A stretch of DNA of 64,000 bases from an uncultured Bacteroidota bacterium (GTDB lineage Bacteria; Bacteroidota; Ignavibacteria; UBA10030; UBA6906). The stretch is from positions 762,376 through 826,375 of the forward strand of contig CAWEKI010000009.1 in the NCBI GenBank assembly GCA_963809695.1, in the 5' to 3' direction. Below, in pieces: positions 1 to 64,000 of this stretch (position 1 is its first letter; each line of letters begins with the position of its first letter). The notes below the pieces were generated by a model, which had not been told where the DNA came from, ran no database searches, and saw only the letters and a list, made by a program, of their open reading frames with translations. The translations under genes and the position numbers were made by a program.

Positions 1-376
1 TGCCTTTCTTCTCAACGTACTCGTAGGCCTTCATCATGTCCCGCGTCGGAATTCCTTCGGTGATGCAGACAATCACGGAGATGTCCGCTTCTCCCGCCTC
101 CAGGATCGCATCGGCCGCGAAGGCTGCGGGGACAAAGATCACGGAGGTGTTCGCACCGGTCTCCCTGACTGCTTCGGCAACGGTGTTGAACACCGGTATC
201 TCCCGGGCGAGAGGATCCCGGTCATTCCCCTTGTACATCGTCCCTCCCTTTCCGGGAGTGACTCCCGCCACCACGTTTGTCCCGTATTCTATCATTTGCC
301 TGGTGTGAAACGTCCCTTCAGCTCCGGTGATCCCCTGGACAACCAGACGCGTTTTTTTGTCAACGAGTATGCTCAT
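1..376 (-). CDS. sucD: succinyl-CoA ligase alpha subunit, N-terminal ~125 aa; gene runs off the window start
   Basis: Minus-strand translation from the ATG at 376..374 reads [25 protein letters not shown] and later [27 protein letters not shown]. These are the canonical SucD N-terminus and CoA-binding region. It is absent from the ORF track because the window edge truncates it. The plus-strand ORF 36..308 is its antisense shadow. Confidence 0.85.
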
Positions 377-1871
377 AGTCTGCGACTTTCAGGATTGTTT
401 GTTCGTCGAATTGTCTGCCTATGAACTGCACGCCAATCGGAAGCCCTGTGTTGTCTTCGCCGACCGGAACGCTGATCGCCGGCACTCCTGCGAGGTTCGC
501 GGAGACGGTATACACGTCCGAGAGATACATCTGTAGCGGATCGTCCACCTTCTCGCCGACCCGGAAGGCCGTCGTCGGAGACGTGGGCATCACGATGCAA
601 TCCACGGTCCGGAAGGCATCGAAAAAATCCTTCTGGATGAGGCGCCGCACTTTCTGCGCCTTGCGGTAGTATGCGTCATAGTAGCCGGCCGAGAGAACAT
701 AGGTGCCGAGCATGATGCGCCGTTTGGTCTCCTCGCCGAACCCTTCGCTGCGGGATTTCACATACGTCTCGACGAGATCCCGCGCCCCGGACGAGCGGTG
801 GCCGTAGCGGGCACCGTCATAGCGCGCAAGATTCGATGATGCTTCCGCGGTCATGAGAATATAATATGCAGAAATGGTATAACGGAAGTGAGGCATTGCG
901 ATCTCTTCGATGACCGCCCCGCCGGACCGAAGACGGTCCAGCACCTTCTCCACTGCCTGGCGCACTTCCGGCTGCACGCCTTCTTTGAGCACGTCGAACG
1001 GAACACCGACCTTCAACCCGGCAACGTTCTTGTCGAGCGCATCCAGGTATGGCGGCACCGGCACGCGGGCCGACGTGGAATCGTTCTCGTCATACCCGGC
1101 AATGATTTCCAGCACGCGCGCCGCATCGGCCACGGAGTTCGCAAAGGGCCCGATCTGATCGAAGGATGACGAAAGCGCCACCAGGCCGTAACGCGACACG
1201 CGCCCGTATGTGGGCTTGAGTCCCACGATACCGCAGAAGGCAGCCGGCTGCCGGATAGAGCCGCCGGTGTCGGTGCCAAGCGCGGTATGCGCCATCCGTG
1301 CCGCGACGGCCACGCAGGAACCGCCGCTGGATCCTCCGGGCACCCGGCTTTCGTCCACGGGGTTTTTCACGGGACCGAACGCCGAGTTCTCAGTGGAGGA
1401 TCCCATGGCAAACTCATCCATGTTGGTCTTGCCGATCAGGATGGCGTCCTCGGCAAGCAGGCGCCGGACCACGGTGGCATCGTAGAGCGACACGAAATTC
1501 TCGAGGATGCGCGAGCCGCAGGTAACGCGCTCTCCTTTCATGCAGATCACGTCCTTGACGGCGACGACCATGCCGGCAAGCCGGCCTGCTGTGCCCCTGA
1601 GGATCTTCTCGTCGACCTCCCGGGCATGCGTCACCGCCCGGTCATGAAACACAGAAAGGAAAGCATTGAGGTGCTTCCCTTTCTCAATCGCAGCCAGAAA
1701 CTCGCCGATGACGTCTTCACACGTCGTTCTTCGCTCGCGGAGCGCGGCGCGCGTGCTTTCAAATGTCGTCTGATGGTTCACGGGCAGTGGTCTATTGACT
1801 GTTGGCGAAGGAATGGATACGCGCGTCCGGCGACCGCTGTGAATCTGCCCGATGAACCCCAAGGCAAGCAA
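360..1871 (-). CDS. gatA: Glu-tRNA(Gln) amidotransferase subunit A (amidase family)
   Basis: 503-aa ORF with the amidase signature GGSSGGS...[44 protein letters not shown]. The true start may be the internal GTG near 1781, giving ~473 aa. The 3' end overlaps the sucD start by 17 nt. Confidence 0.9.
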
Positions 1872-1874
1872 TGG

Positions 1875-2081
1875 CTACAGCTTGGTGGAACTCTCGATAT
1901 CCTTGGTGATATCCTTGGTCGAATTCTCGATATCCCGCTGGACGCTGCTCATTGCATTCCGGAATTCCCGGATGCCTTTCCCGATGTTCTTGCCGAGCTC
2001 GGGCAATTTCTTCGGTCCAAAAAAGATGAACACCACAAAGAGGATGACCAGAATCTCGCTGCCGCCAATGTTCTCAAACAT
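1875..2081 (-). CDS. tatA: twin-arginine translocase TatA/E family protein
   Basis: 68 aa with an N-terminal TM helix followed by FGPKKLPELGKNIGKGIREFR, the TatA amphipathic-helix motif. Confidence 0.8.
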   Translation of the reverse strand: MFENIGGSEILVILFVVFIFFGPKKLPELGKNIGKGIREFRNAMSSVQRDIENSTKDITKDIESSTKL

Positions 2082-2089
2082 AGGCTACC

Positions 2090-2290
2090 CTATCCCTTCT
2101 TCTCTTCCACAGGCTTTTGTTCGATCTTTTTCGAATCCTCAGTGTCATCCTGGATCTCACGCGTGGCCTTGCGAAACTCCCGGATCCCTTTGCCCAGCCC
2201 CTGTGCAAGCTCGGGAATCTTCTTGGAACCGAAAAAGACCAACGCGACCAGCGCAATAAGTATGATTTCAGTGGTGCCGATGTTACCCAT
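2090..2290 (-). CDS. tatA: twin-arginine translocase TatA/E family protein (second tandem paralog)
   Basis: 66 aa reading MGNIGTTEIILIALVALVFFGSKKIPELAQGLGKGIREFRKAT. It is a paralog of the adjacent gene, 8 bp away. Confidence 0.8.
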   Translation of the reverse strand: MGNIGTTEIILIALVALVFFGSKKIPELAQGLGKGIREFRKATREIQDDTEDSKKIEQKPVEEKKG

Positions 2291-2295
2291 GACAG

Positions 2296-3069
2296 TTATC
2301 TCCTCCCGCTCTCCGCGGACGTTAGTGAGTGTGCAGAGAATTCGATTTCCCGGCCAGTGGAGCGGGATATGAATTCTTCGATCAGTGAAGTGAATATCTT
2401 TTGCCCGTCAGTGTGTCCCAGGACCGGGTCCGACGCCCGCTCGGGATGGGGCATCATGCCGAGCACGTTCCCTGCCTCGTTGATGATCCCCGCAATACTT
2501 CCGATGGAGCCGTTGGGATTCGCCTCAGCCGTCACGCTGCCGTCTGCCTGGCAGTAGCGGAACACAACCTGCCGCTGCTCTTCGAGTCTCTTCAGCGTCT
2601 CATTGTCGGTGAAGTAGTTCCCATCCCCGTGGGCGATGGGTATCGCCAGGACCTCTCCCTCATGGCAGCGCCGTGTGAATCGCGTGTCGGCATTTTCCAC
2701 TTTGATATGGACATACTTACAGATAAACCGGAGCGAAGCGTTGCGCAGCAGGACTCCCGGCAAGAGCCCGCTCTCCTGCAGAATCTGGAAGCCGTTGCAG
2801 ATCCCGATCACCGTGCCCCCTTCGTTCGCAAAGCGGACCACTTCTTTCATTACCGGGGAAAAGCGCGCGATGGCGCCGCATCGGAGATAGTCGCCGTAGG
2901 AGAACCCGCCCGGAAGGACAATGACATCCGCACCCTGCAGATCGGCTTCCTTGTGCCAGAGAAAGACGGCATCCTGTCCCAGTACTTTTTTGGCAGCATA
3001 GTAGGCATCATGGTCGCAATTTGCGCCCGGGAACACCACCACGCCGAATTTTACTTTCTCACCGGTCAT
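2296..3069 (-). CDS. purQ: phosphoribosylformylglycinamidine synthase I (glutaminase subunit)
   Basis: 257 aa with a class-I glutamine amidotransferase fold. Motifs: [32 protein letters not shown] and GICNGFQIL (the catalytic Cys). Confidence 0.9.
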
Positions 3070-3158
3070 TGTATAGTATTATTCCAGCTTACGTACCGCT
3101 TACCCGAACCTTTTTGTTGTCCTGAAATGCCAAAGAGCATTTCGGGGTTGCGCTTTGC

Positions 3159-3419
3159 TCAGGTTTTTTCCTGGAAAGGCGCAATCTCATATGCATAGTC
3201 CTCCATCACCGGATTCGCCAGCAGCTTCTTACACACTTCTTCCGTAGCTGCCCGGGCTTCCTCTTCCGATGGCCCTTCCACTTTCAGCTCCACATATTTC
3301 CCCATGCGCACATCCCGCACGGCGTTCACACCCAGGGAGGCGATGGCATGTCCCACGGCCTTCCCCTGGGGGTCCAGGATGGATGGCCGCAATGTGATCC
3401 TGATCTTTGAAAGGTACAT
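3159..3419 (-). CDS. purS: phosphoribosylformylglycinamidine synthase subunit PurS
   Basis: 86 aa reading ITLRPSILDPQGKAVGHAIASLGVNAVRDVRMGKYVELKV, typical of PurS. It sits adjacent to purQ. Confidence 0.85.
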   Translation of the reverse strand: MYLSKIRITLRPSILDPQGKAVGHAIASLGVNAVRDVRMGKYVELKVEGPSEEEARAATEEVCKKLLANPVMEDYAYEIAPFQEKT

Positions 3420-3455
3420 CTTGAACTCCTAAAAACTGTTCTTCATGTTCACGCC

Positions 3456-4226
3456 CTACGGTTCCACCTGCGTCGGTTCAATGACTTCGTCATCTTCGTA
3501 TTTCTCTTGCGGACGGTTCAAAATCCGCCTGCCTGTGGTGATGACATACCGTACCAACCCCAAGACTATGAACAAAAGAAGAAGCGGAAAAATTGCGCCG
3601 ACGCCTGTCACAAACACCACAATGACCGCAAGAATGGCAAAAACGAACTTCCAGGGCTCCTTTTTGAGCGCACGGCGCGAGATCTTTGGGAGCGTATCGT
3701 ATTTCACTTTGCTCACCATGAGCAAGCTCAACACGACCGACAGCCAGGGGAGAAAGAACGCCGCCCGGGAATCTAATCCCGTCGCCTCCGAGTAATAATT
3801 CAGCGTGAACGAGGCCACCGTAAGCGCGCTGGCAGGAATGGGAAGTCCGGAGAAATAGTCCTTGTTGAACCCCACAAGCTGGACGTTGAATCGCGCGAGC
3901 CGCAGGACGCCAAAGATCATCAGCAGCGAGCTCAGGAGGATCCCCATCCCTTCGAGCTGATAGAGCGACATGCGGTAGACAAGAAACGCGGGAGCGGCGC
4001 CGAACGAGATCGCGTCCGAGAGCGAATCGATCTCCACGCCGAATTCCGAGGACGACTTGGTGATCCTCGCCATCACGCCATCCAGGGAGTCGAACCCGGC
4101 AGCCAGCGCGATGAACCAGGATGCGGTAATATACTCCCCCCGGCTGGAGTGGATGATCGACATAAAACCGCAAAACATGTTAAGAACAGTGAACAGACTC
4201 GGAACGACGGCACGGGTAATTTTCAT
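3456..4226 (-). CDS. pssA: CDP-diacylglycerol--serine O-phosphatidyltransferase (CDP-alcohol phosphatidyltransferase family)
   Basis: 256-aa polytopic protein. The motif AAGFDSLDGVMARITKSSSEFGVEIDSLSDAISFGAAPA matches the D-G-x2-A-R-x8-G-x3-D-x3-D consensus. Confidence 0.8.
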   Translation of the reverse strand: MKITRAVVPSLFTVLNMFCGFMSIIHSSRGEYITASWFIALAAGFDSLDGVMARITKSSSEFGVEIDSLSDAISFGAAPAFLVYRMSLYQLEGMGILLSSLLMIFGVLRLARFNVQLVGFNKDYFSGLPIPASALTVASFTLNYYSEATGLDSRAAFFLPWLSVVLSLLMVSKVKYDTLPKISRRALKKEPWKFVFAILAVIVVFVTGVGAIFPLLLLFIVLGLVRYVITTGRRILNRPQEKYEDDEVIEPTQVEP

Positions 4227-4239
4227 GCATCAACCTAGT

Positions 4240-4932
4240 CTAATGTACGACAGCAAGCACAGTCTCGCCTGCAACCGTCCTGTCGCCCAGTGCCACACGC
4301 ACCTCCGCACCCAACGGAATGATCACGTCCACGCGCGATCCGAACCTTATCATTCCGAAGCGCTTTCCTGCCTCCGCTCGATCCCCCTCCTTTACATCCG
4401 CAACGATCCGTCGCGCCACATATCCCGCAATCTGCTTGAACAAGACGCCGACCCTTGCACCCCGGACGCCGATGTGGGTGCGCTCATTGCGGACAGACGA
4501 TTTTTCCTCGTACGCCACAAGGTATTCGCCGGGAAAGTGCCTGAAGTATTCCACCGTGCCGCTGATCGGCCAGCGGTTCACATGCACATTGAACGGGGAC
4601 ATGAATATACTGACCTGCGTCCCCTCGTTTTTGAGATATTCGTCATCCTGAACGGGTTTGATCAACACCACTTCGCCGTCAGCGGGCGAGATCACCAGGT
4701 CATCCCCCGGCGGTGTCGTGCGCTCCGGATCACGGAAAAAACTCAACGTGAAGACAACCGCGAGGGCCGCGACCGCTGTGATCCCGTACTTCAGCCAGGT
4801 CACATCAAGCAAAATCCAGGAAGCCGCACAGATTACGAGGGCAATCCCACAAACGACGGCTATGACGCCATACCCGTACTCGGTAACCAAAAGCGCCTTC
4901 CAGGATGGGCTTTGAGTGGATGAGCTTGACAA
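4240..4932 (-). CDS. psd: phosphatidylserine decarboxylase proenzyme (short type)
   Basis: 230 aa containing FFRDPER...ISPADG, MSPFNVHVNRWPISG and a C-terminal G-S self-cleavage region (RFGSRVDV). It lies downstream of pssA, matching the PS-to-PE pathway order. Confidence 0.8.
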   Translation of the reverse strand: MSSSSTQSPSWKALLVTEYGYGVIAVVCGIALVICAASWILLDVTWLKYGITAVAALAVVFTLSFFRDPERTTPPGDDLVISPADGEVVLIKPVQDDEYLKNEGTQVSIFMSPFNVHVNRWPISGTVEYFRHFPGEYLVAYEEKSSVRNERTHIGVRGARVGVLFKQIAGYVARRIVADVKEGDRAEAGKRFGMIRFGSRVDVIIPLGAEVRVALGDRTVAGETVLAVVH

Positions 4933-5210
4933 TACCTAAAGTACGAAAGGTGGGTTTGAAAGTCAATTTGCGCTCAGGAGCACGGGATTCCTTGATCTGC
5001 GCTGTAAACTCATACCCCCCCAGGGGAGGGACGGGCGAAAGTTGTGCAGGACGGGTCTCCTGAGCCGTGTGCATTGAGTCAACCACCGGCGCTTATCAAT
5101 CACGCCGGGGTCGCCACCCCGTCAAAAACGAAGCGGGGCAAGCCCATCGCCTGCCCCACCCAAGTGGAAGACATAGCTCCATCCGTAGCACCCGGCAACC
5201 CCCTCCAGTT

Positions 5211-6761
5211 CTATTTCACGTGAAACTCGATGCGCCGGTTTTTCGTCCGTCCCTCGGCGGTGACATTGGATGCAACCGGGAACCGGGAACCATACCCGAC
5301 GGCGGTCACCTGATTCGATGGAATCCCCCGCATCACCATCCAGCTCTTCACTGCCTCGGCGCGGTTCATTGACAACCTGTCGTTTGTTGAGACCTTTCCT
5401 GCGTTGTCGGTATGCCCGGCAATCTCCACGCGAAGACCGGGATTCAGCTGCAAAGCCAGTAAAGCCTTTTTAAGTGTCGGCTCGGACGACTTCGCGAGTT
5501 TCGCGCTGCCACTCGGGAAGGTCACCCCCTCCAGAATGATCGTCTTCCCCTTCTCGAGCTTCATGGGTACAGAAGGAGTATCGTCACTGGGATCCAGGGG
5601 GTTTGTCCCGCGCTTCACTTCATCTCCGTCATTTATTCCTCCCCCATCGGTGTCCGCCTTCAACGGGTCTGTGTGGGTGCGGCGCACTTCGTCACCATCC
5701 GACAAGCCGTCCTTGTCGGTGTCGGCAACACGCGGGTCGGTCTTGTAGACCATGACTTCATCATAGTCCGAGAGCCCATCCCCATCCGTGTCCACCTTGA
5801 GCGGATCAGTAGTGTACACCAGCACTTCGTCTCCATCGGACAACCCGTCACCGTCGGTATCCACTTTGAGCGGATCCGTTTTATACCTCAGCACCTCGTC
5901 TCCATCACTCAAGCCGTCGCCATCGGTATCCACCTTGAGGGGATTCGTTTTGTACTTCAATACTTCATCTCCGTCGCTCAAGCCATCGCCGTCCGTATCC
6001 GACCGGAGCGGATTTGTCCGATACCGTTTCACCTCTTCTCCATCCTTCAGCCCATCGTTGTCCGTGTCAGGTCGCTTGGGATCGGTCCCGTAGCGGCGCT
6101 CTTCTCCGTTGGTGAGTCCATCAATGTCGTCATCCTCGTCGTCCCCTCTGCCAAGGTAGAGCTGGATTCCCGCTTTGGCCGTAATCATCCCGTCGATCGA
6201 CGAATTCCTCCGGAAATCGATCCAGTCGCCGTACGATCGGGCTCCCACGTCAAGGACGACCGAGAAACTCTTCGAGGTAAAAAACTCAACCCCGACTCCC
6301 ACCGGAATCATCAGCGAAGTCCGGTATTTGTCATCGGGGAGATACGTTGTCCCTGACATGCGCTTGAAGCTGAGCCCCCCCACACCAGCATAGAGGTACG
6401 GATTGAAACTGCTTCCCGGCGACAGGTGAAGGAAACCCAGAATTGAGTAAGGGACTGCTTTCAGCTGCACAGCCCCAAGCTGGTATCCGTAGTCCAGATC
6501 CGTGAGAACCGGACTCTGGTTGGTCTTGAGTTGTTCATACCCGGCGCTGAGTCCAAGGGAAAAATACCTGTTCAAGCCGTACCCCAGGAGGAACTCTCCG
6601 CCGAAACTCATCTGAAGCTTGTTGAAATCGGAGATCCAGGTATTTGGACCGCCCCGGAGACCGATCATCCATTTTCCGTCCGTTTGCTGCGCATAGGCTC
6701 TGTCCTGCACTGCCAGTGCGAGCATCAGACTTACCGACAGGAACACACCTAGTCTTTTCAT
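5211..6761 (-). CDS. OmpA family outer-membrane protein with an N-terminal beta-barrel, about eight thrombospondin type-3 repeats and a C-terminal OmpA peptidoglycan-binding domain
   Basis: Signal peptide [25 protein letters not shown]. The repeats read [23 protein letters not shown] about 8 times. The C-terminus [30 protein letters not shown]...RRIEFHVK is the OmpA_C domain. Confidence 0.85.
5590..6145. repeat. tandem 69-bp coding repeats (about 8 units) encoding the calcium-binding thrombospondin-3 repeats of the OmpA protein
   Basis: The near-identical peptide units [13 protein letters not shown]-x-x-YKT-[DN]-PLKV are encoded head to tail. Antisense shadow ORFs 5673..6356 and 5788..6093 show the same periodicity. 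Confidence 0.7.
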
Positions 6762-6917
6762 GGGAGACCTTCAGTTGATTTCATCGAACCCCGCACAAAG
6801 CTATTGGTTTTGATGTGCAAAATCAAGGGTGCGTTTGCGAAGGGAAAATAAAAATCCCACACCTCGCGGATGTGGGATTTGCCGAATTCCTGGTAGTGCA
6901 GTGTATCAGCGGGCGTA

Positions 6918-8030
6918 TTACTTCAAAAGGATCGTCTTCTTCACCTGAACCCTGTTGTCCGACTTGAGCACATAAAAGTATGTCCCACTTGACAAATTCG
7001 ATGGATTCCACACCACCGAGTGCTCTCCCGGCGTCACAACTTCATTGACGAGAGTCGCGACCTCTTCACCGAGCGTGTTGTAAATCGTCAGCGTCGTGTG
7101 CCCCTGCCTGGCCAGCGAGAACGAAATTATCGTGCTGGGGTTGAACGGATTCGGATAGCTCTGCTTCAGCGCAAATTCTTTCGCTCTCGGCGCCGGATCA
7201 ACCGCTGTAGCTGCGTCAGCAAGAGCATCAGAGAAGTGGTTCGTACCGTCGAGATCCACCTGGCGCAACCGGTAATACTTGCACGACGGCAGGGTGTTGT
7301 CGGTGAATGAATACGAATGCGTGTCTACGGTCGTGCCATAGCCCGGCTGGAAGGAATTGCTCACGTCGGCCCAGCTCTCCATGTCGTCGCTCTTCTGCAC
7401 GTAGAAGCCATAATTGTCGATTTCCGAAAGGGTGGTCCACGTCAGCTGAACCGACCCGGCCGCAGAAACGAGAGTAAACGAGGCAAGCGTGATGGGAAGC
7501 GGCCCCACGGAGATTCCTGTGTTGTCGATATAGACATCCTTGTTCGAGCTCACCACGAGATAGACGGTAAAAATGGAATTCCCAACATCGGCCGGAAGGG
7601 GTGCTGAGAATGATCTGAATGAACCATTGGTCAGATCGCTGCCGACGTCTTTGGACAAAATCAAAGTTGAGTTTGCGTAGACGTTCAATGTTCCCGACGT
7701 GTTTCCTGTGCGCGACGCACCAAATGTGAAGACCTCGCCACCGCTAAAGGTTCTCCCTCTGGCGTCAACTACTGCAAACAAGGTGTCAACACTGTTCCTG
7801 ATACCAGTCTCAACCCAGGCGCTGAGAACGTTCACAGCAAACTGTGCGGTGCCACTGGCAGAGTAAGTCCCCCAATGTCCGTCTCCACCTGCATATGTCC
7901 TCCCATCTGAAGTAGCGAAAGCGGAGGCGCCAGTCCAATTGTAGAAATACGGAAACGTGGAAATCGGTGTTTGAGCGTTGCCCACCGCGACCAGCATCAG
8001 CACTGCAAGAATCACTCCCAAGAACTTCAT
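6918..8030 (-). CDS. secreted protein with a T9SS (Por) C-terminal sorting domain
   Basis: Signal peptide MKFLGVILAVLMLVAVGNAQ. The C-terminus reads YPNPFNPSTIISFSL...LTIYNTLGEEVATLVNE...GTYFYVLKSDNRVQVKKTILLK, the T9SS CTD pattern. Confidence 0.75.
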   Translation of the reverse strand: MKFLGVILAVLMLVAVGNAQTPISTFPYFYNWTGASAFATSDGRTYAGGDGHWGTYSASGTAQFAVNVLSAWVETGIRNSVDTLFAVVDARGRTFSGGEVFTFGASRTGNTSGTLNVYANSTLILSKDVGSDLTNGSFRSFSAPLPADVGNSIFTVYLVVSSNKDVYIDNTGISVGPLPITLASFTLVSAAGSVQLTWTTLSEIDNYGFYVQKSDDMESWADVSNSFQPGYGTTVDTHSYSFTDNTLPSCKYYRLRQVDLDGTNHFSDALADAATAVDPAPRAKEFALKQSYPNPFNPSTIISFSLARQGHTTLTIYNTLGEEVATLVNEVVTPGEHSVVWNPSNLSSGTYFYVLKSDNRVQVKKTILLK

Positions 8031-8431
8031 GCGTTTATCTCCTGTATGGGGTCATGGTACTCAGCTTCAAAATTTGCAATATCCATGCCATTTTATCGTC
8101 TGGCTCGTGCGCTTCAATGCCTGCAACCGAGGCAAGAAAAGCAATATTCCTCCAGGGAGGATTCAACCAACACGATCCAATTCGATAATATCATTGGATT
8201 TCGGTTCAGTTGGCTAAAAGATGTTCGTTCAGTGAGGAATCCTGATCCTGTTGCTCAACATAGGTCCTGGCATGTCAGGACAACAAGTGCATTGGGAATG
8301 GATCCCGCGATAACGGGTATCGGGAAGAGTGTGGGGATTTGTTGGAGATCTTGAGGGACCGGCATACCCGCTCCGGAAGAATTCGGAGCGGGCGTGAGCA
8401 GCACAATCATCGGCCGGTTGACTGGAAGGAT

Positions 8432-8803
8432 CTACTTCGGCTTTGCGGTCAGCACTTTCACATCAGGCTTGCCGACAACTCCGGCTTTCTCCATTACTTC
8501 CTTCAGCTTGGGACTGGTCGTGAATGCCTCTGCAGCGGCAGCGCTCGGGAATTCTCCGATGACGCTGATCATGTTAGGATTGTTGACATCAGCATAGACG
8601 CCTGATACCTTGAACCCTGCGTTCTTGCGGTTCGATGCATCCGCATCGAACCCCTTGCGCCAGGAGCTGTAGTCCTTCACCTCGTGCGTGACGATGACGA
8701 AGACCTTTCCGTCATGGGCTGGCATCTTCATCGCCTCCTGAGCTGACACACCTACGGCGAGAAAGAGAGTCATTGCTACCACGAGAAACAGATATTTGGC
8801 CAA
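8432..8803 (-). CDS. small exported hypothetical protein (~120 aa)
   Basis: TTG start preceded by an AAAAGGAGG ribosome-binding site. Signal peptide MAKYLFLVVAMTLFLAVGVSAQ. No recognisable catalytic motif. Confidence 0.5.
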   Translation of the reverse strand: MAKYLFLVVAMTLFLAVGVSAQEAMKMPAHDGKVFVIVTHEVKDYSSWRKGFDADASNRKNAGFKVSGVYADVNNPNMISVIGEFPSAAAAEAFTTSPKLKEVMEKAGVVGKPDVKVLTAKPK

Positions 8804-8989
8804 ATTGGCCTCCTTTTATGATGTGTTTGGGTTGGTGGTGAACTCAGGACTCCTAACCTGGTAGAGGGCAATATAGTTCCTTTGGCTTGTTGAGTGCCGG
8901 CGACTCTTGTCGCCGGACGAGACCCCGATGCTCTTTATCGGGCAGCTACTGGGTAGGCCGCAGTTCGCGGCCGTGACTAACGAGCCTGC

Positions 8990-9376
8990 TCATTGGCCTT
9001 GAGGCGGCTGCCATAGCTCGACCTTGTTTCCCTCTGGATCAATGACCCAGGCAAACTTCCCGTACTCGGATTCGTCAATCTTCTCGAGCACATTGCAGCC
9101 TTCTTCCTTCAAGGCCTTGACCAAGGCGTGGAGGTCTTCCACTCGGTAGTTGACCATGAAGGGAGCAGAGCTCGGAGCAAAGTGATTACTTTCTTGCGGA
9201 TCGATGAACCAGGCAGTTGTGCCTGCAACCGGCTTGCCCTCGGCGTCGGTCCAATCGAAGGCAGCTCCGCCCCAGTCTTGGACATCGATTCCCAGGTGCC
9301 GCTTGTACCAAGCCTGCAGTGATGGAGCGTCTTTGGCCTTGAAGAAGATGCCGCCGATGCCAGTGACTCGCTTCAT
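8990..9376 (-). CDS. VOC family protein (glyoxalase / bleomycin-resistance fold)
   Basis: 128 aa reading GIGGIFFKAKDAPSLQAWYKRHLGI ... FAWVIDPEGNKVELWQP, the typical paired beta-alpha-beta-beta-beta VOC module. Confidence 0.75.
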   Translation of the reverse strand: MKRVTGIGGIFFKAKDAPSLQAWYKRHLGIDVQDWGGAAFDWTDAEGKPVAGTTAWFIDPQESNHFAPSSAPFMVNYRVEDLHALVKALKEEGCNVLEKIDESEYGKFAWVIDPEGNKVELWQPPQGQ

Positions 9377-9707
9377 GTGACCTCCTATGTGGGGTGGTGG
9401 TGAGAGGAATGTTTCTTCTGCGGCCTAACTATTATGTATATGGTTTCCAGATAGAACCGCTCTCTGGGTTGATTAATTGAGCGAATACAACTTAACCGGC
9501 AAACCGAGCCCGAACTACGCCTATAAAAATGAATGAGCGGCGTGGTTGCGGGTGTTATGCGCTCGTGCCCCGCCGCCGAAGTGGGTTGCCCCGACGAAGA
9601 GCTAAACGCCGCACCGGGAGCAATACTGATAATCGCCGTTGGCGTCCACAAAACAACTATCAAGTGAGATATCGTCGAACACGCTAAGTCTGGCATGGCG
9701 TTTCACC

Positions 9708-10265
9708 TCACGTATGCTTTCTGTAGTGAAGGGCAACGACGCCGGAGTGAAGGGTTTTCGAACCAATGAAGTCTAGCAGAAGCCTCGCCTGCGGCTTCAC
9801 CGTTTCGAATAACCGCGGTCCTTTTCCCGCAACAACCGGGTGAACCACGAAACGATACTCGTCAATCAAACCGCGGTCCGAAAGCTGGGACGCAATGCTC
9901 AAGCTGCCTACGCAAATGTCTTTTCCAGGCTGCTGCTTCAACGCGAGGACCTCTTCCGCAAGGTTTGAGCGCACGATCCTCGTGTTGTTTCCCCCAACGT
10001 GTTTCAATGTCGTGGAGAATACGACCTTGTCGAGCGAGTCGAACACGCGAGCGAACTCATTGGTTGCTTCTGTCTCAGATTGGTTCCTGGCGACATCGGG
10101 CCAATAGGGCACCATGAGTTGATACGTGATCCGGCCGTAGAGGAGGAGACTCGCATCGCGAAGGAGCCTGGTGAAGTACTCGTGCAACTCCTCGTCGGCA
10201 ATCATGTCCGTGTGGTTGCAGTACCCGTCAGTGGTAATATTGATCGCAAAAACAACCTTTCTCAT
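9708..10265 (-). CDS. dihydrofolate reductase family protein (RibD C-terminal domain-like)
   Basis: [12 protein letters not shown] ... [12 protein letters not shown] ... [33 protein letters not shown] matches the RibD_C/YwjB family. The ORF extends to 10277; the MRKV start at 10265 is more likely. Confidence 0.75.
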
Positions 10266-10658
10266 AGATCTCCTCATATGACGTTAAATGAAAAGGTCAA
10301 GCACCGCTCGATCGAATTTCCAAGTACCGAGTACGGCGGCGGGGCATGGCGCATAACGTCCCGCGGCCACAGGCAAGGGCGTGCCACGTATTTCACGATG
10401 AACGCGTTCTGTTCTTATCAATGACACGTACCGACTAAAAGCAAGCGGCACGCTATTGGGCGAACTCACTATGTCATGAACGACTGGGTCTTCTCTTGCC
10501 TCATCAAATGCGGGAGCGTCCGTCCTCCCCCCTGAGGTGGGAGGACGGGTCGTGTGCCCGCCCGTTACCTGCCGTGTCGCGCGCGGCGGCTGATGATGAA
10601 TGGACAATGTCCCCGGAAATCGCTATGTTTCAAGAAAAGCGCAGAAGGAACTACTGTC

Positions 10659-10874
10659 ATGGCCTCCACCGTCGCTCACATGAGCAAGAGAGAACTGACC
10701 GAAATTATCTCGGATACGGTCGAACGGAAACTGCTCGAGATCTTAGGGGACCCAGATGAAGGGCTCACCTTGAAAAAGACCCTCCGCCGTCGGCTCCTTC
10801 GGCAGAAGAAGGCGGTCGCACGCGGAGAGCGGGGAACGGACTTGGCCTCGGTCCGTAGACAATTTTCCCTCTGA
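10659..10874 (+). CDS. putative type II antitoxin (partner of the downstream RelE/ParE toxin)
   Basis: 71-aa ORF MASTVAHMSKRELTEIISDTVERKLLEILGDPDEGLTLKK... ending 5 bp before the toxin start. The assignment rests on size, charge and position rather than on a recognised family motif. Confidence 0.45.
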   Translation: MASTVAHMSKRELTEIISDTVERKLLEILGDPDEGLTLKKTLRRRLLRQKKAVARGERGTDLASVRRQFSL

Positions 10875-10879
10875 GAGAC

Positions 10880-11158
10880 GTGCCTTCCCCCCCTGTGTAC
10901 ACTGTCCGACTCCTGAAAGCAGCCACCCGGGACCTGGAGAAACTCGACCGTACAGTCGCTCGGGCAATTCTCGATCGGCTCGCGTGGCTTGCGCGCAACC
11001 TCCATGCAACGAGACTCTATCCGCTGAAAGGGGACCTTCGCGGTCTGTACAAACTCCGGGAAGGTTCCTACCGCATTATCTTCGAAGTTATGCACGCCGA
11101 CAAGATCATCCTGGTGCATGCCATCGGGCACCGGCGTGACGTCTACAAGCAACGCTGA
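10880..11158 (+). CDS. type II toxin-antitoxin system RelE/ParE family toxin
   Basis: VYTVRLLKAATRDLEKLDRTVARAILDRLAWLARN...LKGDLRGLYKLREGSYRIIFEVMHADKIILVHAIGHRRDVY is the classic ParE/RelE fold sequence. GTG start at 10880 or 10895. Confidence 0.8.
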   Translation: MPSPPVYTVRLLKAATRDLEKLDRTVARAILDRLAWLARNLHATRLYPLKGDLRGLYKLREGSYRIIFEVMHADKIILVHAIGHRRDVYKQR

Positions 11159-11432
11159 CCTTCCCGAAACCAGCGACTGATGCCGCCACCGCGCGCGATA
11201 TGGCAGGTAACGTTTAGGCAAACCGCCGTGCCGACCGGCCACGTATGAACGACTCATCTCTCGTGGCCGGGCGGCATGGAGCGAGCACGTTACATCTAGC
11301 CAAACCTTGTTTCAACGTCGCCTATCCGGCGTGCGAGCCTGCCTGCGGCAGGCAGGCGCCGGTTTGCCGTTTGTTAGGCGCAGGCAAAGTCCAATATCAA
11401 TCGCGTTTTGCGGCACGTTCCCCCGCGCACCG

Positions 11433-11789
11433 TCATCGCCCGACGATAACTCGGAATCCTCCGTATGCCATTCGCTTCATGTCGAACGGCATTTCCATCG
11501 ACTGATCAGCCGTGCTGGCAATCTCTTTCATTACCTTTGCGTTGACGCGATCACGATGTGCACGTGATCTGAATACGATATAGGAGAATACCACTGTTTC
11601 GCCACGCTTGAGCCTCGTCATCCGTGGAAAGAGTGCACCCCATTTCGGCTTGAGATCATCGCCAACACACTCTTTGTAGTCGAGAGCGCCGTGCTTGCGC
11701 CAGAGTTTCTCCCCGATCCGAGCCATGCGGCTGTAGGCCTTGAGGTTCTTCTTGGGAACAGCGAAAACATATCCGTCGACGTATTTCAT
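11433..11789 (-). CDS. DUF1428 family protein
   Basis: MKYVDGYVFAVPKKNLKAYSRMARIGEKLWRKHGALDYKECVGDDL is the hallmark N-terminus of DUF1428 (YbaA-like). Confidence 0.8.
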   Translation of the reverse strand: MKYVDGYVFAVPKKNLKAYSRMARIGEKLWRKHGALDYKECVGDDLKPKWGALFPRMTRLKRGETVVFSYIVFRSRAHRDRVNAKVMKEIASTADQSMEMPFDMKRMAYGGFRVIVGR

Positions 11790-12340
11790 AAAGAGGCTCC
11801 TTAATAGAAGTTACTGGTTGTATAGCGTGAGTTTCGTGTGCTTCAGGCCACTTCCGCTTGATGTAGTCGATCAGAGGTGCCGCAAAACGCACCATTAAGA
11901 GATACTTTGCTTGCGCCTGACTCTTGGCTCCGCAAAGCGTCTACCCAGACAACCAGGGTCGGTAGCTGCACGCGTTGCGTCTATATCTTGCCTTGTGTGC
12001 ATGGTGCTCATGCTAAACCGCCAATCGAAACAAAAGCCTCCCTACCAAACATCCGGCAAGAAGGCCTGTGTCAAAAAGGGACACTTCAGTGTAATGCGAA
12101 TCTCAGAAACATGCAAGGCGCTGGAACACAAACGCCCGGAGAGGAGCGAGGATTGTTCTTCCTGGTAGAGGGTAACGCCGGCGCCGAGCATTTCCGTTAC
12201 AGGTTCGAATTGCATCTGAGAGCTGACATTCTTGCATTCCTCCGTGATTTGCCATATATTTGATGCGCATCATCGACAGTATCGGCACTTTCGCAAATCG
12301 CGAAAGCTTCGATTCGGCGGATTGGGTATCGTTCAATGAT

Positions 12341-12378
12341 TGCCCCGTCGTCTAATGGCAAGACAGCAGACTCTGGAT
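12341..12378 (+). other. 38-nt fragment identical to the 5' half of tRNA-Gln(CTG), covering acceptor 5' strand through anticodon position 38; not a functional tRNA
   Basis: tgccccgtcgtctaatggcaagacagcagactctggat matches 21961..21998 exactly (38/38), then diverges. No T-arm or 3' acceptor strand follows. Confidence 0.8.
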
Positions 12379-12585
12379 AGACCTGCGGTACCCCTCAGCC
12401 TACCCCAAATCACCATTTCTCAGCAGACCTTTGTCGATCATGTCGATACCTTGTGTCGATATTATCGCGTCATGGAGGTCACGTGAAGACCGTTTTTCGG
12501 ACCTGGAAATGCCATGTGTTCCTCGCCCCGGGTCTGGCACAGACCCACCCTCTGAAATGTCAACGAGTCAAGCAGAAACCCAGCA

Positions 12586-13494
12586 TCATTCATTGAGCAA
12601 GTCGGATGGTTCAATGTGCACCAAGACTTCCGCAACATTTGGATTTGACGTGCGGATCACTTGCCTTACCTGGCGCGCAATGTCGTGTCCGTGCCGGACA
12701 GAGAGATCCCCATCGACAGTCACATGCAGGTCGACGTAATAGGAAAAGCCCATCTTCCGGACATAGCACTTTTCCAACCCGACAACTCCTTCCACGTATT
12801 GTGCGGCTTGTCGGATGCTACGATCGACATCGGGTGATGGGGCGCTATCCATTACTTCATTGATAGCAGGTCGTATAATTCGGTAGGCGTTGAACAGGAT
12901 AATGGTGGAAGCAAAAAATGCAGCGTAGTCGTCCGCACTTTCATATCCAACCCCTCCAATTAACGAAATGGAAATGCCGATGAACGCTGCAGCCGAAGTG
13001 ATTGCATCGCTGCGATGATGCCAGGCGTCGCTCTTGACAGCTGTACTGTTGATGCCTTTTCCCACGCTGAACACGAACCGAAACAGGGATTCTTTTGTAA
13101 CAACGACGAGAACCAGGACCGCGAGCGTAAATGCCGCTGGAGCGTGGTGTGGAGTTAGTATTTCGCGAACACTCTGGATAGCGATGCCGATCGCTGCCCC
13201 AATGAGAGTCAAGGAAACCACCACGGCGGCGAGAGGTTCTGCCTTGCCGTGACCGTAAGGATGGTCAGCATCCGGAGGGAGGGCGGCAATCTTGAGTCCA
13301 CTCCAGACAATAAGAGAGCTAACAATATCGGTGGTTGATTCGATCGCATCGGCTATGAGGGCGTAAGAATTGCCAAGAACGCCCGCAACACCTTTGATCG
13401 TTGCGAGGGCGGCGTTAGCGAGTATTCCAATCAGAGTGGAGCGTAAACCTTTCAGGGCGGAGTGGGACACTTTCATGTTTTGTGGTGATGTCAT
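12586..13494 (-). CDS. cation diffusion facilitator (CDF) family metal efflux transporter
   Basis: 302 aa with six TM segments plus a C-terminal cytoplasmic domain. Motifs: ALIADAIESTTD, DAWHHRSDAITS and the H-rich/D-rich metal sites typical of CzcD/FieF. Confidence 0.85.
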   Translation of the reverse strand: MTSPQNMKVSHSALKGLRSTLIGILANAALATIKGVAGVLGNSYALIADAIESTTDIVSSLIVWSGLKIAALPPDADHPYGHGKAEPLAAVVVSLTLIGAAIGIAIQSVREILTPHHAPAAFTLAVLVLVVVTKESLFRFVFSVGKGINSTAVKSDAWHHRSDAITSAAAFIGISISLIGGVGYESADDYAAFFASTIILFNAYRIIRPAINEVMDSAPSPDVDRSIRQAAQYVEGVVGLEKCYVRKMGFSYYVDLHVTVDGDLSVRHGHDIARQVRQVIRTSNPNVAEVLVHIEPSDLLNE

Positions 13495-13715
13495 TGCCAG
13501 GCCTTAGGTTTCATAAGAAGTCCAGGCAACCCTACCACTGTCCTGAGCGACGCCGTTGAACGGCGAATTTTCCTACCATGCACGAATAATCACGCAAAGT
13601 TGTTGAAGATGTGAAGATGGTTTCGGTTCTCCATGCCCAGTCCGATCACCTGGCTGGCTTCGGAGTAGGGTTCATACAGGCGTCGAGAATTATCCTGTTC
13701 AAGGGGTAATCGTAA

Positions 13716-14678
13716 CTACTTTGGTTGTGGGAATTCCTCGGACGTCGAGACGTTTGCGCTTCCATGTGGTCGCATAATCGAGGCCATAACCGACAGAAGC
13801 AGAATCCCGGCAACAACACCTAACGCGATACCAATCGGTATCTCGTAGATGTCAACAATTACCATCTTCACTCCCACAAAGACGAGGATACCAGAAAGTC
13901 CGTAGTGCAGGTAGTGGAAAAGCTGCATGATCCCGGCCAGTGCAAAGTAAAGTGCGCGCAATCCAAGAATCGCAAACACGTTCGATGAGTAGACGATGAA
14001 CGGGTCCTGTGTGATCGCAAGAACGGCAGGGATCGAATCCACGGCGAACACAACGTCGGTGGTTTCAACCACCAGAAGAACAACGAACAACGGTGTGGCA
14101 AGAACGCGCCCACCCCTTCGGGCGAAGAACCTGCTTTCTTCATATTCCTGAGTCACAGGCATGATGCGCCGGAAGAGCTTGAGGACAGGATTGTTTTCCG
14201 GGTGGATTTCCTTATCCTTGTGCATTGCCATCTTGATGCCGGTGAACATCAGGAACGCCCCGAACAAGTAGATGACCCAATGAAATTGCTGGAGAAGCGT
14301 CACACCGGCCGCAATGAAGATGGCGCGCATGATGAGCGCTCCGAGAATCCCCCAGAAGAGCACCTTGTGCTGATAGAGAGCCGGGACCTTGAAGTAGGAA
14401 AAGGTTAGCAAGAAGACAAAGATGTTATCCACGCTCAGCGACTTCTCAAGGAGGTACCCCGTCGCAAATTCAAGCGCGGTTTGCGGACCGCGCAGGTAGT
14501 ACACCCCTACGCTGAACAGAATGGCTAAGGCGATCCAGAACCCGCTCCACGCGAGCGCTTCTTTAATTCTGACAATGTGAGCCTTGCGATGGAACACCCC
14601 TAGATCAAGCGCCAGCATCGCGAGAACGAGCATGTTGAAGCCAACCCACACGGAGAGATTGTTTGTCACTGAGTCCAT
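13716..14678 (-). CDS. TerC family integral membrane protein
   Basis: Polytopic. Motifs: VWVGFNMLVLAMLALDLGVFHRK, LEKSLSVDNIFVF and VDSIPAVLAITQDPFIVYSSNVFAILGLRALYF match the TerC/Alx family. Start taken at MDSVTNN (14678); the ORF extends to 14750. Confidence 0.85.
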   Translation of the reverse strand: MDSVTNNLSVWVGFNMLVLAMLALDLGVFHRKAHIVRIKEALAWSGFWIALAILFSVGVYYLRGPQTALEFATGYLLEKSLSVDNIFVFLLTFSYFKVPALYQHKVLFWGILGALIMRAIFIAAGVTLLQQFHWVIYLFGAFLMFTGIKMAMHKDKEIHPENNPVLKLFRRIMPVTQEYEESRFFARRGGRVLATPLFVVLLVVETTDVVFAVDSIPAVLAITQDPFIVYSSNVFAILGLRALYFALAGIMQLFHYLHYGLSGILVFVGVKMVIVDIYEIPIGIALGVVAGILLLSVMASIMRPHGSANVSTSEEFPQPK

Positions 14679-14910
14679 TATCAGTCCACCGGATTGAGTC
14701 CCTGGATTATGGCAGCACTTGATCCACGCGATGCACATCCATGTCGACACCTTCGTAGGGCTGTTCGCCTTCGCCGAAGGTGCCGCCGACGGATGGAGTG
14801 CTCAGAGAGAAGTCCCTGACCAGTCCATCGACCGCTTGACACCCTCTTGTCTTCTCGTCAGATAGCCTCCGTACATGATTGCTTTGCCAACCATCAACGC
14901 CCTTGGTTCA

Positions 14911-15219
14911 CTACTTAATTTTGAACACTCGGAACAGTTTGTCCAACGCTCGTTTATCAAGCTCTGCAAGAACATCAATTTCTCCGGCATCAAGCCATAC
15001 GCCGTCGCACGAGCAGCATTTATCTACTTTGATCCCTTTGTAATCGATCTCTCTCAATTCCATCCCGCATTTCGGACATCTCATGTGGTGAAGATCCCGC
15101 AGCATCCTCTTTTCTTCTCCTCCAAGGCTTTTCCGCCGTTCGTGTTCCAGCTGTTTTCTCTTCTCCACTTCGACTCTCGCAAAGTATTCCTCTTCCTTTA
15201 GACTCCGTTGCACGGGCAT
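14911..15219 (-). CDS. zf-TFIIB-type zinc-ribbon domain protein
   Basis: CPKCGMELREIDYKGIKVDKCCSCDGVWLDAGEID is the C-x2-C...C-x2-C-D-G-x-W-L-D zinc-ribbon pattern. The N-terminal half is a charged helix. Confidence 0.65.
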   Translation of the reverse strand: MPVQRSLKEEEYFARVEVEKRKQLEHERRKSLGGEEKRMLRDLHHMRCPKCGMELREIDYKGIKVDKCCSCDGVWLDAGEIDVLAELDKRALDKLFRVFKIK

Positions 15220-15325
15220 TGCGTTAACTCCTTTTTTGTCGTGAATTCATCCAATCCCCATTCGAATGCATTGAGGCCGCGAGCTGACACGAGGAAGGTC
15301 AGAGTTTAGATACGATGGTGTCTTC

Positions 15326-16213
15326 CTACTTTGTATCAAGTATTACAGGCAAACCATCTTTTCCTGCGCCAACGATGATCACCTTGGTGTTCGGTGAGTT
15401 TGCGATCTTCTCTGTTGCTTCAATTCCTTTCCAACGCAGCAACTGTTCGCTGATTCCTGCCGCTACAATTGTCTGGAAGTCGGCGATACCCTTTGCTTCG
15501 ATGCGCTTCCGATCCGCTTCCTGCTTCTCCTTTGTGAGAATGAATTCCATGCGCTGGCTTTCCTGGTCGGCTCGTTGCTTCTGTTCTATCGCTTCGGTGA
15601 GCTGTGTCGGGAGCGCGACATTGCGGATTGGGGTATTCTCAATCGTGACACCCCGAGGGGCAACTGTCGTGGCAAGCCCTTCCTGAATCGATGTACCGAG
15701 CCGCTCCCGTTCGCTTGAATACAATGCGTTGGCCTGAAAGCTTGCCGCGACTGCGCGGCAGATCGATCTGAATTGTGGTATGAGGATAATCGTTTCGTAG
15801 TCGCCGCCGGCAACGGTCTTATAAACGCGCGCCGCTGAGTCGGGATTCAGCCTGTATAGGGCGCTGACCTCCAATCCGATGGTCAGCCCTTCGCGTGAGA
15901 GCACTTGCATCGTTTCCTTGTGTTCTTGCGTCTGGATAGAATACTTGACAACGTTCGCCAGTGGATTTACAACATTGATCCCTGCCCGAAGCGTGTTGTC
16001 CGATACAACGCCGAAAAAATCCACTACACCCACGTGCCCGGCTGGGATCTGCGTGAAACACTGGAGTAAGGCAACTGTTCCAAACACCCCCGCAGCGAGA
16101 ATGCTTCCTCGTGCAACGGGGCGGAATGCGTTGTTTTGTCGCACCTGTTTCGTGGCGCTTCGCCATACGATGAGGGCCACAATGGCAATAACTACTGATA
16201 GGATGAATAACAT
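15326..16213 (-). CDS. SPFH / band-7 (prohibitin-stomatin-like) domain protein
   Basis: N-terminal TM helix, then an SPFH core (PAGHVGVVDFFGVVSDNTLRAGINVVNPL...VLSREGLTIGLEVSALYRL) and a C-terminal coiled coil. Start at 16213 has an AAAGGAG ribosome-binding site. Confidence 0.85.
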   Translation of the reverse strand: MLFILSVVIAIVALIVWRSATKQVRQNNAFRPVARGSILAAGVFGTVALLQCFTQIPAGHVGVVDFFGVVSDNTLRAGINVVNPLANVVKYSIQTQEHKETMQVLSREGLTIGLEVSALYRLNPDSAARVYKTVAGGDYETIILIPQFRSICRAVAASFQANALYSSERERLGTSIQEGLATTVAPRGVTIENTPIRNVALPTQLTEAIEQKQRADQESQRMEFILTKEKQEADRKRIEAKGIADFQTIVAAGISEQLLRWKGIEATEKIANSPNTKVIIVGAGKDGLPVILDTK

Positions 16214-16306
16214 GATGTACTCCTTTGCGGGTATGTGTGTACACATTCTCTCTTGAGTGGCGACTACCACCTTACGTCTAACACACTGTTCGTCCGGTCG
16301 ATGACT

Positions 16307-17407
16307 TCACTCCCCAGTGAAAGTGCCCGCAGTGACTCCATCGCCGTCGTATTGGTGCAAAGAACTGTTTTGGGGAAACGTCGTCCGAAATCGCAGCAGG
16401 CATCCTACACCGCCAAGCCGATCCAACGCCTCACTCTGATTGACGATTTCGATTGTACATCGATGTTGTTCGGCGAGTGTCACCATCTTGTCCTTCATGT
16501 GGAATTCCGGGTCGAAAGATTCCGCCATCACAAGAACGTCTGTAACACCCAACTGCAGAGCTTCCAATGTAGCCTCTGCACCAGCAACTGCAAGGCCGTC
16601 TGTATTGATCTCTCGAACAAGTCGGTCGACCATCTCCAGTGACTCCTGCTCTTCCCTTTCCACAAACGCGGCAATTGTCCTGGTGACAATGTCTTGAACG
16701 TTGGCTTGACGGGATATGTCCACTACATCGACGAACTTTGCAGAAAGATGATGTGGGAGTGCGTTCCGCAACTGCCATGCCGATTCACCCGCCAGGATGA
16801 GATGTGTGTGGCCTCCGGACGACATCACACGGTCGAGCACCTTGACCTCTTCCTGCATAAATGTCTCCCTCCGAAGTGCCCGGCGGTGCTGGTACTGCTG
16901 TCTCGTCCACGTCTGATCAACATGTTCACGGAGCTTGGGCTGAGCAGTCCAGAGTTGTTTCGTTACCTCCCCGAGATTCACTTCCAATATGCGCACGCCT
17001 TTGTAGTTCAAGGCGACTACCACGTACCGATGATATGTATCTTTCATCTCCACCAAGTGATAGACGTTGGGATAGGGGCCCACAGCGATCATATTGGGAA
17101 GTGGAGGCTTGAACTGAAGCGGCAGAAAGAACGGACGTAATCCGCCGCGGGCAAATATTGCCGCACCCCGACCCGTCCGGTACATTTCCTCCGACATGTA
17201 ACGACCGACACTCTCCATTGCTTGCTGGAAATGAGAGAGGTGGCCTAGCGGGAGGCTGTCCTTAAGCAATGACACCCGATGCTTGGTGAATTCCCGCAGT
17301 TCTGCCGCACTGTTCTGGAGATTCATGTAGACGCTGACCACTGGCGCTTCGGTTTCTTCGAGTGCGACCAGCATGCGTATGTGATCTTGTAGTTCCTTGA
17401 GTTCCAT
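16307..17407 (-). CDS. bacterial eRF1/Pelota-like (baeRF1-type) protein
   Basis: 366 aa. The C-terminal segment DGLAVAGAEATLEALQLGVTDVLVMAESFDP matches the conserved motif of eRF1 domain 3 / Pelota C-terminal domain (G-x-A-V-Y-G-x-x-E-V-x-x-A-L-E-x-G-A-V-x-x-L-L-V-S-D). The overall length and N/M/C organisation fit this family. GGGGAG ribosome-binding site. Confidence 0.6.
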   Translation of the reverse strand: MELKELQDHIRMLVALEETEAPVVSVYMNLQNSAAELREFTKHRVSLLKDSLPLGHLSHFQQAMESVGRYMSEEMYRTGRGAAIFARGGLRPFFLPLQFKPPLPNMIAVGPYPNVYHLVEMKDTYHRYVVVALNYKGVRILEVNLGEVTKQLWTAQPKLREHVDQTWTRQQYQHRRALRRETFMQEEVKVLDRVMSSGGHTHLILAGESAWQLRNALPHHLSAKFVDVVDISRQANVQDIVTRTIAAFVEREEQESLEMVDRLVREINTDGLAVAGAEATLEALQLGVTDVLVMAESFDPEFHMKDKMVTLAEQHRCTIEIVNQSEALDRLGGVGCLLRFRTTFPQNSSLHQYDGDGVTAGTFTGE

Positions 17408-17672
17408 TCGCGATTCTCCCCTTTTGTAGCTAAAGATGGCTGTAGATCAACTACTCCAAGGCGTCACCGTGCAATTGTCTTGAGAAGACCTCCCACAGCT
17501 TGTTGCGCAGCCGGGGGGGCAACTCCAAGCCAGTACAACCGATTGCTACAGAGGAAGAAGTAATGAACCCTCCCATGCCCTCGCAAACGAAAAACGTGTG
17601 TTCCGCATTGTTTTCTTCTCGGGCATTTTTCCGCCTTCTGCAATTGTTGTCATGGAATCACAGGATCCCCGG

Positions 17673-18626
17673 TCACTGCCGGCGGACGAGCTCAACGATT
17701 TGGTTAACGTCGATTGCGCCGGCCTTTTGCTGGATCTCACCGGAATAGCGCGTGTGCATGCTCTTCCCCTGATTCAGCCGCGATGCGAAGAGTTTTTTGA
17801 GCCGGTTGACGTCAATAATGCGTCCGCATTCGTAGTACTGCCGGGCCACTTGGCCCAACGCATAGGTGGTCGCAAACGAGAAGGCGGAACCGACAGCCGC
17901 GGATCCCAGTCCGCCCAGCATGCTGCCACCAACATTCTTGAGCAGCCCACCAAGGAGCTTGCGCCCCATTTGCTCGATGTACTGCCCCGTGATTCCTACT
18001 CCGAGCGTCGCCGCGAAATCCTTTATATGTCCGCGGTCTAGCTCGTATCCGTATGACTTGCCGATAGAGTACACCATCTTCATTTGCAACGGAAGAATGG
18101 CCATTGACGCGAGCGATTGTGGTAGAAGTTCCAGTGCTCCATTGAGGATTGAGTAATTCAGTATTGTTGCGTCCAGTGCTGCTACATCCACTACCGCTCG
18201 CGCGCTGGCCGATTGCATTACCGGTGCCAGTGCCCTGCCAGACTCTACGGGAGTGTTAGCGATTTTAGCGGCTTCCTCCGCGAAGGCTTGGGCCGATGTG
18301 GGATCAAGCGCTAACTTGGTTCGTAGGCGACCCAGAAACACCCTTTCCGCCTCATTGTGTGTTCCATCTGTATCGCATACGCATACGGCCATCTCGTAAG
18401 CGAGCTGACGTGATTCGGTGCTGATCAGTTCCGGAACGGCATCGTCCAACGTCCACCGCTTAAGGAGGACATCTTGATAGAGTCTGGAAAGGTCGATGGC
18501 AGGGCCAGACACCAGGCTCTCAGAGATGCGTTTGATCTGGACGCGTTCCCTTTCGTCCTTACAACCGTCGGCGAAAGCAGCCATCAGACATATGCTTAGC
18601 ACAGCTTCTTGTTCTCGTTCGTTCAT
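17673..18626 (-). CDS. TerB-like (tellurite-resistance TerB / DUF533-like) domain protein with a Gly-rich C-terminal region
   Basis: The N-terminus EQEAVLSICLMAAFADGCKDERERVQIKRI is the TerB-type helical motif (h-x2-h-A-x-A-D-G-x5-E). The C-terminal half GGLLKNVGGSMLGGLGSAAVGSAF is glycine-zipper-like. GGAGGT ribosome-binding site at the MNEREQ start. Confidence 0.55.
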   Translation of the reverse strand: MNEREQEAVLSICLMAAFADGCKDERERVQIKRISESLVSGPAIDLSRLYQDVLLKRWTLDDAVPELISTESRQLAYEMAVCVCDTDGTHNEAERVFLGRLRTKLALDPTSAQAFAEEAAKIANTPVESGRALAPVMQSASARAVVDVAALDATILNYSILNGALELLPQSLASMAILPLQMKMVYSIGKSYGYELDRGHIKDFAATLGVGITGQYIEQMGRKLLGGLLKNVGGSMLGGLGSAAVGSAFSFATTYALGQVARQYYECGRIIDVNRLKKLFASRLNQGKSMHTRYSGEIQQKAGAIDVNQIVELVRRQ

Positions 18627-18976
18627 TGCACCTCCTCGCAATTGAATCTTGATTGTGGGCCCCGGATGTTGCCGAGAAGGATCCGGTTGATCTATGATAT
18701 ACTATCGTGTTGTGGAATCTGAAAGCTGCGGCATCCAGCACTTTTGTGATGGATGCTTGACATGCAAAAACAGCGCACGGGGCTTTGCGCATCACCTTTG
18801 TCGCAACGCTGCCGAGCTACGCCTGCGCCAGCCCCGTGCGTCCTGACTCCCATACCCATGGTTGTCCGCCTTTTCTTCTCTGCGCACGGGATGATCTGAA
18901 CCAAGGGCTGCCCAATCCCGGACGAGGACCTCACAGGCGCCTCCCTTGCTCCTGGCTCCTTTTGCCAGGCGAGCCA

Positions 18977-19375
18977 CTATTTCAGGGATCTTATGCTTTG
19001 CTGACATGCCATCATTCTCCTTTCAGTGCCATGCTTCCAGTTTCTCAGGTCAATCCCAAGATGTGATTTGATCACCACGATTAACGTCTCCACAGGAGTA
19101 ATCCCTTCGATGATGCAAAGGATCTGTTCCTTGTGGAAGATCACTGCCGGCGCATGTGTGATGCCAAGCCGCGCCAGAGCCTCACTCCCTTCGCAATTGC
19201 GGAGAATGTAGAGATCAATATCGTCCTGGACTATCGTGGCGAGTTGTTGCATGATTCGCATTTGCATTCTGCATGTTCCGAACGTCTCCGAGTGAACATA
19301 CAAAACCGACGGCTTTGACGATTCAAGAGCACGGGATTCAAATTCGCGAGCGGAAATCTCAACTAACCGAGTCAT
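18977..19375 (-). CDS. thioredoxin-like fold protein (no CxxC motif)
   Basis: KPSVLYVHSETFGTC...LGITHAPAVIFHKEQILCIIEGITPVETLIVVIKSH has the beta-alpha-beta / beta-beta-alpha topology signature of the thioredoxin family. GGAGGA ribosome-binding site. Confidence 0.5.
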   Translation of the reverse strand: MTRLVEISAREFESRALESSKPSVLYVHSETFGTCRMQMRIMQQLATIVQDDIDLYILRNCEGSEALARLGITHAPAVIFHKEQILCIIEGITPVETLIVVIKSHLGIDLRNWKHGTERRMMACQQSIRSLK

Positions 19376-19592
19376 AGTGTTATCCTCCGGATGGATGTCT
19401 TGTTCCTGAAACAGGCACACTCTAGTTTCATCTTGCGAGACACGTATTCACCTGCGGCTTGCAGCGCACCCGGGACAAACCCGCAGCCCTTCGGTGCTGC
19501 CTCGCACCTGAACGAAGCCCCAGAGCGATGCGCACTGTCTGCACTGCACTCTCCGTGTGAATGCCGGTGGTCATCGCTCCTTCCTTGCACAC

Positions 19593-19943
19593 TTACAAAG
19601 GTTCCAGATAGATGACGATGATCAGATCCTCCGGCTGAGTTCCAAAGATGTAGTGAATGCGCTTGATGCCTCTTTGGAGAAACTCAGCTATCCTCGCCCA
19701 CAAAACATGTTCTGATTTCTTGAATAAGTGCTCGCGCAGTTCGTGATACGATGCAACCGTGATTCCATTCCTTTCACGCAAGCCTCGTTCGGCGGGTGGC
19801 AGAAGACCCCGTATAAGCACTATAGCGATGTCTTCGGTGATTTCAGTTTTCATCTCGCTGGGATTTGCTCCCACATGGGCGACCAGGAAATTCTTCACAA
19901 TAAGATTGACCCCTTTCGCCAGACTTTGTGTTGTGGTGTCCAT
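19593..19943 (-). CDS. DUF2294 (MpsC-like) family protein
   Basis: 116 aa. LIVKNFLVAHVGANPSEMKTEITEDIAIVLIRGLLPPAERGL is the DUF2294 signature. It is paralogous to 21056..21421. Confidence 0.7.
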   Translation of the reverse strand: MDTTTQSLAKGVNLIVKNFLVAHVGANPSEMKTEITEDIAIVLIRGLLPPAERGLRERNGITVASYHELREHLFKKSEHVLWARIAEFLQRGIKRIHYIFGTQPEDLIIVIYLEPL

Positions 19944-20413
19944 GATACGATCTCCGTGCCTGATTGGGAATGGAGTGGAATAATGTGCGAAAACGTGACG
20001 GCCTGCTGCTTCCCGATCATCACAGTGACCTCTGCGCCAACCACGAAACCCGACGCTGCAAGCTCTCCTCTGAATGTCTTGACACTGGGTGCGCCACGTC
20101 TCATCTTGTTCGACATGATGGCAATGACAACGCCAGCTGGACGAGGACCTTTCGGATCGTGGAACTTTTGTTCACCGCCGTGGTCGATCCAGAAGCACGC
20201 ACGACTAACCTGCGCATTGGCAATCCATCCCTTCGGATATAGAATCCCGAAGCCGAAGGCCGGATCCGTGGACACTTGTCTCCCGCGGATCTCGGGGAAG
20301 TCAAGTTCTATCTGCGTGGTGAACCGGGCCATAGGTAGGCCGAGCATTACCATGCCAACGCTCAACAGAACCCTGTATTCATGCGAAATCCACCTTTCAC
20401 AGTCTTGCCTCAA
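19895..20413 (-). CDS. hypothetical protein (possible membrane-anchored)
   Basis: 172-aa ORF with a hydrophobic N-terminal segment, overlapping the upstream gene by 49 nt in another frame. Chosen over the antisense ORF 19728..20417, which is Cys/Trp-rich and non-protein-like. The call is weak. Confidence 0.3.
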   Translation of the reverse strand: MRQDCERWISHEYRVLLSVGMVMLGLPMARFTTQIELDFPEIRGRQVSTDPAFGFGILYPKGWIANAQVSRACFWIDHGGEQKFHDPKGPRPAGVVIAIMSNKMRRGAPSVKTFRGELAASGFVVGAEVTVMIGKQQAVTFSHIIPLHSQSGTEIVSWTPQHKVWRKGSILL

Positions 20414-21055
20414 GTGATTGGCGGATATGCACCCGCGGCAGCCAGCTCGGGCAAGTAAGACTTAGGGAACAATCAGAAAATGTTGCGGGGCTAGAATACT
20501 GGGGGTGCTTTGTTGCAGAGCGTGGAGTAGTAGAGAGAGCGATTGCAGAAAGAAGGGAGAAGCGAAATGACAACAGGGGGTTGATTCGCAGGGCGTGGTA
20601 CCGCCACTCTTGAAGGGACGCCTGGAGAAGGGGAAGACCGTTTTACCGCTCTCTTGAGCCCATGGTCGTTGACCGATAGGCTCGTTCCCTCCGTGGACGC
20701 GATGAAATCAGAACGAATCTCCTTCTTCGCCAGAGGCGGTGTCGAAGGCCGCCACTCCTTGACGCCTGCCACACTGATTGAGCCAGCGGCAAGGAGAACA
20801 ACGACGATATTTCTGGCAAAGCAGAGCATTGGCTGTACGCCTGATTCTTGTACTGCTATTGAACCGATCTACTTGACTTCATGAAACGAAAAAACCAACG
20901 CTTGTCATCATAATCGTGACTTGCATTGGTTTACCGTTCACCAAATCTCCCCTGAGCTAGAGGGAATATCTCGTGACCCGTCTACCTGATTTGTACAGAC
21001 TTCACACTCAATATACCGCCGATCACATTCAATGTCAAGCAGAATCGGTAGAGAC

Positions 21056-21421
21056 TCACGAGAGTCCTCTCTGTGTGAAGACAATAATGCGTTCGCCCGT
21101 CTTAGCGCTGATATCCGAGTGCATGCTCACAACATCGCGGGCAGTGATTTGCTTGATGAGGCCCTTTACCATATCCTTTGAGTTCTCGATGAGCATTTGA
21201 CGCATTTCTTTTAGCAACTTTACACCAGCCAGATCTTTTGACAGTTGCATTTCTGCGGGGGTCAGAACGCCCTCCAGTCGTACAATGATCATATCGTCAA
21301 GAATGTACGTCTGCACACGGTTCGGTCCCCGTCCCATGTGTTCTCGCTCGAACTTAACCATCGCTTCGCTAATTTGGGCTTCAAGTTGCCCTTTGGATTT
21401 CTGAGGCATGTTGGAGTGCAT
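21056..21421 (-). CDS. DUF2294 (MpsC-like) family protein
   Basis: LEAQISEAMVKFEREHMGRGPNRVQTYILDDMIIVRLEGVLTPAEMQL is the DUF2294 N-terminal motif. Confidence 0.7.
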   Translation of the reverse strand: MHSNMPQKSKGQLEAQISEAMVKFEREHMGRGPNRVQTYILDDMIIVRLEGVLTPAEMQLSKDLAGVKLLKEMRQMLIENSKDMVKGLIKQITARDVVSMHSDISAKTGERIIVFTQRGLS

Positions 21422-21913
21422 GAAAGTTCACCCAGGATTCACTGATACCATAATGTACATAAATGTCAGTCAATATTCACTTCGCACTCTTTTGAAACGC
21501 CATTCTCTCTTTACCAGCCCATTGGATTAACCATCCAATTGCAGCAGTCGCAAGCGGTCTCCGCATTTCTAAGGGCGCGTGGCAAAATTAGGCCCGTTGT
21601 CTGAGCTAAGATCAGGGTGTATTGCAGAATTAGACACTCTGTAACCCTAAAAGCACAGAAGTTCGTTAGTAGGATTACCAAATACAAGCAGGTCAATCTA
21701 AGCACCGTTGCCACATTGCTTAGCGACCCTCTAGTGCCGTTCCAATTTATTCTGTCGGTATTTTCCTCCGCGCCGAATAAATTGAAATGGCACCAGGAGG
21801 ACACGATCCAGTCAAACACAGGTGAGAGAGGGAGGAAGAATGAACACCCCCAAGTGTTGACAGAATTGCGTATAACTGTTGATAGAAAACGGCCACGAAG
21901 AATGTAAACACCG

Positions 21914-21942
21914 TTGACACTTTGGTACAATTTGTGTAAATT
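21914..21942 (+). promoter_or_regulatory. sigma-70-type promoter for tRNA-Gln: TTGACA, 17-nt spacer, TAAATT
   Basis: Perfect -35 hexamer at 21914..21919 and a -10 hexamer at 21937..21942, 18 nt upstream of the tRNA 5' end. It sits at the end of a 535-bp AT-rich non-coding stretch. Confidence 0.5.
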
Positions 21943-21960
21943 AACTGCGCTTTACACGTT

Positions 21961-22034
21961 TGCCCCGTCGTCTAATGGCAAGACAGCAGACTCTGGATCT
22001 GCTTATCGAGGTTCGAATCCTTGCGGGGCAGCCA
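21961..22034 (+). tRNA. tRNA-Gln (anticodon CTG), CCA encoded
   Basis: 7-bp acceptor stem tgccccg/cggggca with U1-A72. Anticodon loop cuCUGga. T-loop GGTTCGAATCC. Discriminator G followed by CCA. Confidence 0.9.
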
Positions 22035-22037
22035 CTA

Positions 22038-22071
22038 GCATTTTGGATTGCGGATTTTGGATTTTGGACTG
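22038..22071. repeat. left arm of a ~34-bp imperfect inverted repeat built of aaaatcc units, flanking the four-helix-bundle gene
   Basis: gcattttggattgcggattttggattttggactg is the reverse complement, with one unit transposed, of 22545..22578 cagaccaaaatccgcaatccaaaatccaaaatgc. Confidence 0.8.
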
Positions 22072-22162
22072 TTATCGCAAGCTGAGTACAGTCTCAATTC
22101 CAATTGCTATTTGAAAACTGGACCATGAACTGCCACACCCATTCGTTCAGAAGGAGTGTAGA

Positions 22163-22531
22163 GTGGCTGGCATCGAGCAGGATCTAAAGCAACGGATGAA
22201 GAAACTCGGCGTAGAGATCATCCGCATGGTTGAGGGTCTGCCTCACCAGCTTGGTGCTGAAACCATCGGCAAACAAATCATCCGATGTGCAACATCGATC
22301 GGGGCCAATTATCGCGCAGCCTGCCGTGCACGGTCAAAAGCCGACTTCATCGCAAAGATTGCTATTGCAGAAGAAGAGAGCGATGAAACGATGTACTGGC
22401 TTGAAGTGCTTCAGGAGTTGAAACTTGTTGAAGCCCAATCATTCGATGAGTTGCACCGTGAAGCTGAAGAGCTTACAAAAATCCTTGTGGCTTCCGGCAG
22501 AACGGCAAAACAGAGCATGGCAACGAAGTAA
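22163..22531 (+). CDS. four-helix-bundle protein (23S rRNA intervening-sequence protein / Avd-like family)
   Basis: 122 aa reading LKQRMKKLGVEIIRMVEGLPHQLGAETIGKQIIRCATSIGANYRAACRARSKADFIAKIAIAEEESDETMYWLEV. The conserved S-I-x-x-N-x-x-E-G and E-x-x-Y-W-L motifs of TIGR02436 are present. It is flanked by long inverted repeats as in rRNA IVS elements. Confidence 0.8.
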   Translation: MAGIEQDLKQRMKKLGVEIIRMVEGLPHQLGAETIGKQIIRCATSIGANYRAACRARSKADFIAKIAIAEEESDETMYWLEVLQELKLVEAQSFDELHREAEELTKILVASGRTAKQSMATK

Positions 22532-22544
22532 TCACTGCCACTCA

Positions 22545-22578
22545 CAGACCAAAATCCGCAATCCAAAATCCAAAATGC
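22545..22578. repeat. right arm of the inverted repeat flanking the four-helix-bundle gene
   Basis: Partner of 22038..22071. It ends 5 nt before tRNA-Glu. Confidence 0.8.
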
Positions 22579-22583
22579 TCGTT

Positions 22584-22656
22584 GGCCTTATCGTCTAACG
22601 GTTTAGGACGTAGCCCTCTCAAGGCTAAAATACGGGTTCGATTCCCGTTAAGGCTA
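22584..22656 (+). tRNA. tRNA-Glu (anticodon CTC); no encoded CCA
   Basis: Acceptor ggcctta/taaggct with a G1-U72 wobble. D-stem gtct/ggac. Anticodon stem tagcc/ggcta with loop ctCTCaa. T-arm acggg-TTCGATT-cccgt. Confidence 0.75.
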
Positions 22657-22754
22657 CATAACTCAACCCCTCCCATCTCCCCTTCTCTTTGAAGAATAAG
22701 AGAAGGGGAGTGTGTTGCGCCCCGCCTCCGTTCTCAGTTCACGTTTACCATTCT

Positions 22755-23840
22755 CTATTGATACGCGGCCCTCTCTAATTCGTCAACCGATTTAAACGGT
22801 GTTGGTGGCTTCAGATACTTTGCGAGGAAATTGTAGATCTTCATCCGTGTCTCCTTCGCAAGCTTCGTGTCGATCCTGTCGAAGCTGTGTCCTCCCGGCG
22901 CGTCCGTAACAATCTCATACTCGAACTTCTTCCCGGCCGCTTTCAGCGCTTCGATGAGATGTTCCACTTCGAGGACGTTCACATCGTCGTCGTTCGTATT
23001 CGTGTGGATGAGAAGAGGCGTGTTGAGCTCCTTGACGTGGTTCACCGGCGAGCGTTTCCTGTATTCGGCCACATCTTCGTTCGCAGTCTTGCCAAGATGG
23101 TACGGTGCCGAAAATTCCTGCCGATAATCATCGTCGTAGTATCCCATCCGCTGGACGAGGTCGCTCACCGGCACGCCGGCGAAGGCCACCTGGTAGTCGC
23201 TCGGGTGCTGAAAGATATCCATGAGCGTAATGAGTCCTCCGTGACTCCAGCCGATCGCGCCGACTCTACCGCCGTCCACGAAGTCATAATTCTGGATCAT
23301 GTAGTTGCGCGCGGCGTGGTTGTCGTCCACCTCCAGCCCGCCGTAGTCGATCTTCTCATAGAAGGATTTGCCATATCCCGTGCTGCCCCGGTATTCCGGA
23401 GCCACCACGATGTATCCCTGCGCGATCAGCTCGCGGATGATATGGGTATGATAGGTCGTAAAGTCGGCATGGACACCGCCATGTGGCAGCACCAGGAGGG
23501 GATATTTCTTTGAATGGTCAAGCTTTCGCGGGGCGAAAATGTATGCCCAGAATTTCAGCGGATTGCGGGCTCCCATGGCCGTGGGATTTTGCACATGGGC
23601 AGGAGGAGGCCCGACAATATAGACCTTGTCGATGCTGGCCACATCGCTGACCTTGTCATACCAGAGTACGTCATCCACCGCTTTTGCGAGCTGGTCGATG
23701 CGGTGGTCGAGCGCTTCGAATTTCTTGTCCAGCAGCTTTTCTAGCCGGGCGTTGTCATTGTCTTTCTCCTGCGAGAAGGCCGGACCGGAGAGAAGAATGA
23801 GAATGAACGCCGCCACAAGGGCGAATGCAGAGGATTTCAT
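22755..23840 (-). CDS. S9 family peptidase / alpha-beta hydrolase (prolyl oligopeptidase-type catalytic domain), secreted
   Basis: Signal peptide MKSSAFALVAAFILILLSGPAFSQ. Catalytic-domain motifs: VVAPEYRGSTGYG, IGWSHGG (the nucleophile elbow G-x-S-x-G), and a C-terminal D...H region. Confidence 0.8.
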   Translation of the reverse strand: MKSSAFALVAAFILILLSGPAFSQEKDNDNARLEKLLDKKFEALDHRIDQLAKAVDDVLWYDKVSDVASIDKVYIVGPPPAHVQNPTAMGARNPLKFWAYIFAPRKLDHSKKYPLLVLPHGGVHADFTTYHTHIIRELIAQGYIVVAPEYRGSTGYGKSFYEKIDYGGLEVDDNHAARNYMIQNYDFVDGGRVGAIGWSHGGLITLMDIFQHPSDYQVAFAGVPVSDLVQRMGYYDDDYRQEFSAPYHLGKTANEDVAEYRKRSPVNHVKELNTPLLIHTNTNDDDVNVLEVEHLIEALKAAGKKFEYEIVTDAPGGHSFDRIDTKLAKETRMKIYNFLAKYLKPPTPFKSVDELERAAYQ

Positions 23841-24078
23841 AGAGCACACGAGAGAAGTGAGAGAGAGCAAAAATGAAACGAATGTGATAAAAGATACTCT
23901 TCGGGAAGACGACAATCAATCAAGAAGCGCAAGGAGTTAAAGAATGGAAGATGGAGAATCGAAAATCGAGGATGGAGGGATTTTTCTCCTCAAGATGAAG
24001 AAGTCCAAAAAAACTTGGCCCCCATCTCGGAAAAACGACTTACGGACTGTAATACATATAGGAAGGAGGAAGCAATCA

Positions 24079-24459
24079 ATGGCCAAAGGAGACGATCTAC
24101 AGGAACGGTTCGTGAAACTGGCGGCTGCAGTGATTCAGTTGACCAGGAAGCTGCCGAAGGATGATGGGGGAAAACACCTGGGTGGGCAAATATTGCGCAG
24201 CGGAACTTCACCGGCACCTAATTACGCCGAGGCGAGAGGAGCAGAGAGCGACAAGGATGTTGTGCACAAGCTGGGCATCGTGCTAAAGGAGTTAAATGAG
24301 ACGGTTGTGTGGCTCCAGGTGGGAGCATGCAGCAACATCTGCACAGAAGAGGCGGTGGCCGGAATTCTGGAGGAGTGCCGGGTGCTGGCCAGGATCATTG
24401 CGGCGAGCATTAGCACGGTCAAAAGAAGAGTAGGAGCATTACCTGGTAGTGGCAGCTGA
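24079..24459 (+). CDS. four-helix-bundle protein (23S rRNA IVS protein / Avd-like family), second copy
   Basis: KGDDLQERFVKLAAAVIQLTRKLPKDDGGKHLGGQILRSGTSPAPNYAEARGAESDKDVVHKLGIVLKELNETVVWLQV matches the same family pattern as 22163..22531. GGAAGGAGGA ribosome-binding site before the ATG at 24079. The ORF-track extension back to 23944 is translated repeat DNA. Confidence 0.75.
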   Translation: MAKGDDLQERFVKLAAAVIQLTRKLPKDDGGKHLGGQILRSGTSPAPNYAEARGAESDKDVVHKLGIVLKELNETVVWLQVGACSNICTEEAVAGILEECRVLARIIAASISTVKRRVGALPGSGS

Positions 24460-24496
24460 TGTACAAGGGCGGATAAAAAAGACAACTCCAGCTTTG

Positions 24497-24596
24497 AGAG
24501 CCGGAGTTGATCGAAGATGAAGATTCGAGAATCGAAGATCGAAAATGACCCGCAATTCTCGATCCTCGATTTTCAATCCTCGATTTTCGATTCTTG
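24497..24596. repeat. hairpin/inverted-repeat element with atcgaaaatcgagga units, lying between the second four-helix-bundle gene and the 3' end of tRNA-Arg(ACG)
   Basis: gaagattcgagaatcgaagatcgaaaatg...attctcgatcctcgattttcaatcctcgattttcgattc contains complementary arms. A related left copy, ggagaatcgaaaatcgaggatgg, sits at 23950..23975. Confidence 0.5.
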
Positions 24597-24670
24597 TGCG
24601 CCTGGAGGGACTCGAACCCCCAACCGTCTGATCCGTAGTCAGGCACTCTATCCAATTGAGCTACAGGCGC
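24597..24670 (-). tRNA. tRNA-Arg (anticodon ACG); no encoded CCA
   Basis: Reverse complement GCGCCTGTAGCTCAATTGGATAGAGTGCCTGACTACGGATCAGACGGTTGGGGGTTCGAGTCCCTCCAGGCGCA. Acceptor gcgcctg/caggcgc, anticodon loop cuACGga, T-loop GGTTCGAGTCC. Confidence 0.85.
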
Positions 24671-24775
24671 ATTTGGACATCAAATATACGAAACCTCGTG
24701 CAGCAATGCAACCTGGTTTGGACAGTCGTCGGGATTCTCCAGAACTGGATAGGCATCTCCGTTCATCTGTCGCTC

Positions 24776-25921
24776 TCAGCTCTCTACCTCACGTCTGATC
24801 CTGATTTTCATCGCCCCGGGAATCTCCGCGGTTGACACAAGAATCAGATACCCCCCGCCGCCCGCACCGGAGATCTTCCATCCATAGGCCCCCGGCGAGA
24901 ATGCCGCGATAGAATCCCGTACGGCCTTGCTCACCATCCTCGGGAACATTTTCGTCTGCGCATCGAACGATTTCCGCACGCATGTTCCGAAAAGTTCAAT
25001 GTCCTGTCGCAGGATTGCCTCCCAACACTCCTCGGCGGCCATGGAAAGATCTCTGGCGTTCTGCGCATTGATCTGCGTTCCCTCAAGGACGTCGTAATCA
25101 GACTCCCGGGGTCCGAGAGTTACAAGTGAGAGATGCTCCTCCAACCACCGGAGGACAGGCTCATCTTGCATTGATTGGATCGCACAAGGCCAGTATCCTC
25201 CGTCATAGGAAAGCTTGTTGAGTCCGGGAAGCATGATCCCGAGCGCGTCTTGAGAGCCCGCAACGATCTTGGTCCCCGGCACGTTCTCATATCCGAAGAG
25301 TACCTTCGCATGGTGTTCGCCATCCCCGGAGGGAATCGATGTTTTCCAGAGCTCGACCGCTTTCTTTCTCGTACTTGATGCCATGCCGCTTCGGTCGTTG
25401 AACTCGATTGTGGGCTCAATAGAGATCGTGAGGACCGGGCCGACCGCATGTTTTGACACGAAAGGTTGGTCGAGCCATCCCCCCGCAAGGTCAATTCTAT
25501 AGGGAATGGTACACTCTGTGCGAAGCGATGTGGTTGATCGTGTCGGCAGGCCAACGTGTGGGATCCTCTTCAGGACGACGTACTCGGCTCCCCTATTCTT
25601 GCACAACTCCCCCTTCGCGGGAGTGTTTCCGTCTTCATTCACCACAAAAACATCCGGGGCGATGTCTTCAAACTCCTCAAGAAAGTCCATGATACCCGAA
25701 CCCTTGCTGATCCTGCATTCCTTCACACAACGCATTGCCTCGATCATGAACTTGCGTTCGTCTTGTGTGTAAATGGGATATCTCCCTTTGAGGCTGTACA
25801 GAGTGCTATCGGAGCCGATGCACACATGCAGATCCCCATACTCCGCCGCCTGCTGAAGGAACGCAATATGCCCGCTGTGGAGCATGTCGAAACAACCGGA
25901 AACGAACACCTTTTTTGGCAT
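24776..25921 (-). CDS. bifunctional sugar-phosphate nucleotidyltransferase (cytidylyltransferase-like, N-terminal) / GHMP-family sugar kinase (C-terminal)
   Basis: N-terminal KKVFVSGCFDMLHSGHIAFLQQA is the (H/T)xGH nucleotidyltransferase motif of the TagD/RfaE-domain-II class. C-terminal YRIDLAGGWLDQPF and KISGAGGGGYLILV are GHMP kinase motifs 1 and 3. Start taken at MPKK (25921); the ORF extends to 26149 and overlaps the upstream gene. Confidence 0.65.
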   Translation of the reverse strand: MPKKVFVSGCFDMLHSGHIAFLQQAAEYGDLHVCIGSDSTLYSLKGRYPIYTQDERKFMIEAMRCVKECRISKGSGIMDFLEEFEDIAPDVFVVNEDGNTPAKGELCKNRGAEYVVLKRIPHVGLPTRSTTSLRTECTIPYRIDLAGGWLDQPFVSKHAVGPVLTISIEPTIEFNDRSGMASSTRKKAVELWKTSIPSGDGEHHAKVLFGYENVPGTKIVAGSQDALGIMLPGLNKLSYDGGYWPCAIQSMQDEPVLRWLEEHLSLVTLGPRESDYDVLEGTQINAQNARDLSMAAEECWEAILRQDIELFGTCVRKSFDAQTKMFPRMVSKAVRDSIAAFSPGAYGWKISGAGGGGYLILVSTAEIPGAMKIRIRREVES

Positions 25922-25941
25922 TGGCAATCCTTGCCTGGCTA

Positions 25942-27000
25942 CTATTTGTATCCCACTGAGACAAACCCCACCCAGTGTTTCAGCGAAAACGGAGCCGTGG
26001 TCCCCATCCCCGTTTGCTTCAGCGGAATGACCCCTTCTGTGTACGTGTCGGAATAGCGCAGCACTGTTCCTGTAACGCTCCGATGCTTCACGTTCGTTGC
26101 GGTTTTCTGGAGCGTCAGCAGGCCGAAGGGAATCGAATACTTGCCGCACCAGACGACATTTCCCTGGTCGGCATATGTTGGACCCCAGAGATCGCGCGTG
26201 AGTTCGCTGACCTTGCGGCTGTCGCTTGCCCCGGCAAGATCATTTTGTGCAATCGAGCTGTCGCGCTCGACGCCCCGCGTATGTGCCGCGGCATCCTCGC
26301 CGAACGGCACGTTGTTGAAATCTTTCCCGTAGTGGTTCGCGTCGGATGAGATGAGGATCACGATGTCCTTCCCCAGCACATATTTCTTTTCCTGAATGTA
26401 TTGCGCTAATGCGCCGGCGAGCCTCTCGGAGAGTTCTTCCATCCGTTGCAACGGCATGGCGGTCACCATGATGGGAGTGATAATCACTCCTCTATTATAG
26501 TGTTGGAGGAACGGAATGGCGGCTTCGATCGAATGTTCCAGTTCATGCGCCTTGTTGCTCACGAGGATCTGCGAGGAATCCATTCGGCTTCTGATGTACT
26601 CGCGCAGTGGAGAGACCGGGACGTCGGCATACGGTCCCCGCCATTTCTCGAACGTATCGAAGATAAGGACATTCTTCGGATCACCAATCTCTTTCCTGAC
26701 GCCGCCGTGCATCACGCCGAAGATCACGACCTCTTTTGCCCGCAGTCCGCGGTAGAGAGCTATGTAGACCCGCCCGGCATAGAGGAAGTCGTCATGCGGA
26801 GAGATCCCCCCAACCAGGCCGGTCGGCACCGGATTGTTCTGCTCATTTTTCTCCAGGTAGGCAATGAGGCGGTCCATCTGGGCTGCGTCCCAGCAGAAGC
26901 CCACATCGTCACGGACAGGGCGGATATTCTGTGACGAGGCAACAAGGGGCAGAGCCGGGAGGATGAGGAGGGAGAGTGATATTAGTGAGAGGAATCGCAT
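25942..27000 (-). CDS. secreted MEMO1-like protein (AmmeMemoRadiSam system protein B-like fold)
   Basis: Signal peptide MRFLSLISLSLLILPALPLVASSQ. GISPHDDFLYAGRVY resembles the Memo P-H-A-G-Y-x-Y-S-G motif. HYGKDF matches the second His region. The family assignment is tentative. Confidence 0.45.
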   Translation of the reverse strand: MRFLSLISLSLLILPALPLVASSQNIRPVRDDVGFCWDAAQMDRLIAYLEKNEQNNPVPTGLVGGISPHDDFLYAGRVYIALYRGLRAKEVVIFGVMHGGVRKEIGDPKNVLIFDTFEKWRGPYADVPVSPLREYIRSRMDSSQILVSNKAHELEHSIEAAIPFLQHYNRGVIITPIMVTAMPLQRMEELSERLAGALAQYIQEKKYVLGKDIVILISSDANHYGKDFNNVPFGEDAAAHTRGVERDSSIAQNDLAGASDSRKVSELTRDLWGPTYADQGNVVWCGKYSIPFGLLTLQKTATNVKHRSVTGTVLRYSDTYTEGVIPLKQTGMGTTAPFSLKHWVGFVSVGYK

Positions 27001-27077
27001 CGAGGGAGTCCTTATGTAATAGAGGAAAGATATACGATTCCCGGGTTTGGGTCAAGCTGGGGACAAGACGAACACAG

Positions 27078-27213
27078 AGGGAGGAGAAAAATTGAGGATG
27101 GAAGATGGAGGATGGAAGATGGAGGATGGAGGATGGAGGATGGAAGATTGAGAATTGAGCCTGCCTTTACATAATTTTCAATCCTCGATTCTCAATCTTC
27201 GATTTTCAATCCT
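27078..27213. repeat. degenerate long hairpin with no ORF; left arm is ggatggaagatggagg tandem units, right arm is tcaatcctcgattctcaatcttcgattttcaatcctc
   Basis: The left arm has about 6 tandem 11-12-bp units (gaggatggaag/atggaggatgg). The right arm is its approximate reverse complement around the loop cctgcctttacataa. Its sequence family is the same as the repeats flanking the 24079 gene. Confidence 0.5.
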
Positions 27214-27243
27214 CGTGCGCCTGACAGGAGTCGAACCTGCAAC
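27214..27243. repeat. 30-bp direct duplicate of the 3' end of tRNA-Arg(TCG)
   Basis: cgtgcgcctgacaggagtcgaacctgcaac at 27214..27243 is identical to 27326..27355. Two small hairpins (27248..27291 and 27297..27319) separate the copies. Confidence 0.8.
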
Positions 27244-27327
27244 TCCCAAAATAACACGACTTAACGTTTCCTGTTAAGTCGTTGTTATTTTGTGGATCCC
27301 GCTCGTTTTCCGAGCGGGACCTATACG

Positions 27328-27401
27328 TGCGCCTGACAGGAGTCGAACCTGCAACCCTCAGATCCGAAGTCTGATGCTCTATCCAGTTGAGCTACAGGCG
27401 C
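27328..27401 (-). tRNA. tRNA-Arg (anticodon TCG); no encoded CCA
   Basis: Reverse complement GCGCCTGTAGCTCAACTGGATAGAGCATCAGACTTCGGATCTGAGGGTTGCAGGTTCGACTCCTGTCAGGCGCA. Anticodon loop cuUCGga. T-loop GGTTCGACTCC. Confidence 0.85.
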
Positions 27402-27618
27402 GGTTGCTGGTTGATACGTACGAAAAAGATTCCTCTTTTGCAATCAGGATATCGACGTGCTTTTGCGGCGGAGGAATGCCGCATCAAGTGCACTCCCACT
27501 TTGGGCCGCACGGAGTGTGCACATCTGTGACAAAAAGGGCCCCACGACGGGGGCCCATGCTTTGCAGAATACGGAGACTCAGGCTCGGACGAGCAATATC
27601 AAATGACTCCGGAAATCT

Positions 27619-29574
27619 CTAATCGCCATCGATGATCGCATGGCTGATCAGGGCAGTTGGTCCAACATGCTCGTTGACCACAGGTGGGGGCTGGTATTCC
27701 GGGACGAGCTTCTTCAATGTACAATAGATTTCCTTCGTGTTTCCATCCTTCGCGGCCATCACAAGTGCCTTAAGAACGAGACCAGCGACGGAAGAGCCGC
27801 CATTCTCGCCCAGACCATGCTCAGGATGCCCGTTGCGGCACACAAGAATCTTGTCGTGCTCAGTTTTCTCCACCTTTTCATTTTTGAAGAACAGTTCTTC
27901 GCAGAGCTTTTCGCCAGGCTTCAATCCACTGAACACAATATCAATGTCCTTCCCTTCTTCCAATCCGTTCAGGCGGAGCAGATCGCGCGCGATGTCCAGA
28001 ATCCTGATCTGCTCTCCCATATCCAGCACGAAGACTTCGCCGCCATAGCCCATGGATGCCGATTGGAGCACAAGTTGAACAGCCTCGGGGATTGTCATGA
28101 AGAAACGTCTGACCTCCTGATCAGCTACCGTAAGCGGCCCCCCCATGCAGATCTGCCGCTGGAAGAGTGGTACAACGCTCCCTCTGCTGCCGAGTACGTT
28201 TCCGAATCGTACGGTGACAAACCGTTTTCGGCTCCTCCTCCCGGCATCACGGACGATCAATTCGGCGATACGTTTCGTTACGCCGAGGATACTCGTGGGG
28301 TTGACCGCTTTATCCGTCGAGATCATGACAAACCGATCCGTGTCAAAGGTGGCCGCAAGGTCAACGAGGGTGCTCGTTCCGAGAATATTGTTCGTGACGG
28401 CATCTTCAAGGTTTTCTTCCATGAGCGGCAGATGCTTGTGTGCCGCGGCGTGGAACACGACGTCCGGCCGGTATCGTGAAAAGACCTGTTGCATCCGGTG
28501 ATGATCACGGATGTCCCCAATGACCGGGACAACGGTTGTCTTTTTGTTCGGGAGATTCCGCAACTCCCCCAGAATGTTGTAGATCGATGTTTCACCGTGG
28601 CCAAGGAGCACTAACTCGAGCGGATCGAAGTCCATGACTTGTCGGCATATCTCTGACCCGATGGATCCACCGGCACCCGTCACCAGAACTCGCGAACAGT
28701 GAAGGATGTCTCGCACCTGTTCACTGTCAGCACGGACGGTCCCGCGCCGAAGGAGATCCTCCAGTTGCACATTCCGGATCTGCTCTACCCGTGCCGTTCC
28801 CCGGAGGATGTCCATGAGCGCCGGGATCGTCCTGCTAGGAACACCGCATGCTTTGCATGCCTGAACCACCTCTCGCATGAGTTTTCCAGAAGCGCTCGGA
28901 ATGGCAACGATGACTTCCTCCACGGAGATCCTCCCCAGGATCGCCGGCAGCTTCGCCACTGTGCCGAAGACCCTGATCCCGTTGATCCTCTTGCCAATCT
29001 TGAGCGGGTCATCGTCGATATACCCGACCGGATTGAGGCCCAGGTGCGAATTCCGCAGCAGTTCCCGGCCAACCATGAGACCAGCATCCCCGGCTCCAAC
29101 GATCAGCACCGCTTTTTGATTCAGCGGGACTCCGTGTTTACTGGTCGATGTGAACATCAGGCTGATCGAGACCCGGAATCCGATCACGAATATCATTGAA
29201 AACAATGCATCGAGGAATAGAACAGACCGGGGAAAACCAGGCGGTATGATCCCGGCAGGGATGAGAAACACCGCGCAGACCACCATTTCTAGCAATGCGG
29301 CCAGGGTCGTGGCTCGAATCATCGTAGCCACTTCTGAGATGCCTGCAAAGGGCCAGTACTGTGCATACATTCCCATCTGATAGTACACGCACAGCTTCAG
29401 CGCAGCCATGACGAGCGTCAGGATGGTAATCGGAAAGAGATGAGACTGATAGGCCTCTATACTCTCCGTCCGAAGGAGAAAGGCAGCTGATGGCAATACC
29501 AAAATTCCCAGGAAATCCACAGCCATCAGGTAGCGATTCCTCATGGGCAAGAGTTTGCGCAAAAAGCTCTTCAT
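27619..29574 (-). CDS. membrane-bound nucleoside-diphosphate-sugar 4,6-dehydratase (PglF/WbpM/CapD family)
   Basis: About 4 N-terminal TM helices, then a CoA-binding-like domain and an SDR Rossmann domain (VLVTGAGGSIGSEICRQV, with a YxxxK context). The C-terminus is characteristic of the CapD/FlaA1 family. Start taken at MKSF (29574); the ORF extends to 29640. Confidence 0.8.
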   Translation of the reverse strand: MKSFLRKLLPMRNRYLMAVDFLGILVLPSAAFLLRTESIEAYQSHLFPITILTLVMAALKLCVYYQMGMYAQYWPFAGISEVATMIRATTLAALLEMVVCAVFLIPAGIIPPGFPRSVLFLDALFSMIFVIGFRVSISLMFTSTSKHGVPLNQKAVLIVGAGDAGLMVGRELLRNSHLGLNPVGYIDDDPLKIGKRINGIRVFGTVAKLPAILGRISVEEVIVAIPSASGKLMREVVQACKACGVPSRTIPALMDILRGTARVEQIRNVQLEDLLRRGTVRADSEQVRDILHCSRVLVTGAGGSIGSEICRQVMDFDPLELVLLGHGETSIYNILGELRNLPNKKTTVVPVIGDIRDHHRMQQVFSRYRPDVVFHAAAHKHLPLMEENLEDAVTNNILGTSTLVDLAATFDTDRFVMISTDKAVNPTSILGVTKRIAELIVRDAGRRSRKRFVTVRFGNVLGSRGSVVPLFQRQICMGGPLTVADQEVRRFFMTIPEAVQLVLQSASMGYGGEVFVLDMGEQIRILDIARDLLRLNGLEEGKDIDIVFSGLKPGEKLCEELFFKNEKVEKTEHDKILVCRNGHPEHGLGENGGSSVAGLVLKALVMAAKDGNTKEIYCTLKKLVPEYQPPPVVNEHVGPTALISHAIIDGD

Positions 29575-29578
29575 ATCA

Positions 29579-30766
29579 TCATCCCTTACAGGAGATACCG
29601 TTCTGGAAAACGCAGATGTGATGACATATTCTTTCGACATCTGAATCGCTCAGACCGCTGCCGGAGGGCAGGCAAAGCCCCTCCGCAAATAAGGACGCCG
29701 AGACAGTGCCACCGTAAGTCTTGCACCCCGCAAAGACGGGCTGGAGGTGCATCGGCTTCCAAACATGGCGAGACTCGATATTGTGCTGCTCTAGAAGAAG
29801 CCGGATGTCCTCATTTTTGGCGCCGAAGAGAGCCGGATCGACAGTGATGGTGGTGAGCCACCACGAGGGACAGCCGTAGGATGCCCCGGGCATAAATTTG
29901 ATGCCCGGCACTTCCGACAACGACTGCCTGTACAGCGAGTTGATTTCGTGGCGCCGCCTCAGTTTTTGTTCCAGTGACTCCAACTGGGCCCGTCCAACCG
30001 CGGCAAGCAGGTTGCTCATCCGATAGTTGAAGCCAATGCACGAGTGTTGATAATAGGGGAATGCATCGCGCGCCTGTGTAGCCTGATGCTTGGCCTGTGC
30101 GATATACGATGCCCTGTTCGACACCAGCATCCCTCCGCCGCTCGTCGTAATGATCTTGTTCCCGTTGAATGATAGGATGCCCATTTCCCCAAAACCCCCG
30201 CACGGCTTTCCCTGGCAGGTCGCCCCCAGCGCCTCTGCCGCATCCTCAATGATCGGGACATGGTACCGGTCACAAATTCTGGCAATGGCCCCAAAATTGG
30301 CCGACTGCCCGTAAATGTCAACGACGATGACTGCCTTGGGAGGAGCACCTGCGCTTGCCATGTCAGAGAGCGCCTCCTCCAGTTCAGCCGGATCCATGTT
30401 CCAGGTCGCGCGGTCGCTGTCGATAAACACCGGTTGGGCACCGCAGTATCTGATGGGAAACGCGGATGCCGCAAACGTCAGGTCTGAGCAAATCACAGTA
30501 TCGCCCCGCCCGACTCCAAGAGCAAGCAGCGCCAGATGAAGAGCCGCGGTACCGCTCGAAACGGCAAGCGCATACGGGACATTCAGAAAGGCGCTCATAT
30601 CCCGTTCGAAGCCTTCCACTTCAGGACCGAGCGTGGTAATCCAGTTGGATTTGAGCGCCTTGAGCAGGAGCTCCGATTCGCGCCCGTTCAGGTCCGGGGG
30701 TGAAAGAAAAACGCGTTCTGTACGTAGATCAGACATTGTTCTCTTTGTGACGAATTGGATGTGCAA
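29579..30766 (-). CDS. DegT/DnrJ/EryC1/StrS family PLP-dependent sugar aminotransferase (PglE/WbpE-like)
   Basis: The pattern SSGTAALHLALLALGV...DEVI-type, FSFNGNKIITTSGGGML (the PLP lysine region) and GFNYRMSNLLAAVGRAQLE are DegT family hallmarks. Confidence 0.85.
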   Translation of the reverse strand: MHIQFVTKRTMSDLRTERVFLSPPDLNGRESELLLKALKSNWITTLGPEVEGFERDMSAFLNVPYALAVSSGTAALHLALLALGVGRGDTVICSDLTFAASAFPIRYCGAQPVFIDSDRATWNMDPAELEEALSDMASAGAPPKAVIVVDIYGQSANFGAIARICDRYHVPIIEDAAEALGATCQGKPCGGFGEMGILSFNGNKIITTSGGGMLVSNRASYIAQAKHQATQARDAFPYYQHSCIGFNYRMSNLLAAVGRAQLESLEQKLRRRHEINSLYRQSLSEVPGIKFMPGASYGCPSWWLTTITVDPALFGAKNEDIRLLLEQHNIESRHVWKPMHLQPVFAGCKTYGGTVSASLFAEGLCLPSGSGLSDSDVERICHHICVFQNGISCKG

Positions 30767-31439
30767 TACTGCGGAAGATAGACAAGCGGGTGGCCGCCAC
30801 CGTCCCGTCGGTCGAACCAGCGGCAGACGCTTGGAATGCCTTCCTCTTCGTTATAGCATGGTATCAACAGGCTCGTTCGCATGATGTCCCACGTTCTCTT
30901 GTGTGGATGGCCGAAGAAGTGCGCGCCGCGTCGCCAGTACGCCCGGCATGCGTCCGGGTTGACTCTTCACGGCGCCGAATGACCTCCGGCGTTTGTTCCA
31001 ACCTTCACGGAAGCTGGAGGCCAGCAAGACAAGAGGAAACCAGGCTCCATGGCCAAAAGCAACGAAAGCATTTGCCAGCTCGAGGAGAATTGCTCTACCT
31101 GGAAAGTTGTCGGAGCGTTGAGTTGCCATGGTCGTTGTCCTTGATGCTCGTGGTATATCCCCCGGGGGAATTACTGCGAGCGGGTGGGGCAGGGAGGGAA
31201 CACGTTGAATCGCACGGCCAGAATCAGGAAGTGGGTCTCGTTGGAAACCCCCATCGAGAGTCCGGTTCCGGAGTACAAATGGCATGATGTCTCGATTGGC
31301 TGTCGGGCATCATTTCGCGTGCTAGGAGAAATTGCTCCGTCCCTCAAAAGCATATGGTGGAGGGACTCGCAAACGACAGCTGGGGGGGTCGCGGTCATTG
31401 CGAGTGTCCCGAGTTGAAGGAGCTGCGGAGCAATCTCTC

Positions 31440-31760
31440 CATCACTGAGAAGTCCCCGGTCTCACCTGCATCGGGCGCCTCAAGACGGCAGGAATACACG
31501 CCCGTGCTTCGCCCAGGTTTTGACTGTGTATTGGCGGATTTTTCCCCCGTACCGGGGTCCGTGGCCGACGTAGTGCGCAGCTGGTTGGGACGCCTGGGAG
31601 TACGGGTACATGGAGTCGTTTACCGGGAAGTTGAGATACGAGCTACTGAACGGGGAGACCTTCGACACGCTGTTGGAAGCACAAGTGGTGACAGAGGCCT
31701 GGAGGATAGACTACAACACTATCAGACCACACAGCTCGTTGCGCCTTTCCAGTTCAAGGG
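31440..31760 (+). pseudogene. IS3-family transposase remnant (C-terminal part of the DDE/rve integrase core), frameshifted
   Basis: Translations in two frames give ...DFSPVPGS... and then WDAWEYGYMESFTGKLRYELLNGETFDTLLEAQVVTEAWRIDYNTIRPHSSL. This matches the conserved IS3 OrfB end ...NGY-x-ESFNGKLRDE-x-LN...YN-x-xRPHSSLGY. No N-terminal half, inverted repeats or intact ORF are present. Confidence 0.65.
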
Positions 31761-31829
31761 AAGTAAAGGTCCTGAGGAATGCGTGCAGCAACTCCCTTGT
31801 CTCGTCCCACCTCGGTGAGCGGCGTTTGA

Positions 31830-32951
31830 TCAGGCTTGATGCCACACCGTTCGACGAATGTAGTCCGTGTAGCTGACGATGATCCGGAGAACCTTCTCGG
31901 ACACATTTGGCACATGGTAATCGGAGACCAGCTTCAGGGTGCGGTTTTCAGCTCTCCCTTGTTGAAGCGCAATTGACAATGCCTGAGCAACACGCTCGGG
32001 GTCCAGTCCGCTCATCATCACCGCTCCCTCCTCCATCCCCTCCGGTCTCTCGTGGGCTTCACGAATGTTCAATGCGGGGAAGTTGAGGATGGAGGATTCT
32101 TCGGTGATGGTCCCGCTGTCGGATAAAACTGCAAGCGCGTTGATCTGAAGCTTCACGTAGTCGAGAAACCCCAGCGGTTTCATGAATTCGACCTTCATCG
32201 AAAGCTTTGCTCCCGCAGCCTCAATTTTCTTGCGTGTGCGCGGATGCGTTGACACGATCACCCGTTTTCCATATCCTGCTGCAACGCGCTCGAGGATCTC
32301 GAGAAGACGATGGAACAGTCTGTCTGATTCTATGTTCTCTTCGCGATGCGCGCTCACGAGGAAGAAATCCTGCTGCTTCAGTCCAAGACGGCCCAGGACG
32401 TCGGACTTCTCTATTTTCGGTTTGTAGTAGTCAAGCACCTCAAACATCGGGCTGCCGGTCTTTATCACACGATCCGGAGGAATTCCCTCCCTGAGCAAGT
32501 ATTCCCGCGCAATGGAGCTGTACGTCAGATTGATATCGCTCAGGTGGTCGACAATCTTCCGGTTGATCTCCTCGGGCACCCGCTGGTCAAAGCACCGGTT
32601 GCCGGCTTCCATATGAAACACCGGTACCTTCCTTCGCTTGGCGGGATAGGCCGAAAGACAACTGTTGGTATCTCCCAGGATGAGCAGGGCGTCCGGCTGC
32701 TCCTTTTCCAAAACCCTGTCCGTAGCCCCGATCACCTTCCCGACTGTCTCTGCCGGCGTTGCACCGGCAGCCTCCAGGAAATAATCCGGTTTGCGCAGTT
32801 CCAGATCCTTGAAGAAGATCTCACTGAGCTCGTAGTCGTAGTTCTGTCCTGTATGCACCAGAGTGTGGTTTGTCTCTCTGTCCAGAAGTGTGATGACCCG
32901 GGATAGCCGAATGATCTCCGGACGGGTCCCGACGACCGTCATCACCTTCAT
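31830..32951 (-). CDS. fnlC: UDP-N-acetylglucosamine 2-epimerase, non-hydrolysing (FnlC/Cap5G/WecB type)
   Basis: MKVMTVVGTRPEIIRLSRVI...HTGQNYDYELSEIFF...ILGDTNS...HMEAGNRCFDQRVPEEINRKIVDH is canonical for the family. Its ATG overlaps the stop of the upstream gene (ATGA). Confidence 0.85.
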   Translation of the reverse strand: MKVMTVVGTRPEIIRLSRVITLLDRETNHTLVHTGQNYDYELSEIFFKDLELRKPDYFLEAAGATPAETVGKVIGATDRVLEKEQPDALLILGDTNSCLSAYPAKRRKVPVFHMEAGNRCFDQRVPEEINRKIVDHLSDINLTYSSIAREYLLREGIPPDRVIKTGSPMFEVLDYYKPKIEKSDVLGRLGLKQQDFFLVSAHREENIESDRLFHRLLEILERVAAGYGKRVIVSTHPRTRKKIEAAGAKLSMKVEFMKPLGFLDYVKLQINALAVLSDSGTITEESSILNFPALNIREAHERPEGMEEGAVMMSGLDPERVAQALSIALQQGRAENRTLKLVSDYHVPNVSEKVLRIIVSYTDYIRRTVWHQA

Positions 32952-32952
32952 C

Positions 32953-34095
32953 TTAGGAACGCTCATGCAGAACCTCCGCCGCAAACGTATCAGGATGGAG
33001 CGGATCAAAGACCTCATTGGACCAGAAGAGCACGATCAGGTCCCTGTCGCCGGTGTTTTCAATTGAGTGCGTAAAACCTGGAGGGATGTCCACGATCTTG
33101 AAGTCTCTGCCTGAGATCCTGTATTCCAGGACTTCCTTCTCGCGGACATGCCTGAATCGGATAACAGCGTCGCCTTCGATGACACAGAATTTTTCGACCT
33201 TCGTATCGTGGAAGTGATTTCCGCGGGTAATTCCGGGCCTGGTGCGCGACACAAAGATCTGCCCGAAGTGATCAGACTTCAAGAGCTCTGCGAGCTCCCC
33301 GCGCGGATCGGACTTCTGGATGAGCGGATAGGCGAACCCGTCCCCGGGAAGATATGAGAGATACGTCGCGTGCAGGGTGCGCGTAAAGCGATCCGATTCA
33401 TCCGGGAGGCGCAGCGTTTCCCGGATCGCCTTGATTGCCGTGAGCCTCTCGACGAGCGAACCAAGCGTCACACTATACTCGGGCACAACGGAGCGCATCT
33501 CACATCCCGGCTTGTGCGGTTCTTCCAGAAGGAAATTGACAAATGTCGTAACAACGTCGTCGACATAGACAAGCCGCAACTCCTTTGTTGGATCGGAAAC
33601 GGTAACAGGCAGTCCATGCGCAATGTTATGGCAAAATGTAGCGACAACGGAGTTGTAGTTCGGGCGACACCACTTGCCAAACACACCGGGGAGCCTGAAG
33701 ATCCTGACTGGCGCACCACTCGCCCGAGCGAACGCCGCAAGAGTTTCTTCCGCCTTCTGTTTGCTCTGGCCGTACGGGTTGTCGAGCACCGCCTGAGTGG
33801 AAGAGGCAAGGACAATGAGAGGTTTCCGGTTCAGGTCGAGAAGGTGCTGTGCAACGATCGCCGTGAGTCCTGTGTTGACCTTCTCATGGTCCGACGGATC
33901 AAGAGGCCTGTTGACGCCCGCAAGATGGTAGACCACATCCGCAATGTTGAGAAACTCTTCGAGCTTGCTTTCATTCGTGTCAATGTCGAAGCGAAGAAGC
34001 TTGATATTCTCCCGCTGATTCAACCTTTCTACGAGGTTCTTTCCGATAAATCCCTCGGAGCCGGTGACTAGGACATGTTTCATACACTGTTGCAC
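32953..34095 (-). CDS. fnlB: UDP-2-acetamido-2,6-dideoxy-hexulose reductase/epimerase (FnlB/Cap5F/WbjC-like): SDR domain fused to a C-terminal cupin
   Basis: N-terminal VLVTGSEGFIGKNL Rossmann motif plus YGQSK, joined to a C-terminal cupin region ending FHDTKVEKFCVIEGDAVIRF. It sits between fnlA and fnlC homologs. Confidence 0.7.
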   Translation of the reverse strand: MQQCMKHVLVTGSEGFIGKNLVERLNQRENIKLLRFDIDTNESKLEEFLNIADVVYHLAGVNRPLDPSDHEKVNTGLTAIVAQHLLDLNRKPLIVLASSTQAVLDNPYGQSKQKAEETLAAFARASGAPVRIFRLPGVFGKWCRPNYNSVVATFCHNIAHGLPVTVSDPTKELRLVYVDDVVTTFVNFLLEEPHKPGCEMRSVVPEYSVTLGSLVERLTAIKAIRETLRLPDESDRFTRTLHATYLSYLPGDGFAYPLIQKSDPRGELAELLKSDHFGQIFVSRTRPGITRGNHFHDTKVEKFCVIEGDAVIRFRHVREKEVLEYRISGRDFKIVDIPPGFTHSIENTGDRDLIVLFWSNEVFDPLHPDTFAAEVLHERS

Positions 34096-34101
34096 TTTTC
34101 T

Positions 34102-35136
34102 TCAGGCTCTGGTGGAAATCACGTCTGAATTGCGGAGTTCCTCTTTGATGTAGTCCAGGCTCATCAGCAAACTCACTGTCCCCTCCACATCCAGGCGCTC
34201 GGCATTATTGGAGTTGTAATCTTCATGCCGGGTGATCTCTTCGGTCCCCTCAGTGAAATACAGGTTGTAGTTCAGGTCGCGGTTGTCCGCCTTGATCCGG
34301 TAGTAGGCACCGCAGTCTTCCGCCTTGGCCATTTCCTCCCTCGTCAGGAGAGTTTCGTAGAGCTTCTCCCCATGCCGTGTGCCGATCACCCGGATGGGAT
34401 TCGGCGCATCGAAGATCTTCTTCAACGCCAGGGCCAGGGTCCCGATGGTGGCCGCCGGCGCCTTCTGCACGAAGATGTCTCCCTGGTTGGCATGCCCGTA
34501 GGCGTAGAGTACGAGGTCGACCGCATCGTCAATGGACATCATGAAGCGCGTCATGTTCGGATCGGTGACCGTCAGGGGAGAACCCTCCTTGATCTGCTTG
34601 ACAAAGAGCGGAATGACGGAGCCTCGGGAGGCCATCACATTCCCATAGCGGGTGCCGCACAGGGTGGTGCCGCTGCTGTTGGCCACGCGCGACTTGGCCA
34701 CCATGAGTTTCTCCATCATCGCCTTGGAGATCCCCATAGCATTGATCGGATAGACCGCCTTGTCGGTGCTGAGCACGATTGCCCGCTGCACGTGGTGAGC
34801 GATGGCGGCACTCAGGACATTTTCCGCCCCCAGGCAGTTGGTGCGCAGGGCTTCCAACGGATAGAACTCACAGGAGGGAACCTGCTTCAAGGCGGCGGCA
34901 TGAAAAACGTAGTCGACCCCGGCCATGGCATTGGTGACGCTGTCGAGCGAGCGCACATCGCCGATGTAGGACTTGATCTTGGGGTTATGATACAAGAGCC
35001 GCATCTCCTCCTGCTTCTTCTCGTCGCGGCTGAAGACACGGATTTCCTTGATCTCGGTGTCCAGGAACCTCCGCAAGACCGCATTGCCGAAGGTACCCGT
35101 GCCGCCGGTGATCAGGAGAGTCTTACCGTTAAACAC
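34102..35136 (-). CDS. fnlA: UDP-N-acetylglucosamine 4,6-dehydratase/5-epimerase (FnlA/CapE/WbjB type)
   Basis: KTLLITGGTGTFGNAVLRRFL, LSTDKAVYPINAMGISKAMMEKL and YGNVMASRGSVIPLF are the highly conserved CapE/FnlA/PseB-class motifs. Confidence 0.85.
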   Translation of the reverse strand: MFNGKTLLITGGTGTFGNAVLRRFLDTEIKEIRVFSRDEKKQEEMRLLYHNPKIKSYIGDVRSLDSVTNAMAGVDYVFHAAALKQVPSCEFYPLEALRTNCLGAENVLSAAIAHHVQRAIVLSTDKAVYPINAMGISKAMMEKLMVAKSRVANSSGTTLCGTRYGNVMASRGSVIPLFVKQIKEGSPLTVTDPNMTRFMMSIDDAVDLVLYAYGHANQGDIFVQKAPAATIGTLALALKKIFDAPNPIRVIGTRHGEKLYETLLTREEMAKAEDCGAYYRIKADNRDLNYNLYFTEGTEEITRHEDYNSNNAERLDVEGTVSLLMSLDYIKEELRNSDVISTRA

Positions 35137-35336
35137 TGCAGGCTCCGTATTTCAATGGATTGTTCAAAAACTGTTGGGTGACTGCCCTCTAAAGGTCACA
35201 AATGTGCGCGATTGAATCAAGTCCAGGCGAGCAGAAAAGGGAGGCTTAAGTACATGAGGCCGGGCCACCCCACTCGGATCGAATGGGACGGCCCAACCTG
35301 CAATTCTGAGATGACTGAACTCTTTGTCCGTGGGAC

Positions 35337-36507
35337 CTACTTCACCAGCATCATCTTCTTCAGGAAGGTCTGCTCTCCCGCCTTGAGCTGGTAGAAGTAA
35401 AGCCCGCTGCTGAGTCCGGATGCATTGAAGGACTCTTTGTAGTACCCTGCTTCTCGCACCCCATTGGCCAACGTGGCAACTTCCCGGCCCAGCACATCGA
35501 ATACCACGAGCCTGACGTGCGTGGCCACCGGCAACTGATAACTGATTACCGTTGTCGGGTTGAATGGGTTCGGATAATTCTGTTCCATGGCATAGACTTT
35601 TGGCACCGCTTGCTCTTCCACAGAAGAAGTCACCGAGGCCTGCACCGCTTCTGAGTAATTCACCGCGCCCGAACGGTCCATCTGCTTCAGCCGGTAGTAC
35701 CAGCTCTTCCCTTCGGTGTTCGCATCCGTGTAACTGTATTCCTGCGGCTCAACGGTTGTGCCGTGGCCTGCCTGGAAGCTGCCGGCAATTGTCTCAAATG
35801 GCCCCGCGGGCAGCAGTGCCCGTTGCACGTCAAAGCCCAGATTGTCCACCTCCGACAAGGTCTTCCAGTGCAACACCACGTTCGACCCGGTGACCGTGGT
35901 CGCCGTGAAGGAGGAGAGCTGGATGGGCAGCGGCACAGGATTGAGATTGACGGGAGCTGAGAGGGTCGCGCTGTTGATAATTGCTGTATTGGGGTTCATT
36001 CTGGTGGTTGGCAAAGAGTCCGATGGCATTGCTGCCCGCGGCAATTGTCAGACCGGTGCTGCCAACGGTCGAGGCGATGGTGAAATTCAACTGCACCCAG
36101 GTTGTGTAGGAGCTTGCAATGTCAAAGCCCGGAGGGTCACCGCCGCCGTTTTCATTGACGGAGCCCCCGGTGATGGCGATGCGCATGGCGCCGGCAACGG
36201 CACCCGCATTGCGGCTGTAGCCTTGCGTGCCGCTAAAGGCCCAGTTTGTGCCACTGACAAAGGTGAGCTTGGTGTTGTCGTACTGCACGTCGATGGTAGC
36301 CGAGCCCAGCGTGTTGGCTGCCGGGAGCCCGCTGCCTTTTACCTGCACGGCCACATTGAATTGCCCCCCCAGGCTGTGCTGGTTCAAAACAAGCACCAAT
36401 TGCTGCTCGATGGTCTGCGCCTGGACAACAACAGTCCCACCGCACACCAGCAGCAACACCAGGACCACGGATACCGCGGTCAGGAAGGTCGTGGAAATCG
36501 GTTTCAT
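35337..36507 (-). CDS. secreted T9SS cargo protein (FN3-like domain plus CTD), apparently frameshifted into ORFs 35830..36507 and 35337..36044
   Basis: The upstream ORF opens with signal peptide MKPISTTFLTAVSVVLVLLLVCGG and ends in low-complexity sequence. The downstream ORF ends NYPNPFNPTTVISYQLPVATHVRLVVFDVLGREVATL...YFYQLKAGEQTFLKKMMLVK. The two ORFs overlap by 215 nt in different frames. Confidence 0.6.
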
Positions 36508-36537
36508 TTGCCGTACTCCTTAAGTAGTTGGATTCAA

Positions 36538-37655
36538 TTAATTGGGCACCTGCGAGAGGGCCGCTGCGCGGAAATTCGGGTTAAAGAGATTGAAGTCCAG
36601 GCTGGTCACCTGCCCGTCGAGGTTCCAGTCACTCACTTCATAGCCGGTGGCGGCGGCTCGGAACTTCGGGTTGAACACGTTGAAGTCCAGGCTGGTCACC
36701 TGACCGTCGGCGTTGGCGTCTCCCGCGAACAGAGTGAAGCGGCCGACGACCGCTTTCATGGGCGCCGCGCCGTAAGCCGAAGTCATCAATGTGGTGAAAT
36801 CAAAACTTGCCGGAGAAGTATTGAGTGCGACCGTGGCACTGCTCATGATGGCCAGGTGATTTCGATGGCGAACCACGATGTAGTATGAGCCGGCGGGCGC
36901 GTCGAAAGCCACCCCGGCCCGTGTGGTGTCGTTGAAGCTCCGCAACGTACCGTTGGTCAACAGCCAGGCGGGAGCAAACCGCCGTACTGTCGCAGCGGCC
37001 GCGGAAGCGTTGTTGCGGATTTCGATATTCACGCTGTCCACGGCAAAGGCTGGAATTATCTGTCCAAGGAAATGCGTGCCCAGCATTCCCCCGGTTTTCA
37101 GAGTATTGTTCATGGAAGTCGTGGCAGACACGTACGGACCCTCCAGGAAGACCGTGATACCGAGCAGGGGAGTAAGCACGTGACACCGTCCCTCCGGCAT
37201 GCTTGAAGCGATGGCGTCGTTTGGGTGTCACGCAATAATTTCCGAGGTCAGCGTGAGGTTGAGGACCCAGCTGCAACCCGGTGAAGTGAATTGTAAAGAG
37301 CGTGCCACTTCCGCTCACAGCACCGGTTCCAAGGATCGCCTGGTCGACCTTTACGGCGGTGATGCACCGGGACCAGATGGTAGGTGTTAATCGCAAAACG
37401 CGATCCCACCCAGGAAGGGACCTGCTTAATGCTGTTGAGTCGCAAGACCGTCGCATCAAGACTGAGTGTCGACGTGGACTTGCGTGAAGATGTGAGACGT
37501 TGTTTACGACAATGCTCACGGCTAAACTGCTCCAGCGAGAGTAGCGTCCCGGGAGCGGGTGAGACAACGACCGTCGTCTGCGAGAATGTACCATAGAACA
37601 AGCACAAATTCAACAACAGAATGACGACGACGCGAATAACGGATCGAGTATTCAT
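36538..37655 (-). pseudogene. secreted protein with a cohesin-like middle region and a C-terminal dockerin-like pair, broken into at least 3 frames (36538..37200, 36800..37594, 37248..37655)
   Basis: Signal peptide MNTRSVIRVVVILLLNLCLFYG at 37655. Cohesin-like AILGTGAVSGSGTLFTIHFTGLQLG in the middle frame. The C-terminus DANADGQVTSLDFNVFNP...DWNLDGQVTSLDFNLFNP has two D-x-N-x-D-G-x-V-x-x-x-D calcium-loop segments 29 aa apart, which is dockerin-type spacing. Confidence 0.45.
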
Positions 37656-37698
37656 ACGGCGTACCTCCCAGGAATGTATCGTGCAGAAGCTGATGGCT

Positions 37699-38511
37699 TT
37701 ATCGTATTAATAATATTTTCATGGTGGCAGAGGCTTCCCCGGCCTCAATACGGACGAAAATTGGACCCGATGGCGCTGGCTGCCCATCATCGCCCCGGCC
37801 GTCCCACCGGATTACATGCTCTCCTTTTCCCAAATGCATGCCCTCAAGCCTGCGGACCCTCTCCCCCAACACGTTGAGCAGCTCCACCCGGACTTCGGAC
37901 GGTGCGGGCAAAGCACAGACAAAAGTCGTGGTACCATTGAACGGATTCGGATAATTTCCCACCCGCAACGTCGGGCCATGTTCTCGCTGCAGCAACCCCT
38001 TGATGCCGGCGGGCTTTCCCACCGTCACCACTGTCCCTTCATTGTTGACCGGTATGGCGGCATTTACGGTATCCCGAAGCGCACTGGCGCTGATCTGAAA
38101 CGAAGCAATTCCCGGCCGTACGCCAACAAAGCGAACCAGAGCAAGCCCCCCCGTGCCGCTTTGACCCGAAGGCCCAAGCACGGCTTCGTTCAAAACGATC
38201 TTCCCACCCGCGCTGTCGACATTGCTTGCAAAAAAGGTCGACCCGCTGAAAAACGGGAGGCGTTGCAGCGACTGAAAATGCACAAACACCGTGTCATATG
38301 TAATATCAACGCTGTATGCATGCAGATGCTGGACGTCACTGATCTCCACCACGATGATCAGGACGGAGTCCACCCCGATCTGCTCGGCAGAAGGCAAGAG
38401 GCTGAGCGTTGCTTGCTGAGCGGGGAGTATCCCGGTGCTCGCTAAAAGCAGGATCGCCATAAGCAAAACCATCGTGCATATTTTGTGCATGATGTAACCT
38501 GTCTTGAGCAC
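37699..38511 (-). CDS. cohesin-domain protein with a T9SS C-terminal sorting domain
   Basis: Signal/TM MHKICTMVLLMAILLLASTGILPAQ. Cohesin-like core YSVDITYDTVFVHFQS...GKIVLNEAVLGP...GGLALVRFVGVRPGIASFQI. CTD GNYPNPFNGTTTFVCALP...VELLNVLGERV...MKILLIR. Confidence 0.7.
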   Translation of the reverse strand: MLKTGYIMHKICTMVLLMAILLLASTGILPAQQATLSLLPSAEQIGVDSVLIIVVEISDVQHLHAYSVDITYDTVFVHFQSLQRLPFFSGSTFFASNVDSAGGKIVLNEAVLGPSGQSGTGGLALVRFVGVRPGIASFQISASALRDTVNAAIPVNNEGTVVTVGKPAGIKGLLQREHGPTLRVGNYPNPFNGTTTFVCALPAPSEVRVELLNVLGERVRRLEGMHLGKGEHVIRWDGRGDDGQPAPSGPIFVRIEAGEASATMKILLIR

Positions 38512-38682
38512 TTCCCTCTAGCAGAAAGGATCAGCGACTGCGGATGGGTGCTGACTAACAACGTGTCAGGATGACGGCAAAAATATCAAACCGGAGGCGC
38601 CAGGTGGACGGGACAGAGTCCCGTCCTACAAACAGCGACGTACAATAGTTCACACTTAAACCCAACACCTAGCACCTGACAC

Positions 38683-40938
38683 CTATTTCACCAGCAGCAT
38701 CTTTTTCACCATGTTGAATTCGCCCGCCCGCATGCGGTAGAAATAGACTCCTGTAGCCACTTTCGCGCCCCCGTCGTTCGTGCCCTTCCACTGCACGGTA
38801 TAGAACCCTGCCGGCTGCACTTCATGCACAAGCGTGGCCACCCGTTCCCCGAGCATGTTGTAGATTTCGATGTCCGTCATCGCCTGGGCAGGGACCTGAT
38901 ACTCGATCGTGGTGGTCGGATTGAACGGGTTCGGATAGTTTTGCAGCAACGCAAACACCGTTGGCTCGGTTTCGCCTGCGCCTCTGACTTTCTTCATTTC
39001 CAGCGGCGTATTGCGGCTGCCGCGGGCCTCAAAGCTTGCCAGTTGCACGCGCGGGTTTCCGGTAAACCGGAGCATCGCCACTTCTCCCGGGCGGTCGATC
39101 GCAGAGGCATCAAGCCCCATCACGGCCAGGTCCAGATACACCGTTCGTCCCTCAACCCTGCTCAGCAAGGGGACCGGCGATGCATACTGCTTCAGAAGCT
39201 CTCCCTTTTCCGCTCCGAGGAACGCACCGAATTGTCCGTTGATCTCCAGCTTCAGGCCGCGCACATCAGTCACGCCTCCGCTCAGAACGACCGGGATATT
39301 TATCTCGTTGCCGTTCGCAGCCGGAGCGCCAAGAGAAATTTCCAGCGGCTGGGACGACTGTGCTGCGGCTTTCGGTAGATAATGTCCCGCTGTCTGACCA
39401 TAGCTGATAGAGAAAATCAGGAGATCCTCAAAGTCGATCTTTCCGTCAAGCTGGGGCAGAGAGAAGATGTAATTGTCATTCGTGGGACCGAAATCGTACT
39501 TGACTTTGTATTGGGCCGAGCCGGTGTACCCCTGCACCCCCGCCCAATACGACAACGACCAGGCCGAGAGGTCCTCAAAGTCGACTCTCCCATCGCCCGT
39601 GTTCAAGTTCCCGGGCGCAGTGATATCCGCGAGGTATGCCTTCACTTCTGCCTGCATTGGAATCATATAGGGTTTTTCGTTCCCCTGCAGGATCTCGAAG
39701 TCGGCCCCGATGATCGCCACAGGACTATGCCCCGGCTTAAGCAGCGTGAAGTCCACGCGGGCAATGTAGTTGCCAAGGATGGTGGAGAAATTCCCCCCAT
39801 CGCCTCGGGTGCATTGGATTCTGACCCTGTTTGGACCGTACGGGGTTGTCACAGTTGTCGAGGGGTTATAGGCCTGCCCGGTACCGTAGAGCCCGTTAGG
39901 AGCAGCGCCGAAGGCCACGGTGCTCAATGACATCTTCGCGGCATCCCACTCGAGCGTGATGTCGGCAGATCCAAAATGCGCACCGGCTTCAGGCGCCAGG
40001 TAGACGCTCACAACCTGCGAGCCACTCCAGGACCAGTCGTCACTCCCTACATACGCAGGGCCCGCTGGCCTCCATCCATTGTTGGGATAGATCGAGCCCG
40101 GTGCGGCCACGCTTGGAGATGTCGTTCCGTACAGATGCACCGGGGTGATGGATGGCGTGAAGAAAACGAATGGTGTAAAATGATCCGTCTGGAAAGTGAA
40201 GGACGGGTGGCCGCTGAACACCGGATCGGAAGCAAGGTACGTTCCGTCCACGAGGATCCAGCTCGAGGTGACGTCGCTGAAGTAGGCCAGAGAACTTCCG
40301 GGTCCAAACCCCGCGAGGCCGTTGAGGTCCAGCCGCACCGTCGCTGCAAATGCATGATCGGGCAATGTCGAATTCACGACCAGATAGAACGGAAGACTGT
40401 CCGGAGGCATGGCCGGCAGACCGGTTGGCGGGGTGACGTACGCAATTGCGGAGATGGTCGCGTCACCCGCGGGCTTCGCCGCAAGATTGACCTTCATGTC
40501 GGTTACGCTGTTGCCGTCGACGTCCAGATTGTATTCGGACGGCCCGGTGATGAGATAGTTGTCCGGGGCAAATGTGACGCCGATCGAATGATTGCCCGTC
40601 ACGGTGGAGAAAGTGTGCGTGTTGGCCGGGTTGATCCGCACGCCATCCATCGTCAACGTGGCAACATGGTGGCCGGCAGCCGGGGTCATCGTGAACAGCT
40701 GACTGTCACCATGGTTCACTGGTACGCTCGGGCCGGGAGGAACGATGGCGCCGTTCGCGCCTGCGGTGACTGAGATAGCGTATGTATTGATCCCAAACGT
40801 CGCTTCGATGGAGCGGTTCGAGGTCACATTCGTGAAGTCGTATGACGCAATTTCGCCTTGCGATACATTGTCCACCTTGACGTCAACGACGTGATACCCC
40901 GGGTCCGGGCGTAATGGTGTAGTGCTGGTTCCCGCCAT
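38683..40938 (-). CDS. C-terminal portion of a giant surface protein: InlB-type B-repeats, conserved ~100-aa domain, cohesin-like, dockerin-like pair, T9SS CTD
   Basis: GDGRVDFEDLSAWSLSYWAG and LDGKIDFEDLLIFSISYG (Ca-loop pair). YIARVDFTLLKPGHSPVAI (cohesin-like). The C-terminus ends NYPNPFNPTTTIEYQVP...IEIYNMLGERVATLV...YFYRMRAGEFNMVKKMLLVK. The N-terminus continues the B-repeat periodicity of ORF 40883..42370 across a frame change. Confidence 0.75.
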   Translation of the reverse strand: MAGTSTTPLRPDPGYHVVDVKVDNVSQGEIASYDFTNVTSNRSIEATFGINTYAISVTAGANGAIVPPGPSVPVNHGDSQLFTMTPAAGHHVATLTMDGVRINPANTHTFSTVTGNHSIGVTFAPDNYLITGPSEYNLDVDGNSVTDMKVNLAAKPAGDATISAIAYVTPPTGLPAMPPDSLPFYLVVNSTLPDHAFAATVRLDLNGLAGFGPGSSLAYFSDVTSSWILVDGTYLASDPVFSGHPSFTFQTDHFTPFVFFTPSITPVHLYGTTSPSVAAPGSIYPNNGWRPAGPAYVGSDDWSWSGSQVVSVYLAPEAGAHFGSADITLEWDAAKMSLSTVAFGAAPNGLYGTGQAYNPSTTVTTPYGPNRVRIQCTRGDGGNFSTILGNYIARVDFTLLKPGHSPVAIIGADFEILQGNEKPYMIPMQAEVKAYLADITAPGNLNTGDGRVDFEDLSAWSLSYWAGVQGYTGSAQYKVKYDFGPTNDNYIFSLPQLDGKIDFEDLLIFSISYGQTAGHYLPKAAAQSSQPLEISLGAPAANGNEINIPVVLSGGVTDVRGLKLEINGQFGAFLGAEKGELLKQYASPVPLLSRVEGRTVYLDLAVMGLDASAIDRPGEVAMLRFTGNPRVQLASFEARGSRNTPLEMKKVRGAGETEPTVFALLQNYPNPFNPTTTIEYQVPAQAMTDIEIYNMLGERVATLVHEVQPAGFYTVQWKGTNDGGAKVATGVYFYRMRAGEFNMVKKMLLVK

Positions 40939-42370
40939 AATTCACGGTTGTGGGCCCGGGAGGAGTGATCGTCCCGTGCGAGCCTGCAGTGACCGTGATG
41001 GTAAAGGAATTGATGGTAAATGTGGCAGTAATGGACTTAGCTCCGGTCATCAGGACCGTAAGCGGATTGGTTGTTCCGGTCGCGTCGCCACTCCACCCGG
41101 TAAAGGTCCAGCCGGTTGTTGGATTCGCAGTTAACTGGACGGAAGTGTTGTAGTCATATGACCCTTGATTTGGATTCCTCGTAATGGTTCCGCTTCCGAC
41201 AACCGGTGTGGTCAGCGTATAGCTGTTGATGGCAAAATTCGCGGTGACGGTTTTGTCACCATCCATTGCGATAGTGACCGGGTTGGTCGTCCCCGTTGCG
41301 TCGCCGGTCCAGCCGGTGAATGAATATCCGGCGTTTGGAGTTGCCGTCAATTCCACGTTCTGGTTGTACCCGTAGGTCGGAAGATCTGGATCCCTGGCCA
41401 CAGTCCCGTTCGTCGCCACGATAGTCAGGTTGTATGCATTTGCAGTGAATGTGGCTGTGATGGACTTGTTGCCATCCATGGTCACAGTAAGAGGATTGGT
41501 CGACCCGGTCGCATTTCCGCTCCACCCTGTGAATGTGTAGCCAGCGGCCGCTGATGCCGTCAATCCGACTGTCGCGCCGTGGTTGTAAGAAGGCAGGTCA
41601 GGATTCTTGACCACCGACCCGCTGCCCACCGTGTTCACGGTCAGTGTATATGTCTTGAGCTTGAACGTGGCGTGAATGGTGTGTGGCGCGATAACGTTCG
41701 TGAACGGGTAGGACGTCACGGCTCCCACGGATATGCCGTCGACCAGCACGTCATCCACCTGGTAGGTTTCGTCAGGTGTAATAGTATACGTCTGGCTTCC
41801 ATTCACCGGCACTTGTGTGTCCCCCAGTGGTGAAATGGTGCCATGTGGTCCTGCCGAGGCAGTAATGGTCAATGTGCTCAGCGAGAAGGTGGCAGTGATG
41901 TTCTTGGCGGAATTCATGATCACCGTCAACGGATTCACCGTGCTGATCGTATCACCAGTCCACCCTGCGAAGACAAACCCGGAGCCCGGGTTGGCGGTAG
42001 CCAGAACCCCGCTGCCATGGTCATACGCTCCCTGGTCCGGGACCTTTGACACCGTTCCCGTCCCGGAGACCGTCACGTTGAGCGGATAGCTGTTGAGGGC
42101 AAATGAAGCCGAAATCGAGTGAGGGCCCGTGACCCCCGTGAACGTATGCGAAGTGATCGCCCCCTGCGAAACATCATCGACCAGCACATCAGCGACGTGA
42201 TATCCATAATTGGGTTCAATACTAAATGTCTGGTTTGTCCCATAGGCTACCACCACGGAACCACTTGGATCGATAGACCCATTGGCCCCGGCACTCGCGG
42301 TGATGACGGGGTTGACAGTCTGCGACGTGGTGTTCTGACTTGTGAGGTAGTTCGCGTCACCGCTGTACAC
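40883..42370 (-). CDS. middle portion of the same giant protein: about 7 tandem InlB-type B-repeat (Listeria-Bacteroides repeat) domains
   Basis: Repeated about 70-aa units Y-x-L-T-V-x-x-x-G-x-G-x-V-x-x-x-P-x-x-x-x-Y-x-x-G-x-x-V-x-L-T-A-x-x-x-x-G-Y-x-F-x-G-W-x-G-D-x-x-G-x-x-N-P-x-T-x-x-M-x-x-x-K-x-x-T-A-x-F. Confidence 0.75.
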   Translation of the reverse strand: MYSGDANYLTSQNTTSQTVNPVITASAGANGSIDPSGSVVVAYGTNQTFSIEPNYGYHVADVLVDDVSQGAITSHTFTGVTGPHSISASFALNSYPLNVTVSGTGTVSKVPDQGAYDHGSGVLATANPGSGFVFAGWTGDTISTVNPLTVIMNSAKNITATFSLSTLTITASAGPHGTISPLGDTQVPVNGSQTYTITPDETYQVDDVLVDGISVGAVTSYPFTNVIAPHTIHATFKLKTYTLTVNTVGSGSVVKNPDLPSYNHGATVGLTASAAAGYTFTGWSGNATGSTNPLTVTMDGNKSITATFTANAYNLTIVATNGTVARDPDLPTYGYNQNVELTATPNAGYSFTGWTGDATGTTNPVTIAMDGDKTVTANFAINSYTLTTPVVGSGTITRNPNQGSYDYNTSVQLTANPTTGWTFTGWSGDATGTTNPLTVLMTGAKSITATFTINSFTITVTAGSHGTITPPGPTTVNYGGNQHYTITPGPGVSRR

Positions 42371-42998
42371 TGCCGTGGATCGTATGCGCGCCGGGTGTTA
42401 ATGCAGTCGTGGAAAATGTTGCCGAGCCAGTTGTAATAGTCCCGGTGCCCAGCACGACCGCTCCCTCCTTGAAGTCCACTGATCCGGTGGCACCGGAAGG
42501 AGTCACCGTGGCCGTGAACAGTACCGACTCCCCGGAATATGAAGGGTTTGGAGCCCCGTTCACAGCGGTTGATGTCGAGCCTTTATCCACCGTGAGTGTC
42601 TGCGGCCCCGTCGTTCCTCCTCCCGGGCCCGCATTGACAACCGTGATGTTCCGCGAACCGGCGGTCAGCAGATCGGAGGCAGGGATCGTGGCGGTAAGCT
42701 GAATTGAGCTCACGAACGACGTGGAGCGGGGACTTCCGTTCAGATTGACTGTGGAGACCCCATCAATGAAGTTCGTGCCGTTCACGGTGAGCGAGAACTG
42801 CGCATCGCCGACCGCCTTTGTCGTTGGACTGATGGATGAAAGTGTCGGGGCCGGATTGGTGACGTTTATTTGTCCATCAGTCACGGTCGCTGCAATCGTG
42901 TTGTTCAATGGATCGCGCAACGTCACGGTGATATCGACAGGGCTTCCTCCTGCCTTTGAGAGGGATAAAACTAATCGTGAACAACGTGCCGGTGCCAT
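42357..42998 (-). CDS. portion of the same giant protein: IPT/TIG-like Ig-fold domains
   Basis: SISPTTKAVGDAQFSLTVNGTNFIDGVSTVNLNGSPRSTSFVSSIQLTATIPASDLLTAGSRNITVVN shows the IPT/TIG pattern. It overlaps its neighbours in different frames. Confidence 0.6.
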   Translation of the reverse strand: MAPARCSRLVLSLSKAGGSPVDITVTLRDPLNNTIAATVTDGQINVTNPAPTLSSISPTTKAVGDAQFSLTVNGTNFIDGVSTVNLNGSPRSTSFVSSIQLTATIPASDLLTAGSRNITVVNAGPGGGTTGPQTLTVDKGSTSTAVNGAPNPSYSGESVLFTATVTPSGATGSVDFKEGAVVLGTGTITTGSATFSTTALTPGAHTIHGSVQR

Positions 42999-43389
42999 TT
43001 GCGGGGGTCGTTCCTATGACAGCCTGATCAACGACTACAGTCTGTACAGACGGACCCGGGGCCGGGGCAGCCTGGAAGACATCGCCGGCTTCGTTCATCA
43101 CCGACCCACGCGTCACACCGTTGTATTGCACCACCGTGTTGTCGAACGTGAATTCCACGTGGGAGGCCTGGAGGTTGCTGACGCCGTTGATCTGCACGGC
43201 CACGTCAAATGCGGGATCTCCGGCGACGGCGTCCTTCGTCGCTGGCGAAACCAGCACGGTTTGCGACCAGGCAAATTGCACGGAGAGTGCCAGCACCAAC
43301 GTCAGGGGCAGCACCCTTACAGGAATCTTCCTCGAATACATTGTACACCTCATCTTAGTGGAATAGGTGTGGCAACAGGGGGATCTCAC
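42877..43389 (-). CDS. N-terminal portion of the same giant protein: signal peptide plus a cohesin-like domain
   Basis: Signal peptide VRVLPLTLVLALSVQFAWSQ followed by FDVAVQINGVSNLQASHVEFTFDNTVVQYN...AVIGTTPANGTGTLFTISFIPLKG. Confidence 0.6.
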   Translation of the reverse strand: MRSPCCHTYSTKMRCTMYSRKIPVRVLPLTLVLALSVQFAWSQTVLVSPATKDAVAGDPAFDVAVQINGVSNLQASHVEFTFDNTVVQYNGVTRGSVMNEAGDVFQAAPAPGPSVQTVVVDQAVIGTTPANGTGTLFTISFIPLKGRRKPCRYHRDVARSIEQHDCSDRD

Positions 43390-43457
43390 CTACCCCCCTA
43401 CCCCCCCTCCCTCTCTTACAGCAAGAGAGGGAGGGGGGACCAAGGGGGGAGGGTGAG

Positions 43458-46400
43458 TTACTTCAAGAAAATCATCTTGCGCACGTTCGTGAACGATCCG
43501 CTCTTGAACCGGTAGAGATACATACCCGAGCCAAGCGTTCGGCCTGACTTATCCTCTCCGCGCCATTGCACCGTGTAGAAACCCGGCTCCCGCTGCTCGT
43601 CCACAAGCGTCGTGACAAGTTCGCCAAGCAGATTGAATATCTCGATCCTGACCGGACCGGCTGTCGGCACCTCGTATTCGATGGTCGTGCTCGGGTTGAA
43701 CGGGTTCGGATAGTTCTGCGAGAGGCTGTACTGCACCGGCTGGTAATCGCCGGCGCCCGCCTTGCGTGTCATGTTCACGGGAGTATTCGCACTCGTACGC
43801 GCCGCGGTTGCAGCGAGATGTACCCGCGGATTGCCTGCGAACCGGAGGACGAGTAACTCTCCCGGCCTTCCGATAGCATCGGTTCCAAGTCCGAGGACCG
43901 CGCAATCCACCTGAACGTTCCGCTCATTCGCTTTCGAGACAATCAGTGCCTGTGAGGTGTACGGTTGCATCAGGTTCCCCTTTTCCGCTCCCAGGAATGA
44001 TTCGAACTGTCCCGTCAATTCCAGGTGCACCGAGCGCAGGTCGGAGACGCTCCCCTCGATCGAAACCGGGATCCGTGTTTCTCCCGCAGCAGCCATCGGC
44101 TGGCTCAGGGAAATCTCCACGGGCTCAACACTCGGCGCCGTGACTTTCGGCAGCTGGCTCTTTGCGTTCAAGCCGTAGACAATGGAAAAGATCGAGAGAT
44201 CCTCAAAATCGATCTTGCCGTCAAGTGTTGGACGGCTGAATACATAGTGGTTACCCGTCGGGCCAATGTCGTATTTGGCCATGTAGTGCTCCATACTGCC
44301 GCCAACGATCGCGGTTCCGGAAAAGTACGAGATAGACCATGGCGACAGGTCGCTGAAATCGATCACGCCATCACCTGTGGACTCGGTGCTGGAGGATGCC
44401 ACGTCACCCAGGTAGGCTCTCACTTCGGCCTGCCGCGGCACCACCTGGATGGTGGCCATAGGCCCTCCTTCCACAAACGACCTGAAGTCCGTTCCGATCA
44501 AAGCGACGGCACTATGCCCCGGCTTCAGGAGCGTGAAATTCACTCTGGCTATATAGTCTCCGGCCGCCGCCGTGAGATTGGTCCCATCCATCACCGCGCA
44601 ATGGATCCTGACGCGGTTCTGGGTCCCAAGCTGGTCTGTCAGTGTTGTGACGCTATAACTATGTCCGGTCCCGAACAGGCCGTTGGGCGTTCCCGCGCTG
44701 TCGAAGCTGACGCCGGCAAAGCTCATGAGGCTGGCATCCCACTCCAAAGTGACGTCGCATGCACCAAACTGCAACCCGGTTTCCGGCACGATGTAGGCGC
44801 TCACCGCCTGAGTACCGGTCCAGGTCCAATCATTTGGATCATAGCTTGTAATTGGACCCCATGCCGTGTTCGGACAGAGCACTCCGCCGGCCGCAACGGT
44901 TGGATCAGCGCTTACAAAGATTTGTTTCGAGCCAGCTCCGGCATCGTAAAATGTGAACGACGTGAAGTGATCGGTCTGGAATGTAAATGAAGGATGGTCG
45001 CCGAACGCGCCGTCACTGAGGGCATATGTTCCCGGCACCTGGATCCATGAGCTGGTGATTTCATTAAAGTAGGCCAGCGAGCAGTCGCTGTCAAAGCCCG
45101 TGACCCCGGCCATATCCATGCTCACCGTCGCCATGAACGCGTGGCTTGGGATAGTGGATGTGATCATGAGATAATACGGGAGAGCGCCAGGGGGGGGAGC
45201 CGGTGCATCGCCGGGGGGAGCGAGGAAAAGCACCGGTGATACACTCCCCCCTCCGGCCGGCAGCTTTGAAAAACTCATTCGCATGTCCGTGGACCCATCC
45301 CCGTTCAGGTCTATATTGAATCCCCCGATTGCGGCAACGGGATAATCGTCCTGGGCAAATGTCGCAGCGATGGTGTGATTCGCAGTGACATTTGGGAATA
45401 GATAGGGCGACACGGGATTCACGAATGCGCCATCGACGGCCAGGCTGCCCAGGTGGTAGCCACCCGCAGGCGTCATCGTGAATGATTGGTCCGCCCCGCT
45501 CGCGACTGGAACAGAACCTGATGGCGATATGGACCCGTTGCTTCCGGCCGAGGCCGTGATGGTCAGGCTGGGGGCTGTCACTGGCCCGACTGGCGAGCTC
45601 TGCACAGCAAGACCGGGGGACGCGCCTGTCTGAGCAACGGGCGTGACTTCGAACTTTATGGACTTGCCGAGATCGTCGGAGACCAGGGTATACGTGGTTG
45701 CTGTTGCCCCCGACATTTCCACGTTGTCCGCCAGCCAGCGGAATGTGGAGGTCCCTTCAGGATCTACCTCGGCATCCGCATAGGTGTAATGTCCGGTGAG
45801 CAGCTGACCCACCTGGGCTGTGCCGGTAATGTTCACGCCGGATGCAGTCGGGGGGGTGTTGAATGTAATGTTGAAGGGCGCTCCTGGTGTCACCCAGCTA
45901 TGCCCGCTGTTTATGATAATGCCATTGACTGTTGTTCCGGCGGAACCAGTGACTGCCGTTCCACCACCTTCGTTCAGGCTCCATCTCGCTACGAGTCCCG
46001 TTTGCAGTGAGGAAATCTGAGAGTTGATGGTTGCTCGTATATCTTCTTGTGTTCTGGCATAGTTCCAGATGCGTGCTTCATCGAGAACGCCATCAAAGTG
46101 CCCCTCGGTAACGCCGGTGGAATTCAATGCAGTCCCGAGGCCTGCATGTTGAATACAATCGGACCGTGGCGTGCCACCATCCGTGTACAGGCTTCTCTCG
46201 AGGTTACCATTGAGGTACAGTCTCCAGGTAGCTCCATCAAAGGTCGCGGCAGCATGATACCAGGTGTCATTTGAAATTACCGTTGTTCCCTTGACCGGAT
46301 GGTTTAATCCATCTGCCCCTGGTCCTCCGGGAGCCTCTTCAAAATCGGCAGCAATCACATTGTCAGTGCCGTCAATTCCCAGGAAGTAGTTCATGTCCAC

Positions 46401-47627
46401 ATTGCTTCCCTCGGCTTCTCCCCGCCCTTTTGTGACCAGGGGTATCGCATACATACCTCCAGTCCCGGTATTCGTGGTTGACCCGGCACCCTCTCGTTTG
46501 AACCACGTCTCAATCGTAAATGTGGCCAACTTCAGGGGAGCTGCATCTCCGAACGTTACATACGCAGTGCCGGAACCCATATCGAGAGCGTAGCTTCCCT
46601 CTGCAGGTGTCGTCACGTCAACAGTGTTGGAGTTTGCGCTTGTACCTACAAAGTTATATGCGCGCACGCGATAGTGATATTCCGTGGAAGCCAACAGGCC
46701 ACTCACGGCCCTACTCGTCCCCCCTACTGCAAGATCCTGGTAGCCGGGAATGTATGATCCAAACCCGGCATCTGTCGAGACGTCAAGGCGATAACCGGTA
46801 GCGCCAGAAACAGCGTTCCAATTCGCCGTGAAGCCGTTGAATATGACATTTGTGGCAGGAATCGCCACAGGAATATCAGGTGCGACCGGTGGGTTGTAGT
46901 TGTATGTTACACGAAGGAGCGGGCGAAGTCCCGCTGTGGTATATTCGCTCGAGTAGAAATAGACCCCACTGGTCCCCGAAGGTCGGAACAACCAGCCTTT
47001 GTTCAACGCAGGATTTGCAGCCCAGGCGGTCAGACTGCTGGTCACGTTGACGGAGAATGTGTCGGCCGTCCCTGCCATTGCCGCACCAACACGAGTCCCA
47101 TAATCAGATGGATCTACGCCTGGAGCAACTCCAAACGAGTTGAAAGTTGTCGATTCATTCCAATCTACCAGTACTTCGTTGACATTTGCAGAGTCCCCTG
47201 TGTCGTTCACGTAGTAATCCAAGTATGCGGAGGCAATGGTTGCATTTGGGGGAATCCTGACAGGGGAGTTGACGAATATGTTGGTGAACTGGAGCAAACC
47301 GAATCTCCAACTTGGACTAGTTGTCTCCATCGAATCCCAGCCAACATTGTTCTCGGTGCCATGTGCTGTGGTCGGAGTCACTTGCTGGAGGTAGGTATCC
47401 AACGTCCCGGCATAGGTGTTCAATCCTTCCTGAATTGTGACGCTGGCCAGAAATGGTGATCCCGGCGTGAACCACGTGGGACCATTCGTGAGTGTTCCGG
47501 TGGCACCACCGGAAACCGAATTGTTTGCAGTAATGCCCGAGCCTTCATTCAATCCCCATCGGGCTACAAGCCCTGTACCCGAAGTAATCTCAATCCCCAT
47601 TCCCGCTTGTATCTCAGATTGGCTCAA
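43458..47627 (-). CDS. giant T9SS surface protein (1389-aa ORF): LamG domains, FN3, InlB-type B-repeat, conserved domain, cohesin-like, dockerin-like pair, CTD
   Basis: LamG hallmarks (FTIETWFKREGAG...WYHAAATFDGATWRLYLNG...DEARIWNYARTQEDI). FN3 (TANWNAVSGATGYRLDVSTDAGF...EYHYRVRAYN). Ca-loop pair GDGVIDFSDL / LDGKIDFEDL. CTD NYPNPFNPSTTIEYEVP...YLYRFKSGSFTNVRKMIFLK. Its true N-terminus is ORF 47632..48300. Confidence 0.8.
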   Translation of the reverse strand: MSQSEIQAGMGIEITSGTGLVARWGLNEGSGITANNSVSGGATGTLTNGPTWFTPGSPFLASVTIQEGLNTYAGTLDTYLQQVTPTTAHGTENNVGWDSMETTSPSWRFGLLQFTNIFVNSPVRIPPNATIASAYLDYYVNDTGDSANVNEVLVDWNESTTFNSFGVAPGVDPSDYGTRVGAAMAGTADTFSVNVTSSLTAWAANPALNKGWLFRPSGTSGVYFYSSEYTTAGLRPLLRVTYNYNPPVAPDIPVAIPATNVIFNGFTANWNAVSGATGYRLDVSTDAGFGSYIPGYQDLAVGGTSRAVSGLLASTEYHYRVRAYNFVGTSANSNTVDVTTPAEGSYALDMGSGTAYVTFGDAAPLKLATFTIETWFKREGAGSTTNTGTGGMYAIPLVTKGRGEAEGSNVDMNYFLGIDGTDNVIAADFEEAPGGPGADGLNHPVKGTTVISNDTWYHAAATFDGATWRLYLNGNLERSLYTDGGTPRSDCIQHAGLGTALNSTGVTEGHFDGVLDEARIWNYARTQEDIRATINSQISSLQTGLVARWSLNEGGGTAVTGSAGTTVNGIIINSGHSWVTPGAPFNITFNTPPTASGVNITGTAQVGQLLTGHYTYADAEVDPEGTSTFRWLADNVEMSGATATTYTLVSDDLGKSIKFEVTPVAQTGASPGLAVQSSPVGPVTAPSLTITASAGSNGSISPSGSVPVASGADQSFTMTPAGGYHLGSLAVDGAFVNPVSPYLFPNVTANHTIAATFAQDDYPVAAIGGFNIDLNGDGSTDMRMSFSKLPAGGGSVSPVLFLAPPGDAPAPPPGALPYYLMITSTIPSHAFMATVSMDMAGVTGFDSDCSLAYFNEITSSWIQVPGTYALSDGAFGDHPSFTFQTDHFTSFTFYDAGAGSKQIFVSADPTVAAGGVLCPNTAWGPITSYDPNDWTWTGTQAVSAYIVPETGLQFGACDVTLEWDASLMSFAGVSFDSAGTPNGLFGTGHSYSVTTLTDQLGTQNRVRIHCAVMDGTNLTAAAGDYIARVNFTLLKPGHSAVALIGTDFRSFVEGGPMATIQVVPRQAEVRAYLGDVASSSTESTGDGVIDFSDLSPWSISYFSGTAIVGGSMEHYMAKYDIGPTGNHYVFSRPTLDGKIDFEDLSIFSIVYGLNAKSQLPKVTAPSVEPVEISLSQPMAAAGETRIPVSIEGSVSDLRSVHLELTGQFESFLGAEKGNLMQPYTSQALIVSKANERNVQVDCAVLGLGTDAIGRPGELLVLRFAGNPRVHLAATAARTSANTPVNMTRKAGAGDYQPVQYSLSQNYPNPFNPSTTIEYEVPTAGPVRIEIFNLLGELVTTLVDEQREPGFYTVQWRGEDKSGRTLGSGMYLYRFKSGSFTNVRKMIFLK

Positions 47628-47631
47628 TGCT

Positions 47632-48300
47632 CTAGTTCCAGATCCTCACTTCATCCATTTGACCTTGAAAGAAACCCGCAGCCGTCCCGTTTGAAGTCAT
47701 GCCAGTGGCAATTCCAGCACGCTGGATACTTGTTGCTTCGGGTGTCGCATTTACCGCAAGGGTCACCTCCAACTGGCCATTGAGATATAGTATCCAGGTA
47801 GTACCATCATATGTGGCAGCAGCATGATACCAGACGTTATTTGAGATCGTTGTGGTACCGAGAACCGGATGGTTCCCCCCATTAGCAGCATCCTCGAAGT
47901 CAGCGCCCAGAACATTCGTACTGTTAACCCCCAGGAAATAGTTCATGTTGAGATTTGCGGGAGTCTCCGCCTCACCTCTACCCTTGGTAACAAGGGGCAC
48001 TATTGTTGTCAATCCACCGTTGCCAGTGCTCGTCTGTACTCCATTGCCTGTCTTTTTGAACCACGTTTCTAAAGTGAATTGCGACAGCTTGAGACTTGCT
48101 GAATCCCCGAAGGTAACGTAGTCGTTCGAACCGTCGAACTGCAACCCCGTCTGTGCTTGCACGGCAGAACTCACACTTGCCAGCATTGCACAAATCACCA
48201 GTGCAAGGAAGAACTTCCTTTGGATAGAGTACCGGTCTGGTCTCATGATCAACTCCGACACATTATTCTGAAGAATACCAGGAAAAAACTTGTTGCGCAT
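47632..48300 (-). CDS. N-terminal fragment (signal peptide plus first LamG domain) of the 43458..47627 gene, separated by a 1-nt frameshift or stop near 47630
   Basis: Signal peptide FFLALVICAMLASVSSAVQAQ. LamG FTLETWFKKTGNG...WYHAAATYDGTTWILYLNG...DEVRIWN then TAG. The next frame reads TRALSQSEIQAG and continues into the downstream ORF; compare RIWNYARTQEDI inside that ORF. Confidence 0.7.
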   Translation of the reverse strand: MRNKFFPGILQNNVSELIMRPDRYSIQRKFFLALVICAMLASVSSAVQAQTGLQFDGSNDYVTFGDSASLKLSQFTLETWFKKTGNGVQTSTGNGGLTTIVPLVTKGRGEAETPANLNMNYFLGVNSTNVLGADFEDAANGGNHPVLGTTTISNNVWYHAAATYDGTTWILYLNGQLEVTLAVNATPEATSIQRAGIATGMTSNGTAAGFFQGQMDEVRIWN

Positions 48301-48512
48301 TGACGGTCGTCAATAGGTCTTTTGCGGACGGGAAGCGTACAGACGCAAGAACAAAACCAGGTTGGAGCTCTGCTCACCCTTACTCGAGGGCAGACGGAAG
48401 AATGAGAAGGGTAGAATAGAGTCATTCTGCCTTCTGCCCTCTACCCTCTAATGGGGAAGGGGTGAGTTCTCCGTAGATTAACCTCTAACCCCTATCACCT
48501 GGCACCTAACAC

Positions 48513-51215
48513 CTACTTCAACAGCAGCATCTTGTTTATCGCCGAGAACTGCCCCGCACGCATCCTGTAGAAATAGATCCCTGATGCCAACGGGACTCCG
48601 GCGTCACTCCGTCCGTTCCACTGCACGCTATAATATCCCGGTTCCTGAGCTCCGTTCATGAGCGTTGCCACTTCTTTGCCAAGTATGTCAAAGACCTTTA
48701 TCGTCACCTGACTGGCCACCGGCAGCTGATAGCTCACGACTGTCGTCGGATTGAACGGATTGGGATAGTTCTGCGAAAGGCCGAATGCCACCGGCACTCC
48801 CTTTCCTGTCCCTTGCGCCTTGATGGGGATCGCATGGTTGAATCCATCGCGCGCCTGTGCGGAGGAGACTCCAAGGCTTGCATTTCCTTCAAACCTGAGC
48901 CGGAGGATTTCACCGGATCCGTTGATGCAGGGCTCCTTTGAGGCGGGAAGCGCGAAGTCAACGAGGAGCCGGCCGTTTGCCTGCGTGCTCATCATGATGG
49001 GCGGGATCGTCCTCCCGTTCAGCAGGCTGCCCGGTTCAACGCCCAGGAATTTCCCATGCTGCCCGTTCAGCTCCAGCGAGAGCCCGCGCAGATCCGCGAC
49101 AGCACCGCTGAGCAGGACCGGGATCACCGTTTCTCCGCCGGCAATAACAGGCGAGCCTGTTACTACATCGATCGGCTCAACCTGCTGGACGCCTGGCTTG
49201 GCAATCTGGTGTCTTGAGCTGATGTTGTAGCTCATGGCAAAGATGAGAAGATCTTCAAAGTCGATCTTTCCATCGGCCACCGACCGGGTGAACAGGTACC
49301 CGTCCTGCGTCGGGCCGATATCGAATTTCTTCTTGTAGTTCGTCATGCCCCCCGCATAGCCGGAGACGCCTGACCAATAGCCAAGCGACCAGGCAGAAAG
49401 GTCTTCGAAATCGACCTTGCCGTCTCCGGAGGCCTCACTGCTGCCATAGACATCGGCGAGGTAGGCTCCGTGGAGTGCGTCGTGGGCGGTGACAAAGATG
49501 GAAGTCGCCGAGGGCAGACTCTCGAATGAACACCCGGTCACGGTCAAGCCGCTGCTTCCCGGTTTGATCACTTCAAGAACGATCTTCGCCACATACTGCC
49601 CCGGCGTGATGGTTGTATTACTCACCAGACTTGCAGTGAAATGGACACCCCCTCTCAATCCTGCAGTGTCAGGGATCGGGGGCACACTACTGAAGACCGA
49701 GCCGCTGAAATCCACCGATTTGTATCTGAGGACAGCGTCGTCCCAGTCGATGGTGAGGGCACAGCTGCCAAATTGGGCGCCGACTTCAGGCACAACGTAG
49801 ATCTCTTGAAGCTGTGTGCCGGTGAAGCCCCAGTCGTTCACCCGCGCCGGGTATCCTCCATCCCATCCGGCGTTCGGCCTGAACGTTGCCGAACTGGTCG
49901 CGCCTGAAGAAGAGCCCAGATAGAGATCGAATGCCCCGGCGGTTGGCTCCGCGAAGGCGAAATCGGTGAAGTGCATCGTTGTGAACGTGAACGTGTGGGC
50001 TGTGCTGTTGTAGATCCCGCCCACAGGGATCCAATCTCCGGAGGAGGCACTATAATAGAGCACGTTACTTTGCGCGCTGAAGCCCCCTATACCATTGACA
50101 TTTACCGTCACCGTGTCGCAGAAGCTGTGTGCGGGCAATGAAGATGTGATCTCAAACCAGAAAGGCAGACATGTTGCACCACCCGGAGGCGTCCACGCTG
50201 GCACGGAGGTGTGACGGGTGACGGTCACGCTCCCTCCTCCGGCAGGCAAGGTCCCAAAGCTCATTGATACACCACTCGTCGGGAAGCTATATGGCGTCCC
50301 GGTCTGCGTGACATTCGCTGTCTCGGAACCCGCCGGAGCGCCAGTCGTGAAGCTCCAGGTGGGACCCGTTATTGTAGAGATACCATCGCTCACGGTAGCA
50401 TACCATTCATACTCTGTCGAGTTTCCAAGTGAGGGCCAGGAGATGCTTGTGCTCGAACCCGATGCGACGCCCGCATTCGTTCCGAGCAATGTGAAAGGTG
50501 CGCTCGCATCCATGGTGTAGTCCAGGGTATACGGAGCCGCTCCGCCATAATTGAACTGAGGAATCGTGGGGGAGTAGGATTGTACGGTGATCTTGTTGTT
50601 CGCCGGAGAGAATGTGAGAATTCTCAGCCAGCCATCCCCCCCGTTGCTATCCTGGTAGTCGGACAGAATGGAATAGACGGGGTCCATGCCCGTGCGGGTA
50701 TCAGTTTTTTTCGCTTCGTAGCACGTATGGCCGGACAACATCAGGAAAAGATTCGGGTTGTCGCTGAGCGCGTTGTAGATGGCCGTTCCGGGAGCCGCGA
50801 AGGTTCCGGTATTAGTAAGGATCGAGTGACTGGCGACAATCGCACGCCGGGTGCTATACTCCTTGAGCCTTGCATCTGCCCAATCCAGCACTGCCGTAGT
50901 TGGTGTCTGGTCGCCAGACCCCAGATAGATGACAATGAAATCCATCCCACTGGCGGAAAAGAGCTCGAAGTTGTTGTTGTTATCCGACCCATAGTGACCG
51001 CCATAGTAGCTGCGGCCATCGAAGCGGGTGACGCCAAAGTAGTTGTTGTACAGGGTTGTCGTGTTTCCGTCAGGCAATTTGTCATGGTTGCCGATGGAGA
51101 TGCCATACGGGAGACCGGGCGACGGACTTTCCAGGATCGTCATCGCCGTGTTGGCCCTTTGCCACGACGCGTCGACATTATCGTTTGTGATGTCCCCCTC
51201 CATAATCACGGCCAC
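48513..51215 (-). CDS. C-terminal 900 aa of a giant T9SS protein: metallophosphoesterase (calcineurin-like) domain, conserved domain, cohesin-like, dockerin-like pair, CTD
   Basis: GNHDKL...LMLSGHTCYE (phosphoesterase His motifs). GDGKVDFEDLSAWSLGYW / ADGKIDFEDLLIFAMSY. The C-terminus ends NYPNPFNPTTVVSYQLP...IKVFDILGKEVATLM...YFYRMRAGQFSAINKMLLLK. Confidence 0.75.
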   Translation of the reverse strand: MAVIMEGDITNDNVDASWQRANTAMTILESPSPGLPYGISIGNHDKLPDGNTTTLYNNYFGVTRFDGRSYYGGHYGSDNNNNFELFSASGMDFIVIYLGSGDQTPTTAVLDWADARLKEYSTRRAIVASHSILTNTGTFAAPGTAIYNALSDNPNLFLMLSGHTCYEAKKTDTRTGMDPVYSILSDYQDSNGGDGWLRILTFSPANNKITVQSYSPTIPQFNYGGAAPYTLDYTMDASAPFTLLGTNAGVASGSSTSISWPSLGNSTEYEWYATVSDGISTITGPTWSFTTGAPAGSETANVTQTGTPYSFPTSGVSMSFGTLPAGGGSVTVTRHTSVPAWTPPGGATCLPFWFEITSSLPAHSFCDTVTVNVNGIGGFSAQSNVLYYSASSGDWIPVGGIYNSTAHTFTFTTMHFTDFAFAEPTAGAFDLYLGSSSGATSSATFRPNAGWDGGYPARVNDWGFTGTQLQEIYVVPEVGAQFGSCALTIDWDDAVLRYKSVDFSGSVFSSVPPIPDTAGLRGGVHFTASLVSNTTITPGQYVAKIVLEVIKPGSSGLTVTGCSFESLPSATSIFVTAHDALHGAYLADVYGSSEASGDGKVDFEDLSAWSLGYWSGVSGYAGGMTNYKKKFDIGPTQDGYLFTRSVADGKIDFEDLLIFAMSYNISSRHQIAKPGVQQVEPIDVVTGSPVIAGGETVIPVLLSGAVADLRGLSLELNGQHGKFLGVEPGSLLNGRTIPPIMMSTQANGRLLVDFALPASKEPCINGSGEILRLRFEGNASLGVSSAQARDGFNHAIPIKAQGTGKGVPVAFGLSQNYPNPFNPTTVVSYQLPVASQVTIKVFDILGKEVATLMNGAQEPGYYSVQWNGRSDAGVPLASGIYFYRMRAGQFSAINKMLLLK

Positions 51216-51330
51216 GATGTTCCGGGCGGCTGTCTGGCTGACGCACCAGTTTGTCTGCGCGGTGAATTTCGCCAGTACGATATCACTGGTGGTATAGTTC
51301 TGCGCATCGGGCAGGGCAACGATCGTGAAG

Positions 51331-53577
51331 TCAGCGCCGGCACGCTGCCTGTTTTGGACGACCGTAGAACTTCACGGTCATGGCATCCGCTTCGGGATCG
51401 GTCACGGTGACCTGGCATGTGGGCGACGTGGTAACTCCCGTGGCGCCATTCGCCGGGCCGACCAGCGTCGGTTGGGCCGGGGGCTGATTGAAATTAATAT
51501 TGAAAGGTGCACCCGTTGCTGACCAACTCCAACCGCTTCCTGTGATCGCGCCGTCGAGGGGCGTTCCCGCAGTACTGTGCACGGTGCTTGCGGTGCCTTC
51601 GTTCAAAGCCCAGCGCCCGACAAGCCCTGTTGCCGAGGTCACTTCCTGATTTATCGTTGATCGAATCTCATTCTGAGACCGCGCATAATTCCAGATGCGG
51701 ACTTCGTCCAGAGTCCCGTTGAAGAAACCCTGCGCTGTGCCATTGAAGAAAGACGTGCCCAGGGCTGCATATTGAATGCTCCCCGCTTCAGGCGTTGCAT
51801 TTGCTACTGTAGTATCCTCCAACTGCCCGTTGAGATAAAGCCACCACGTGGTACCGTCAAACACCGCCGCAGCGTGATACCAGACTCCGGTGACAATCGT
51901 TGTCTGGCCGAAAACTGGATGGTTCAAGCCCGAGGCCGCGTCTTCAAAGTCAGCCGCAATGACGTTATTCGTGGCGTCGATGCAGAGGAAATAGTTGACG
52001 TTCACGTTCGCAGGTGAATCAGCTCCGGACCCCCCCTTTGTAACGAGAGGGATCGCTGTCGTGGCACCTCCGCTTCCCGTAGACGCCGTTACCCCGGGGC
52101 CTTCTCTTCGAAACCATGTCTCCAGGGTGAATGTGGCGAGTTTGAGCGCGGCTGCATCACCAAACGTGACATACGCGGTGCTCGACCCGAATCGAAGGGC
52201 GTTAATATAGAGGACGTTACCGCTGACCGCCACATTCTTTGTCGAAGCCCCGCCGCTTATGTGAGTAATGTTTCCGCCGAAGGAGCCCTCCGTGGCGCTG
52301 TTGAGGCGCACGTAGACGGTCGTCGATGATACTGTGCCGCCCGTTTGGTTCAGCGTCAGTCCCGAAAGATAAGTTGTGCCGTTGGTGGAAAGCTCAAAGC
52401 CGGTTGGCGCGGTGATGCTGATATTGTCCGTCAGATTGCTGCCAGCAACCGAATATGTCTGGGCAGAGGAGGGGACACCTGGCTGAGCGCTGAACGGTGT
52501 CAATGTGCCGCTTATGGTAATCGTTGGATCAGTGGACGCAGTGTACGTGATGTTGAGCTTTGGTCTGATCGACACGATAGAGGTTTCACGGGAAGCGACT
52601 TTCCAGTAATCAGAGGTGGTTCCGGTCCCCATGTACTGGACAGTCAGACCATAATTGCTGAGGGTCGCATTGACCCATCCCTGGACAACAGATACGCCGC
52701 TGGCATTCAGTGGTATGGTCACATTCCCGGTAGCACCAAAGGTGCTGGCGGTTGCATCCCAAAGGTCGGTGTCGTAACGATCAGACGTCGTATTCATTGC
52801 GCCGGCTGAGCCCCATGCGTTGGACCCGTCGTACGTGTTCCAGTTTGCACTCGTTGTGGTCACCGCGTCATTCGCGGTTCCCTCAACCCAGGCCCGTCTC
52901 ATGTTGTACAGGCTGAGATCAAATGCTGAAGCGTCTGATACATTGAACGTGAGACTGGCAGCCGTGACCGAAGCGCCTGCGGGAACGCTGGACACGTCCC
53001 AGCGGTACAAGGAGTTTTGCCGGCTAGTCGTGTTCGGGCTGACCTGATTGGTCGTGGTGCCGCCATAGCCCCTTGTTACCTGACTCTGCCTCAGCCAGGT
53101 ATCCGCCGAAGCAACCAGGTTCACAGTTTGAGTCAGAGCTACGGTACCGCTGACGGCAACGTTTTGTGTGGTCGCGCCGCTGCTGGCGTGCGAAATATCG
53201 CCGCTGAATGGGCCTTCCGTGGCACTGTTGAGGCGGACATACACGGTGGTGGCAGAAACTGTGCCGCCGGATTGGGGCAACGTCAGGCCGGGGAAATAGT
53301 TGGTCCCATTGGTGGAGAGCTCAAAGCCGGTCGGTGCCGTAATGCTAATGTCCGCTGTGAGACTGCCGCCGGAGACGGAGTAGGTCTGTGCATCGGAGGG
53401 CACACCGGGCTGAGCTGTAAACGCCGACAACGCTCCACTTATGGTGATTGTGGGCCCGGAATAGATAGCCACATATGCGTTGTCTGCATCACCTGGTTGA
53501 GTGCCGTAATTCTTGAAACCCAGGGTACATAGAGGCGGCCGAGAAGTACCGAGCTGCAGGAGCATTGGTGGTCCCAA
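51331..53577 (-). CDS. upstream 748-aa portion of the same gene: two Ig-like/BACON-like repeat units, a DNRLRE-like domain, LamG, and the start of the phosphoesterase domain
   Basis: The 105-aa unit TITISG-x-L-x-x-F-x-A-Q-P-G-V-P-S-x-A-Q-T-Y-S-V-x-G-x-x-L-T-x-x-I-S-I-T-A-P-T-G-F-E-L-S-T-N-G-T occurs twice. LamG (FTLETWFRREGPG...WYHAAAVFDGTTWWLYLNG). A frameshift near 51350 links it to 48513..51215; the alternative frame reads ADFTIVALPDAQNYTTSDIV...AVIMEGDI. Confidence 0.7.
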   Translation of the reverse strand: MGPPMLLQLGTSRPPLCTLGFKNYGTQPGDADNAYVAIYSGPTITISGALSAFTAQPGVPSDAQTYSVSGGSLTADISITAPTGFELSTNGTNYFPGLTLPQSGGTVSATTVYVRLNSATEGPFSGDISHASSGATTQNVAVSGTVALTQTVNLVASADTWLRQSQVTRGYGGTTTNQVSPNTTSRQNSLYRWDVSSVPAGASVTAASLTFNVSDASAFDLSLYNMRRAWVEGTANDAVTTTSANWNTYDGSNAWGSAGAMNTTSDRYDTDLWDATASTFGATGNVTIPLNASGVSVVQGWVNATLSNYGLTVQYMGTGTTSDYWKVASRETSIVSIRPKLNITYTASTDPTITISGTLTPFSAQPGVPSSAQTYSVAGSNLTDNISITAPTGFELSTNGTTYLSGLTLNQTGGTVSSTTVYVRLNSATEGSFGGNITHISGGASTKNVAVSGNVLYINALRFGSSTAYVTFGDAAALKLATFTLETWFRREGPGVTASTGSGGATTAIPLVTKGGSGADSPANVNVNYFLCIDATNNVIAADFEDAASGLNHPVFGQTTIVTGVWYHAAAVFDGTTWWLYLNGQLEDTTVANATPEAGSIQYAALGTSFFNGTAQGFFNGTLDEVRIWNYARSQNEIRSTINQEVTSATGLVGRWALNEGTASTVHSTAGTPLDGAITGSGWSWSATGAPFNINFNQPPAQPTLVGPANGATGVTTSPTCQVTVTDPEADAMTVKFYGRPKQAACRR

Positions 53578-53592
53578 GGGTGCTGGTGTTGG

Positions 53593-54218
53593 CTATGGAT
53601 CCGGTAACAACTTACGGTGCTCGGATTGCCTGATCACATCGAGAAGAGTCAGGGAGACGTCGATCTGTGCCGCGTTGTCTGAAAGCTTCGTGAACTCCGC
53701 CCGCAACCGATACCAGGTGCTGGCCGTCAGTGTAGGCAAAGCTGACAATGGTTGGATAGACTTTCGTTCCTGCAGCATTTATCCAATACCCCTCGATATT
53801 AATAGGCGATGCGGACTGTTCCCACCGGATCCAGCTGAACACCAAAAATACTGTCCGAACTGATACTCGAGGGTCTAATCATCCATCCAATCCGATCGTC
53901 GTCGAAATATCCGTTTGTACTGGTCTTGAAGTCCAACTGCATGACAATCTTCTGGAACGACGCATCGGTCCATGTAAATTGATGGGCGGGCCACGTGAAC
54001 ATGTCACTAGAGGTCCCAAGCCCATTTGTTCCTGCGACACAAGATCCTATAGCTGTAGGGCCTCCCGCTCCAGCGTACCACCCGGTAACAGCGCCAATCC
54101 TGGGTGCCAACGGTAAGTCCATTGAAGTCCTCAGTCGATACAGACTGCGCCCATGACGTTCGCGCTCACGAGGACCACGATCATCAATGCCAACAAAACG
54201 AGTGAGTACTTTTTCATG
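53593..54218 (-). pseudogene. N-terminal region of the same giant gene: signal peptide (MKKYSLVLLALMIVVLVSANVMGA at 54218) plus a first domain, scattered over three frames
   Basis: Fragments FQKIVMQLDFKTSTNGYFDDDRIGWMIRPSSISSDSIFGVQLDP, INIEGYWINAAGTKVY and STWYRLRAEFTKLSDNAAQIDVSLTLLDVIRQ align in the same order to the intact paralogous domain at the N-terminus of ORF 58995..62909 (LQKVALGMDFQTSPAGLLDDDRVCWTILNN...SAWYRIRAEITKLTASSASIAVTLNAID). Confidence 0.5.
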
Positions 54219-54540
54219 ATTGTTCCCTTAGGAATTTTTCGTCTGGTGACCAGCTCAGACTGCTGGTGCGGGAATCTGGAGCCTGGATTCTACGTTCATC
54301 GCGCCCTCTGCAGCGTCAGGACGCGATGAATGGAGAATACAGAATGTCCTCTAAAATCAGCAGGCAATAATTACACTCGTTACTACTGCCCCCCCCTCTT
54401 TCTTCAATCCTCCCTTTTCCATTTTTCTTCCCTCCCCCATTTTCCATCCTCCGAGGGCAGAAGGAAGAGTGAGGAGGGGAGTATAGTTATTCCCCCTCCT
54501 GCACTCCGCCTTCTAACCCCTATCACCTAGCAACTATCAC

Positions 54541-56178
54541 CTACTTCAAAAGCACCATCTTCTTGATCGCACTGAATTCTCCCGCCCGCATCCTGTAGAA
54601 GTAGATCCCGCTCGTCACCTGGACGCCGGCGTTGTTCATGCCGTTCCATTCCACGGTGTGGACGCCCGCTTCACGCACTTCGTTCACCAGCAGCGCCACT
54701 TCCTCGCCCAGCAGGTTGTACACGCGAACCTCCACGTTGGCCTGCGAGGGGAGCTGGAACTGGATCGACGTCGTCGGGTTGAACGGGTTCGGATAGTTCT
54801 GGTCCAATGCGAAGGCCACCGGGATTTCCTTCTCTGGTACCTTCACGTTTATAGCCAGCGATGCATTTGTGCTCGAACGAGCTTCTGCCCTGCCCACCTG
54901 CACCGACGCTGAACCCGCAAAGCGCAACACCACCAGCTCGCCGTTGCCCGCTATTCCCTTGGCGCTCAGGCCGGCGATTGCGAGATCAACATCGACCCGG
55001 CCGTTCGAACCGTTGCTCATCAGCATGACCGGCGTGGAATAACCCTGCAACAGCGTTCCCTTTTCGACTCCTATGAGCCTGCCGAATTTCCCGCTTGCGG
55101 TGATCGACATCGCACGGACATCCTGCACGTCCCCTGTGATCAGCACCGGGATACGCGTCTCGCCGTTCAACACGGATGGCGTGCCCGTGGCGATCGTCAT
55201 CCCCTGGCTTGCTGTGACCGCCCGCTTGGGAAGATGGAACTCGTTGCTCTGGCCATATGCAAGCGAGAACAGGACCAGGTCTTCGAAGTTGATCATTCCG
55301 TCAGGCACCGGGAGCGATTTCGTCGATCCATTTTGCGTCGGACCGATATCGTATTTCACCTTGTAGTTCGCCATGCCGGGAGCATACCCGGGGACCCCCG
55401 ACCAATACGAGAGCGACCAGACCACAAGATCTTCGAAGTCGATCTTGCCGTCTCCCGTCGATCCTCCGGCGATGGTCGCAAAATCGCCCAGGTACGCCTT
55501 CACATGGCCGACGTGCGGAGTGATGAAGACGTTTGCCGGCGGATTGCTGGGAACGTACGCGCGCATGTCGGAGGTGATGACGGACACCGGGCTGTAGCCG
55601 GGTTTCAGGAGCGTAAAGATTAGCCCAGCGATGTGATCTCCTGCTGCCGTGTTGAAGTTCGTGTTGTCCATACGGCTGCAATTGAGGGTTACACGCCCAG
55701 CGTTCCCGAGCTGATCGTACAGCACGGTGACAGGATACGCATGATCGCTGCTGAACAACCCGTTCGGGCTTCCGGCGCTGCCCCAATCAACATCGTCAAG
55801 ATGCATGACGGTCGAATCCCACTCCACAGTCAGGTTGCAGACGCCAAAAGCGCTTCCCGGCTGCGGGGCAAGATACACCGTCACCGGCTGCGAGCCTGTC
55901 CATGACCAGTCGTTCGGTTCATAGCCCGTCGGCGCGCCCCATGCCGTATTCGGATATATCACGTTTGCCATGGGTATCGGCAGGCGCGGTATCGACATAC
56001 AGCTCAAACACGCTGCCCGCCGGATTGGCAAATCCGAACTCGCTGAAATGCATCGTGGTAAATGTGAACGTGTGAGTGCCGGCGTTATATGTACCCGGCA
56101 TCGCAGTCCACGCAGAGCCGCCTGTAGAGTGGCCCAACAGACGCGATGTGGAGCTGAATCCCGAGATCCCGCTGACAT
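54541..56178 (-). CDS. C-terminal 545 aa of a giant T9SS protein: conserved domain, cohesin-like, dockerin-like pair, CTD
   Basis: GDGKIDFEDLVVWSLSYWSG / PDGMINFEDLVLFSLAYG. The C-terminus ends NYPNPFNPTTSIQFQLP...VRVYNLLGEEVALLV...YFYRMRAGEFSAIKKMVLLK. A frameshift near 55950 links it to ORF 55919..59191. Confidence 0.75.
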   Translation of the reverse strand: MSAGSRDSAPHRVCWATLQAALRGLRCRVHITPALTRSHLPRCISASSDLPIRRAACLSCMSIPRLPIPMANVIYPNTAWGAPTGYEPNDWSWTGSQPVTVYLAPQPGSAFGVCNLTVEWDSTVMHLDDVDWGSAGSPNGLFSSDHAYPVTVLYDQLGNAGRVTLNCSRMDNTNFNTAAGDHIAGLIFTLLKPGYSPVSVITSDMRAYVPSNPPANVFITPHVGHVKAYLGDFATIAGGSTGDGKIDFEDLVVWSLSYWSGVPGYAPGMANYKVKYDIGPTQNGSTKSLPVPDGMINFEDLVLFSLAYGQSNEFHLPKRAVTASQGMTIATGTPSVLNGETRIPVLITGDVQDVRAMSITASGKFGRLIGVEKGTLLQGYSTPVMLMSNGSNGRVDVDLAIAGLSAKGIAGNGELVVLRFAGSASVQVGRAEARSSTNASLAINVKVPEKEIPVAFALDQNYPNPFNPTTSIQFQLPSQANVEVRVYNLLGEEVALLVNEVREAGVHTVEWNGMNNAGVQVTSGIYFYRMRAGEFSAIKKMVLLK

Positions 56179-59100
56179 CCAGCGTGATCAGAGCCACAAA
56201 GCTGTTCGGCGGCATGGTCGAGGAGATCTCAAACCATATCGGAACGTAGCTCGCACCCGCAGGCGGGTTCGGGAATGTCGGCGGACCGCCGGGCAACGCC
56301 TCGTGCCGCGTGATTGTGACGCTGCCGCCTCCAGGAGGAAGCGTGCTGAGATTCACAATGGCCATCGAACCCGGGAAGTTCACGTCGGTGTTGGCCTGCG
56401 TGATCACCTTGGTCTCGCTCTCGCTTGCCGCAGCATGCGTGGCAAGACGGAATGCCCACATCGCGTATCCCTTGGTGTTCTGGGTCCCGCTCCCGAGGGT
56501 GTTATCCCATTCGGATGTAACCGAGAACGAACCATCCGCTCCAGGATTGACGCCCGTCCACCGCGCAACATAGCCGTTCACGGTGTTGTAGCCGACGGAG
56601 AACGAAACGGATGCCGGCGAATTCACCACAACGCCCGCGCTGCTCGCATTGGAAAATGCCGTCGCCCCGGAGATAGTGACCTTTGTATAGCGTGCATTCA
56701 CATATGTGGGCTCGTTGCGATTCGACGTTAACGCGATGTCGTATTCCTTTGCCGGATCAAGATTGTTGAACGTAATGGTGTTTTGCCAGTTCGTGGCATC
56801 CAGCTCGATGGTACGGACCTGGTCCACGATGACCGCGCCGGCGGGGCCGAACAGCTTTGCCGCGTCCGTGCCTGCATTTGCAGGCCCGCCATTACTGGTC
56901 AGCGCGTCATAACCGCCGACGGTGCTGCCTGTCACCGTTGCCGGGAGTGTCGCTCCCGTGGCACTGTCCTTCAATGCGCCATTCACGGTGGTGTAGAGGT
57001 GCCGGGTAACAAATGACGCGTTGCCGTCACCCGCGACTCCGTTCATGTCGTTGAATGCCACGAACTCTGTCGGCTGCGCCGAAGCCTTTGCGCCATACAG
57101 GCGCATGTTGAAGCCGAGGTCGCTGCTCGTGGCGTTGATCTGATGGATCTCCACCGCCAGCACGTTCGCGCCGGCGACCAGAGCCGAAGTGGCAAGAGGC
57201 GGAGAGACAAACGTGGCCGTCTCATCCGCATCGCCCACGGTGGCAGATGCCAGGGTACTGTAGTTGACTGTTCCGGCAGGCATGTTGTCGCGCCAGATCT
57301 CCGTGCCGTTCAGATAAATTACCGCGCCGTCATCACGGATCAGATCGATCCCGAGCGTAGCAAACTGGCTCGGGTCCGTAACGCTGAAGGACGTGCGGAA
57401 GTAGATGGTGGGGTAGCGTGCGTTCGTCGGCCCGCCGTTGACGAGCGTGGCCTGAGTGTCTCCGAACCCGAGCCGCGCAGGGCCGGAAGCCCAGCTGGCG
57501 TCATTGAAGGCGGGTGCCCGCCAGGCTGTCCCCTGGTCCACTCCGGTGTCCAGGTATTTCCACGTGGCTCCAAGGGGAACGAATGTGGTGGTGTCTCCCG
57601 CGAAGATCGATGTGAACGTGGCGGTGACCGACTTGTTGCTGGTCATCGTGATGTTGGTGGGATTCGCGATACCGGTCAAAGCACCGGACCAGCCGGTGAA
57701 TTCAAACCCCGGCGATGCTGTTGCTGTCAGTTGCACAACGGCGTCGGGATCATACCCCGCCAGGTTGGGGTTCTTCACTACCGAACCGCTGCCTACCACA
57801 TTCACGGCCAGGAAGTACTTGCCTTCCAGCTTGGCCAGTTGCATGGTGTCAATCAGAGTCCCGCCACTGGTGATAGAGTAGAAGCGGAAGGTAAGAGTTG
57901 TGTCGGTGGCAATGGCATACACCGTTCCGTAATTGGCATTGTAGCGAACCACGCTTCCTGTGGTCGGTGTGCCAAAGCTGTAGAGATTGTTCCCGCCGCT
58001 GCCACAGATGATGTACGGGATAGACAGGCCGTCCCCGTTCACATCGCGTACAATGCGTTCGTAGTGGTGCTCATGCCCGCCGAGAACCGCATCTGCGCCC
58101 CACGCCTCAAACGGCCACGCCATTTCGGGAGTTGGCCCGTGCGTCGTGCCCGAGGAATATGGAGGCTGATGGAAGTAGACCACTTTCCATGGTTCGGTGG
58201 CGGCGGCCAGGCGCGCCTGCAGCCACTGCCCTTGCACGGAGCCGCTTGTGCGGCCGTTCGGTTCGTTCGGATCGGAATCCAATGCGAAGAAATGCACCGG
58301 CCCCATCACGAAGTCATAATAGCGCTCGTTGCCGGAGCTGTTGGTAAAGCCTACCCCAGGGAGGGTAAAGTAGTCAATGTACGGCTGCATGTTGGCGGCA
58401 TCCCATTCATGGTTGCCCGGCGAAGGGAAGAACCGGTTCGTTGGAGAGCCGGCCCCGTAGCTTCCCGTGTACGCTCCAATGAGATTGTGGAAGTATTGCC
58501 CGACATTGGCATCCATGGTCGAAGCCGCCCCGTTGGGATAGTTGTTATCACCCATGGTGACCATCATATCGGGGTTGAGCGACGTTATGAGATTGGCGAC
58601 GTTGGCCTCGTTCGTGTTGTTGATGCCAAAATCGCCGAGCGCCGTAAATGTGAGCGGCGCGCCAGGAGGCCCGGGCACAAATGTCGCCGTTACCGTTTTG
58701 TTGCTGTTCATCGCAATGCTCTGGGGATTGGTCGTCCCCGTTATGGCGCCAGACCATGCGCTGAAGACATTCCCGTAGAACGGCACTGCCGTCAGTTGGA
58801 CGACGGACCCTGAATCATACTGTGCAAGGCTTGGGAGTCTGGTAACTGTACCGTTCCCCGTGATATTCACCGCCAGGGTAAACTGAGTAAGGGTTGTGCC
58901 GGCCATCAGGGCCTGAATTTCAGGCTGAGTGAGTGCCTCATTGTAAATCCGCACGTCATCCAGCCGGCCCTGGTACCGTTCACCCCAGGTTTCGTCAGCT
59001 CCGAGCCAGATAGCGCGGCCGCGGTTTGGAATGGTGCCTCCCTGATACGGTGTTGAAGCCGTCAGGGTTCCATTGATGTAGAATTTCATGGTCGTGCCGT

Positions 59101-59191
59101 CGTACGTGGCGGCAATGTGGTACCACGTTTGCGGCTGCAGAATCATACCCCCTGAGACGGTCCTCAATGGCCTGCATCTGTGAATCCCCAT
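55919..59191 (-). CDS. 1090-aa middle portion of the same gene: LamG tail, InlB B-repeat, metallophosphoesterase domain, B-repeats, a 125-aa beta-sandwich domain, a further uncharacterised region
   Basis: Metallophosphoesterase FTALGDFGINNTNEANVANLITSLNPDMMVTMGDNNYP...FFPSPGNHEWD...LGGHEHHYER. The repeat domain reads TFVPLGATWKYLDTGVDQGTAWRAPAFNDASWASGPARLGFGD...YPTIYFRTSF...LIRDDGAVIYLNGTEIWRDNMPAG...LAVEIHQ. It lacks its own signal peptide and begins in the middle of a LamG domain. Confidence 0.75.
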   Translation of the reverse strand: MGIHRCRPLRTVSGGMILQPQTWYHIAATYDGTTMKFYINGTLTASTPYQGGTIPNRGRAIWLGADETWGERYQGRLDDVRIYNEALTQPEIQALMAGTTLTQFTLAVNITGNGTVTRLPSLAQYDSGSVVQLTAVPFYGNVFSAWSGAITGTTNPQSIAMNSNKTVTATFVPGPPGAPLTFTALGDFGINNTNEANVANLITSLNPDMMVTMGDNNYPNGAASTMDANVGQYFHNLIGAYTGSYGAGSPTNRFFPSPGNHEWDAANMQPYIDYFTLPGVGFTNSSGNERYYDFVMGPVHFFALDSDPNEPNGRTSGSVQGQWLQARLAAATEPWKVVYFHQPPYSSGTTHGPTPEMAWPFEAWGADAVLGGHEHHYERIVRDVNGDGLSIPYIICGSGGNNLYSFGTPTTGSVVRYNANYGTVYAIATDTTLTFRFYSITSGGTLIDTMQLAKLEGKYFLAVNVVGSGSVVKNPNLAGYDPDAVVQLTATASPGFEFTGWSGALTGIANPTNITMTSNKSVTATFTSIFAGDTTTFVPLGATWKYLDTGVDQGTAWRAPAFNDASWASGPARLGFGDTQATLVNGGPTNARYPTIYFRTSFSVTDPSQFATLGIDLIRDDGAVIYLNGTEIWRDNMPAGTVNYSTLASATVGDADETATFVSPPLATSALVAGANVLAVEIHQINATSSDLGFNMRLYGAKASAQPTEFVAFNDMNGVAGDGNASFVTRHLYTTVNGALKDSATGATLPATVTGSTVGGYDALTSNGGPANAGTDAAKLFGPAGAVIVDQVRTIELDATNWQNTITFNNLDPAKEYDIALTSNRNEPTYVNARYTKVTISGATAFSNASSAGVVVNSPASVSFSVGYNTVNGYVARWTGVNPGADGSFSVTSEWDNTLGSGTQNTKGYAMWAFRLATHAAASESETKVITQANTDVNFPGSMAIVNLSTLPPGGGSVTITRHEALPGGPPTFPNPPAGASYVPIWFEISSTMPPNSFVALITLDVSGISGFSSTSRLLGHSTGGSAWTAMPGTYNAGTHTFTFTTMHFSEFGFANPAGSVFELYVDTAPADTHGKRDISEYGMGRADGL

Positions 59192-62100
59192 TGAGGTCTA
59201 TATAAAAGGCACATTGGTAGGCTACTGGCATATAGACAAGCCGGCGAGCATGAAGCACGAAGTCTATCCAGCCGTTCTCGCCGGCGGCGGTGGCGCGTGA
59301 GAACAGGGCAACTGCGTCTGTAGTCAGGGCATCAGCGTTCATCCAGCATGCAAACGTGATCTGGTTCGTGAACGTGAGCGAACTGCTGGGTGGTATACTC
59401 ACGACCCCGGTGGTGCCATTCAAGGCAAGTGCACCTCCTATTTTGCCCGTTCCCCAGGTTCCACCTGTGACGGCGCCTGTGTTGCCGTAGCCGGAGGCAT
59501 CGTTCGCGACGGTGCCATTCGTCTCATTAAACCTCCAGTGACCCACGAGACTTGCCGTCGGATTGACAAATGTTGCCGTGATGCTCTTTGTTGCACCCAT
59601 CGTCACATTGACAGGGTTCGTAGTGCCGATCAGGTCGCCCGACCAGCCGGTGAATTGCCAACCTGCACTAGGAATAGCCGTCAGTTGTACGACGGTCCCG
59701 GGATTATATTGGGCCTGATCAGGCACTTTTGTGACACTGCCCTGGCCGATGACATTAACCGTGAGTGTTTTCGGGCCGGTTGCCGTTGTGCCAAAGAGCC
59801 GCATGTCGAAGCCGAGGTCGCCGCTCGTGGCGTTGATCTGATGCACTTCCACTGCAAGGACATTCGTGCCGGCAATCAGGGCAGAAGTGCCGAAGGACGG
59901 CGAAGAGAAGATGGCCGTCTCGTTCGCGCCATCGACCGCGGCCGCAGCCAATGTTGCGAACGATATTGTTCCGCCCGGCATGTTGCTGCGCCAGACCTCC
60001 GTCCCGTTCAAGTAAATCACAGCACCGTCATCCCGGATCAGGTCAATTCCCAGGCTCGTGTAGATGCTTGGGTCGGACACGCCAAACGAGGTCCGGAAGT
60101 ATAATGTGGGATTGTCGTTGCCCTCTGAGCCGCTATTGATGGTTGTTGCCTGCGTGTCACCGAAGCCGAGCCGTGCAGGACCGGTCGGCCACGGGGCACT
60201 ATTGAAACCCGGGGCCCTCCAGGCTGTCCCCAGGTCCACCCCCCAGTCCCGGTAACTCCAAATTGCGCCAAAGGGAACGATGGTGGCGATATCGCCCGCG
60301 GGGATCTGCGTGAACGTCGCCGTGATGTTCTTGTCGGCGGTCATCGTGATCGATGCAGGGTTGGTCGACCCGGTCAGGTCACCCGACCAGCCGGCGAAGA
60401 CCCAGCCGGGGTTCGGCGTCGCCGTCAGCTGCACAATAGACCCGGTATTGTATTGTGCCTGGTCCGGCAGTTTTGTCACGCTTCCCTGCCCGACAACACC
60501 GACCGTGAGTGTCCTGGGAATCCCCGACGCAGTGAGTCCGTAGAGCCGCAGATCGAGTCCGAGATCAGTGCTCGTGAGGTTAATCTGATGTACTTCCACA
60601 GCCACCACATTGGTACCGGTAACCAGAGCCGCAGTGCTGAAGGATGGCGAATTAAAGACGGCCGTTTCGTCGGCGCCGCCCACCGTGGCCGCAGCCAGAG
60701 TGGCATGCGTGATCGTTCCCGCGGGCATGTTGCTTCGCCAGACTTCGGTGCCGTTCAGGTAGATCACCGCACCGTCATCGCGGATCAGGTTGATTCCCAT
60801 GCTCGTGTAGAGCGCGGGGTTTGCCACATTGAACGACGTGCGGAAATAGATGGTGGGGTAGACGTTGCCACTCGGACCGATATTGATGCTCGTCGCCTCG
60901 AGGGATGGATCGCCCCCGCCGATACGCGCGGGTCCGGAAGGCCAGGCAGCATCATCAAAGGCCGTTGCCTGCCAGCCTGCGCCGGGCACGGCGTTGTTGT
61001 TGCTATACTTCCACATTGCCCCAAACGGCACGACCACCGCCGTGTCACCGACAGGCAGCTGAGTAAACGTGGCGGTGACGGTCTTGTTGCTGGTCATCGT
61101 AATGGTGGTGGGATTCGTCGAGCCGCTCAGATCACCCGACCAGCCGGAGAACTGGTAGCCCGCCAGCGCATTGGCGGTCAGCGTGACGACCGCATTCGGA
61201 TCATAGAGCGACTGGAGGGGGTTCTTGGTGACGGTGCCGCTCCCGACCACGTTGGTTGTCAAGGAGTATACGCCGGTTGACCCGCCCTCGGTGATGCTGA
61301 AGTACGCATTGTCCGCCATGCCTTCCGTAGAATTGAAGTTCTTGTACGCAGGCCACATAGCCGCGGCAGAGAAGTACTTCGGATCAGGCACGCGTGAAGA
61401 AGCCATGGTATCTGTCCTCATCGTACCGCTCGCCACGAGGGCACCCACATTGCCGAGCGCATCGATGGCGTTCAAAGTCACAGCGATGCTCGCCGACGAT
61501 GCCGTCAGCTTGGTTATCTCCGCCCGTATGCGATACCATGCGCTGTTCGCCAACGTCGGGAGACTTGCAATCCGAACCCTGATGTTGCTACTGGTGCCGC
61601 TTACGTTGTCCCAGTACGTCTCAATGCCATTCCCGCCGCTGGTGTTGTCCAGCTGCACGCCAAAATGCGCGTCGGAGCTCGTGCTGTTGTTGAGGATGGT
61701 CCAGCACACCCGGTCATCGTCGAGAAGACCGGCAGGGCTCGTCTGAAAATCCATCCCCAGGGCCACCTTCTGCAACTCGGTATCGTTCCAGATGAACTCG
61801 TGGTCAAGCCATGTGGCGTTGTACTGGGCCCCGTTGAGTCCCCGGCTGCCTGCCACACCATTGCTTGCGCCGACGGTGGGACCGATGCCGTCCGTATACC
61901 AGCCGGATTGCGCGCTGACCGGCTGCCCCACGGTGAACGTGTCAAAGGTCTCGAGGTATTCAGGGTCCACCGGCGCGGTCAGTGTCATCTCATCGAGGAC
62001 CGTTGAGCCGCCGGAGACGGAGTAGAATTTGAAATTCAGTGTTGAGGTGGTTGCCTCGGCAATGACGGCACCGTAGTCTGCACTGTAGCGATACTGGCTC

Positions 62101-62909
62101 CCTTCGGTCGGCGTTCCAAAGGCGTAGATGCTCGATCCGCTGTTGCCGATGGTGATATAGGGCATCTGCACGCCATCGGTGTTGTCGTCCCGCACGATGC
62201 GTTCGTATACGTGGTTGTGGCCTTCAAGTACAGCCGATGCGCCCCACGCTTCGAACGGCCAACGCATTTCAGTTGTTGCAGCGTGTGTGGTACAGGAAGT
62301 GTACGGCGGGTGATGGAAGTAGACGACCTTCCATGGCTCCGTGGCGGCAGCCAGTTGCGCCTGCAGCCACAGCGCCTGAACGGAGCTGCTTGTGATTCCG
62401 TTCGGTTCCCTTGGATCCGAGTTGATGACGAAAAAGTGGACCGGTCCCACGACATAATCATAATAGCGTTCATTGCCCGAGGTGTTGCTCGAGGTAATCC
62501 CCGCGCCCGGCAGCGTGAAGTAGCTGTAGTACGGTGCGCCCAGGCTGCCGTCGTCCAGGTCGTGGTTCCCCATCGAGGGGAAGAACTTGTTGGTCGCTGC
62601 TCCCGGCGGATAGGCTCCCGTGTAGGCCGCGATATAGTTATGGTAGTACTTCCCAACGTTGTTATCTATGGTCGTTGCCGATCCGCTGGGATAGTTGTTG
62701 TCCCCCGTGGTGATGATGATATCGGGGGTGTGTGATGTGACAATGTTCGCGACATTCTGCTCATTGGTGGTGTTCAAGCCATAGTCGCCAATCGCCGCGA
62801 AACGCACCGTTTGTGCCGGGGCGAGGCCGGCGTTGAACACAAGAAGCAGCAGGACCGCACAGAGCGACCACATGCTCATTCGGTACAACGGGGAAGCACA
62901 TCGTTCCAT
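58995..62909 (-). CDS. 1304-aa N-terminal portion of the same gene: signal peptide, metallophosphoesterase domain, uncharacterised domain, B-repeats and three copies of the 125-aa beta-sandwich domain interleaved with B-repeats, then a LamG domain
   Basis: Signal peptide MSMWSLCAVLLLLVFNAGLAPAQ. Metallophosphoesterase TVRFAAIGDYGLNTTNEQNVANIVTSHTPDIIITTGDNNYP...GNHDLD...LEGHNHVYER. The 125-aa domain occurs three times with AVEVHQ endings. The terminal LamG is cut by a frameshift near 59200 and continues in ORF 55919..59191 (WYHIAATYDGTTMKFYINGTL). Confidence 0.75.
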   Translation of the reverse strand: MERCASPLYRMSMWSLCAVLLLLVFNAGLAPAQTVRFAAIGDYGLNTTNEQNVANIVTSHTPDIIITTGDNNYPSGSATTIDNNVGKYYHNYIAAYTGAYPPGAATNKFFPSMGNHDLDDGSLGAPYYSYFTLPGAGITSSNTSGNERYYDYVVGPVHFFVINSDPREPNGITSSSVQALWLQAQLAAATEPWKVVYFHHPPYTSCTTHAATTEMRWPFEAWGASAVLEGHNHVYERIVRDDNTDGVQMPYITIGNSGSSIYAFGTPTEGSQYRYSADYGAVIAEATTSTLNFKFYSVSGGSTVLDEMTLTAPVDPEYLETFDTFTVGQPVSAQSGWYTDGIGPTVGASNGVAGSRGLNGAQYNATWLDHEFIWNDTELQKVALGMDFQTSPAGLLDDDRVCWTILNNSTSSDAHFGVQLDNTSGGNGIETYWDNVSGTSSNIRVRIASLPTLANSAWYRIRAEITKLTASSASIAVTLNAIDALGNVGALVASGTMRTDTMASSRVPDPKYFSAAAMWPAYKNFNSTEGMADNAYFSITEGGSTGVYSLTTNVVGSGTVTKNPLQSLYDPNAVVTLTANALAGYQFSGWSGDLSGSTNPTTITMTSNKTVTATFTQLPVGDTAVVVPFGAMWKYSNNNAVPGAGWQATAFDDAAWPSGPARIGGGDPSLEATSINIGPSGNVYPTIYFRTSFNVANPALYTSMGINLIRDDGAVIYLNGTEVWRSNMPAGTITHATLAAATVGGADETAVFNSPSFSTAALVTGTNVVAVEVHQINLTSTDLGLDLRLYGLTASGIPRTLTVGVVGQGSVTKLPDQAQYNTGSIVQLTATPNPGWVFAGWSGDLTGSTNPASITMTADKNITATFTQIPAGDIATIVPFGAIWSYRDWGVDLGTAWRAPGFNSAPWPTGPARLGFGDTQATTINSGSEGNDNPTLYFRTSFGVSDPSIYTSLGIDLIRDDGAVIYLNGTEVWRSNMPGGTISFATLAAAAVDGANETAIFSSPSFGTSALIAGTNVLAVEVHQINATSGDLGFDMRLFGTTATGPKTLTVNVIGQGSVTKVPDQAQYNPGTVVQLTAIPSAGWQFTGWSGDLIGTTNPVNVTMGATKSITATFVNPTASLVGHWRFNETNGTVANDASGYGNTGAVTGGTWGTGKIGGALALNGTTGVVSIPPSSSLTFTNQITFACWMNADALTTDAVALFSRATAAGENGWIDFVLHARRLVYMPVAYQCAFYIDLNGDSQMQAIEDRLRGYDSAAANVVPHCRHVRRHDHEILHQWNPDGFNTVSGRHHSKPRPRYLARS

Positions 62910-63975
62910 GGTAACCTCGCAGACTAGTGAGGAAGTTGAGTAAACATGTTCTGGATCTGATACAAACTAAAAGGCTGTAGTGCAGCCGGAGAAGATCGGT
63001 TCGATCTTCCGGTGTGAATGTCATTCGGGAATTGTGGCAACGCGAGAACGCGCTCACGCGGTTCGGATCGAGCGACGGAACATCGTGCACTGTCCGCCCA
63101 ACGGAGCGAGCGAGGGGAGAGGATCGACAACCAGGGGAATATGCGCAGGCAAGTCAGCAGGGGAGAGAAGCAGGGAAGAGCAAATAGCGCTGATCATCGC
63201 ACTGTTATGGAACCACGCGCAAATGCAACCCCCCGGTCTCTGCGCGTTTGCAACATGATACTCTGCGTACGCTCCGCCCTTTCAGTCACATAGTGGCCTA
63301 GAGGGCATGAAATCTTGAGCGTGCAGCTTGTACATTTTCCAACCGCACAAAGTCCTCGCCTTCACAGAATACTGGCTTTCAATTGTAGAGCAGCATCAGG
63401 ATGACTGCACATACCTCCACCGACAAAAAAAACGTCGTTCGTCGGCGGAAGGTGTATCTCACCCGCACGCTGCTATGAAAAGAAAAGATCAGGAGACGCT
63501 TGACGCATTTGAGGCGAAGCAAGCAATGACGCATGCTTCAGGGGAGAGGAGCAACGAAGCGCGGCATGATGCCGAACAGTTCACTGGTGATGTCAGCTCG
63601 CTGCTCCGTTTGATGTTCAAGTTACACGGGTCTATCTTAAAGTCAATAGGAAAATTTTTGCGTGTGCGTGAGCGCACGTTCGACTCACACACGTTTGTGA
63701 TGTGAGAACGGAAAAATTTTTCTGAACGTCCGCACCGAGACATCGCGCTCGTGAAATTCTGCGTAGGAGAAAATTGGAGTTGCATTTTGCAACACCCATC
63801 GATTGCTTCTCTTCGCAACACACGTTGCAGCATGTCCACGGCTCATGCAAGCACTTGATCCACAGAACCGCGAGCTTCATCCCCATTGATCACCGCGGTG
63901 TGTGGATCTGACCGTTGCCCTTAAGGACAACGCTAGACGAAAGAAGGACCGTAAACGGCCCTCACAGCAACAGTC

Positions 63976-63997
63976 CCCTTCAGGGGGCCTTTTTCGT
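63976..63997 (+). terminator. possible intrinsic terminator (cccct-tca-ggggg stem-loop followed by ccTTTTTcg) at the window end
   Basis: A 5-bp GC-rich stem followed by a T5 run. No plus-strand ORF of 60 aa or more ends within 250 bp upstream. Confidence 0.3.
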
Positions 63998-64000
63998 CCA

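What the first reader, a model, noticed from the sequence alone, without database searches (positions are those of the whole stretch)
23941..24670. Second Avd-family four-helix-bundle gene flanked by gaaaatcgagga-type repeats and butted against the 3' end of tRNA-Arg(ACG)
Gene 24079..24459 has a repeat-rich left flank (ggagaatcgaaaatcgaggatgg) and a 100-bp right flank made of complementary atcctcgattttc / gaaaatcgagga arms. This right flank ends exactly at the 3' end of the minus-strand tRNA-Arg at 24597. Together with site 1 and the empty site at 27078..27401, this makes three IVS-like hairpin elements in 5.5 kb, all immediately 3' of a tRNA. It suggests a family of small structured elements, with or without a four-helix-bundle ORF, that target tRNA 3' ends.
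Basis: seen in the sequence. Interest (0 to 1): 0.7.

Follow-up and report, generated by a model that had tools for sequence, protein, structure and literature searches.

The report
Heptamer-bracketed S23p gene beside tRNA-Arg
The gene is a working member of the "S23p / four-helix-bundle" family known from intervening sequences of 23S rRNA. Like most of its relatives in many phyla, it is bracketed by inverted arrays of 7-base repeats, and here one array doubles as the hairpin behind a tRNA-Arg gene.

Summary
ORF 24079-24459 is a PF05635/TIGR02436 four-helix-bundle (S23p) gene. It is enclosed by 38-nt inverted arms (23940-23977 / 24558-24595) built of tandem heptamers, and the right arm starts 1-2 nt after tRNA-Arg(ACG).

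The tRNA-targeting interpretation is only partly right. In 83 related loci from many phyla, 69 have the ORF bracketed by inverted heptamer arrays, against 0 of 240 control geometries. Only 3 of 80 lie near a tRNA. The same architecture appears in finished plasmids of cultured cyanobacteria, Chloroflexota, Bacteroidota and Spirochaetota, and the published Coxiella 23S IVS has tandem heptamers at its RNase III-cut stem.

tRNA adjacency is a trait of this FCB-group/Ignavibacteriota-like lineage. It occurs at Arg-ACG, Lys-CTT and the Gln-Glu spacer, with ORF presence/absence polymorphism and att-like tRNA 3' fragments.

ORF2 is under strong purifying selection and is ancestral at this site.

Best reading: an IVS-type cassette fused to a tRNA trailer hairpin. 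Its arrays are recombinogenic and probably act as processing or insulating stems. The protein's role is unknown; it may bind the heptamers.

I rate it a new variant of a known kind, of moderate to high interest.

The parts
23940..23977 (.). Left heptamer arm A (GGATGGA/GAAAATC-type units). Complementary to arm C; a direct, diverged copy of arm B.
   Evidence: I2: 38 nt, 84%; D1: 71% to 24507-24544; lag 7.
24027..24055 (+). Promoter-like motif TCGGAA-N17-TAATAC, conserved in orthologues. It lies between arm A and the RBS, so ORF2 probably has its own promoter downstream of arm A (inference).
   Evidence: shared by window, L001, L007, L009, L039, L066, L224. Not picked up by the strict sigma-70 scan.
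24079..24459 (+). ORF2, an S23p / four-helix-bundle protein (126 aa). RBS GGAGG at 24065-24069.
   Evidence: AF2 pLDDT 93 and Foldseek 2RLD TM 0.9. dN/dS about 0.05.
24473..24509 (-). Intrinsic-terminator-like hairpin plus T-run. It ends the tRNA-Arg(ACG) transcript after the heptamer hairpin.
   Evidence: An equivalent module is present in L001.
24509..24546 (.). Arm B, the inner (GA-rich) arm of the tRNA-trailer hairpin.
   Evidence: (I13, I22).
24553..24595 (.). Arm C (GATTTTC/AATCCTC units). It pairs locally with B or long-range with A, and starts 1-2 nt after the tRNA discriminator base.
24596..24670 (-). tRNA-Arg(ACG).
21914..21942 (+). Sigma-70-like promoter (TTGACA-17-TAAATT) of the tRNA-Gln / ORF1 / tRNA-Glu unit.
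21961..22034 (+). tRNA-Gln(CTG).
22034..22072 (+). Site 1, 5' heptamer arm (GGATTTT units).
   Evidence: (I1).
22163..22531 (+). ORF1, second S23p / four-helix-bundle gene (122 aa, 31% identical to ORF2), inside the Gln-Glu spacer.
22544..22582 (+). Site 1, 3' heptamer arm. It ends 1-2 nt before tRNA-Glu.
   Evidence: closing stem in MFE and centroid, z = -4.5.
22584..22657 (+). tRNA-Glu(CTC).
27094..27215 (.). Site 3, an ORF-less heptamer hairpin ((GGATGGA)n / AATCCTC-GATTTTC arms, 24-nt loop).
   Evidence: I7; + strand z = -4.2; - strand z = -1.2.
27225..27252 (-). Duplicated 28-nt 3' end of tRNA-Arg(TCG), an att-like fragment.
27253..27326 (.). 74-nt insert with two hairpins. Absent from the orthologous tRNA in L001.
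27327..27401 (-). tRNA-Arg(TCG).

Best explanation
ORF2 is a functional S23p-type four-helix-bundle gene. It forms an IVS-type cassette: heptamer array, short leader with its own promoter-like motif and RBS, ORF, then an inverted heptamer array.

This architecture is the norm for the protein family across bacterial phyla. It matches the ORF-bearing intervening sequences of 23S rRNA, whose stems RNase III cuts.

At this locus the distal array is merged with the 3' trailer of tRNA-Arg(ACG). That trailer reads tRNA, then a heptamer hairpin (arms C/B), then an intrinsic terminator. The upstream arm A is a third, diverged copy of the array.

**Shown**
- Family membership and purifying selection on ORF2.
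- The family-wide bracket of inverted heptamer arrays, with a shared TCAWTTG-like consensus.
- Orthology of the site in relatives.
- ORF presence/absence at orthologous hairpins.
- Recombination between array modules: L002 lost tRNA-Arg(TCG) between two modules, and the ORF in L001 is flanked by ~100-bp direct repeats.
- Multiplication of a whole cassette in another genome (L240).

**Inferred**
- In any transcript that spans both arms, the arms pair into a ~35-bp stem. This is certain for site 1, which lies inside a tRNA operon. It would apply to site 2 only through read-through.
- RNase III would cut that stem, which would excise the cassette and leave the host RNAs (tRNAs here, rRNA or operon mRNAs elsewhere) intact.
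- The tRNA-proximal hairpin would serve both strands as a 3'-end structure.
- New sites would be colonised by recombination at pre-existing heptamer hairpins rather than by a transposase.

The tRNA association is a habit of this lineage, not of the family. The biochemical role of the pentameric protein remains unknown.
For: **Family and fold**
- Pfam, NCBIfam and PDB matches.
- Predicted structure and fold search.

**Arms at the window sites**
- Inverted and tandem repeats.
- Folding.

**Family-wide architecture**
- 69 of 83 loci against 0 of 240 controls.
- A 7-nt period in 66 of 69 loci.
- Consensus heptamer with 4.5 bits of information against a null of 1.8 bits, and + polarity in 58 of 69.
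- Array density of 2.45 per kb next to the ORF against 0.11 per kb elsewhere.
- 9-10 of 10 finished plasmids from cultured organisms show the same bracket.

**Published precedent.** In the Coxiella IVS, the S23p ORF lies in the loop, RNase III cuts the stem, and 2-3 tandem heptamers sit at the cut site (PMC4990558).

**This locus and its relatives**
- Orthology and polymorphism.
- Purifying selection, dN/dS about 0.05 with pS about 0.73.
- Terminator and promoters.
- Recombination at modules.
- Cassette multiplication with arrays of 6-41 units.
Against: - No transcript or cleavage data exist for this organism.
- Mismatches in the arms show no G-U (RNA wobble) bias: 92 sense against 117 antisense, and 314 transversions. 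Fine-scale selection on RNA pairing is therefore not demonstrated.
- The 7-nt period and the conserved heptamer consensus are not explained by a pure RNase III-stem model.
- For ORF2 the conserved promoter-like motif lies downstream of arm A. For L240 a good TTGATG-17-CATAAT promoter lies between the array and the ATG. The cassette's own mRNA would then lack the 5' arm.
- ORF2 is antisense to the tRNA and divergent from its upstream neighbour, so read-through across both arms is not assured.
- ORF2's arms have the opposite polarity to most of the family.
Confidence: 0.6

Rival explanations
1. The heptamer arrays are binding sites for the encoded pentameric four-helix-bundle protein, with one 7-nt unit per protomer. 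The cassette would then be an autonomous array-plus-binder element that regulates, protects or spreads itself, and that seeds ORF-less heptamer hairpins in the genome. The relation would resemble that between RAYT genes and REP sequences.
For: - The 7-nt period is nearly universal (66 of 69 loci) and a heptamer consensus is conserved across phyla.
- Typical arms are about 35-45 nt, roughly 5-6 units. S23p crystallises as a pentamer: 2RLD and 2GSC each have five chains, and PMC4990558 cites Lin 2006.
- The only conserved component of the cassette is this protein.
- Arm mismatches are mostly transversions with no wobble bias, which suggests that sequence rather than pairing is conserved.
- ORF-less hairpins of the same heptamer type lie elsewhere in the same loci.
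- Whole cassettes multiply with hypervariable arrays.
- Avd, the homologue, contacts RNA in the DGR RNP (8UB7).
Against: - There is no binding data.
- Heptamer sequences differ widely between lineages (GGAATGC, AATTCAA, GAAAGTG, GATTTTC) with no demonstrated co-variation with the protein.
- Array length varies from 4 to 41 units.
- Polarity relative to the ORF is not fixed (58:11).
- The protein has no known catalytic residues for mobility.
Confidence: 0.2
2. One reading: small hairpin elements, with or without the ORF, actively integrate at tRNA 3' ends by site-specific recombination supplied in trans.
For: - All heptamer arrays of this family in the 64-kb window are tRNA-linked.
- Close ORF2 relatives sit at two different tRNAs, Arg-ACG and Lys-CTT, with the hairpin abutting the tRNA end.
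- Tandem [hairpin + degenerate tRNA 3' fragment] modules occur in L066, L039 and L089, and a 28-nt tRNA 3' duplication occurs at window site 3.
Against: - Only 3 of 80 family loci are near tRNAs.
- No integrase is nearby.
- ORF2 is ancient at this site.
- The tRNA-fragment duplications can be explained by other insertions at the tRNA, or by unequal crossing-over between modules. L216 has a 2-kb insert between tRNA-Lys and its fragment. The window's 74-nt insert carries no heptamers. L001/L002 show module recombination.
Confidence: 0.12
3. Coincidence: an ordinary small gene that happens to lie beside a tRNA whose trailer has a simple-sequence hairpin and terminator. On this view the left arm is a chance or slippage product with no link to the gene.
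For: - Heptamer SSRs are common in some genomes (PMC4692102, PMC4679880).
- The trailer hairpin plus terminator is a complete tRNA 3' structure on its own.
Against: - 69 of 83 loci against 0 of 240 controls.
- A 22-fold enrichment of arrays next to the ORF.
- The same bracket in plasmids of unrelated phyla.
- The arms persist although synonymous sites are saturated.
Confidence: 0.03
4. A DGR accessory gene (a true Avd) working with a reverse transcriptase.
For: Superfamily-level fold similarity to Avd (4DWL, TM 0.84, 18% identity).
Against: - The neighbours are a peptidase S9, a cytidylyltransferase-fusion protein, Memo, CapD and MpsC.
- No TR/VR-like repeat pair occurs anywhere in the window.
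- The closest structures are the stand-alone S23p proteins.
- The gene matches TIGR02436, not an Avd-specific model.
Confidence: 0.02

Closest known systems
ORF-bearing intervening sequences (IVS) of 23S rRNA (Coxiella burnetii helix 45, Leptospira; S23p ORF)
   Same: - The same protein family sits in the loop of a long stem formed by inverted repeats.
- Tandem heptamers are present in the stem. Coxiella has GACAGAT x2-3 with variable copy number (PMC4990558).
- The element is embedded in a stable-RNA transcription unit. Site 1 fills a tRNA-tRNA spacer exactly as an IVS fills an rRNA helix loop.
- Distribution among relatives is sporadic.
   Different: - The host is a tRNA operon spacer or a tRNA 3' trailer, not 23S rRNA.
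- ORF2 is antisense to the tRNA and has its own promoter-like motif.
- The ORFs here have good RBSs and are under purifying selection, whereas the Coxiella ORF is decaying and probably not translated.
- RNase III cleavage has not been tested here.
Stand-alone S23p / TIGR02436 four-helix-bundle proteins (B. thetaiotaomicron BT_0352, PDB 2RLD; X. campestris XCC0516, PDB 2GSC)
   Same: Sequence match (2RLD, E = 2e-11) and fold match (TM 0.9 / 0.84).
   Different: Those entries describe only the protein. No function or flanking-repeat architecture is given for them in the sources I could read.
Avd of diversity-generating retroelements (PDB 4DWL, 8UB7)
   Same: Same superfamily fold; pentameric nucleic-acid-associated bundle.
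   Different: 18% identity and no RT/TR/VR nearby. Avd genes were not examined here for heptamer arrays.
Intergenic heptamer SSRs and inverted heptamer pairs (Xanthomonas GGGAATC, Nostoc GGGGAYT/STRR, Beggiatoaceae TAACTGA)
   Same: Tandem 7-nt units, often as convergent pairs able to form stem-loops, intergenic, variable in length, function unknown (PMC4692102, PMC4679880).
   Different: Those studies do not link the repeats to S23p genes. Here the arrays bracket a specific gene family.
REP/REPIN-RAYT systems
   Same: A small gene flanked by inverted copies of a short repeat that is also dispersed without the gene.
   Different: RAYT is a known HUH transposase, and REPs are palindromes rather than tandem heptamers. 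No enzymatic activity is known for S23p. This is an analogy only.

Membership tests
S23p / 23S_rRNA_IVP four-helix-bundle proteins (PF05635, TIGR02436) | Profile match above the curated cut-off | tested here: met
   PF05635 57.9 bits (cut-off 33.8); TIGR02436 82 bits (cut-off 24).
S23p / 23S_rRNA_IVP four-helix-bundle proteins (PF05635, TIGR02436) | Four-helix-bundle fold like 2RLD / 2GSC | tested here: met
   AF2 pLDDT 93, four long helices. Foldseek 2RLD TM 0.78-0.91, rmsd 1.8; 2GSC TM 0.84.
S23p / 23S_rRNA_IVP four-helix-bundle proteins (PF05635, TIGR02436) | Homopentameric ring | not tested
   Only a monomer was modelled. 2RLD and 2GSC each have five chains.
ORF-bearing IVS elements | ORF enclosed by inverted repeats that form a long stem | tested here: met
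   Arms of 38 nt, 84% complementary. The long-range stem appears in the MFE and centroid folds of both strands. Site 1 closing stem z = -4.5.
ORF-bearing IVS elements | Located inside a helix of 23S (or 16S) rRNA | tested here: not met
   There is no rRNA in the window. The hosts are tRNA spacers and trailers.
ORF-bearing IVS elements | Excised from the precursor by RNase III | not testable with these tools
   Needs RNA ends or an in-vitro cleavage assay.
ORF-bearing IVS elements | Sporadic presence/absence at the same site among relatives | tested here: met
   The Gln-Glu spacer occurs with ORF (window, L089, L095) and without (L001-L006). The Arg-ACG trailer occurs with ORF (window, L001-7, L039, L066) and without (L089).
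DGR accessory protein Avd | Adjacent reverse transcriptase and TR/VR repeat pair | tested here: not met
   The five annotated neighbours are unrelated, and there is no TR/VR-like repeat in 64 kb. Not every ORF of the window was scanned for RT.
tRNA-targeting integrative elements | Integrase gene within the element | tested here: not met
   No integrase-like ORF lies between 20 and 29.6 kb.
tRNA-targeting integrative elements | Direct duplication of the tRNA 3' end at the far boundary | tested here: inconclusive
   None flanks ORF2 in the window. A 28-nt duplication exists at site 3 but flanks an unrelated 74-nt insert. Degenerate tRNA fragments accompany the hairpins in L039, L066 and L089.
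Transposable element / MITE | Terminal inverted repeats plus a short target-site duplication | tested here: inconclusive
   Inverted arrays are present. No consistent TSD appears at the three L240 copies. L001 shows ~100-bp direct repeats instead.

The most novel reading that the evidence does not exclude
S23p four-helix-bundle genes together with their inverted heptamer arrays form a widespread, self-propagating class of cassette. The pentameric protein would recognise the 7-nt units, one per protomer.

These cassettes would be the source of both the ORF-bearing IVSs of rRNA and the unexplained intergenic heptamer-repeat hairpins of many bacteria (cyanobacterial STRR, Xanthomonas GGGAATC pairs). 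In this lineage they colonise tRNA spacers and trailers.
Probability: 0.2. Interest if true: 0.85.

Novelty: new variant of a known kind. Interest (0 to 1): 0.62.

Why it matters
Two old puzzles may be one.

The first puzzle is what the S23p ORFs of rRNA intervening sequences are and how IVSs arise. This has been open since about 1990-93.

The second is why tandem heptamers, often as inverted pairs, are over-represented in many bacterial genomes.

Three results connect them here:
- The S23p gene family is almost always bracketed by inverted heptamer arrays.
- Such cassettes sit inside stable-RNA and operon transcripts: tRNA spacers here, and cas, restriction-modification and helicase operons on plasmids.
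- Whole cassettes can multiply.

Together these give a concrete, testable unit. Does RNase III cut the arms? Does the pentamer bind the heptamers?

For annotation, the result also warns that hairpins behind tRNAs in this lineage are recombination hot spots that reshuffle tRNA clusters.

Tried and rejected
1. **Metagenome scan for the unit CGAAAATCGAGGAT.** It returned 120 single hits. Only one lay in a heptamer array and none lay near a 4HB gene. These are essentially chance 14-mers, so the scan says nothing about tRNA adjacency.
2. **RNAduplex energies of sense against antisense arms.** No significant asymmetry (p = 0.2), and the energies were inflated by the long inputs. I replaced this with mismatch counting, which also showed no wobble bias.
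3. **Neighbour orientation.** 79% of upstream and 76% of downstream neighbours are co-oriented. I consider this close to the usual bacterial background (from general knowledge, not measured here), so it does not discriminate read-through from own-promoter expression.
4. **PADLOC scan.** No defence-family match.
5. **Rfam at permissive threshold.** Only tRNAs, plus sub-threshold generic long-hairpin (miRNA-precursor) matches.
6. **Literature searches.** I searched for PF05635, TIGR02436, S23 ribosomal protein, heptamer and STRR. No paper linked the gene family to flanking heptamer arrays beyond the Coxiella IVS description. Subscription journals are not covered.
7. **Search for the 74-nt site-3 insert in all fetched loci.** No other copy.
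8. **Source genome.** It is not among the species-representative genomes; the best hit there is 65% identical. The only other contig carrying ORF2 had no retrievable DNA.
9. **dN/dS for ORF1 against L089.** I mis-registered the frames, so that result is ignored.
Full report
**What is at the coordinates**

The window has four tRNA genes: Gln 21961-22034 (+), Glu 22584-22657 (+), Arg-ACG 24596-24670 (-) and Arg-TCG 27327-27401 (-).

ORF 24079-24459 (+) encodes 126 aa and has a GGAGG 9 nt upstream. It matches PF05635 (57.9 bits) and TIGR02436 "four helix bundle protein" (82 bits). The longer 171-aa reading from 23944 adds no homology. The AlphaFold model is confident (pLDDT 93). Its nearest structures are the stand-alone S23p proteins 2RLD (TM up to 0.91) and 2GSC, followed by Avd 4DWL at 18% identity.

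The gene is enclosed by 38-nt arms, 23940-23977 and 24558-24595, that are 84% complementary. Both arms are tandem 7-nt units. The arm score of 46-49 compares with shuffles averaging 18 (maximum 22-24) and with a maximum of 32.5 in 240 control geometries.

The right flank is more structured than the finding says. Read on the tRNA strand it runs:
- tRNA-Arg(ACG);
- 1-2 nt;
- a heptamer hairpin (arms 24595-24553 and 24546-24509);
- a GC-rich hairpin plus T-run, which is an intrinsic-terminator-like site (24509-24473).

This trailer folds with z = -6. There are therefore three array copies: A upstream of the ORF, and B and C downstream. C can pair with B locally or with A across the ORF, and both pairings appear in folds of either strand.

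**The two companion sites**

Site 1: the whole tRNA-Gln to tRNA-Glu spacer is a 39-nt stem (22034-22072 / 22544-22582, GGATTTT units) enclosing ORF1. ORF1 (22163-22531) belongs to the same family and is 31% identical to ORF2. A TTGACA-17-TAAATT promoter lies before tRNA-Gln, and no other promoter-like site lies on that strand. The closing stem is kept in both the MFE and centroid folds (z = -4.5).

Site 3: an ORF-less heptamer hairpin at 27129-27159 / 27184-27214. It abuts a duplicated 28-nt 3' end of tRNA-Arg(TCG). A 74-nt insert separates this fragment from the intact tRNA and is absent from the orthologue in L001.

In all 64 kb, arrays of this family occur only at these three sites.

**Relatives of this organism**

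Contigs carrying an 82%-identical ORF2 (L001-L006) have all four tRNAs in one 1.5-kb cluster. The order is Gln, Glu, Arg-ACG, [4HB antisense], Arg-TCG.

ORF2 convergent on tRNA-Arg(ACG) is orthologous in L001, L002 and L007. The two Ignavibacteriota MAG loci L039 and L066, at about 50% identity, have the same arrangement. Synonymous sites between the window and L001/L007 are saturated (pS about 0.73), while pN is 0.11-0.15, giving dN/dS of about 0.05. ORF2 is therefore an old, functional gene at this site. The arms have persisted far beyond neutral decay.

Presence/absence polymorphism exists at both ORF-bearing sites:
- The Gln-Glu spacer holds ORF1 orthologues in L089 and L095 (70-77% identity). 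In L001-L006 it is an empty ~110-nt hairpin with the same GGATTTT arms.
- In L089 the Arg-ACG trailer has only hairpin modules and no ORF.

The array modules recombine. L002 differs from L001, which has an identical protein, by a deletion of tRNA-Arg(TCG) between two [terminator + array] modules. In L001 the ORF is flanked by ~100-bp direct copies of that module.

Other close ORF2 relatives are linked to tRNA-Lys(CTT). P0017 and L009 (64-65% identical) sit convergent on it, with a heptamer hairpin abutting its 3' end. P0021 lies beside a displaced 16-nt tRNA-Lys fragment.

L039, L066 and L089 carry tandem [hairpin + degenerate tRNA-Arg 3' fragment] modules.

**The family at large**

I fetched 80 loci encoding the closest relatives in species-representative genomes: Acidobacteriota, Chloroflexota, Planctomycetota, Desulfobacterota, Bacteroidota, Verrucomicrobiota and Ignavibacteriota.

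| Measure | Result |
|---|---|
| Loci within 700 bp of a tRNA | 3 of 80 |
| Loci with ORF bracketed by inverted arms, score 34 or more | 69 of 83 (the 80 loci plus L001, L007, L008 and both window ORFs; loci with flanks under 150 nt dropped) |
| Control geometries reaching that score | 0 of 240 |
| Arms whose best autocorrelation lag is 7 nt | 66 of 69 |
| Information in the shared consensus T-C-A-W-T-T-G | 4.5 bits, null 1.8 ± 0.1 |
| Loci with the preferred polarity relative to the ORF | 58 of 69 |
| Period-7 arrays within 250 nt of the ORF | 2.45 per kb |
| Period-7 arrays elsewhere in the same loci | 0.11 per kb |

ORF2 has the minority polarity. Many of the arrays found elsewhere in these loci are ORF-less hairpins of the same heptamer type.

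The pattern is not a MAG artefact. In ten finished plasmids of cultured Nostoc, Anabaena, Planktothrix, Gloeocapsa, Pseudanabaena, Aulosira, Chlorohelix, Bernardetia and Treponema, nine or ten 4HB genes show the same bracket. There the gene is wedged between co-directional genes such as cas2/cas1, helicase/methylase and DUF1156/HEPN.

In L240, three cassettes 97-98% identical in protein lie within 4 kb. Each has (GGAATGC)n arrays of 6 to 41 units and a TTGATG-17-CATAAT promoter between array and ATG. I saw no consistent target duplication. Whole cassettes therefore multiply, and their arrays are hypervariable.

**Link to what is known**

The Coxiella burnetii 23S IVS carries an S23p ORF in the loop of a stem made of inverted repeats. 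RNase III cuts that stem. Two or three tandem heptamers (GACAGAT), variable between strains, lie at the 5' cut site just upstream of the ORF. X. campestris S23p is a homopentameric ring. The origin and mobility of IVSs are described as unresolved (PMC4990558).

Heptamer SSRs, often as convergent pairs, are reported as over-represented and unexplained in Xanthomonas, Nostoc and Beggiatoaceae (PMC4692102, PMC4679880).

In the searchable literature I found no statement that the S23p family is generally bracketed by inverted heptamer arrays, or that such cassettes occupy tRNA spacers. That library omits most subscription journals, so prior description cannot be excluded.

**Mechanism**

The best-supported reading is an IVS-type cassette.

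Site 1 is the clean case. ORF1 must be co-transcribed with tRNA-Gln and tRNA-Glu. The arms pair the 3' end of one tRNA precursor with the 5' end of the next. RNase III cleavage, by analogy with rRNA IVSs, would release both tRNA precursors and the ORF RNA.

Site 2, the finding itself, is a derived arrangement. The distal array is shared with the tRNA-Arg trailer hairpin and terminator. ORF2 appears to have its own promoter: TCGGAA-N17-TAATAC at 24027-24055, conserved in seven orthologues. This motif lies downstream of arm A, so the A/C stem would form only in read-through RNA.

Three facts do not fit a pure RNA-stem model:
- the strict 7-nt period;
- the conserved heptamer consensus;
- the lack of G-U bias among arm mismatches (92 against 117, with 314 transversions).

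They keep alive the alternative that the arrays are recognised as sequence, most economically by the pentameric protein itself.

Spread by recombination at pre-existing arrays fits the module recombination in L001/L002, the long direct repeats, and the absence of any transposase or integrase. It remains an inference.

**Verdict**

The "targets tRNA 3' ends" part holds only as a tendency of this lineage, not as the defining property.

The element is best filed as a new variant of a known kind: S23p IVS-type cassettes hosted by tRNA spacers and trailers. It comes with a family-wide heptamer-array architecture that deserves experimental follow-up.

Noticed in passing
window 27225-27354: tRNA-Arg(TCG) carries a 102-bp insertion relative to L001. 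It consists of a 74-nt segment with two hairpins (one terminator-like) plus a 28-nt direct duplication of the tRNA 3' end. This looks like the scar of an integration at the tRNA. No other copy of the 74-nt segment was found in any fetched locus.
   Followed up: partly
L240 6227-10419: Three 4HB cassettes, 97-98% identical in protein, lie within 4 kb. They have (GGAATGC)n arrays of 6 to 41 units and an internal TTGATG-17-CATAAT promoter. This is evidence of recent cassette multiplication and array hypervariability.
   Followed up: partly
L230-L239 (plasmids of cultured bacteria): 4HB cassettes are wedged inside operons of defence or DNA-handling genes: cas2/cas1, upstream of cas1, helicase/N6-methylase, DUF1156/Swt1-HEPN, and upstream of recF. 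Spacers are as short as 10 nt.
   Followed up: no
L001 4425-4885 versus L002 2700-2790: Contigs with an identical 4HB protein differ by the presence or absence of tRNA-Arg(TCG). The breakpoint lies between two [terminator + heptamer array] modules, so this is recent recombination at the modules.
   Followed up: partly
L066 3380-3800; L039 2660-4010; L089 3590-3850: Tandem modules of [heptamer hairpin + degenerate 3' fragment of tRNA-Arg(ACG)] are repeated 3-4 times between the tRNA and the 4HB gene. In L089 the 4HB gene is absent.
   Followed up: partly
L216 2880-5021: A 16-nt tRNA-Lys(CTT) 3' fragment and a heptamer hairpin sit beside the 4HB gene. The intact tRNA-Lys is 2 kb away, beyond a 605-aa gene of unknown function. 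This looks like an insertion at the tRNA.
   Followed up: no
L009 3108-3113: The 4HB ORF closest to ORF2 among species-representative genomes (65% identity) has an in-frame TAA where relatives have Gln. It is either a pseudogene or a sequencing error.
   Followed up: no
window 24027-24055 and orthologues: A conserved TCGGAAAA...N...GTAWTAC motif lies 20-50 nt upstream of ORF2-type start codons. In L224 it lies upstream of the 5' array rather than downstream of it.
   Followed up: partly
window 27085-27230: The site-3 hairpin is much more stable as + strand RNA (-51 kcal/mol, z = -4.2) than on the tRNA strand (-32 kcal/mol, z = -1.2), because of G-U pairs. No + strand gene is evident there.
   Followed up: no
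window 35400-62000: A family of paralogous genes shares conserved 3' ends (GGGTTGAACGGGTTCGGATAGTTCTG...), which is compatible with T9SS C-terminal sorting domains. Short period-7 tracts (38652, 48485) follow some of them.
   Followed up: no
window 10552-10590 / 11185-11223: A GC-rich 39-nt inverted repeat, 79% complementary, encloses about 600 nt. It ranks third among inverted repeats in the window.
   Followed up: no
window 5638-6051: A 69-bp tandem repeat of about 5-6 copies at 62-78% identity, probably inside a coding region.
   Followed up: no

What the first reader, a model, noticed from the sequence alone, without database searches (positions are those of the whole stretch)
27060..27401. 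Empty IVS-like hairpin next to tRNA-Arg(TCG), with a 30-bp direct duplication of the tRNA 3' end as a target-site-duplication-like footprint
A degenerate long hairpin has tandem ggatggaagatggagg units on its left arm and complementary tcaatcctcgattttc units on its right arm, and carries no ORF. It is followed by an exact 30-bp copy of the 3' end of tRNA-Arg(TCG) (27214..27243 versus 27326..27355) and then two small hairpins. Duplication of a tRNA 3' segment is the classic footprint of site-specific integration into a tRNA gene. Here the inserted DNA is only about 250 bp and encodes no recombinase. That suggests a non-autonomous element mobilised in trans, or a decayed copy of the ORF-carrying elements at sites 1 and 2.
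Basis: seen in the sequence. Interest (0 to 1): 0.7.

Follow-up and report, generated by a model that had tools for sequence, protein, structure and literature searches.

The report
Empty heptamer hairpin beside scarred tRNA-Arg
Two unrelated things sit side by side here: a gene-less copy of a long hairpin built from 7-base repeats, which elsewhere encloses a small four-helix-bundle protein gene, and a separate 112-base insertion scar in the end of a tRNA-Arg gene; the scar is ordinary, but the hairpin family seems widespread and hardly described.

Summary

**Geometry.** The two 30-nt copies of the tRNA-Arg(TCG) 3' end bracket only 82 nt (27244-27325), which is two tight hairpins. The long hairpin (27076-27215) lies outside the repeat pair.

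**Relatives.** In related metagenomic genomes (L014, L016) a homologous hairpin abuts the tRNA directly, with no duplication. So the hairpin is older at this site, and the 112-nt insertion is specific to this genome.

**The hairpin.** It is an ORF-less member of a family whose arms are inverted arrays of tandem heptamers.
- At sites 1 and 2 of the window and in the relatives, such arms enclose a PF05635/TIGR02436 gene (23S-rRNA-IVS protein, Avd-like).
- The same holds for 11 of 12 plasmid loci examined, from four phyla.
- A relative (L021) keeps a left arm and 5'UTR without the ORF at this same tRNA.

**The insertion.** It has the geometry of integrase-type integration into a tRNA 3' end, reduced to a terminator-like stub. 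No recombinase was found among the window ORFs tested.

The scar is ordinary. The heptamer-hairpin cassette is a new variant of IVS-like elements.

The parts
27076..27160 (+). Left arm of the long hairpin: a tandem heptamer array (GGATGGA / AGATGGA / AGATTGA units). It is about twice as long as the right arm.
   Evidence: TRF period 7 and 14; direct-repeat family D1; lag-7 scan. 94% identical over 51 nt to the outer-left arm of the PF05635 cassette in L021-L023.
27161..27173 (+). Apex/loop of the hairpin (cctgcctttacat). It contains no ORF.
   Evidence: Read directly; folds; ORF list.
27174..27215 (+). Right arm: three 14-nt units ATTTTCAATCCTCG (two heptamers each). It abuts the displaced tRNA 3' fragment.
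   Evidence: D3 and I1. The same 14-mer occurs in the site-2 arm, which abuts tRNA-Arg(ACG) (7 matches against 0.66 expected).
27214..27243 (-). Displaced copy of the last 30 nt of tRNA-Arg(TCG): T arm, 3' acceptor strand and 2 further nt. It is an attR-like relic. Its first 2 nt overlap the last heptamer unit.
   Evidence: D2; alignment A1.
27245..27295 (-). Hairpin B of the 82-nt insert: an A-tract / stem / U-tract, terminator-like on both strands.
   Evidence: (I3, I4).
27296..27320 (-). Hairpin A of the 82-nt insert: a 10-bp G+C-rich stem starting 6 nt after the tRNA 3' end.
27244..27325 (.). The 82 nt of new DNA between the two repeat copies. Together with one repeat copy it makes the 112-nt insertion that is absent from relatives.
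   Evidence: Alignment A1. Single copy in the window, with no homologue in any fetched locus.
27327..27401 (-). Intact tRNA-Arg(TCG). Its 3' 30-nt block differs at 7 positions from relatives, while its 5' 45 nt are identical to them.
27027..27055 (-). Promoter-like site (TTGACC-17-TATCTT) for the Memo-like gene (25942..27000, -), just beyond the hairpin.
   Evidence: a consensus match only; Pfam for the gene.
23940..24595 (+). Site 2, the ORF-carrying counterpart. It consists of an outer-left arm 23940-23977, a PF05635 ORF 24079-24459, an inner-left arm 24509-24545 and a right arm 24555-24595. The right arm abuts tRNA-Arg(ACG) at 24596..24670 (-).
   Evidence: 38-nt arms, 84% complementary, 580 nt apart.
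22034..22582 (+). Site 1. ATTTTGG / CCAAAAT heptamer arms (22034-22072 and 22544-22582) enclose a PF05635 ORF (22163-22531), between tRNA-Gln and tRNA-Glu.
   Evidence: In relative L014 the same hairpin is present with no ORF.

Best explanation
Two independent features lie next to each other.

**(A) The hairpin, 27076-27215.** It is a gene-less member of a hairpin family whose two arms are inverted arrays of tandem heptamers. The loop of this family normally holds a small PF05635/TIGR02436 four-helix-bundle gene, the protein family found in 23S-rRNA intervening sequences and related to DGR Avd.
- At this locus the hairpin is the older resident. It originally touched the 3' end of tRNA-Arg(TCG), as a homologous hairpin does in relatives and as the site-2 hairpin touches tRNA-Arg(ACG).
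- In ORF-bearing copies the layout is L-array, ORF, L'-array, loop, R-array. L and L' are direct repeats of each other. Recombination or slippage between them would remove the ORF and leave an over-long left arm, which is what is seen here. This step is inferred.
- As RNA the stem is a run of 6-bp helices broken every seventh base. By analogy with S23p-carrying 23S IVSs, it is most likely an RNase III substrate or processing and insulating hairpin. This step is inferred and was not tested.

**(B) The 112-nt insertion.** Later, 112 nt entered the tRNA at the 5' edge of its T arm.
- The incoming DNA carried its own copy of the last 30 nt, so the tRNA stayed intact. The old 3' end (27214-27243) was pushed downstream together with the hairpin.
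- This is the geometry produced by a tyrosine-integrase element integrating into a tRNA 3' end.
- Only 82 nt of the element remain: two hairpins that now look like the tRNA's terminator. Either the element was almost wholly deleted or it never carried genes.
For: **For (A)**
- Sites 1 and 2 have heptamer arms enclosing PF05635/TIGR02436 ORFs.
- Site 3 shares the 14-mer unit and the arm-to-tRNA junction with site 2.
- In relatives L014 and L016 a homologous hairpin abuts tRNA-Arg(TCG).
- ORF presence varies at fixed hairpin sites. The Gln-Glu hairpin has an ORF in the window and is empty in L014. L021 keeps the L arm and 5'UTR up to the ribosome-binding site, but no ORF, at the TCG tRNA.
- The site-3 left arm matches outer L arms (94% over 51 nt). 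Positions 54-135 of the hairpin match the L'-loop-R hairpin of L033 at 82%.
- In 40-kb plasmid stretches from Chloroflexota, Bacteroidota and Spirochaetota, the only lag-7 arrays lie within about 300 bp of the PF05635 gene.
- 11 of 12 plasmid loci have inverted heptamer arms, and 12 of 12 have flanking inverted repeats.
- The Coxiella 23S IVS that carries S23p has tandem GACAGAT heptamers at its RNase III site, with copy number varying between strains (PMC4990558).

**For (B)**
- Exact 30-nt direct repeat.
- A clean 112-nt indel against L014 and L016.
- The 82 nt are single-copy and are not derived from either flank, which excludes a simple tandem duplication.
- The tRNA is intact.
- The block that differs from relatives is exactly the duplicated block.
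- The same 30-mer ends an unrelated tRNA-Arg. There, a 366-aa tyrosine integrase (PF00589, 2e-30) sits against it in one contig (L009) and not in others (L011, L013).
- L033 shows a second case of hairpin plus an orphan tRNA 3' fragment, cut after the T loop, with no tRNA in 12 kb.
- The 82 nt fold as two hairpins, z = -9.6, one of them terminator-like.
Against: - No integrase or other recombinase lies in the 82 nt. None matched Pfam among the 27 window ORFs scanned.
- 82 nt is far smaller than any known integrative element.
- Under simple conservative recombination, one of the two 30-nt copies should be the resident form. Both carry the form that differs from all relatives. So the resident tRNA already had it, or extra events are needed.
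- No genome closer than about 80% protein identity was available, so the order of events rests on distant relatives.
- The L x L' deletion is inferred from arm length and from similarity between repetitive arrays, which can also grow by slippage.
- RNase III processing, transcription of the hairpin and any role of the hairpin were not tested.
- The + strand hairpin is much more stable than the - strand one, although the flanking genes are on the - strand.
- L033 is a contig in which an intron reverse-transcriptase ORF appears split into pieces, so its sequence quality is uncertain.
Confidence: 0.55

Rival explanations
1. The hairpin together with the small hairpins (about 250 bp) is one non-autonomous element that inserted into the tRNA gene, and the 30-nt duplication is its target-site duplication.
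For: The hairpin, the tRNA fragment and the small hairpins are contiguous. No recombinase lies nearby.
Against: The two repeat copies bracket only 27244-27325, and the hairpin lies outside them. There is no tRNA-derived copy to the left of the hairpin. Relatives L014 and L016 have a homologous hairpin abutting the tRNA with no duplication.
Confidence: 0.03
2. Foreign or sister-strain DNA carrying a tRNA-Arg(TCG) gene with its own terminator was taken up. It recombined by homology within or upstream of the tRNA on one side and by an illegitimate join on the other (homology-facilitated illegitimate recombination). The resident 3' end was left as a fragment, and no integrase was involved.
For: It gives the same end product as integration: an intact tRNA, new downstream DNA and a displaced resident 3' end. 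It explains the absence of any element genes. The region is rearrangement-prone: the four tRNAs are clustered in L014 but dispersed and partly inverted in the window and in L022.
Against: The join falls exactly at the edge of the T arm, and the repeat runs to 2 nt past the tRNA end. That is the typical extent of integrase identity blocks (my knowledge of tRNA att sites; Williams 2002, not re-read here). L033 has a second orphan fragment cut in the T-arm region. The same 30-mer is an integrase-associated tRNA end elsewhere.
Confidence: 0.17
3. The fragment is the remnant of a second, tandem tRNA-Arg(TCG) gene whose 5' two-thirds were deleted. It would be an ordinary tRNA pseudogene fragment.
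For: tRNA fragments are common. The two copies are in direct orientation 82 nt apart.
Against: All relatives examined have a single tRNA-Arg(TCG). The 82-nt spacer is not a copy of either flank, so a tandem duplication cannot have produced it. A terminator-like hairpin lies between the two copies. It needs a duplication, an insertion and a precise deletion.
Confidence: 0.1
4. The arrangement is functional as it stands. For example, the + strand hairpin plus the antisense tRNA fragment would make a regulatory or decoy RNA, or the T-arm fragment would serve as a processing signal for read-through transcripts into the Memo-like gene.
For: The + strand fold is much stronger than the - strand fold. 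A promoter-like site in the hairpin apex points towards the fragment. The 30 nt are still 100% identical to the tRNA end.
Against: The fragment lacks a 5' acceptor strand, so no tRNA-like minihelix can form (read). The arrangement is unique to this genome among those seen. Perfect identity is equally explained by a recent event.
Confidence: 0.05
5. Assembly artefact: the 112-nt insertion was created by the metagenome assembler.
For: The window comes from a metagenome-assembled contig of about 832 kb. Reads were not available.
Against: A 30-nt repeat is shorter than typical final k-mers. The 82 nt are unique and highly structured. The junctions are clean and the tRNA is intact.
Confidence: 0.03

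Closest known systems
23S rRNA intervening sequences (IVS) carrying an S23p/PF05635 ORF (Leptospira, Coxiella, Brucella, Xanthomonas)
   Same: The protein family is the same at sites 1 and 2 (PF05635, TIGR02436). The ORF is enclosed by complementary termini that form a long stem. ORF-less and ORF-carrying versions both exist, and distribution among relatives is sporadic. In Coxiella the stem carries tandem heptamers of variable copy number at the RNase III site (PMC4990558).
   Different: It is not inside an rRNA gene: the window has no rRNA. The hairpins sit in tRNA-gene spacers or against tRNA 3' ends, and on plasmids between protein-coding genes. The arms are whole arrays of heptamers. Site 3 has no ORF. 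Excision by RNase III was not tested.
tRNA-targeting integrative elements (tyrosine integrase; attL/attR are direct repeats of the tRNA 3' end) and their gene-less derivatives (CIMEs)
   Same: There is a direct repeat made of the tRNA 3' end, the tRNA is restored intact, the displaced copy lies next to the old downstream flank, and the insertion is absent from relatives. A CIME-like state, meaning att sites with no integrase, matches in form.
   Different: There is no integrase or any other gene, only 82 nt between the att-like copies. Described CIMEs are kilobases long, to my knowledge. Mobility in trans was not testable.
Intergenic tandem heptamer repeats of bacteria (cyanobacterial STRR-type heptamers, Xanthomonas GGGAATC, Beggiatoaceae TAACTGA)
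   Same: Tandem 7-nt units lie in intergenic DNA, often as convergent inverted pairs (Xanthomonas: 70-75 pairs, PMC4692102). They are reported as the most abundant intergenic repeat class, with no known function (PMC6344855).
   Different: Those papers do not link the repeats to PF05635 genes; they contain no mention of S23 or four-helix proteins. Here the arrays flank that gene in 11 of 12 plasmid loci and in the window lineage.
REPINs and MITEs (hairpin-forming non-autonomous repeats mobilised in trans)
   Same: Intergenic, hairpin-forming and without a coding sequence.
   Different: The arms are arrays of variable unit number, with different heptamers at different sites (ATTTTGG against GGATGGA), rather than one conserved REP or TIR. 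No short target-site duplication flanks the hairpin. No RAYT or TnpA matched among the window ORFs scanned.
DGR accessory protein Avd
   Same: PF05635 is described as resembling Avd (PMC10053308).
   Different: The ORFs flanking sites 1-3 that were scanned match no reverse-transcriptase family. Template and variable repeats were not looked for, and site 3 has no ORF at all.

Membership tests
23S rRNA intervening sequence (IVS) | Inserted in a 23S rRNA gene (helix 9, 25 or 45) | tested here: not met
   Rfam finds only four tRNAs and no rRNA in the 64 kb. The hairpin lies between a tRNA fragment and a Memo-like gene.
23S rRNA intervening sequence (IVS) | Complementary termini forming a long stem | tested here: met
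   42-bp stem on the + strand, -49.4 kcal/mol; arms 84% complementary.
23S rRNA intervening sequence (IVS) | Excised from the precursor RNA by RNase III | not testable with these tools
   Needs RNA end mapping or in vitro cleavage.
23S rRNA intervening sequence (IVS) | May carry an S23p/PF05635 ORF | tested here: not met
   There is no ORF in the site-3 loop. The feature is met at sites 1 and 2.
Heptamer-armed PF05635 cassette (family defined here) | Two inverted arrays of tandem heptamers | tested here: met
Heptamer-armed PF05635 cassette (family defined here) | Sequence homology of the arms to ORF-carrying copies | tested here: met
   Shared 14-mer with site 2; 94% over 51 nt to the outer arm in L021-L023, and 82% over 82 nt to the L033 hairpin.
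Heptamer-armed PF05635 cassette (family defined here) | PF05635 gene between the arms | tested here: not met
   Empty loop at site 3. The ORF-less state is also seen in L014 (at the Gln-Glu and TCG sites) and in L021.
tRNA-integrating element (tyrosine integrase type) | Direct repeats consisting of the tRNA 3' end, with the tRNA left intact | tested here: met
tRNA-integrating element (tyrosine integrase type) | Presence/absence polymorphism with a precise empty site | tested here: met
   L014 and L016 lack exactly the 112 nt. These are distant relatives, about 82% protein identity.
tRNA-integrating element (tyrosine integrase type) | Integrase gene inside the element | tested here: not met
   The 82 nt hold no ORF. 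No integrase matched among the 27 window ORFs scanned.
MITE | Terminal inverted repeats, a short target-site duplication and many copies | tested here: not met
   The 82-nt unit is single-copy in the window and absent from all fetched loci. The duplication is 30 nt. The rest of the genome was not searched.
REPIN | Pair of conserved REP sequences and a RAYT gene in the genome | tested here: inconclusive
   The arms are heptamer arrays that differ between sites. No RAYT matched among the window ORFs scanned. The genome outside the window was not seen.

The most novel reading that the evidence does not exclude
Inverted arrays of tandem heptamers are the cis-element of a widespread, selfish or semi-mobile gene cassette that encodes the Avd-like four-helix-bundle protein (PF05635).
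- 23S-rRNA IVSs would be just the best-known landing sites. tRNA spacers and the inter-gene gaps of defence operons would be others.
- Gene-less heptamer hairpins such as 27076-27215 would be footprints left when the gene is lost by recombination between the arrays.
- If so, part of the long-unexplained excess of intergenic heptamer repeats in prokaryotes traces back to this cassette and to its processing by RNase III.
Probability: 0.3. Interest if true: 0.8.

Novelty: new variant of a known kind. Interest (0 to 1): 0.5.

Why it matters
**The tRNA scar.** By itself it is routine. It shows that a tRNA-Arg 3' end was hit by incoming DNA and that almost nothing of that DNA is left.

**The hairpin.** This is the more useful part.
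- Together with sites 1 and 2, the relatives and the plasmid loci, it shows that the PF05635 gene family habitually sits inside hairpins whose arms are heptamer arrays. This family is known mainly from 23S rRNA intervening sequences and as the DGR accessory protein Avd.
- These hairpins occur with and without the gene at the same genomic sites.
- Tandem heptamers have been reported as the most abundant intergenic repeat in prokaryotes with 'no clear clue' to function (PMC6344855).
- A testable link to one protein family and to RNase III processing would give that old observation a handle. It would also place IVSs in a broader class of elements.

Tried and rejected
**Searches for close relatives and further copies**
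- Genome-contig scan with the Memo-like neighbour: only 37-57% identical relatives, with no tRNA synteny.
- Metagenome-contig scan for the 27-mer of the tRNA end: six contigs from unrelated organisms, none with heptamers. It was still useful, because of the integrase in L009.
- Viral-contig scans for the 27-mer and for hairpin B: no hits.
- Exact-protein look-ups for the window's own neighbours: contigs without retrievable DNA, or none on record. Several relatives from sample 3300075153 also had no DNA.

**Searches for known families**
- Rfam at permissive threshold over 26950-27480: only the tRNA, plus sub-threshold miRNA-precursor and other matches far below their gathering scores, reflecting generic hairpin shape.
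- Pfam on ORFs next to the orphan fragment in L033: nothing.

**Ideas rejected**
- Simple tandem duplication: the 82 nt are not a copy of either flank.
- A tRNA-like minihelix role for the fragment: there is no 5' acceptor strand.
- REPIN or MITE identity: see the membership tests.
- A general rule that the mRNA-sense strand folds better. Only site 3 is strongly asymmetric; the other hairpins are roughly symmetric.

**Literature**
- Searches for a described link between heptamer repeats and PF05635/S23p found only the single-species Coxiella remark.
Full report
**1. What is in the sequence**

ARAGORN and Rfam place an intact tRNA-Arg(TCG) at 27327..27401 on the - strand. Its last 30 nt (27326-27355) recur exactly at 27214-27243, 112 nt away, and the similarity fades over the next 5 nt. 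This 29-mer occurs nowhere else in the window.

Between the two copies lie 82 nt that fold almost entirely into two hairpins: -45.1 kcal/mol against -16.3 for shuffles, z = -9.6. Hairpin B scores as an intrinsic terminator on both strands.

To the left, touching the downstream copy, is the long hairpin.
- The left arm is an 85-nt array of GGATGGA-type heptamers (27076-27160).
- The loop is short.
- The right arm is 42 nt, made of three ATTTTCAATCCTCG units (27174-27215).
- As + strand RNA it forms 42 pairs, six of them G.U, at -49.4 kcal/mol. As - strand RNA it gives only -30.6.
- There is no ORF in the loop.

Heptad periodicity is specific. Lag-7 arrays occur at four places in the window, and lags 5, 6, 8 and 9 give none.

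**2.

The tRNA is on the - strand. Reading along the tRNA, the order is:
1. intact tRNA
2. 82 nt
3. 30-nt fragment
4. heptamer hairpin
5. promoter-like site and Memo-like gene

The direct repeats bracket only the 82 nt. The hairpin is outside the pair, next to the displaced copy. That is where the original downstream flank of the tRNA ends up when something integrates into a tRNA 3' end. The hairpin is not the inserted DNA.

**3. The hairpin belongs to a family that normally holds a gene**

Two other places in the window have heptamer arms.
- **Site 1.** tRNA-Gln, ATTTTGG array, a 122-aa ORF, CCAAAAT array, tRNA-Glu. The arms are 39 nt and 85% complementary.
- **Site 2.** A GGAAGATGG-type array, a 126-aa ORF, a second left-type array, a loop, and a right array that abuts tRNA-Arg(ACG). 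The outer arms are 38 nt and 84% complementary.

Both ORFs are PF05635 (23S rRNA-intervening sequence protein; E = 4e-22 and 1e-15) and TIGR02436 (four helix bundle protein). The site-3 right arm shares its exact 14-mer with the site-2 right arm, and both abut a tRNA-Arg 3' end.

**4. Relatives**

No close relative was found in the genome collection or through the tRNA 27-mer. Homologues of the site-2 protein and of the Memo-like neighbour led to metagenomic contigs from related organisms, at 77-83% protein identity.

*L014, L016, L017.* All four tRNAs are clustered.
- A heptamer hairpin abuts tRNA-Arg(TCG) directly.
- A PF05635 cassette abuts tRNA-Arg(ACG).
- The Gln-Glu spacer holds an empty ATTTTGG/CCAAAAT hairpin.
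- The alignment shows that the window differs from L014 and L016 by a clean 112-nt insertion between the right arm and the tRNA.
- So the hairpin is shared and the insertion is specific to the window's lineage.

*L021, L022.* At the TCG tRNA there is a left arm plus about 130 nt of cassette 5'UTR up to the ribosome-binding site, closely similar to the intact cassette at the ACG tRNA, but no ORF. This is direct evidence that cassettes decay at this site.

*Site-3 arm similarities.* The site-3 left arm is 94% identical over 51 nt to the outer-left arm of the L021-L023 cassette. Positions 54-135 of the hairpin match the inner hairpin of L033 at 82%. In gene-bearing copies the outer and inner left arrays are direct repeats, so recombination between them would delete the ORF and leave an over-long left arm, as seen. 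This step is inferred; array slippage could also lengthen an arm.

**5. The association is general**

A tblastn search of plasmids found PF05635 genes in cyanobacteria, Chloroflexota, Bacteroidota and Spirochaetota. Twelve loci were inspected.
- Eleven have inverted arrays of tandem heptamers on the two sides of the gene. The heptamer differs from locus to locus (AAGGATG, GTAAAAA, ACGATTT, GATTAGT, GAAAGTG, AATTCAA, TTTTAGA and others), but the two sides are always complementary.
- The twelfth has a 45-nt non-heptamer inverted repeat.
- In three 40-kb stretches from non-cyanobacterial plasmids, the only lag-7 arrays lie within about 300 bp of the PF05635 gene.
- In cyanobacteria, heptamer arrays also occur elsewhere.

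The literature contains the pieces but, in the library searched, not the link.
- The Coxiella 23S IVS that carries S23p has tandem GACAGAT heptamers of variable number at its RNase III site (PMC4990558).
- Xanthomonas has 70-75 convergent GGGAATC pairs (PMC4692102).
- A survey of 7006 genomes called tandem heptamers the most abundant intergenic repeat, with no clue to function (PMC6344855).
- PF05635 is described as Avd-like (PMC10053308).

**6. The 112-nt insertion**

A simple tandem duplication is excluded, because the 82 nt are not a copy of either flank. Any model must bring in new DNA together with a copy of the tRNA's last 30 nt. That is what integration into a tRNA 3' end does.

Three further observations fit this.
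- Relative to L014 and L016, the window's tRNA is identical in its first 45 nt but differs at 7 positions in the last 30. This is exactly the duplicated block.
- The same 30-mer ends an unrelated tRNA-Arg(ACG) in other metagenomes. There, one contig (L009) has a 366-aa tyrosine integrase with an arm-binding domain, followed by a terminator, right against the tRNA. Contigs L011 and L013 do not.
- In L033 a cassette hairpin is followed by an orphan 24-nt tRNA 3' fragment that stops after the T loop, with no tRNA in 12 kb.

Against the integrase model:
- There is no recombinase in the 82 nt. None matched Pfam among the 27 window ORFs scanned.
- Both copies carry the unusual block. So the resident tRNA already had it, or there were repeated events.
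- Homology-facilitated illegitimate recombination with a donor tRNA region would give the same product and cannot be excluded.

**7. How it most likely works now**

All of this is inferred.
- The tRNA is transcribed on the - strand and terminated at hairpins A and B.
- The 30-nt fragment is inert.
- The heptamer hairpin is a relic. If it is transcribed, its 6-bp helices broken every seventh base make it a plausible RNase III target, like the stems of S23p-carrying IVSs.
- At site 1 the whole arrangement (tRNA, stem, ORF, stem, tRNA on one strand) would release the ORF as a stem-closed RNA from a tRNA precursor, which is the IVS logic transplanted into a tRNA operon.

**8. Verdict**

- The duplication is a real insertion footprint, but of an 82-nt stub, not of the hairpin.
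- The hairpin is an empty, probably decayed, member of the ORF-carrying family.
- The scar is ordinary.
- The hairpin family is a new variant of IVS-like elements. It lies outside rRNA, has heptamer-array arms, and occurs at tRNA genes and inside operons. The link to PF05635 was not found described beyond one species.

Noticed in passing
L027-L032, L034-L042 (plasmid loci): PF05635 / four-helix-bundle genes on plasmids from four phyla are flanked by inverted tandem-heptamer arrays in 11 of 12 loci. In three 40-kb non-cyanobacterial stretches, these are the only heptamer arrays present.
   Followed up: partly
L028, L039, L037, L038, L027, L029, L042: These genes often sit between the genes of defence or nucleic-acid systems: cas2|4HB|cas1, csx2|4HB|cas1, helicase|4HB|methylase or large ORF (three cases), and DUF1156|4HB|Swt1-HEPN at the same position in Gloeocapsa and Chlorohelix.
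   Followed up: no
L033:3928-5816: A group II intron (Rfam RF02005 and RF00029, with fragmented RT/GIIM ORFs) lies immediately upstream of the PF05635 cassette, where the outer-left heptamer arm would be expected.
   Followed up: partly
L033:6436-6552: The cassette hairpin is followed by an orphan tRNA 3' fragment of about 24 nt (tgtgcacccaccaggactcgaac) that ends after the T loop. There is no tRNA gene in the 12-kb locus, and no Pfam hits in the ORFs to its right.
   Followed up: partly
L014:2400-2620 and 3400-3612: The hairpins next to tRNA-Arg(TCG) and tRNA-Arg(ACG) read as identical over about 86 nt, and the two tRNAs' 3' 29 nt differ by one base. This suggests gene conversion of hairpin plus tRNA end as a unit.
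   Followed up: partly
window 23940-24595: The site-2 right arm can pair either with the outer-left arm (22 nt at 95% complementarity, enclosing the ORF) or with the inner-left arm (a local hairpin). This is a possible alternative-structure switch.
   Followed up: no
window 48386-48446 and 54408-54475: Two more gene-less hairpins with heptad-like arms lie in intergenic DNA, not next to tRNAs. On the + strand they give z = -3.0 and -4.1; for the second, the - strand fold is no better than shuffles (z = +0.3).
   Followed up: partly
window 48483-48522 and 54508-54548: A shared motif of about 36 nt, built of heptamers (tctaacccctatcacct.gca.cta.cacctacttcaa), lies directly after the stop codons of two long - strand ORFs (48513..51215 and 54541..56178).
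   Followed up: no
L022:1915-2210, 3275-3355, 4586-4650: The relative carries further heptamer arrays of other sequence types (GGGAATA/GGGGATA, and CGTTCAC with its complement). It also has an orphan ATTTTGG hairpin between tRNA-Arg(ACG) and the peptidase gene, while its Gln-Glu spacer has non-heptamer hairpins.
   Followed up: no
L042:3026-3145, 5641-6204, 6839-7819: In the Dolichospermum plasmid, AATTACG heptamer arrays lie inside annotated coding sequences (helicase-related protein, hypothetical protein, DNA methyltransferase).
   Followed up: no
L009 versus L011 and L013: The same tRNA-Arg(ACG) is found with a tyrosine integrase against its 3' end (L009) and without one (L011, L013). L009 and L013 come from the same metagenome (Ga0209121). 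This looks like an occupied/empty att-site polymorphism, and the tRNA's 3' 30-mer is identical to the window's duplicated block.
   Followed up: partly
window 16307-17407 (-): An ORF with bacterial archaeo-eukaryotic release-factor-like domains (baeRF_family10 and eRF1_3). It is unrelated to the finding.
   Followed up: no

What the first reader, a model, noticed from the sequence alone, without database searches (positions are those of the whole stretch)
35337..62909. About 28-kb array of giant T9SS surface proteins sharing a cohesin-like, dockerin-like, CTD module; plus a stand-alone dockerin protein and stand-alone cohesin proteins
At least five proteins (C-termini at 38683, 43458, 48513, 54541 and, smaller, 37699) end in the same roughly 450-600-aa module. 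The module has a conserved ~100-aa domain (PAGGGSV...HAFxATV...HFTxFxF), a cohesin-like beta-sandwich (YIARVxFTLLKPGHS), a pair of dockerin-like Ca-binding loops (GDGxIDFxDLSxWS...DGKIDFEDLxIFS) and the T9SS sorting domain. The variable N-terminal parts mix LamG, FN3, InlB-type B-repeats, DNRLRE-like, IPT and metallophosphoesterase domains. Gene 36538..37655 carries a canonical-spacing dockerin without a CTD. Genes 37699 and 35337 carry cohesin or FN3 with a CTD. This looks like a cellulosome-style cohesin-dockerin assembly anchored through T9SS rather than sortase/SLH, and possibly an extracellular phosphoesterase complex.
Basis: partly seen in the sequence, partly recalled or inferred. Interest (0 to 1): 0.65.

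Follow-up and report, generated by a model that had tools for sequence, protein, structure and literature searches.

The report
Shared cohesin/dockerin-like pedestal on T9SS surface proteins
Seven neighbouring genes of an uncultured Ignavibacteria-like bacterium encode secreted surface proteins, four of them giants that carry different binding or phosphatase heads on one common 600-residue tail built from cohesin-like and calcium-loop (dockerin-like) parts; that tail is a widespread but unnamed cassette, and whether it docks proteins together as in a cellulosome is not shown.

Summary
Four minus-strand genes (G4-G7) end in the same ~600-aa cassette (38-50% identity). Its order is an unknown beta-sandwich X, cohesin-like sandwich A, a duplicated Ca-loop/helix segment (DocL), cohesin-like sandwich B, and a T9SS type A sorting domain.

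Cohesin identity is supported by a Pfam hit above threshold on the G4 N-terminus, profile-profile matches of 92-96% for A and B, and Foldseek matches to solved cohesins. G2 carries a true dockerin (Pfam above threshold) and no sorting domain.

DocL is not a Pfam dockerin. It gives only sub-threshold matches to EF-hand, NCBIfam 'GC-type dockerin' and 'flexitail' models.

An exhaustive profile search finds DocL in 1258 protein clusters (531 at E<=1e-10). It almost always sits in the same Coh-DocL-Coh-CTD order, under many different heads. I therefore read the cassette as a generic T9SS-cargo pedestal. Docking in trans is possible but unshown.

No CAZymes or CBMs were found. G7 has two purple-acid-phosphatase-like domains.

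T9SS-anchored cohesin-dockerin systems have already been inferred in Cloacimonadota.

Caveat: at least 14 single-base frameshifts interrupt six of the seven genes.

The parts
35340..36519 (-). G1: signal peptide, cohesin-like domain (36040-36417), FN3-like domain, T9SS type A sorting domain (35340-35576). One frameshift.
   Evidence: Pfam Cohesin 20.3 bits, below the 24.1 cut-off. Por_Secre_tail 40.2 bits and TIGR04183 43.6 bits. Coordinates; note that G1N was one of the five sequences the 'refcoh' HMM was built from, so that hit is by construction. Frame change f2->f0.
36541..37706 (-). G2: signal peptide, cohesin broken across alternating frames (37259-37580), middle beta domain, canonical dockerin (36586-36726). 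No sorting domain. At least 4 frameshifts.
   Evidence: Pfam Dockerin_1 26.3 bits, above the 22.9 cut-off. Best PDB matches are dockerins 2vn5_B and 1daq. Cohesin HMM positions 18-34, 34-63 and 73-105 fall in alternating frames. Only ~30 nt separate its stop from the G1 start, so there is no room for a sorting domain.
37702..38517 (-). G3: the only intact gene. Signal peptide, cohesin (38014-38409), T9SS sorting domain (37702-37953).
   Evidence: BLASTP 2e-10 to the G4 N-terminal cohesin. FlgD_ig 36.4 bits. TIGR04183 17.4 bits, below its cut-off of 23. No Pfam Cohesin hit at E<=0.1.
38686..43389 (-). G4: signal peptide, Pfam cohesin (42855-43263), IPT-like and Big_3_5 Ig domains, at least 6 InlB-type B-repeats, then the cassette. 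Three frameshifts.
   Evidence: Pfam Cohesin 36.0 bits (cut-off 24.1), Big_3_5 46.4 bits, Flg_new_2 223 bits. Frames f2->f0->f1->f2.
43461..48309 (-). G5: signal peptide, two Laminin_G_3 domains, DNRLRE, fn3, AIR9-type Ig, B-repeat, then the cassette. One frameshift, inside the first LamG domain.
   Evidence: Junction at about 47630: RIWN|RALSQSEI with one extra T.
48516..54227 (-). G6: N-terminus unclear. DNRLRE, Laminin_G_3, a metallophosphoesterase-like region (motifs DAQ / GD / GNHD, seen by eye), then the cassette. At least 3 frameshifts.
   Evidence: No Pfam Metallophos hit at E<=0.1, so the esterase call here is inference from motifs only.
54544..62909 (-). G7: signal peptide, Metallophos 1 (62205-62804), three copies of an unnamed ~170-aa domain, B-repeats, Laminin_G_3, Metallophos 2 (58061-58651), then the cassette. 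Two frameshifts.
   Evidence: Metallophos 50.1 and 53.0 bits. Best PDB matches are purple acid phosphatases, E 4e-7.
40126..40533 (-). Cassette domain X (beta-sandwich of unknown family) in G4. The other copies are at 44910-45320, 49914-50291 and 55994-56380.
   Evidence: Family HMM hits, E 1e-42 to 1e-47. No Pfam or PDB sequence match. hhalign against cohesins gives 0.1%.
39634..40113 (-). Cassette cohesin-like sandwich A (CohA) in G4. The other copies are at 44412-44900, 49461-49901 and 55492-55968.
   Evidence: hhalign against the window's N-terminal cohesins: probability 91.9%, P 7e-7. Pfam Cohesin 16-20 bits, sub-threshold. The AF2 model matches solved cohesins.
39382..39645 (-). Cassette DocL in G4: a duplicated Ca-loop + helix segment that follows CohA without a linker. 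The other copies are at 44151-44423, 49206-49466 and 55234-55503.
   Evidence: The two halves are internal repeats (hhalign 96.8%, P 2e-10). Helices 322-330 and 372-381 follow the loops in the model.
38971..39357 (-). Cassette cohesin-like sandwich B (CohB) in G4. The other copies are at 43746-44132, 48807-49184 and 54829-55209.
   Evidence: hhalign against the window's N-terminal cohesins: probability 96.0%, P 5e-9. HMM coordinates.
38686..38937 (-). T9SS type A C-terminal sorting domain of G4. The other copies are at 43461-43712, 48516-48767 and 54544-54795.
   Evidence: TIGR04183 35-36 bits (cut-off 23). FlgD_ig 30-43 bits. Por_Secre_tail 25-31 bits.

Best explanation
This is a cluster of genes for Sec- and T9SS-exported surface proteins of an uncultured Ignavibacteria-like member of the Bacteroidota.

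Four giant proteins put different heads on one conserved C-terminal pedestal. The heads are lectin-like LamG and DNRLRE domains, FN3 and Ig domains, InlB B-repeats, and purple-acid-phosphatase-like esterases. The pedestal is X sandwich, then cohesin-like sandwich A fused directly to a duplicated Ca-loop/helix unit, then a ~20-residue linker, then cohesin-like sandwich B, then a type A sorting domain.

Shown here: the domain identities, their order, and the fact that the same Coh-DocL-Coh-CTD order recurs in hundreds of protein clusters under unrelated heads.

Inferred: the sorting domain takes the protein through the T9SS, and the protein is then kept at the cell surface, as in characterised T9SS cargo. 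The pedestal acts mainly in cis as a calcium-stiffened stalk next to the anchor, holding the head away from the outer membrane. Its cohesin and dockerin-like surfaces may additionally let neighbours associate.

The small proteins G1 and G3 (cohesin + sorting domain) and G2 (cohesin + true dockerin, no sorting domain) are possible accessory partners.
For: - The module is shared by four paralogues.
- The AF2 model of the module is confident (pLDDT 86, pTM 0.74) and has five domains in this order.
- Solved cohesins match the model at probability 1.0, TM 0.62-0.69.
- CohA and CohB are homologous to the window's Pfam-supported cohesins.
- DocL is an internal duplication of loop + helix. It has invariant Asp at six positions.
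- DocL starts immediately after the last strand of CohA. Its pLDDT is 81-93 in context but only 65 when folded alone. This suggests it leans on its neighbours.
- The exhaustive profile search found 1258 clusters, 531 of them at E<=1e-10.
- Among the 150 best, almost all non-fragment proteins keep [X]-Coh-DocL-CohB-CTD. DocL never appears as a free terminal tag on an enzyme.
- The heads are diverse: Beta_helix in 12 of 35 sampled, plus NosD, GDSL lipase, GH16, PAP_N, PhoD_N and cadherin/FG-GAP.
- In the three relatives examined, 20-kb stretches showed one complete cassette each in L081 and L082, plus a weak extra DocL-like hit in L081 and a divergent partial match in L001, rather than an array.
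- Sorting domains score above the curated thresholds.
Against: - No coordinates or error maps were available, so the cis packing of DocL is inferred only from confidence values.
- The locus also holds stand-alone cohesin+CTD proteins and a canonical dockerin protein. This looks like more than a passive stalk.
- One relative has four tandem DocL-CohB units. That could serve multivalent docking.
- Calcium binding is untested, and the classical loop positions 1 and 3 are not conserved.
- T9SS core genes were not seen in the window.
- At least 14 frameshifts leave open whether these particular copies are expressed.
Confidence: 0.5

Rival explanations
1. Trans docking. The cassette's dockerin-like unit and G2's true dockerin bind cohesins of other proteins (CohB, the G4 N-terminal cohesin, G1, G3). 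This would build a calcium-dependent multi-protein complex or daisy-chain lattice on the outer membrane, anchored by T9SS instead of SLH or sortase. It would include the phosphatases of G6 and G7.
For: - Twelve cohesin-type domains and five dockerin-type units lie in one 28-kb locus.
- G2 has a Pfam-positive dockerin and no sorting domain, so it would need a partner to stay on the cell.
- G1 and G3 resemble single-cohesin anchoring scaffoldins.
- A relative has 4x(DocL-CohB).
- A similar T9SS-CTD scaffoldin with dockerin-bearing enzymes has been inferred in Cloacimonadota (PMC8542988).
Against: - DocL fails the Pfam Dockerin_1 test.
- hhalign against three canonical dockerins gives 1.4%.
- The isolated DocL model has no Foldseek match.
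- DocL and cohesins always sit in the same chain, in a fixed order.
- The relatives examined carry a single cassette gene in the 20 kb read.
- G2 has only a Sec signal. In a diderm it is unclear how it would reach the surface.
- No binding data of any kind exist.
Confidence: 0.3
2. Decaying pseudogene array. The locus is real DNA but no longer functional. The frameshifts are genuine mutations, and six of the seven genes are dead.
For: - At least 14 frame changes lie in 27.6 kb.
- None was detected among the genes checked in the preceding 35 kb. There, large genes cover their Pfam models end to end, and the small ORFs checked are complete single-domain genes.
Against: - Every disruption is a frame change. 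No in-frame stop is needed at any of the nine junctions where two open frames overlap.
- All 10 junctions outside G2 shift in the same +1 direction, consistent with one extra base each; an extra base was located directly at four of them.
- The conserved motifs of all four cassettes are intact.
- A relative from a 'contig_NNNN'-style assembly shows the same kind of fragmentation: one frame break inside CohA, and gene calls of 535+321+690+357 aa.
- This pattern fits consensus insertion errors at a strain-variable locus better than neutral decay.
Confidence: 0.12
3. Polysaccharide-degrading cellulosome proper: scaffoldin, dockerin-tagged glycoside hydrolases and a CBM.
For: Cohesin and dockerin domains are present.
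Against: Pfam and NCBIfam scans of all seven genes found no glycoside hydrolase, polysaccharide lyase, carbohydrate esterase or CBM. The only enzymes are metallophosphoesterases.
Confidence: 0.03

Closest known systems
Clostridial cellulosome cohesin-dockerin pairs (type I/II; for example C. thermocellum CipA with its X-dockerin dyad and SLH-anchored single-cohesin proteins)
   Same: Cohesin-fold sandwiches are present (Foldseek matches to 4ums, 2vn5_A, 1g1k, 5nrm and others). So is a duplicated Ca-loop + helix unit. A beta-sandwich lies directly in front of the dockerin-like unit, as in X-Doc dyads. Small cohesin + anchor proteins sit in the same locus.
   Different: The anchor is a T9SS type A sorting domain of a diderm, not SLH or sortase. 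The Ca-loop unit fails Pfam Dockerin_1, has about 50 rather than about 33 residues between its two loops, and lacks conserved ligands at loop positions 1 and 3. Cohesin-like and dockerin-like parts are in one chain in a fixed order. There are no CAZymes or CBMs.
Non-cellulosomal cohesins and dockerins (Peer et al. 2009, as cited in PMC8542988; A. fulgidus cohesin 2xdh; C. perfringens GH84 cohesin 2w1n/2jh2; dockerins in rumen Bacteroidetes, PMC6487960)
   Same: Cohesin and dockerin modules occur outside cellulose degradation, attached to varied enzymes and adhesins. 2w1n, 2xdh and 2jh2 are among the structural matches.
   Different: None of those descriptions that I found covers a conserved Coh-DocL-Coh cassette placed directly before a T9SS sorting domain.
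Cellulosome-like system inferred in Cloacimonadota 'Ca. Stygibacter' (Williams et al. 2021, PMC8542988)
   Same: The organism belongs to the FCB group. A cohesin-bearing protein has a T9SS C-terminal domain for surface attachment, and dockerin-bearing proteins are encoded. The idea of a T9SS-anchored cohesin-dockerin assembly is therefore already published.
   Different: There, a 3,755-aa scaffoldin with tandem cohesins and CBM2/CBM3 is separate from enzymes with C-terminal dockerins. Here every large protein carries its own cohesin-like and dockerin-like parts plus its own sorting domain, and the heads are lectin-like or phosphatase domains.
NCBIfam NF041520 'flexitail' and NF041540 'GC-type dockerin' domains
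   Same: DocL aligns to flexitail over positions 30-105 of 107 in 23 of 28 segments (best E 9e-7). It aligns to the GC-type dockerin model in 24 of 28 (best E 5e-6). G2's true dockerin hits the same GC-type model at 18.1 bits.
   Different: In the 11 segments whose scores were printed, all are below the curated cut-offs (17-30 bits against 40, and 14-23 against 29). By their names, those domains are C-terminal tails, whereas DocL is internal. I found no paper on either family.
Characterised T9SS type A cargo (for example P. gingivalis gingipains; PorU, PDB 6za2)
   Same: A C-terminal ~80-aa Ig-like sorting domain. The cassette profile's best PDB sequence matches are the PorU C-terminal domain and the FlgD Ig domain.
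   Different: The ~500 residues in front of the sorting domain form a conserved four-domain unit. None of the Pfam or NCBIfam models scanned here reaches its cut-off on that unit.

Membership tests
Cohesin (Pfam PF00963) | Score at or above the Pfam gathering threshold (24.1 bits) | tested here: inconclusive
   Met by the G4 N-terminal domain (36.0 bits). Not met by G1 (20.3), by CohA of G4 and G7 (16.3 and 20.3), by G3 (no hit) or by any CohB. Ten of 32 family members hit Cohesin at E<=0.1, best 1.7e-8.
Cohesin (Pfam PF00963) | Profile-level homology to accepted cohesins | tested here: met
   hhalign of CohA and CohB against the window's N-terminal cohesins gives 91.9% (P 7e-7, 98 columns) and 96.0% (P 5e-9, 107 columns). 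The reference alignment includes the Pfam-positive G4 domain and the N-terminal cohesin-like domain of P0013. Controls X and CTD give 0.1-0.2%. G3 against G4N: BLASTP 2e-10.
Cohesin (Pfam PF00963) | Cohesin beta-sandwich fold as in solved structures | tested here: met
   The AF2 model (pLDDT 86) matches many solved cohesins at probability 1.00, TM (target) 0.62-0.69 and rmsd 3-4.4 A. The tool does not say which of the two sandwiches aligned.
Cohesin (Pfam PF00963) | Binds a dockerin | not testable with these tools
   No multimer prediction and no experiment was available.
Dockerin type I (Pfam PF00404) | Score at or above the Pfam gathering threshold (22.9 bits) | tested here: inconclusive
   G2 C-terminus: met (26.3 bits), with best PDB matches to dockerins. 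Cassette DocL: not met. Only 1 of 28 segments hits, at E 0.2, whereas EF-hand_1 hits 15 of 28.
Dockerin type I (Pfam PF00404) | Tandem duplication of a Ca-binding loop followed by a helix | tested here: met
   The two DocL halves align at 96.8% (P 2e-10). Model helices 322-330 and 372-381 follow the DG-x-I-D-F-x-D-L loops. Departures: the repeat spacing is about 50 residues, and loop positions 1 and 3 are not conserved. Invariant Asp residues 11-16 residues upstream may substitute for them (my reading).
Dockerin type I (Pfam PF00404) | Dockerin fold as in solved structures | tested here: inconclusive
Dockerin type I (Pfam PF00404) | Profile-level homology to canonical dockerins | tested here: not met
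   hhalign of DocL against G2 plus two C. cellulolyticum dockerins gives 1.4% over 17 columns. The reference alignment was very small.
T9SS type A cargo (TIGR04183 / PF18962) | C-terminal sorting domain above the curated cut-off | tested here: met
   TIGR04183 scores 35.3-43.6 bits (cut-off 23) in G1, G4, G5 and G6. In G7, Por_Secre_tail scores 31.3 bits. G3 is below threshold on TIGR04183 (17.4), but FlgD_ig scores 36.4.
T9SS type A cargo (TIGR04183 / PF18962) | T9SS machinery (porK/L/M/N, sprA, porU, porV) in the same genome | not testable with these tools
   None was seen among the window's other genes. The 831,696-bp source contig could not be retrieved.
Cellulosome | Dockerin-tagged carbohydrate-active enzymes and a CBM-bearing multi-cohesin scaffoldin | tested here: not met
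   No GH, PL, CE or CBM family was found in any of the seven genes.
NCBIfam flexitail (NF041520) / GC-type dockerin (NF041540) | Score at or above the curated cut-off (40 / 29 bits) | tested here: not met
   In the 11 DocL segments whose scores were printed, the best are 29.7 and 23.0 bits. The matches are widespread: 23 and 24 of 28 segments.
Purple-acid-phosphatase-like metallophosphoesterase | Metallophos domain, with closest solved relatives being PAPs | tested here: met
   G7 has two Metallophos domains at 50.1 and 53.0 bits. For the first, the best PDB matches are 2bq8 and 1war, E 4e-7. Catalytic activity was not tested.

The most novel reading that the evidence does not exclude
The Coh-DocL-Coh-CTD cassette is an undescribed self-associating anchoring module of T9SS cargo. 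The dockerin-like unit of one molecule would bind, with calcium, the cohesin-like sandwich of a neighbour or of the small cohesin+CTD proteins. Unrelated enzymes and adhesins would then be knitted into a surface lattice. That would be a diderm, T9SS-based counterpart of the cellulosome principle, present in hundreds of protein families of Ignavibacteria, Calditrichia and allied uncultured lineages.
Probability: 0.2. Interest if true: 0.7.

Novelty: new variant of a known kind. Interest (0 to 1): 0.5.

Why it matters
T9SS cargo are usually described as 'functional domain + Ig-like domain + sorting domain'. Here a four-domain, ~500-residue unit in front of the sorting domain is conserved in 1258 protein clusters under many different heads. 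None of the Pfam or NCBIfam models scanned reaches its cut-off on that unit.

If it is a stalk, it explains how large surface enzymes of poorly known FCB-group bacteria are presented. It would also give annotators a new domain set.

If it docks in trans, it would extend cohesin-dockerin assembly to the outer membrane of diderm bacteria and to functions such as phosphate scavenging. It would also offer new orthogonal binding pairs for protein engineering.

Tried and rejected
- HMMER profiles of the module against all PDB sequences found only FlgD and PorU sorting-domain matches. No cohesin or dockerin was found.
- Folding DocL alone gave a poor model (pLDDT 65) with zero Foldseek matches.
- The word-indexed search with the DocL alignment returned only 14 short fragments. 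The exhaustive search superseded it, and also showed that the first estimate of family size (31 proteins) was far too low.
- Both collection scans (genome contigs with the module alignment; metagenome contigs with G3) were swamped by the ubiquitous NYPNPFN sorting-domain motif. They gave almost no cassette-specific loci.
- The source contig could not be fetched by exact protein look-up.
- Consensus promoter and terminator scans were at chance level.
- I suspected that fragmented-looking short ORFs upstream were also frameshifted. Pfam showed three of them to be complete small genes (glyoxalase, thioredoxin, MpsC) and gave no sign of a split domain in the others, so that idea was dropped.
- 'The Ca loops are chance EF-hand look-alikes' was rejected as a full explanation. 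The unit is a conserved internal duplication with six invariant Asp residues in hundreds of clusters.


Full report
**Anatomy**

The interval 35340..62909 holds seven genes, all on the minus strand. Stop-free segments in the three minus frames show that six of the seven are split by frame changes. I stitched them as follows:
- G1, 35340-36519
- G2, 36541-37706
- G3, 37702-38517 (intact)
- G4, 38686-43389
- G5, 43461-48309
- G6, 48516 to about 54227
- G7, 54544-62909

G1-G5 and G7 start with plausible Sec signal peptides. The start of G6 is unclear.

**The shared module**

The C-terminal ~600 residues of G4, G5, G6 and G7 align end to end at 38-50% identity, with more than 130 invariant columns. 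This is not chance.

An AlphaFold2 model of the G5 copy, built on 32 homologues, is confident (mean pLDDT 86, pTM 0.74). It resolves five units:
- a beta-sandwich X (residues 1-137)
- beta-sandwich A (about 171-302)
- a two-helix segment (305-385; helices 322-330 and 372-381)
- a low-confidence linker (386-400)
- beta-sandwich B (401-519)
- the sorting domain (532-618)

HMMs built from these units place all four copies in window coordinates.

**Are the sandwiches cohesins?**

Pfam Cohesin is above threshold only on the N-terminal domain of G4 (36.0 bits). It is sub-threshold on G1 and on sandwich A of G4 and G7. HMMER profiles of the module find no cohesin in PDB sequences.

More sensitive tests agree with each other:
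- hhalign of sandwiches A and B against the locus's N-terminal cohesins gives 91.9% (P 7e-7) and 96.0% (P 5e-9). The X and CTD controls give 0.1-0.2%.
- Foldseek of the model returns many solved cohesins at probability 1.00 and TM 0.62-0.69. These include the non-cellulosomal ones of A. fulgidus and C. perfringens.
- G3's domain matches the G4 cohesin at BLASTP 2e-10.

I accept both sandwiches as divergent cohesin homologues.

**Is the Ca-loop segment a dockerin?**

G2's C-terminus is one. Pfam Dockerin_1 scores 26.3 bits against a cut-off of 22.9, the spacing is canonical at 33 residues, and the best PDB hits are C. cellulolyticum and C. thermocellum dockerins.

The cassette segment (DocL) is different.
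- Its two halves are clear internal repeats, GDGxIDFxDLxxWSxSY and DGKIDFEDLxIFSISY (hhalign 96.8%, P 2e-10).
- Each half is followed by a helix, which is the dockerin/F-hand layout.
- Against this, Pfam Dockerin_1 hits 1 of 28 segments (E 0.2), whereas EF-hand_1 hits 15 of 28.
- hhalign against three canonical dockerins gives 1.4%.
- The segment folded alone is poorly predicted and has no Foldseek match.
- NCBIfam gives consistent sub-threshold matches to 'GC-type dockerin' (24 of 28, best E 5e-6) and 'flexitail' (23 of 28, best E 9e-7, covering 30-105 of 107 positions).

My verdict is that DocL is a divergent member of the dockerin-like EF-hand-pair class, not a member of Pfam Dockerin_1.

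**How common is the cassette, and what does it sit on?**

The word-indexed search suggested a tiny family of 31 proteins. The exhaustive HMMER scan of 1.84 billion cluster representatives corrected this: 1258 representatives at E<=1e-3, 531 at E<=1e-10 and 47 at E<=1e-30.

In the best 150, my domain HMMs find the order [X]-Coh-DocL-CohB-CTD almost without exception. The eight 'DocL only' hits are mostly short proteins, probably fragments. One protein has four tandem DocL-CohB units.

A spread of 35 full-length members carries very different heads:
- right-handed beta-helix (12 members) and NosD (4)
- GDSL lipases and GH16
- purple-acid-phosphatase and PhoD N-terminal domains
- cadherin/FG-GAP adhesin repeats, LamG and LTD

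None of the 35 has Dockerin_1 at E<=1e-5.

Named relatives come from Ignavibacteriae, Bacteroidetes, Calditrichia and WOR-3 MAGs. In the three relatives whose DNA I read, 20-kb stretches held one complete cassette each in L081 and L082, with a weak extra DocL-like hit in L081 and a divergent partial match in L001, rather than an array.

**Mechanism**

The fixed co-linearity, the absence of a linker between sandwich A and DocL, and the drop of DocL confidence from 81-93 in context to 65 alone all point the same way. The cassette looks like a built-in unit next to the T9SS anchor. I read it as a calcium-stiffened pedestal that presents varied heads. This is my best explanation (0.5).

These are two small cohesin+CTD proteins, a cohesin+true-dockerin protein without a sorting domain, and an extra N-terminal cohesin on G4. 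Nothing here shows binding, however. G2 also has only a Sec signal and no obvious route across the outer membrane.

A true polysaccharide cellulosome is contradicted by the domain content. There is no CAZyme and no CBM.

The phosphoesterase idea is partly right. G7 has two Metallophos domains, and the best PDB matches of the first are purple acid phosphatases. G6 has the motifs but no Pfam hit.

**Organism and context**

GatA from the window is identical to a protein on an 831,696-bp NCBI/ENA contig. Its named relatives, at about 73-74% identity, are Bacteroidetes/Bacteroidota and Ignavibacteriae MAGs.

Upstream genes are housekeeping and envelope genes. They include another T9SS-CTD protein, an OmpA/TSP3 protein, and a nucleotide-sugar cluster that abuts the array. 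No T9SS core gene lies in the window, and the rest of the genome could not be reached.

**Frameshifts**

I count at least 14 frame changes:

| Gene | Frame changes |
|---|---|
| G1 | 1 |
| G2 | at least 4 |
| G4 | 3 |
| G5 | 1 |
| G6 | at least 3 |
| G7 | 2 |

- All ten outside G2 go in the same direction, consistent with one extra base each.
- At the four junctions narrow enough to pin down, the extra base is in a short run or in no run at all: GGG(G), C(C), AAC(T)AGA, GCG(T)GCC.
- No in-frame stop is required at any of the nine junctions where two open frames overlap.
- In the 35 kb upstream I found no frameshift. Large genes cover their Pfam models end to end, and the small ORFs checked are complete single-domain genes.

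An indel-only, one-direction pattern with intact motifs fits consensus insertion errors at a strain-variable locus better than gene decay. The uneven distribution remains unexplained, and only reads can settle it.

**Comparison with what is known**

Cohesin and dockerin modules outside cellulosomes are long known (Peer et al. 2009, as cited in PMC8542988). Dockerins occur in rumen Bacteroidetes (PMC6487960). A T9SS-CTD-anchored cohesin scaffoldin with dockerin-tagged enzymes has been inferred for Cloacimonadota (PMC8542988).

What I could not find described is the conserved Coh-DocL-Coh cassette in front of a type A sorting domain. I therefore class the finding as a new variant of a known kind. 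It is of moderate interest, with a more interesting but unproven docking reading.

Noticed in passing
window 35340-62909, against 1-35300: At least 14 single-base frame changes interrupt six of the seven array genes. All 10 outside G2 shift in the same +1 direction, and none needs an in-frame stop. No frameshift was found in the 35 kb upstream. This is probably insertion error at a strain-variable locus, but the clustering is unexplained.
   Followed up: partly
window 36803-37609 (G2 N-terminal cohesin): The cohesin of G2 is spread over alternating frames: HMM positions 18-34, 34-63 and 73-105 in frames 1, 0 and 1. That is at least 4 frame changes in about 350 nt, far denser than anywhere else in the array.
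   Followed up: partly
window 27619-35136: A nucleotide-sugar gene cluster directly abuts the array. It encodes a PglF-like dehydratase, a DegT aminotransferase, a UDP-GlcNAc 2-epimerase, and two Polysacc_synt_2/epimerase proteins that resemble the CapE/CapF/CapG (FnlA-C) trio. It could make an LPS or glycan to which T9SS cargo is attached. This is speculation from adjacency only.
   Followed up: no
window 57092-57595, 59775-60287, 60540-61061 (G7): Three copies of an unnamed ~170-aa domain (motifs W-KY...GxxW...FDDxxWxxGPARxG...YFRTSF...IRDDGAVIYLNGTEVWR...AVEVHQ). It has no Pfam or NCBIfam match at the thresholds used.
   Followed up: no
window 16307-17407: A gene for a bacterial eRF1-like protein (baeRF family 10 plus eRF1 domain 3) lies next to an SPFH/Band 7 gene.
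   Followed up: no
window 5211-8030: An OmpA-family outer-membrane protein with eight bacterial TSP3 calcium-binding repeats is followed by another small T9SS type A sorting-domain protein (6918-8030). The window's cargo genes are therefore not confined to the array.
   Followed up: no
window 21961-27401: Four tRNA genes: Gln-CTG, Glu-CTC, Arg-ACG and Arg-TCG. There are no other Rfam families in the window.
   Followed up: yes
P0167 (2234 aa) and P0027 (871 aa), relatives: P0167 has four tandem DocL-CohB units before its sorting domain, under an FG-GAP/cadherin head. P0027 (WOR-3) shows the Ca-loop motif twice, by eye. This suggests that the repeat unit is 'cohesin-like sandwich + Ca-loop pair'.
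   Followed up: partly
L082 5347-11074 (relative, contig_15511, 2.15 Mb): The cassette-bearing beta-helix gene of this relative is also called as four pieces (535, 321, 690 and 357 aa), with a frame break inside CohA. Fragmentation of these long genes therefore recurs in another long assembly.
   Followed up: partly
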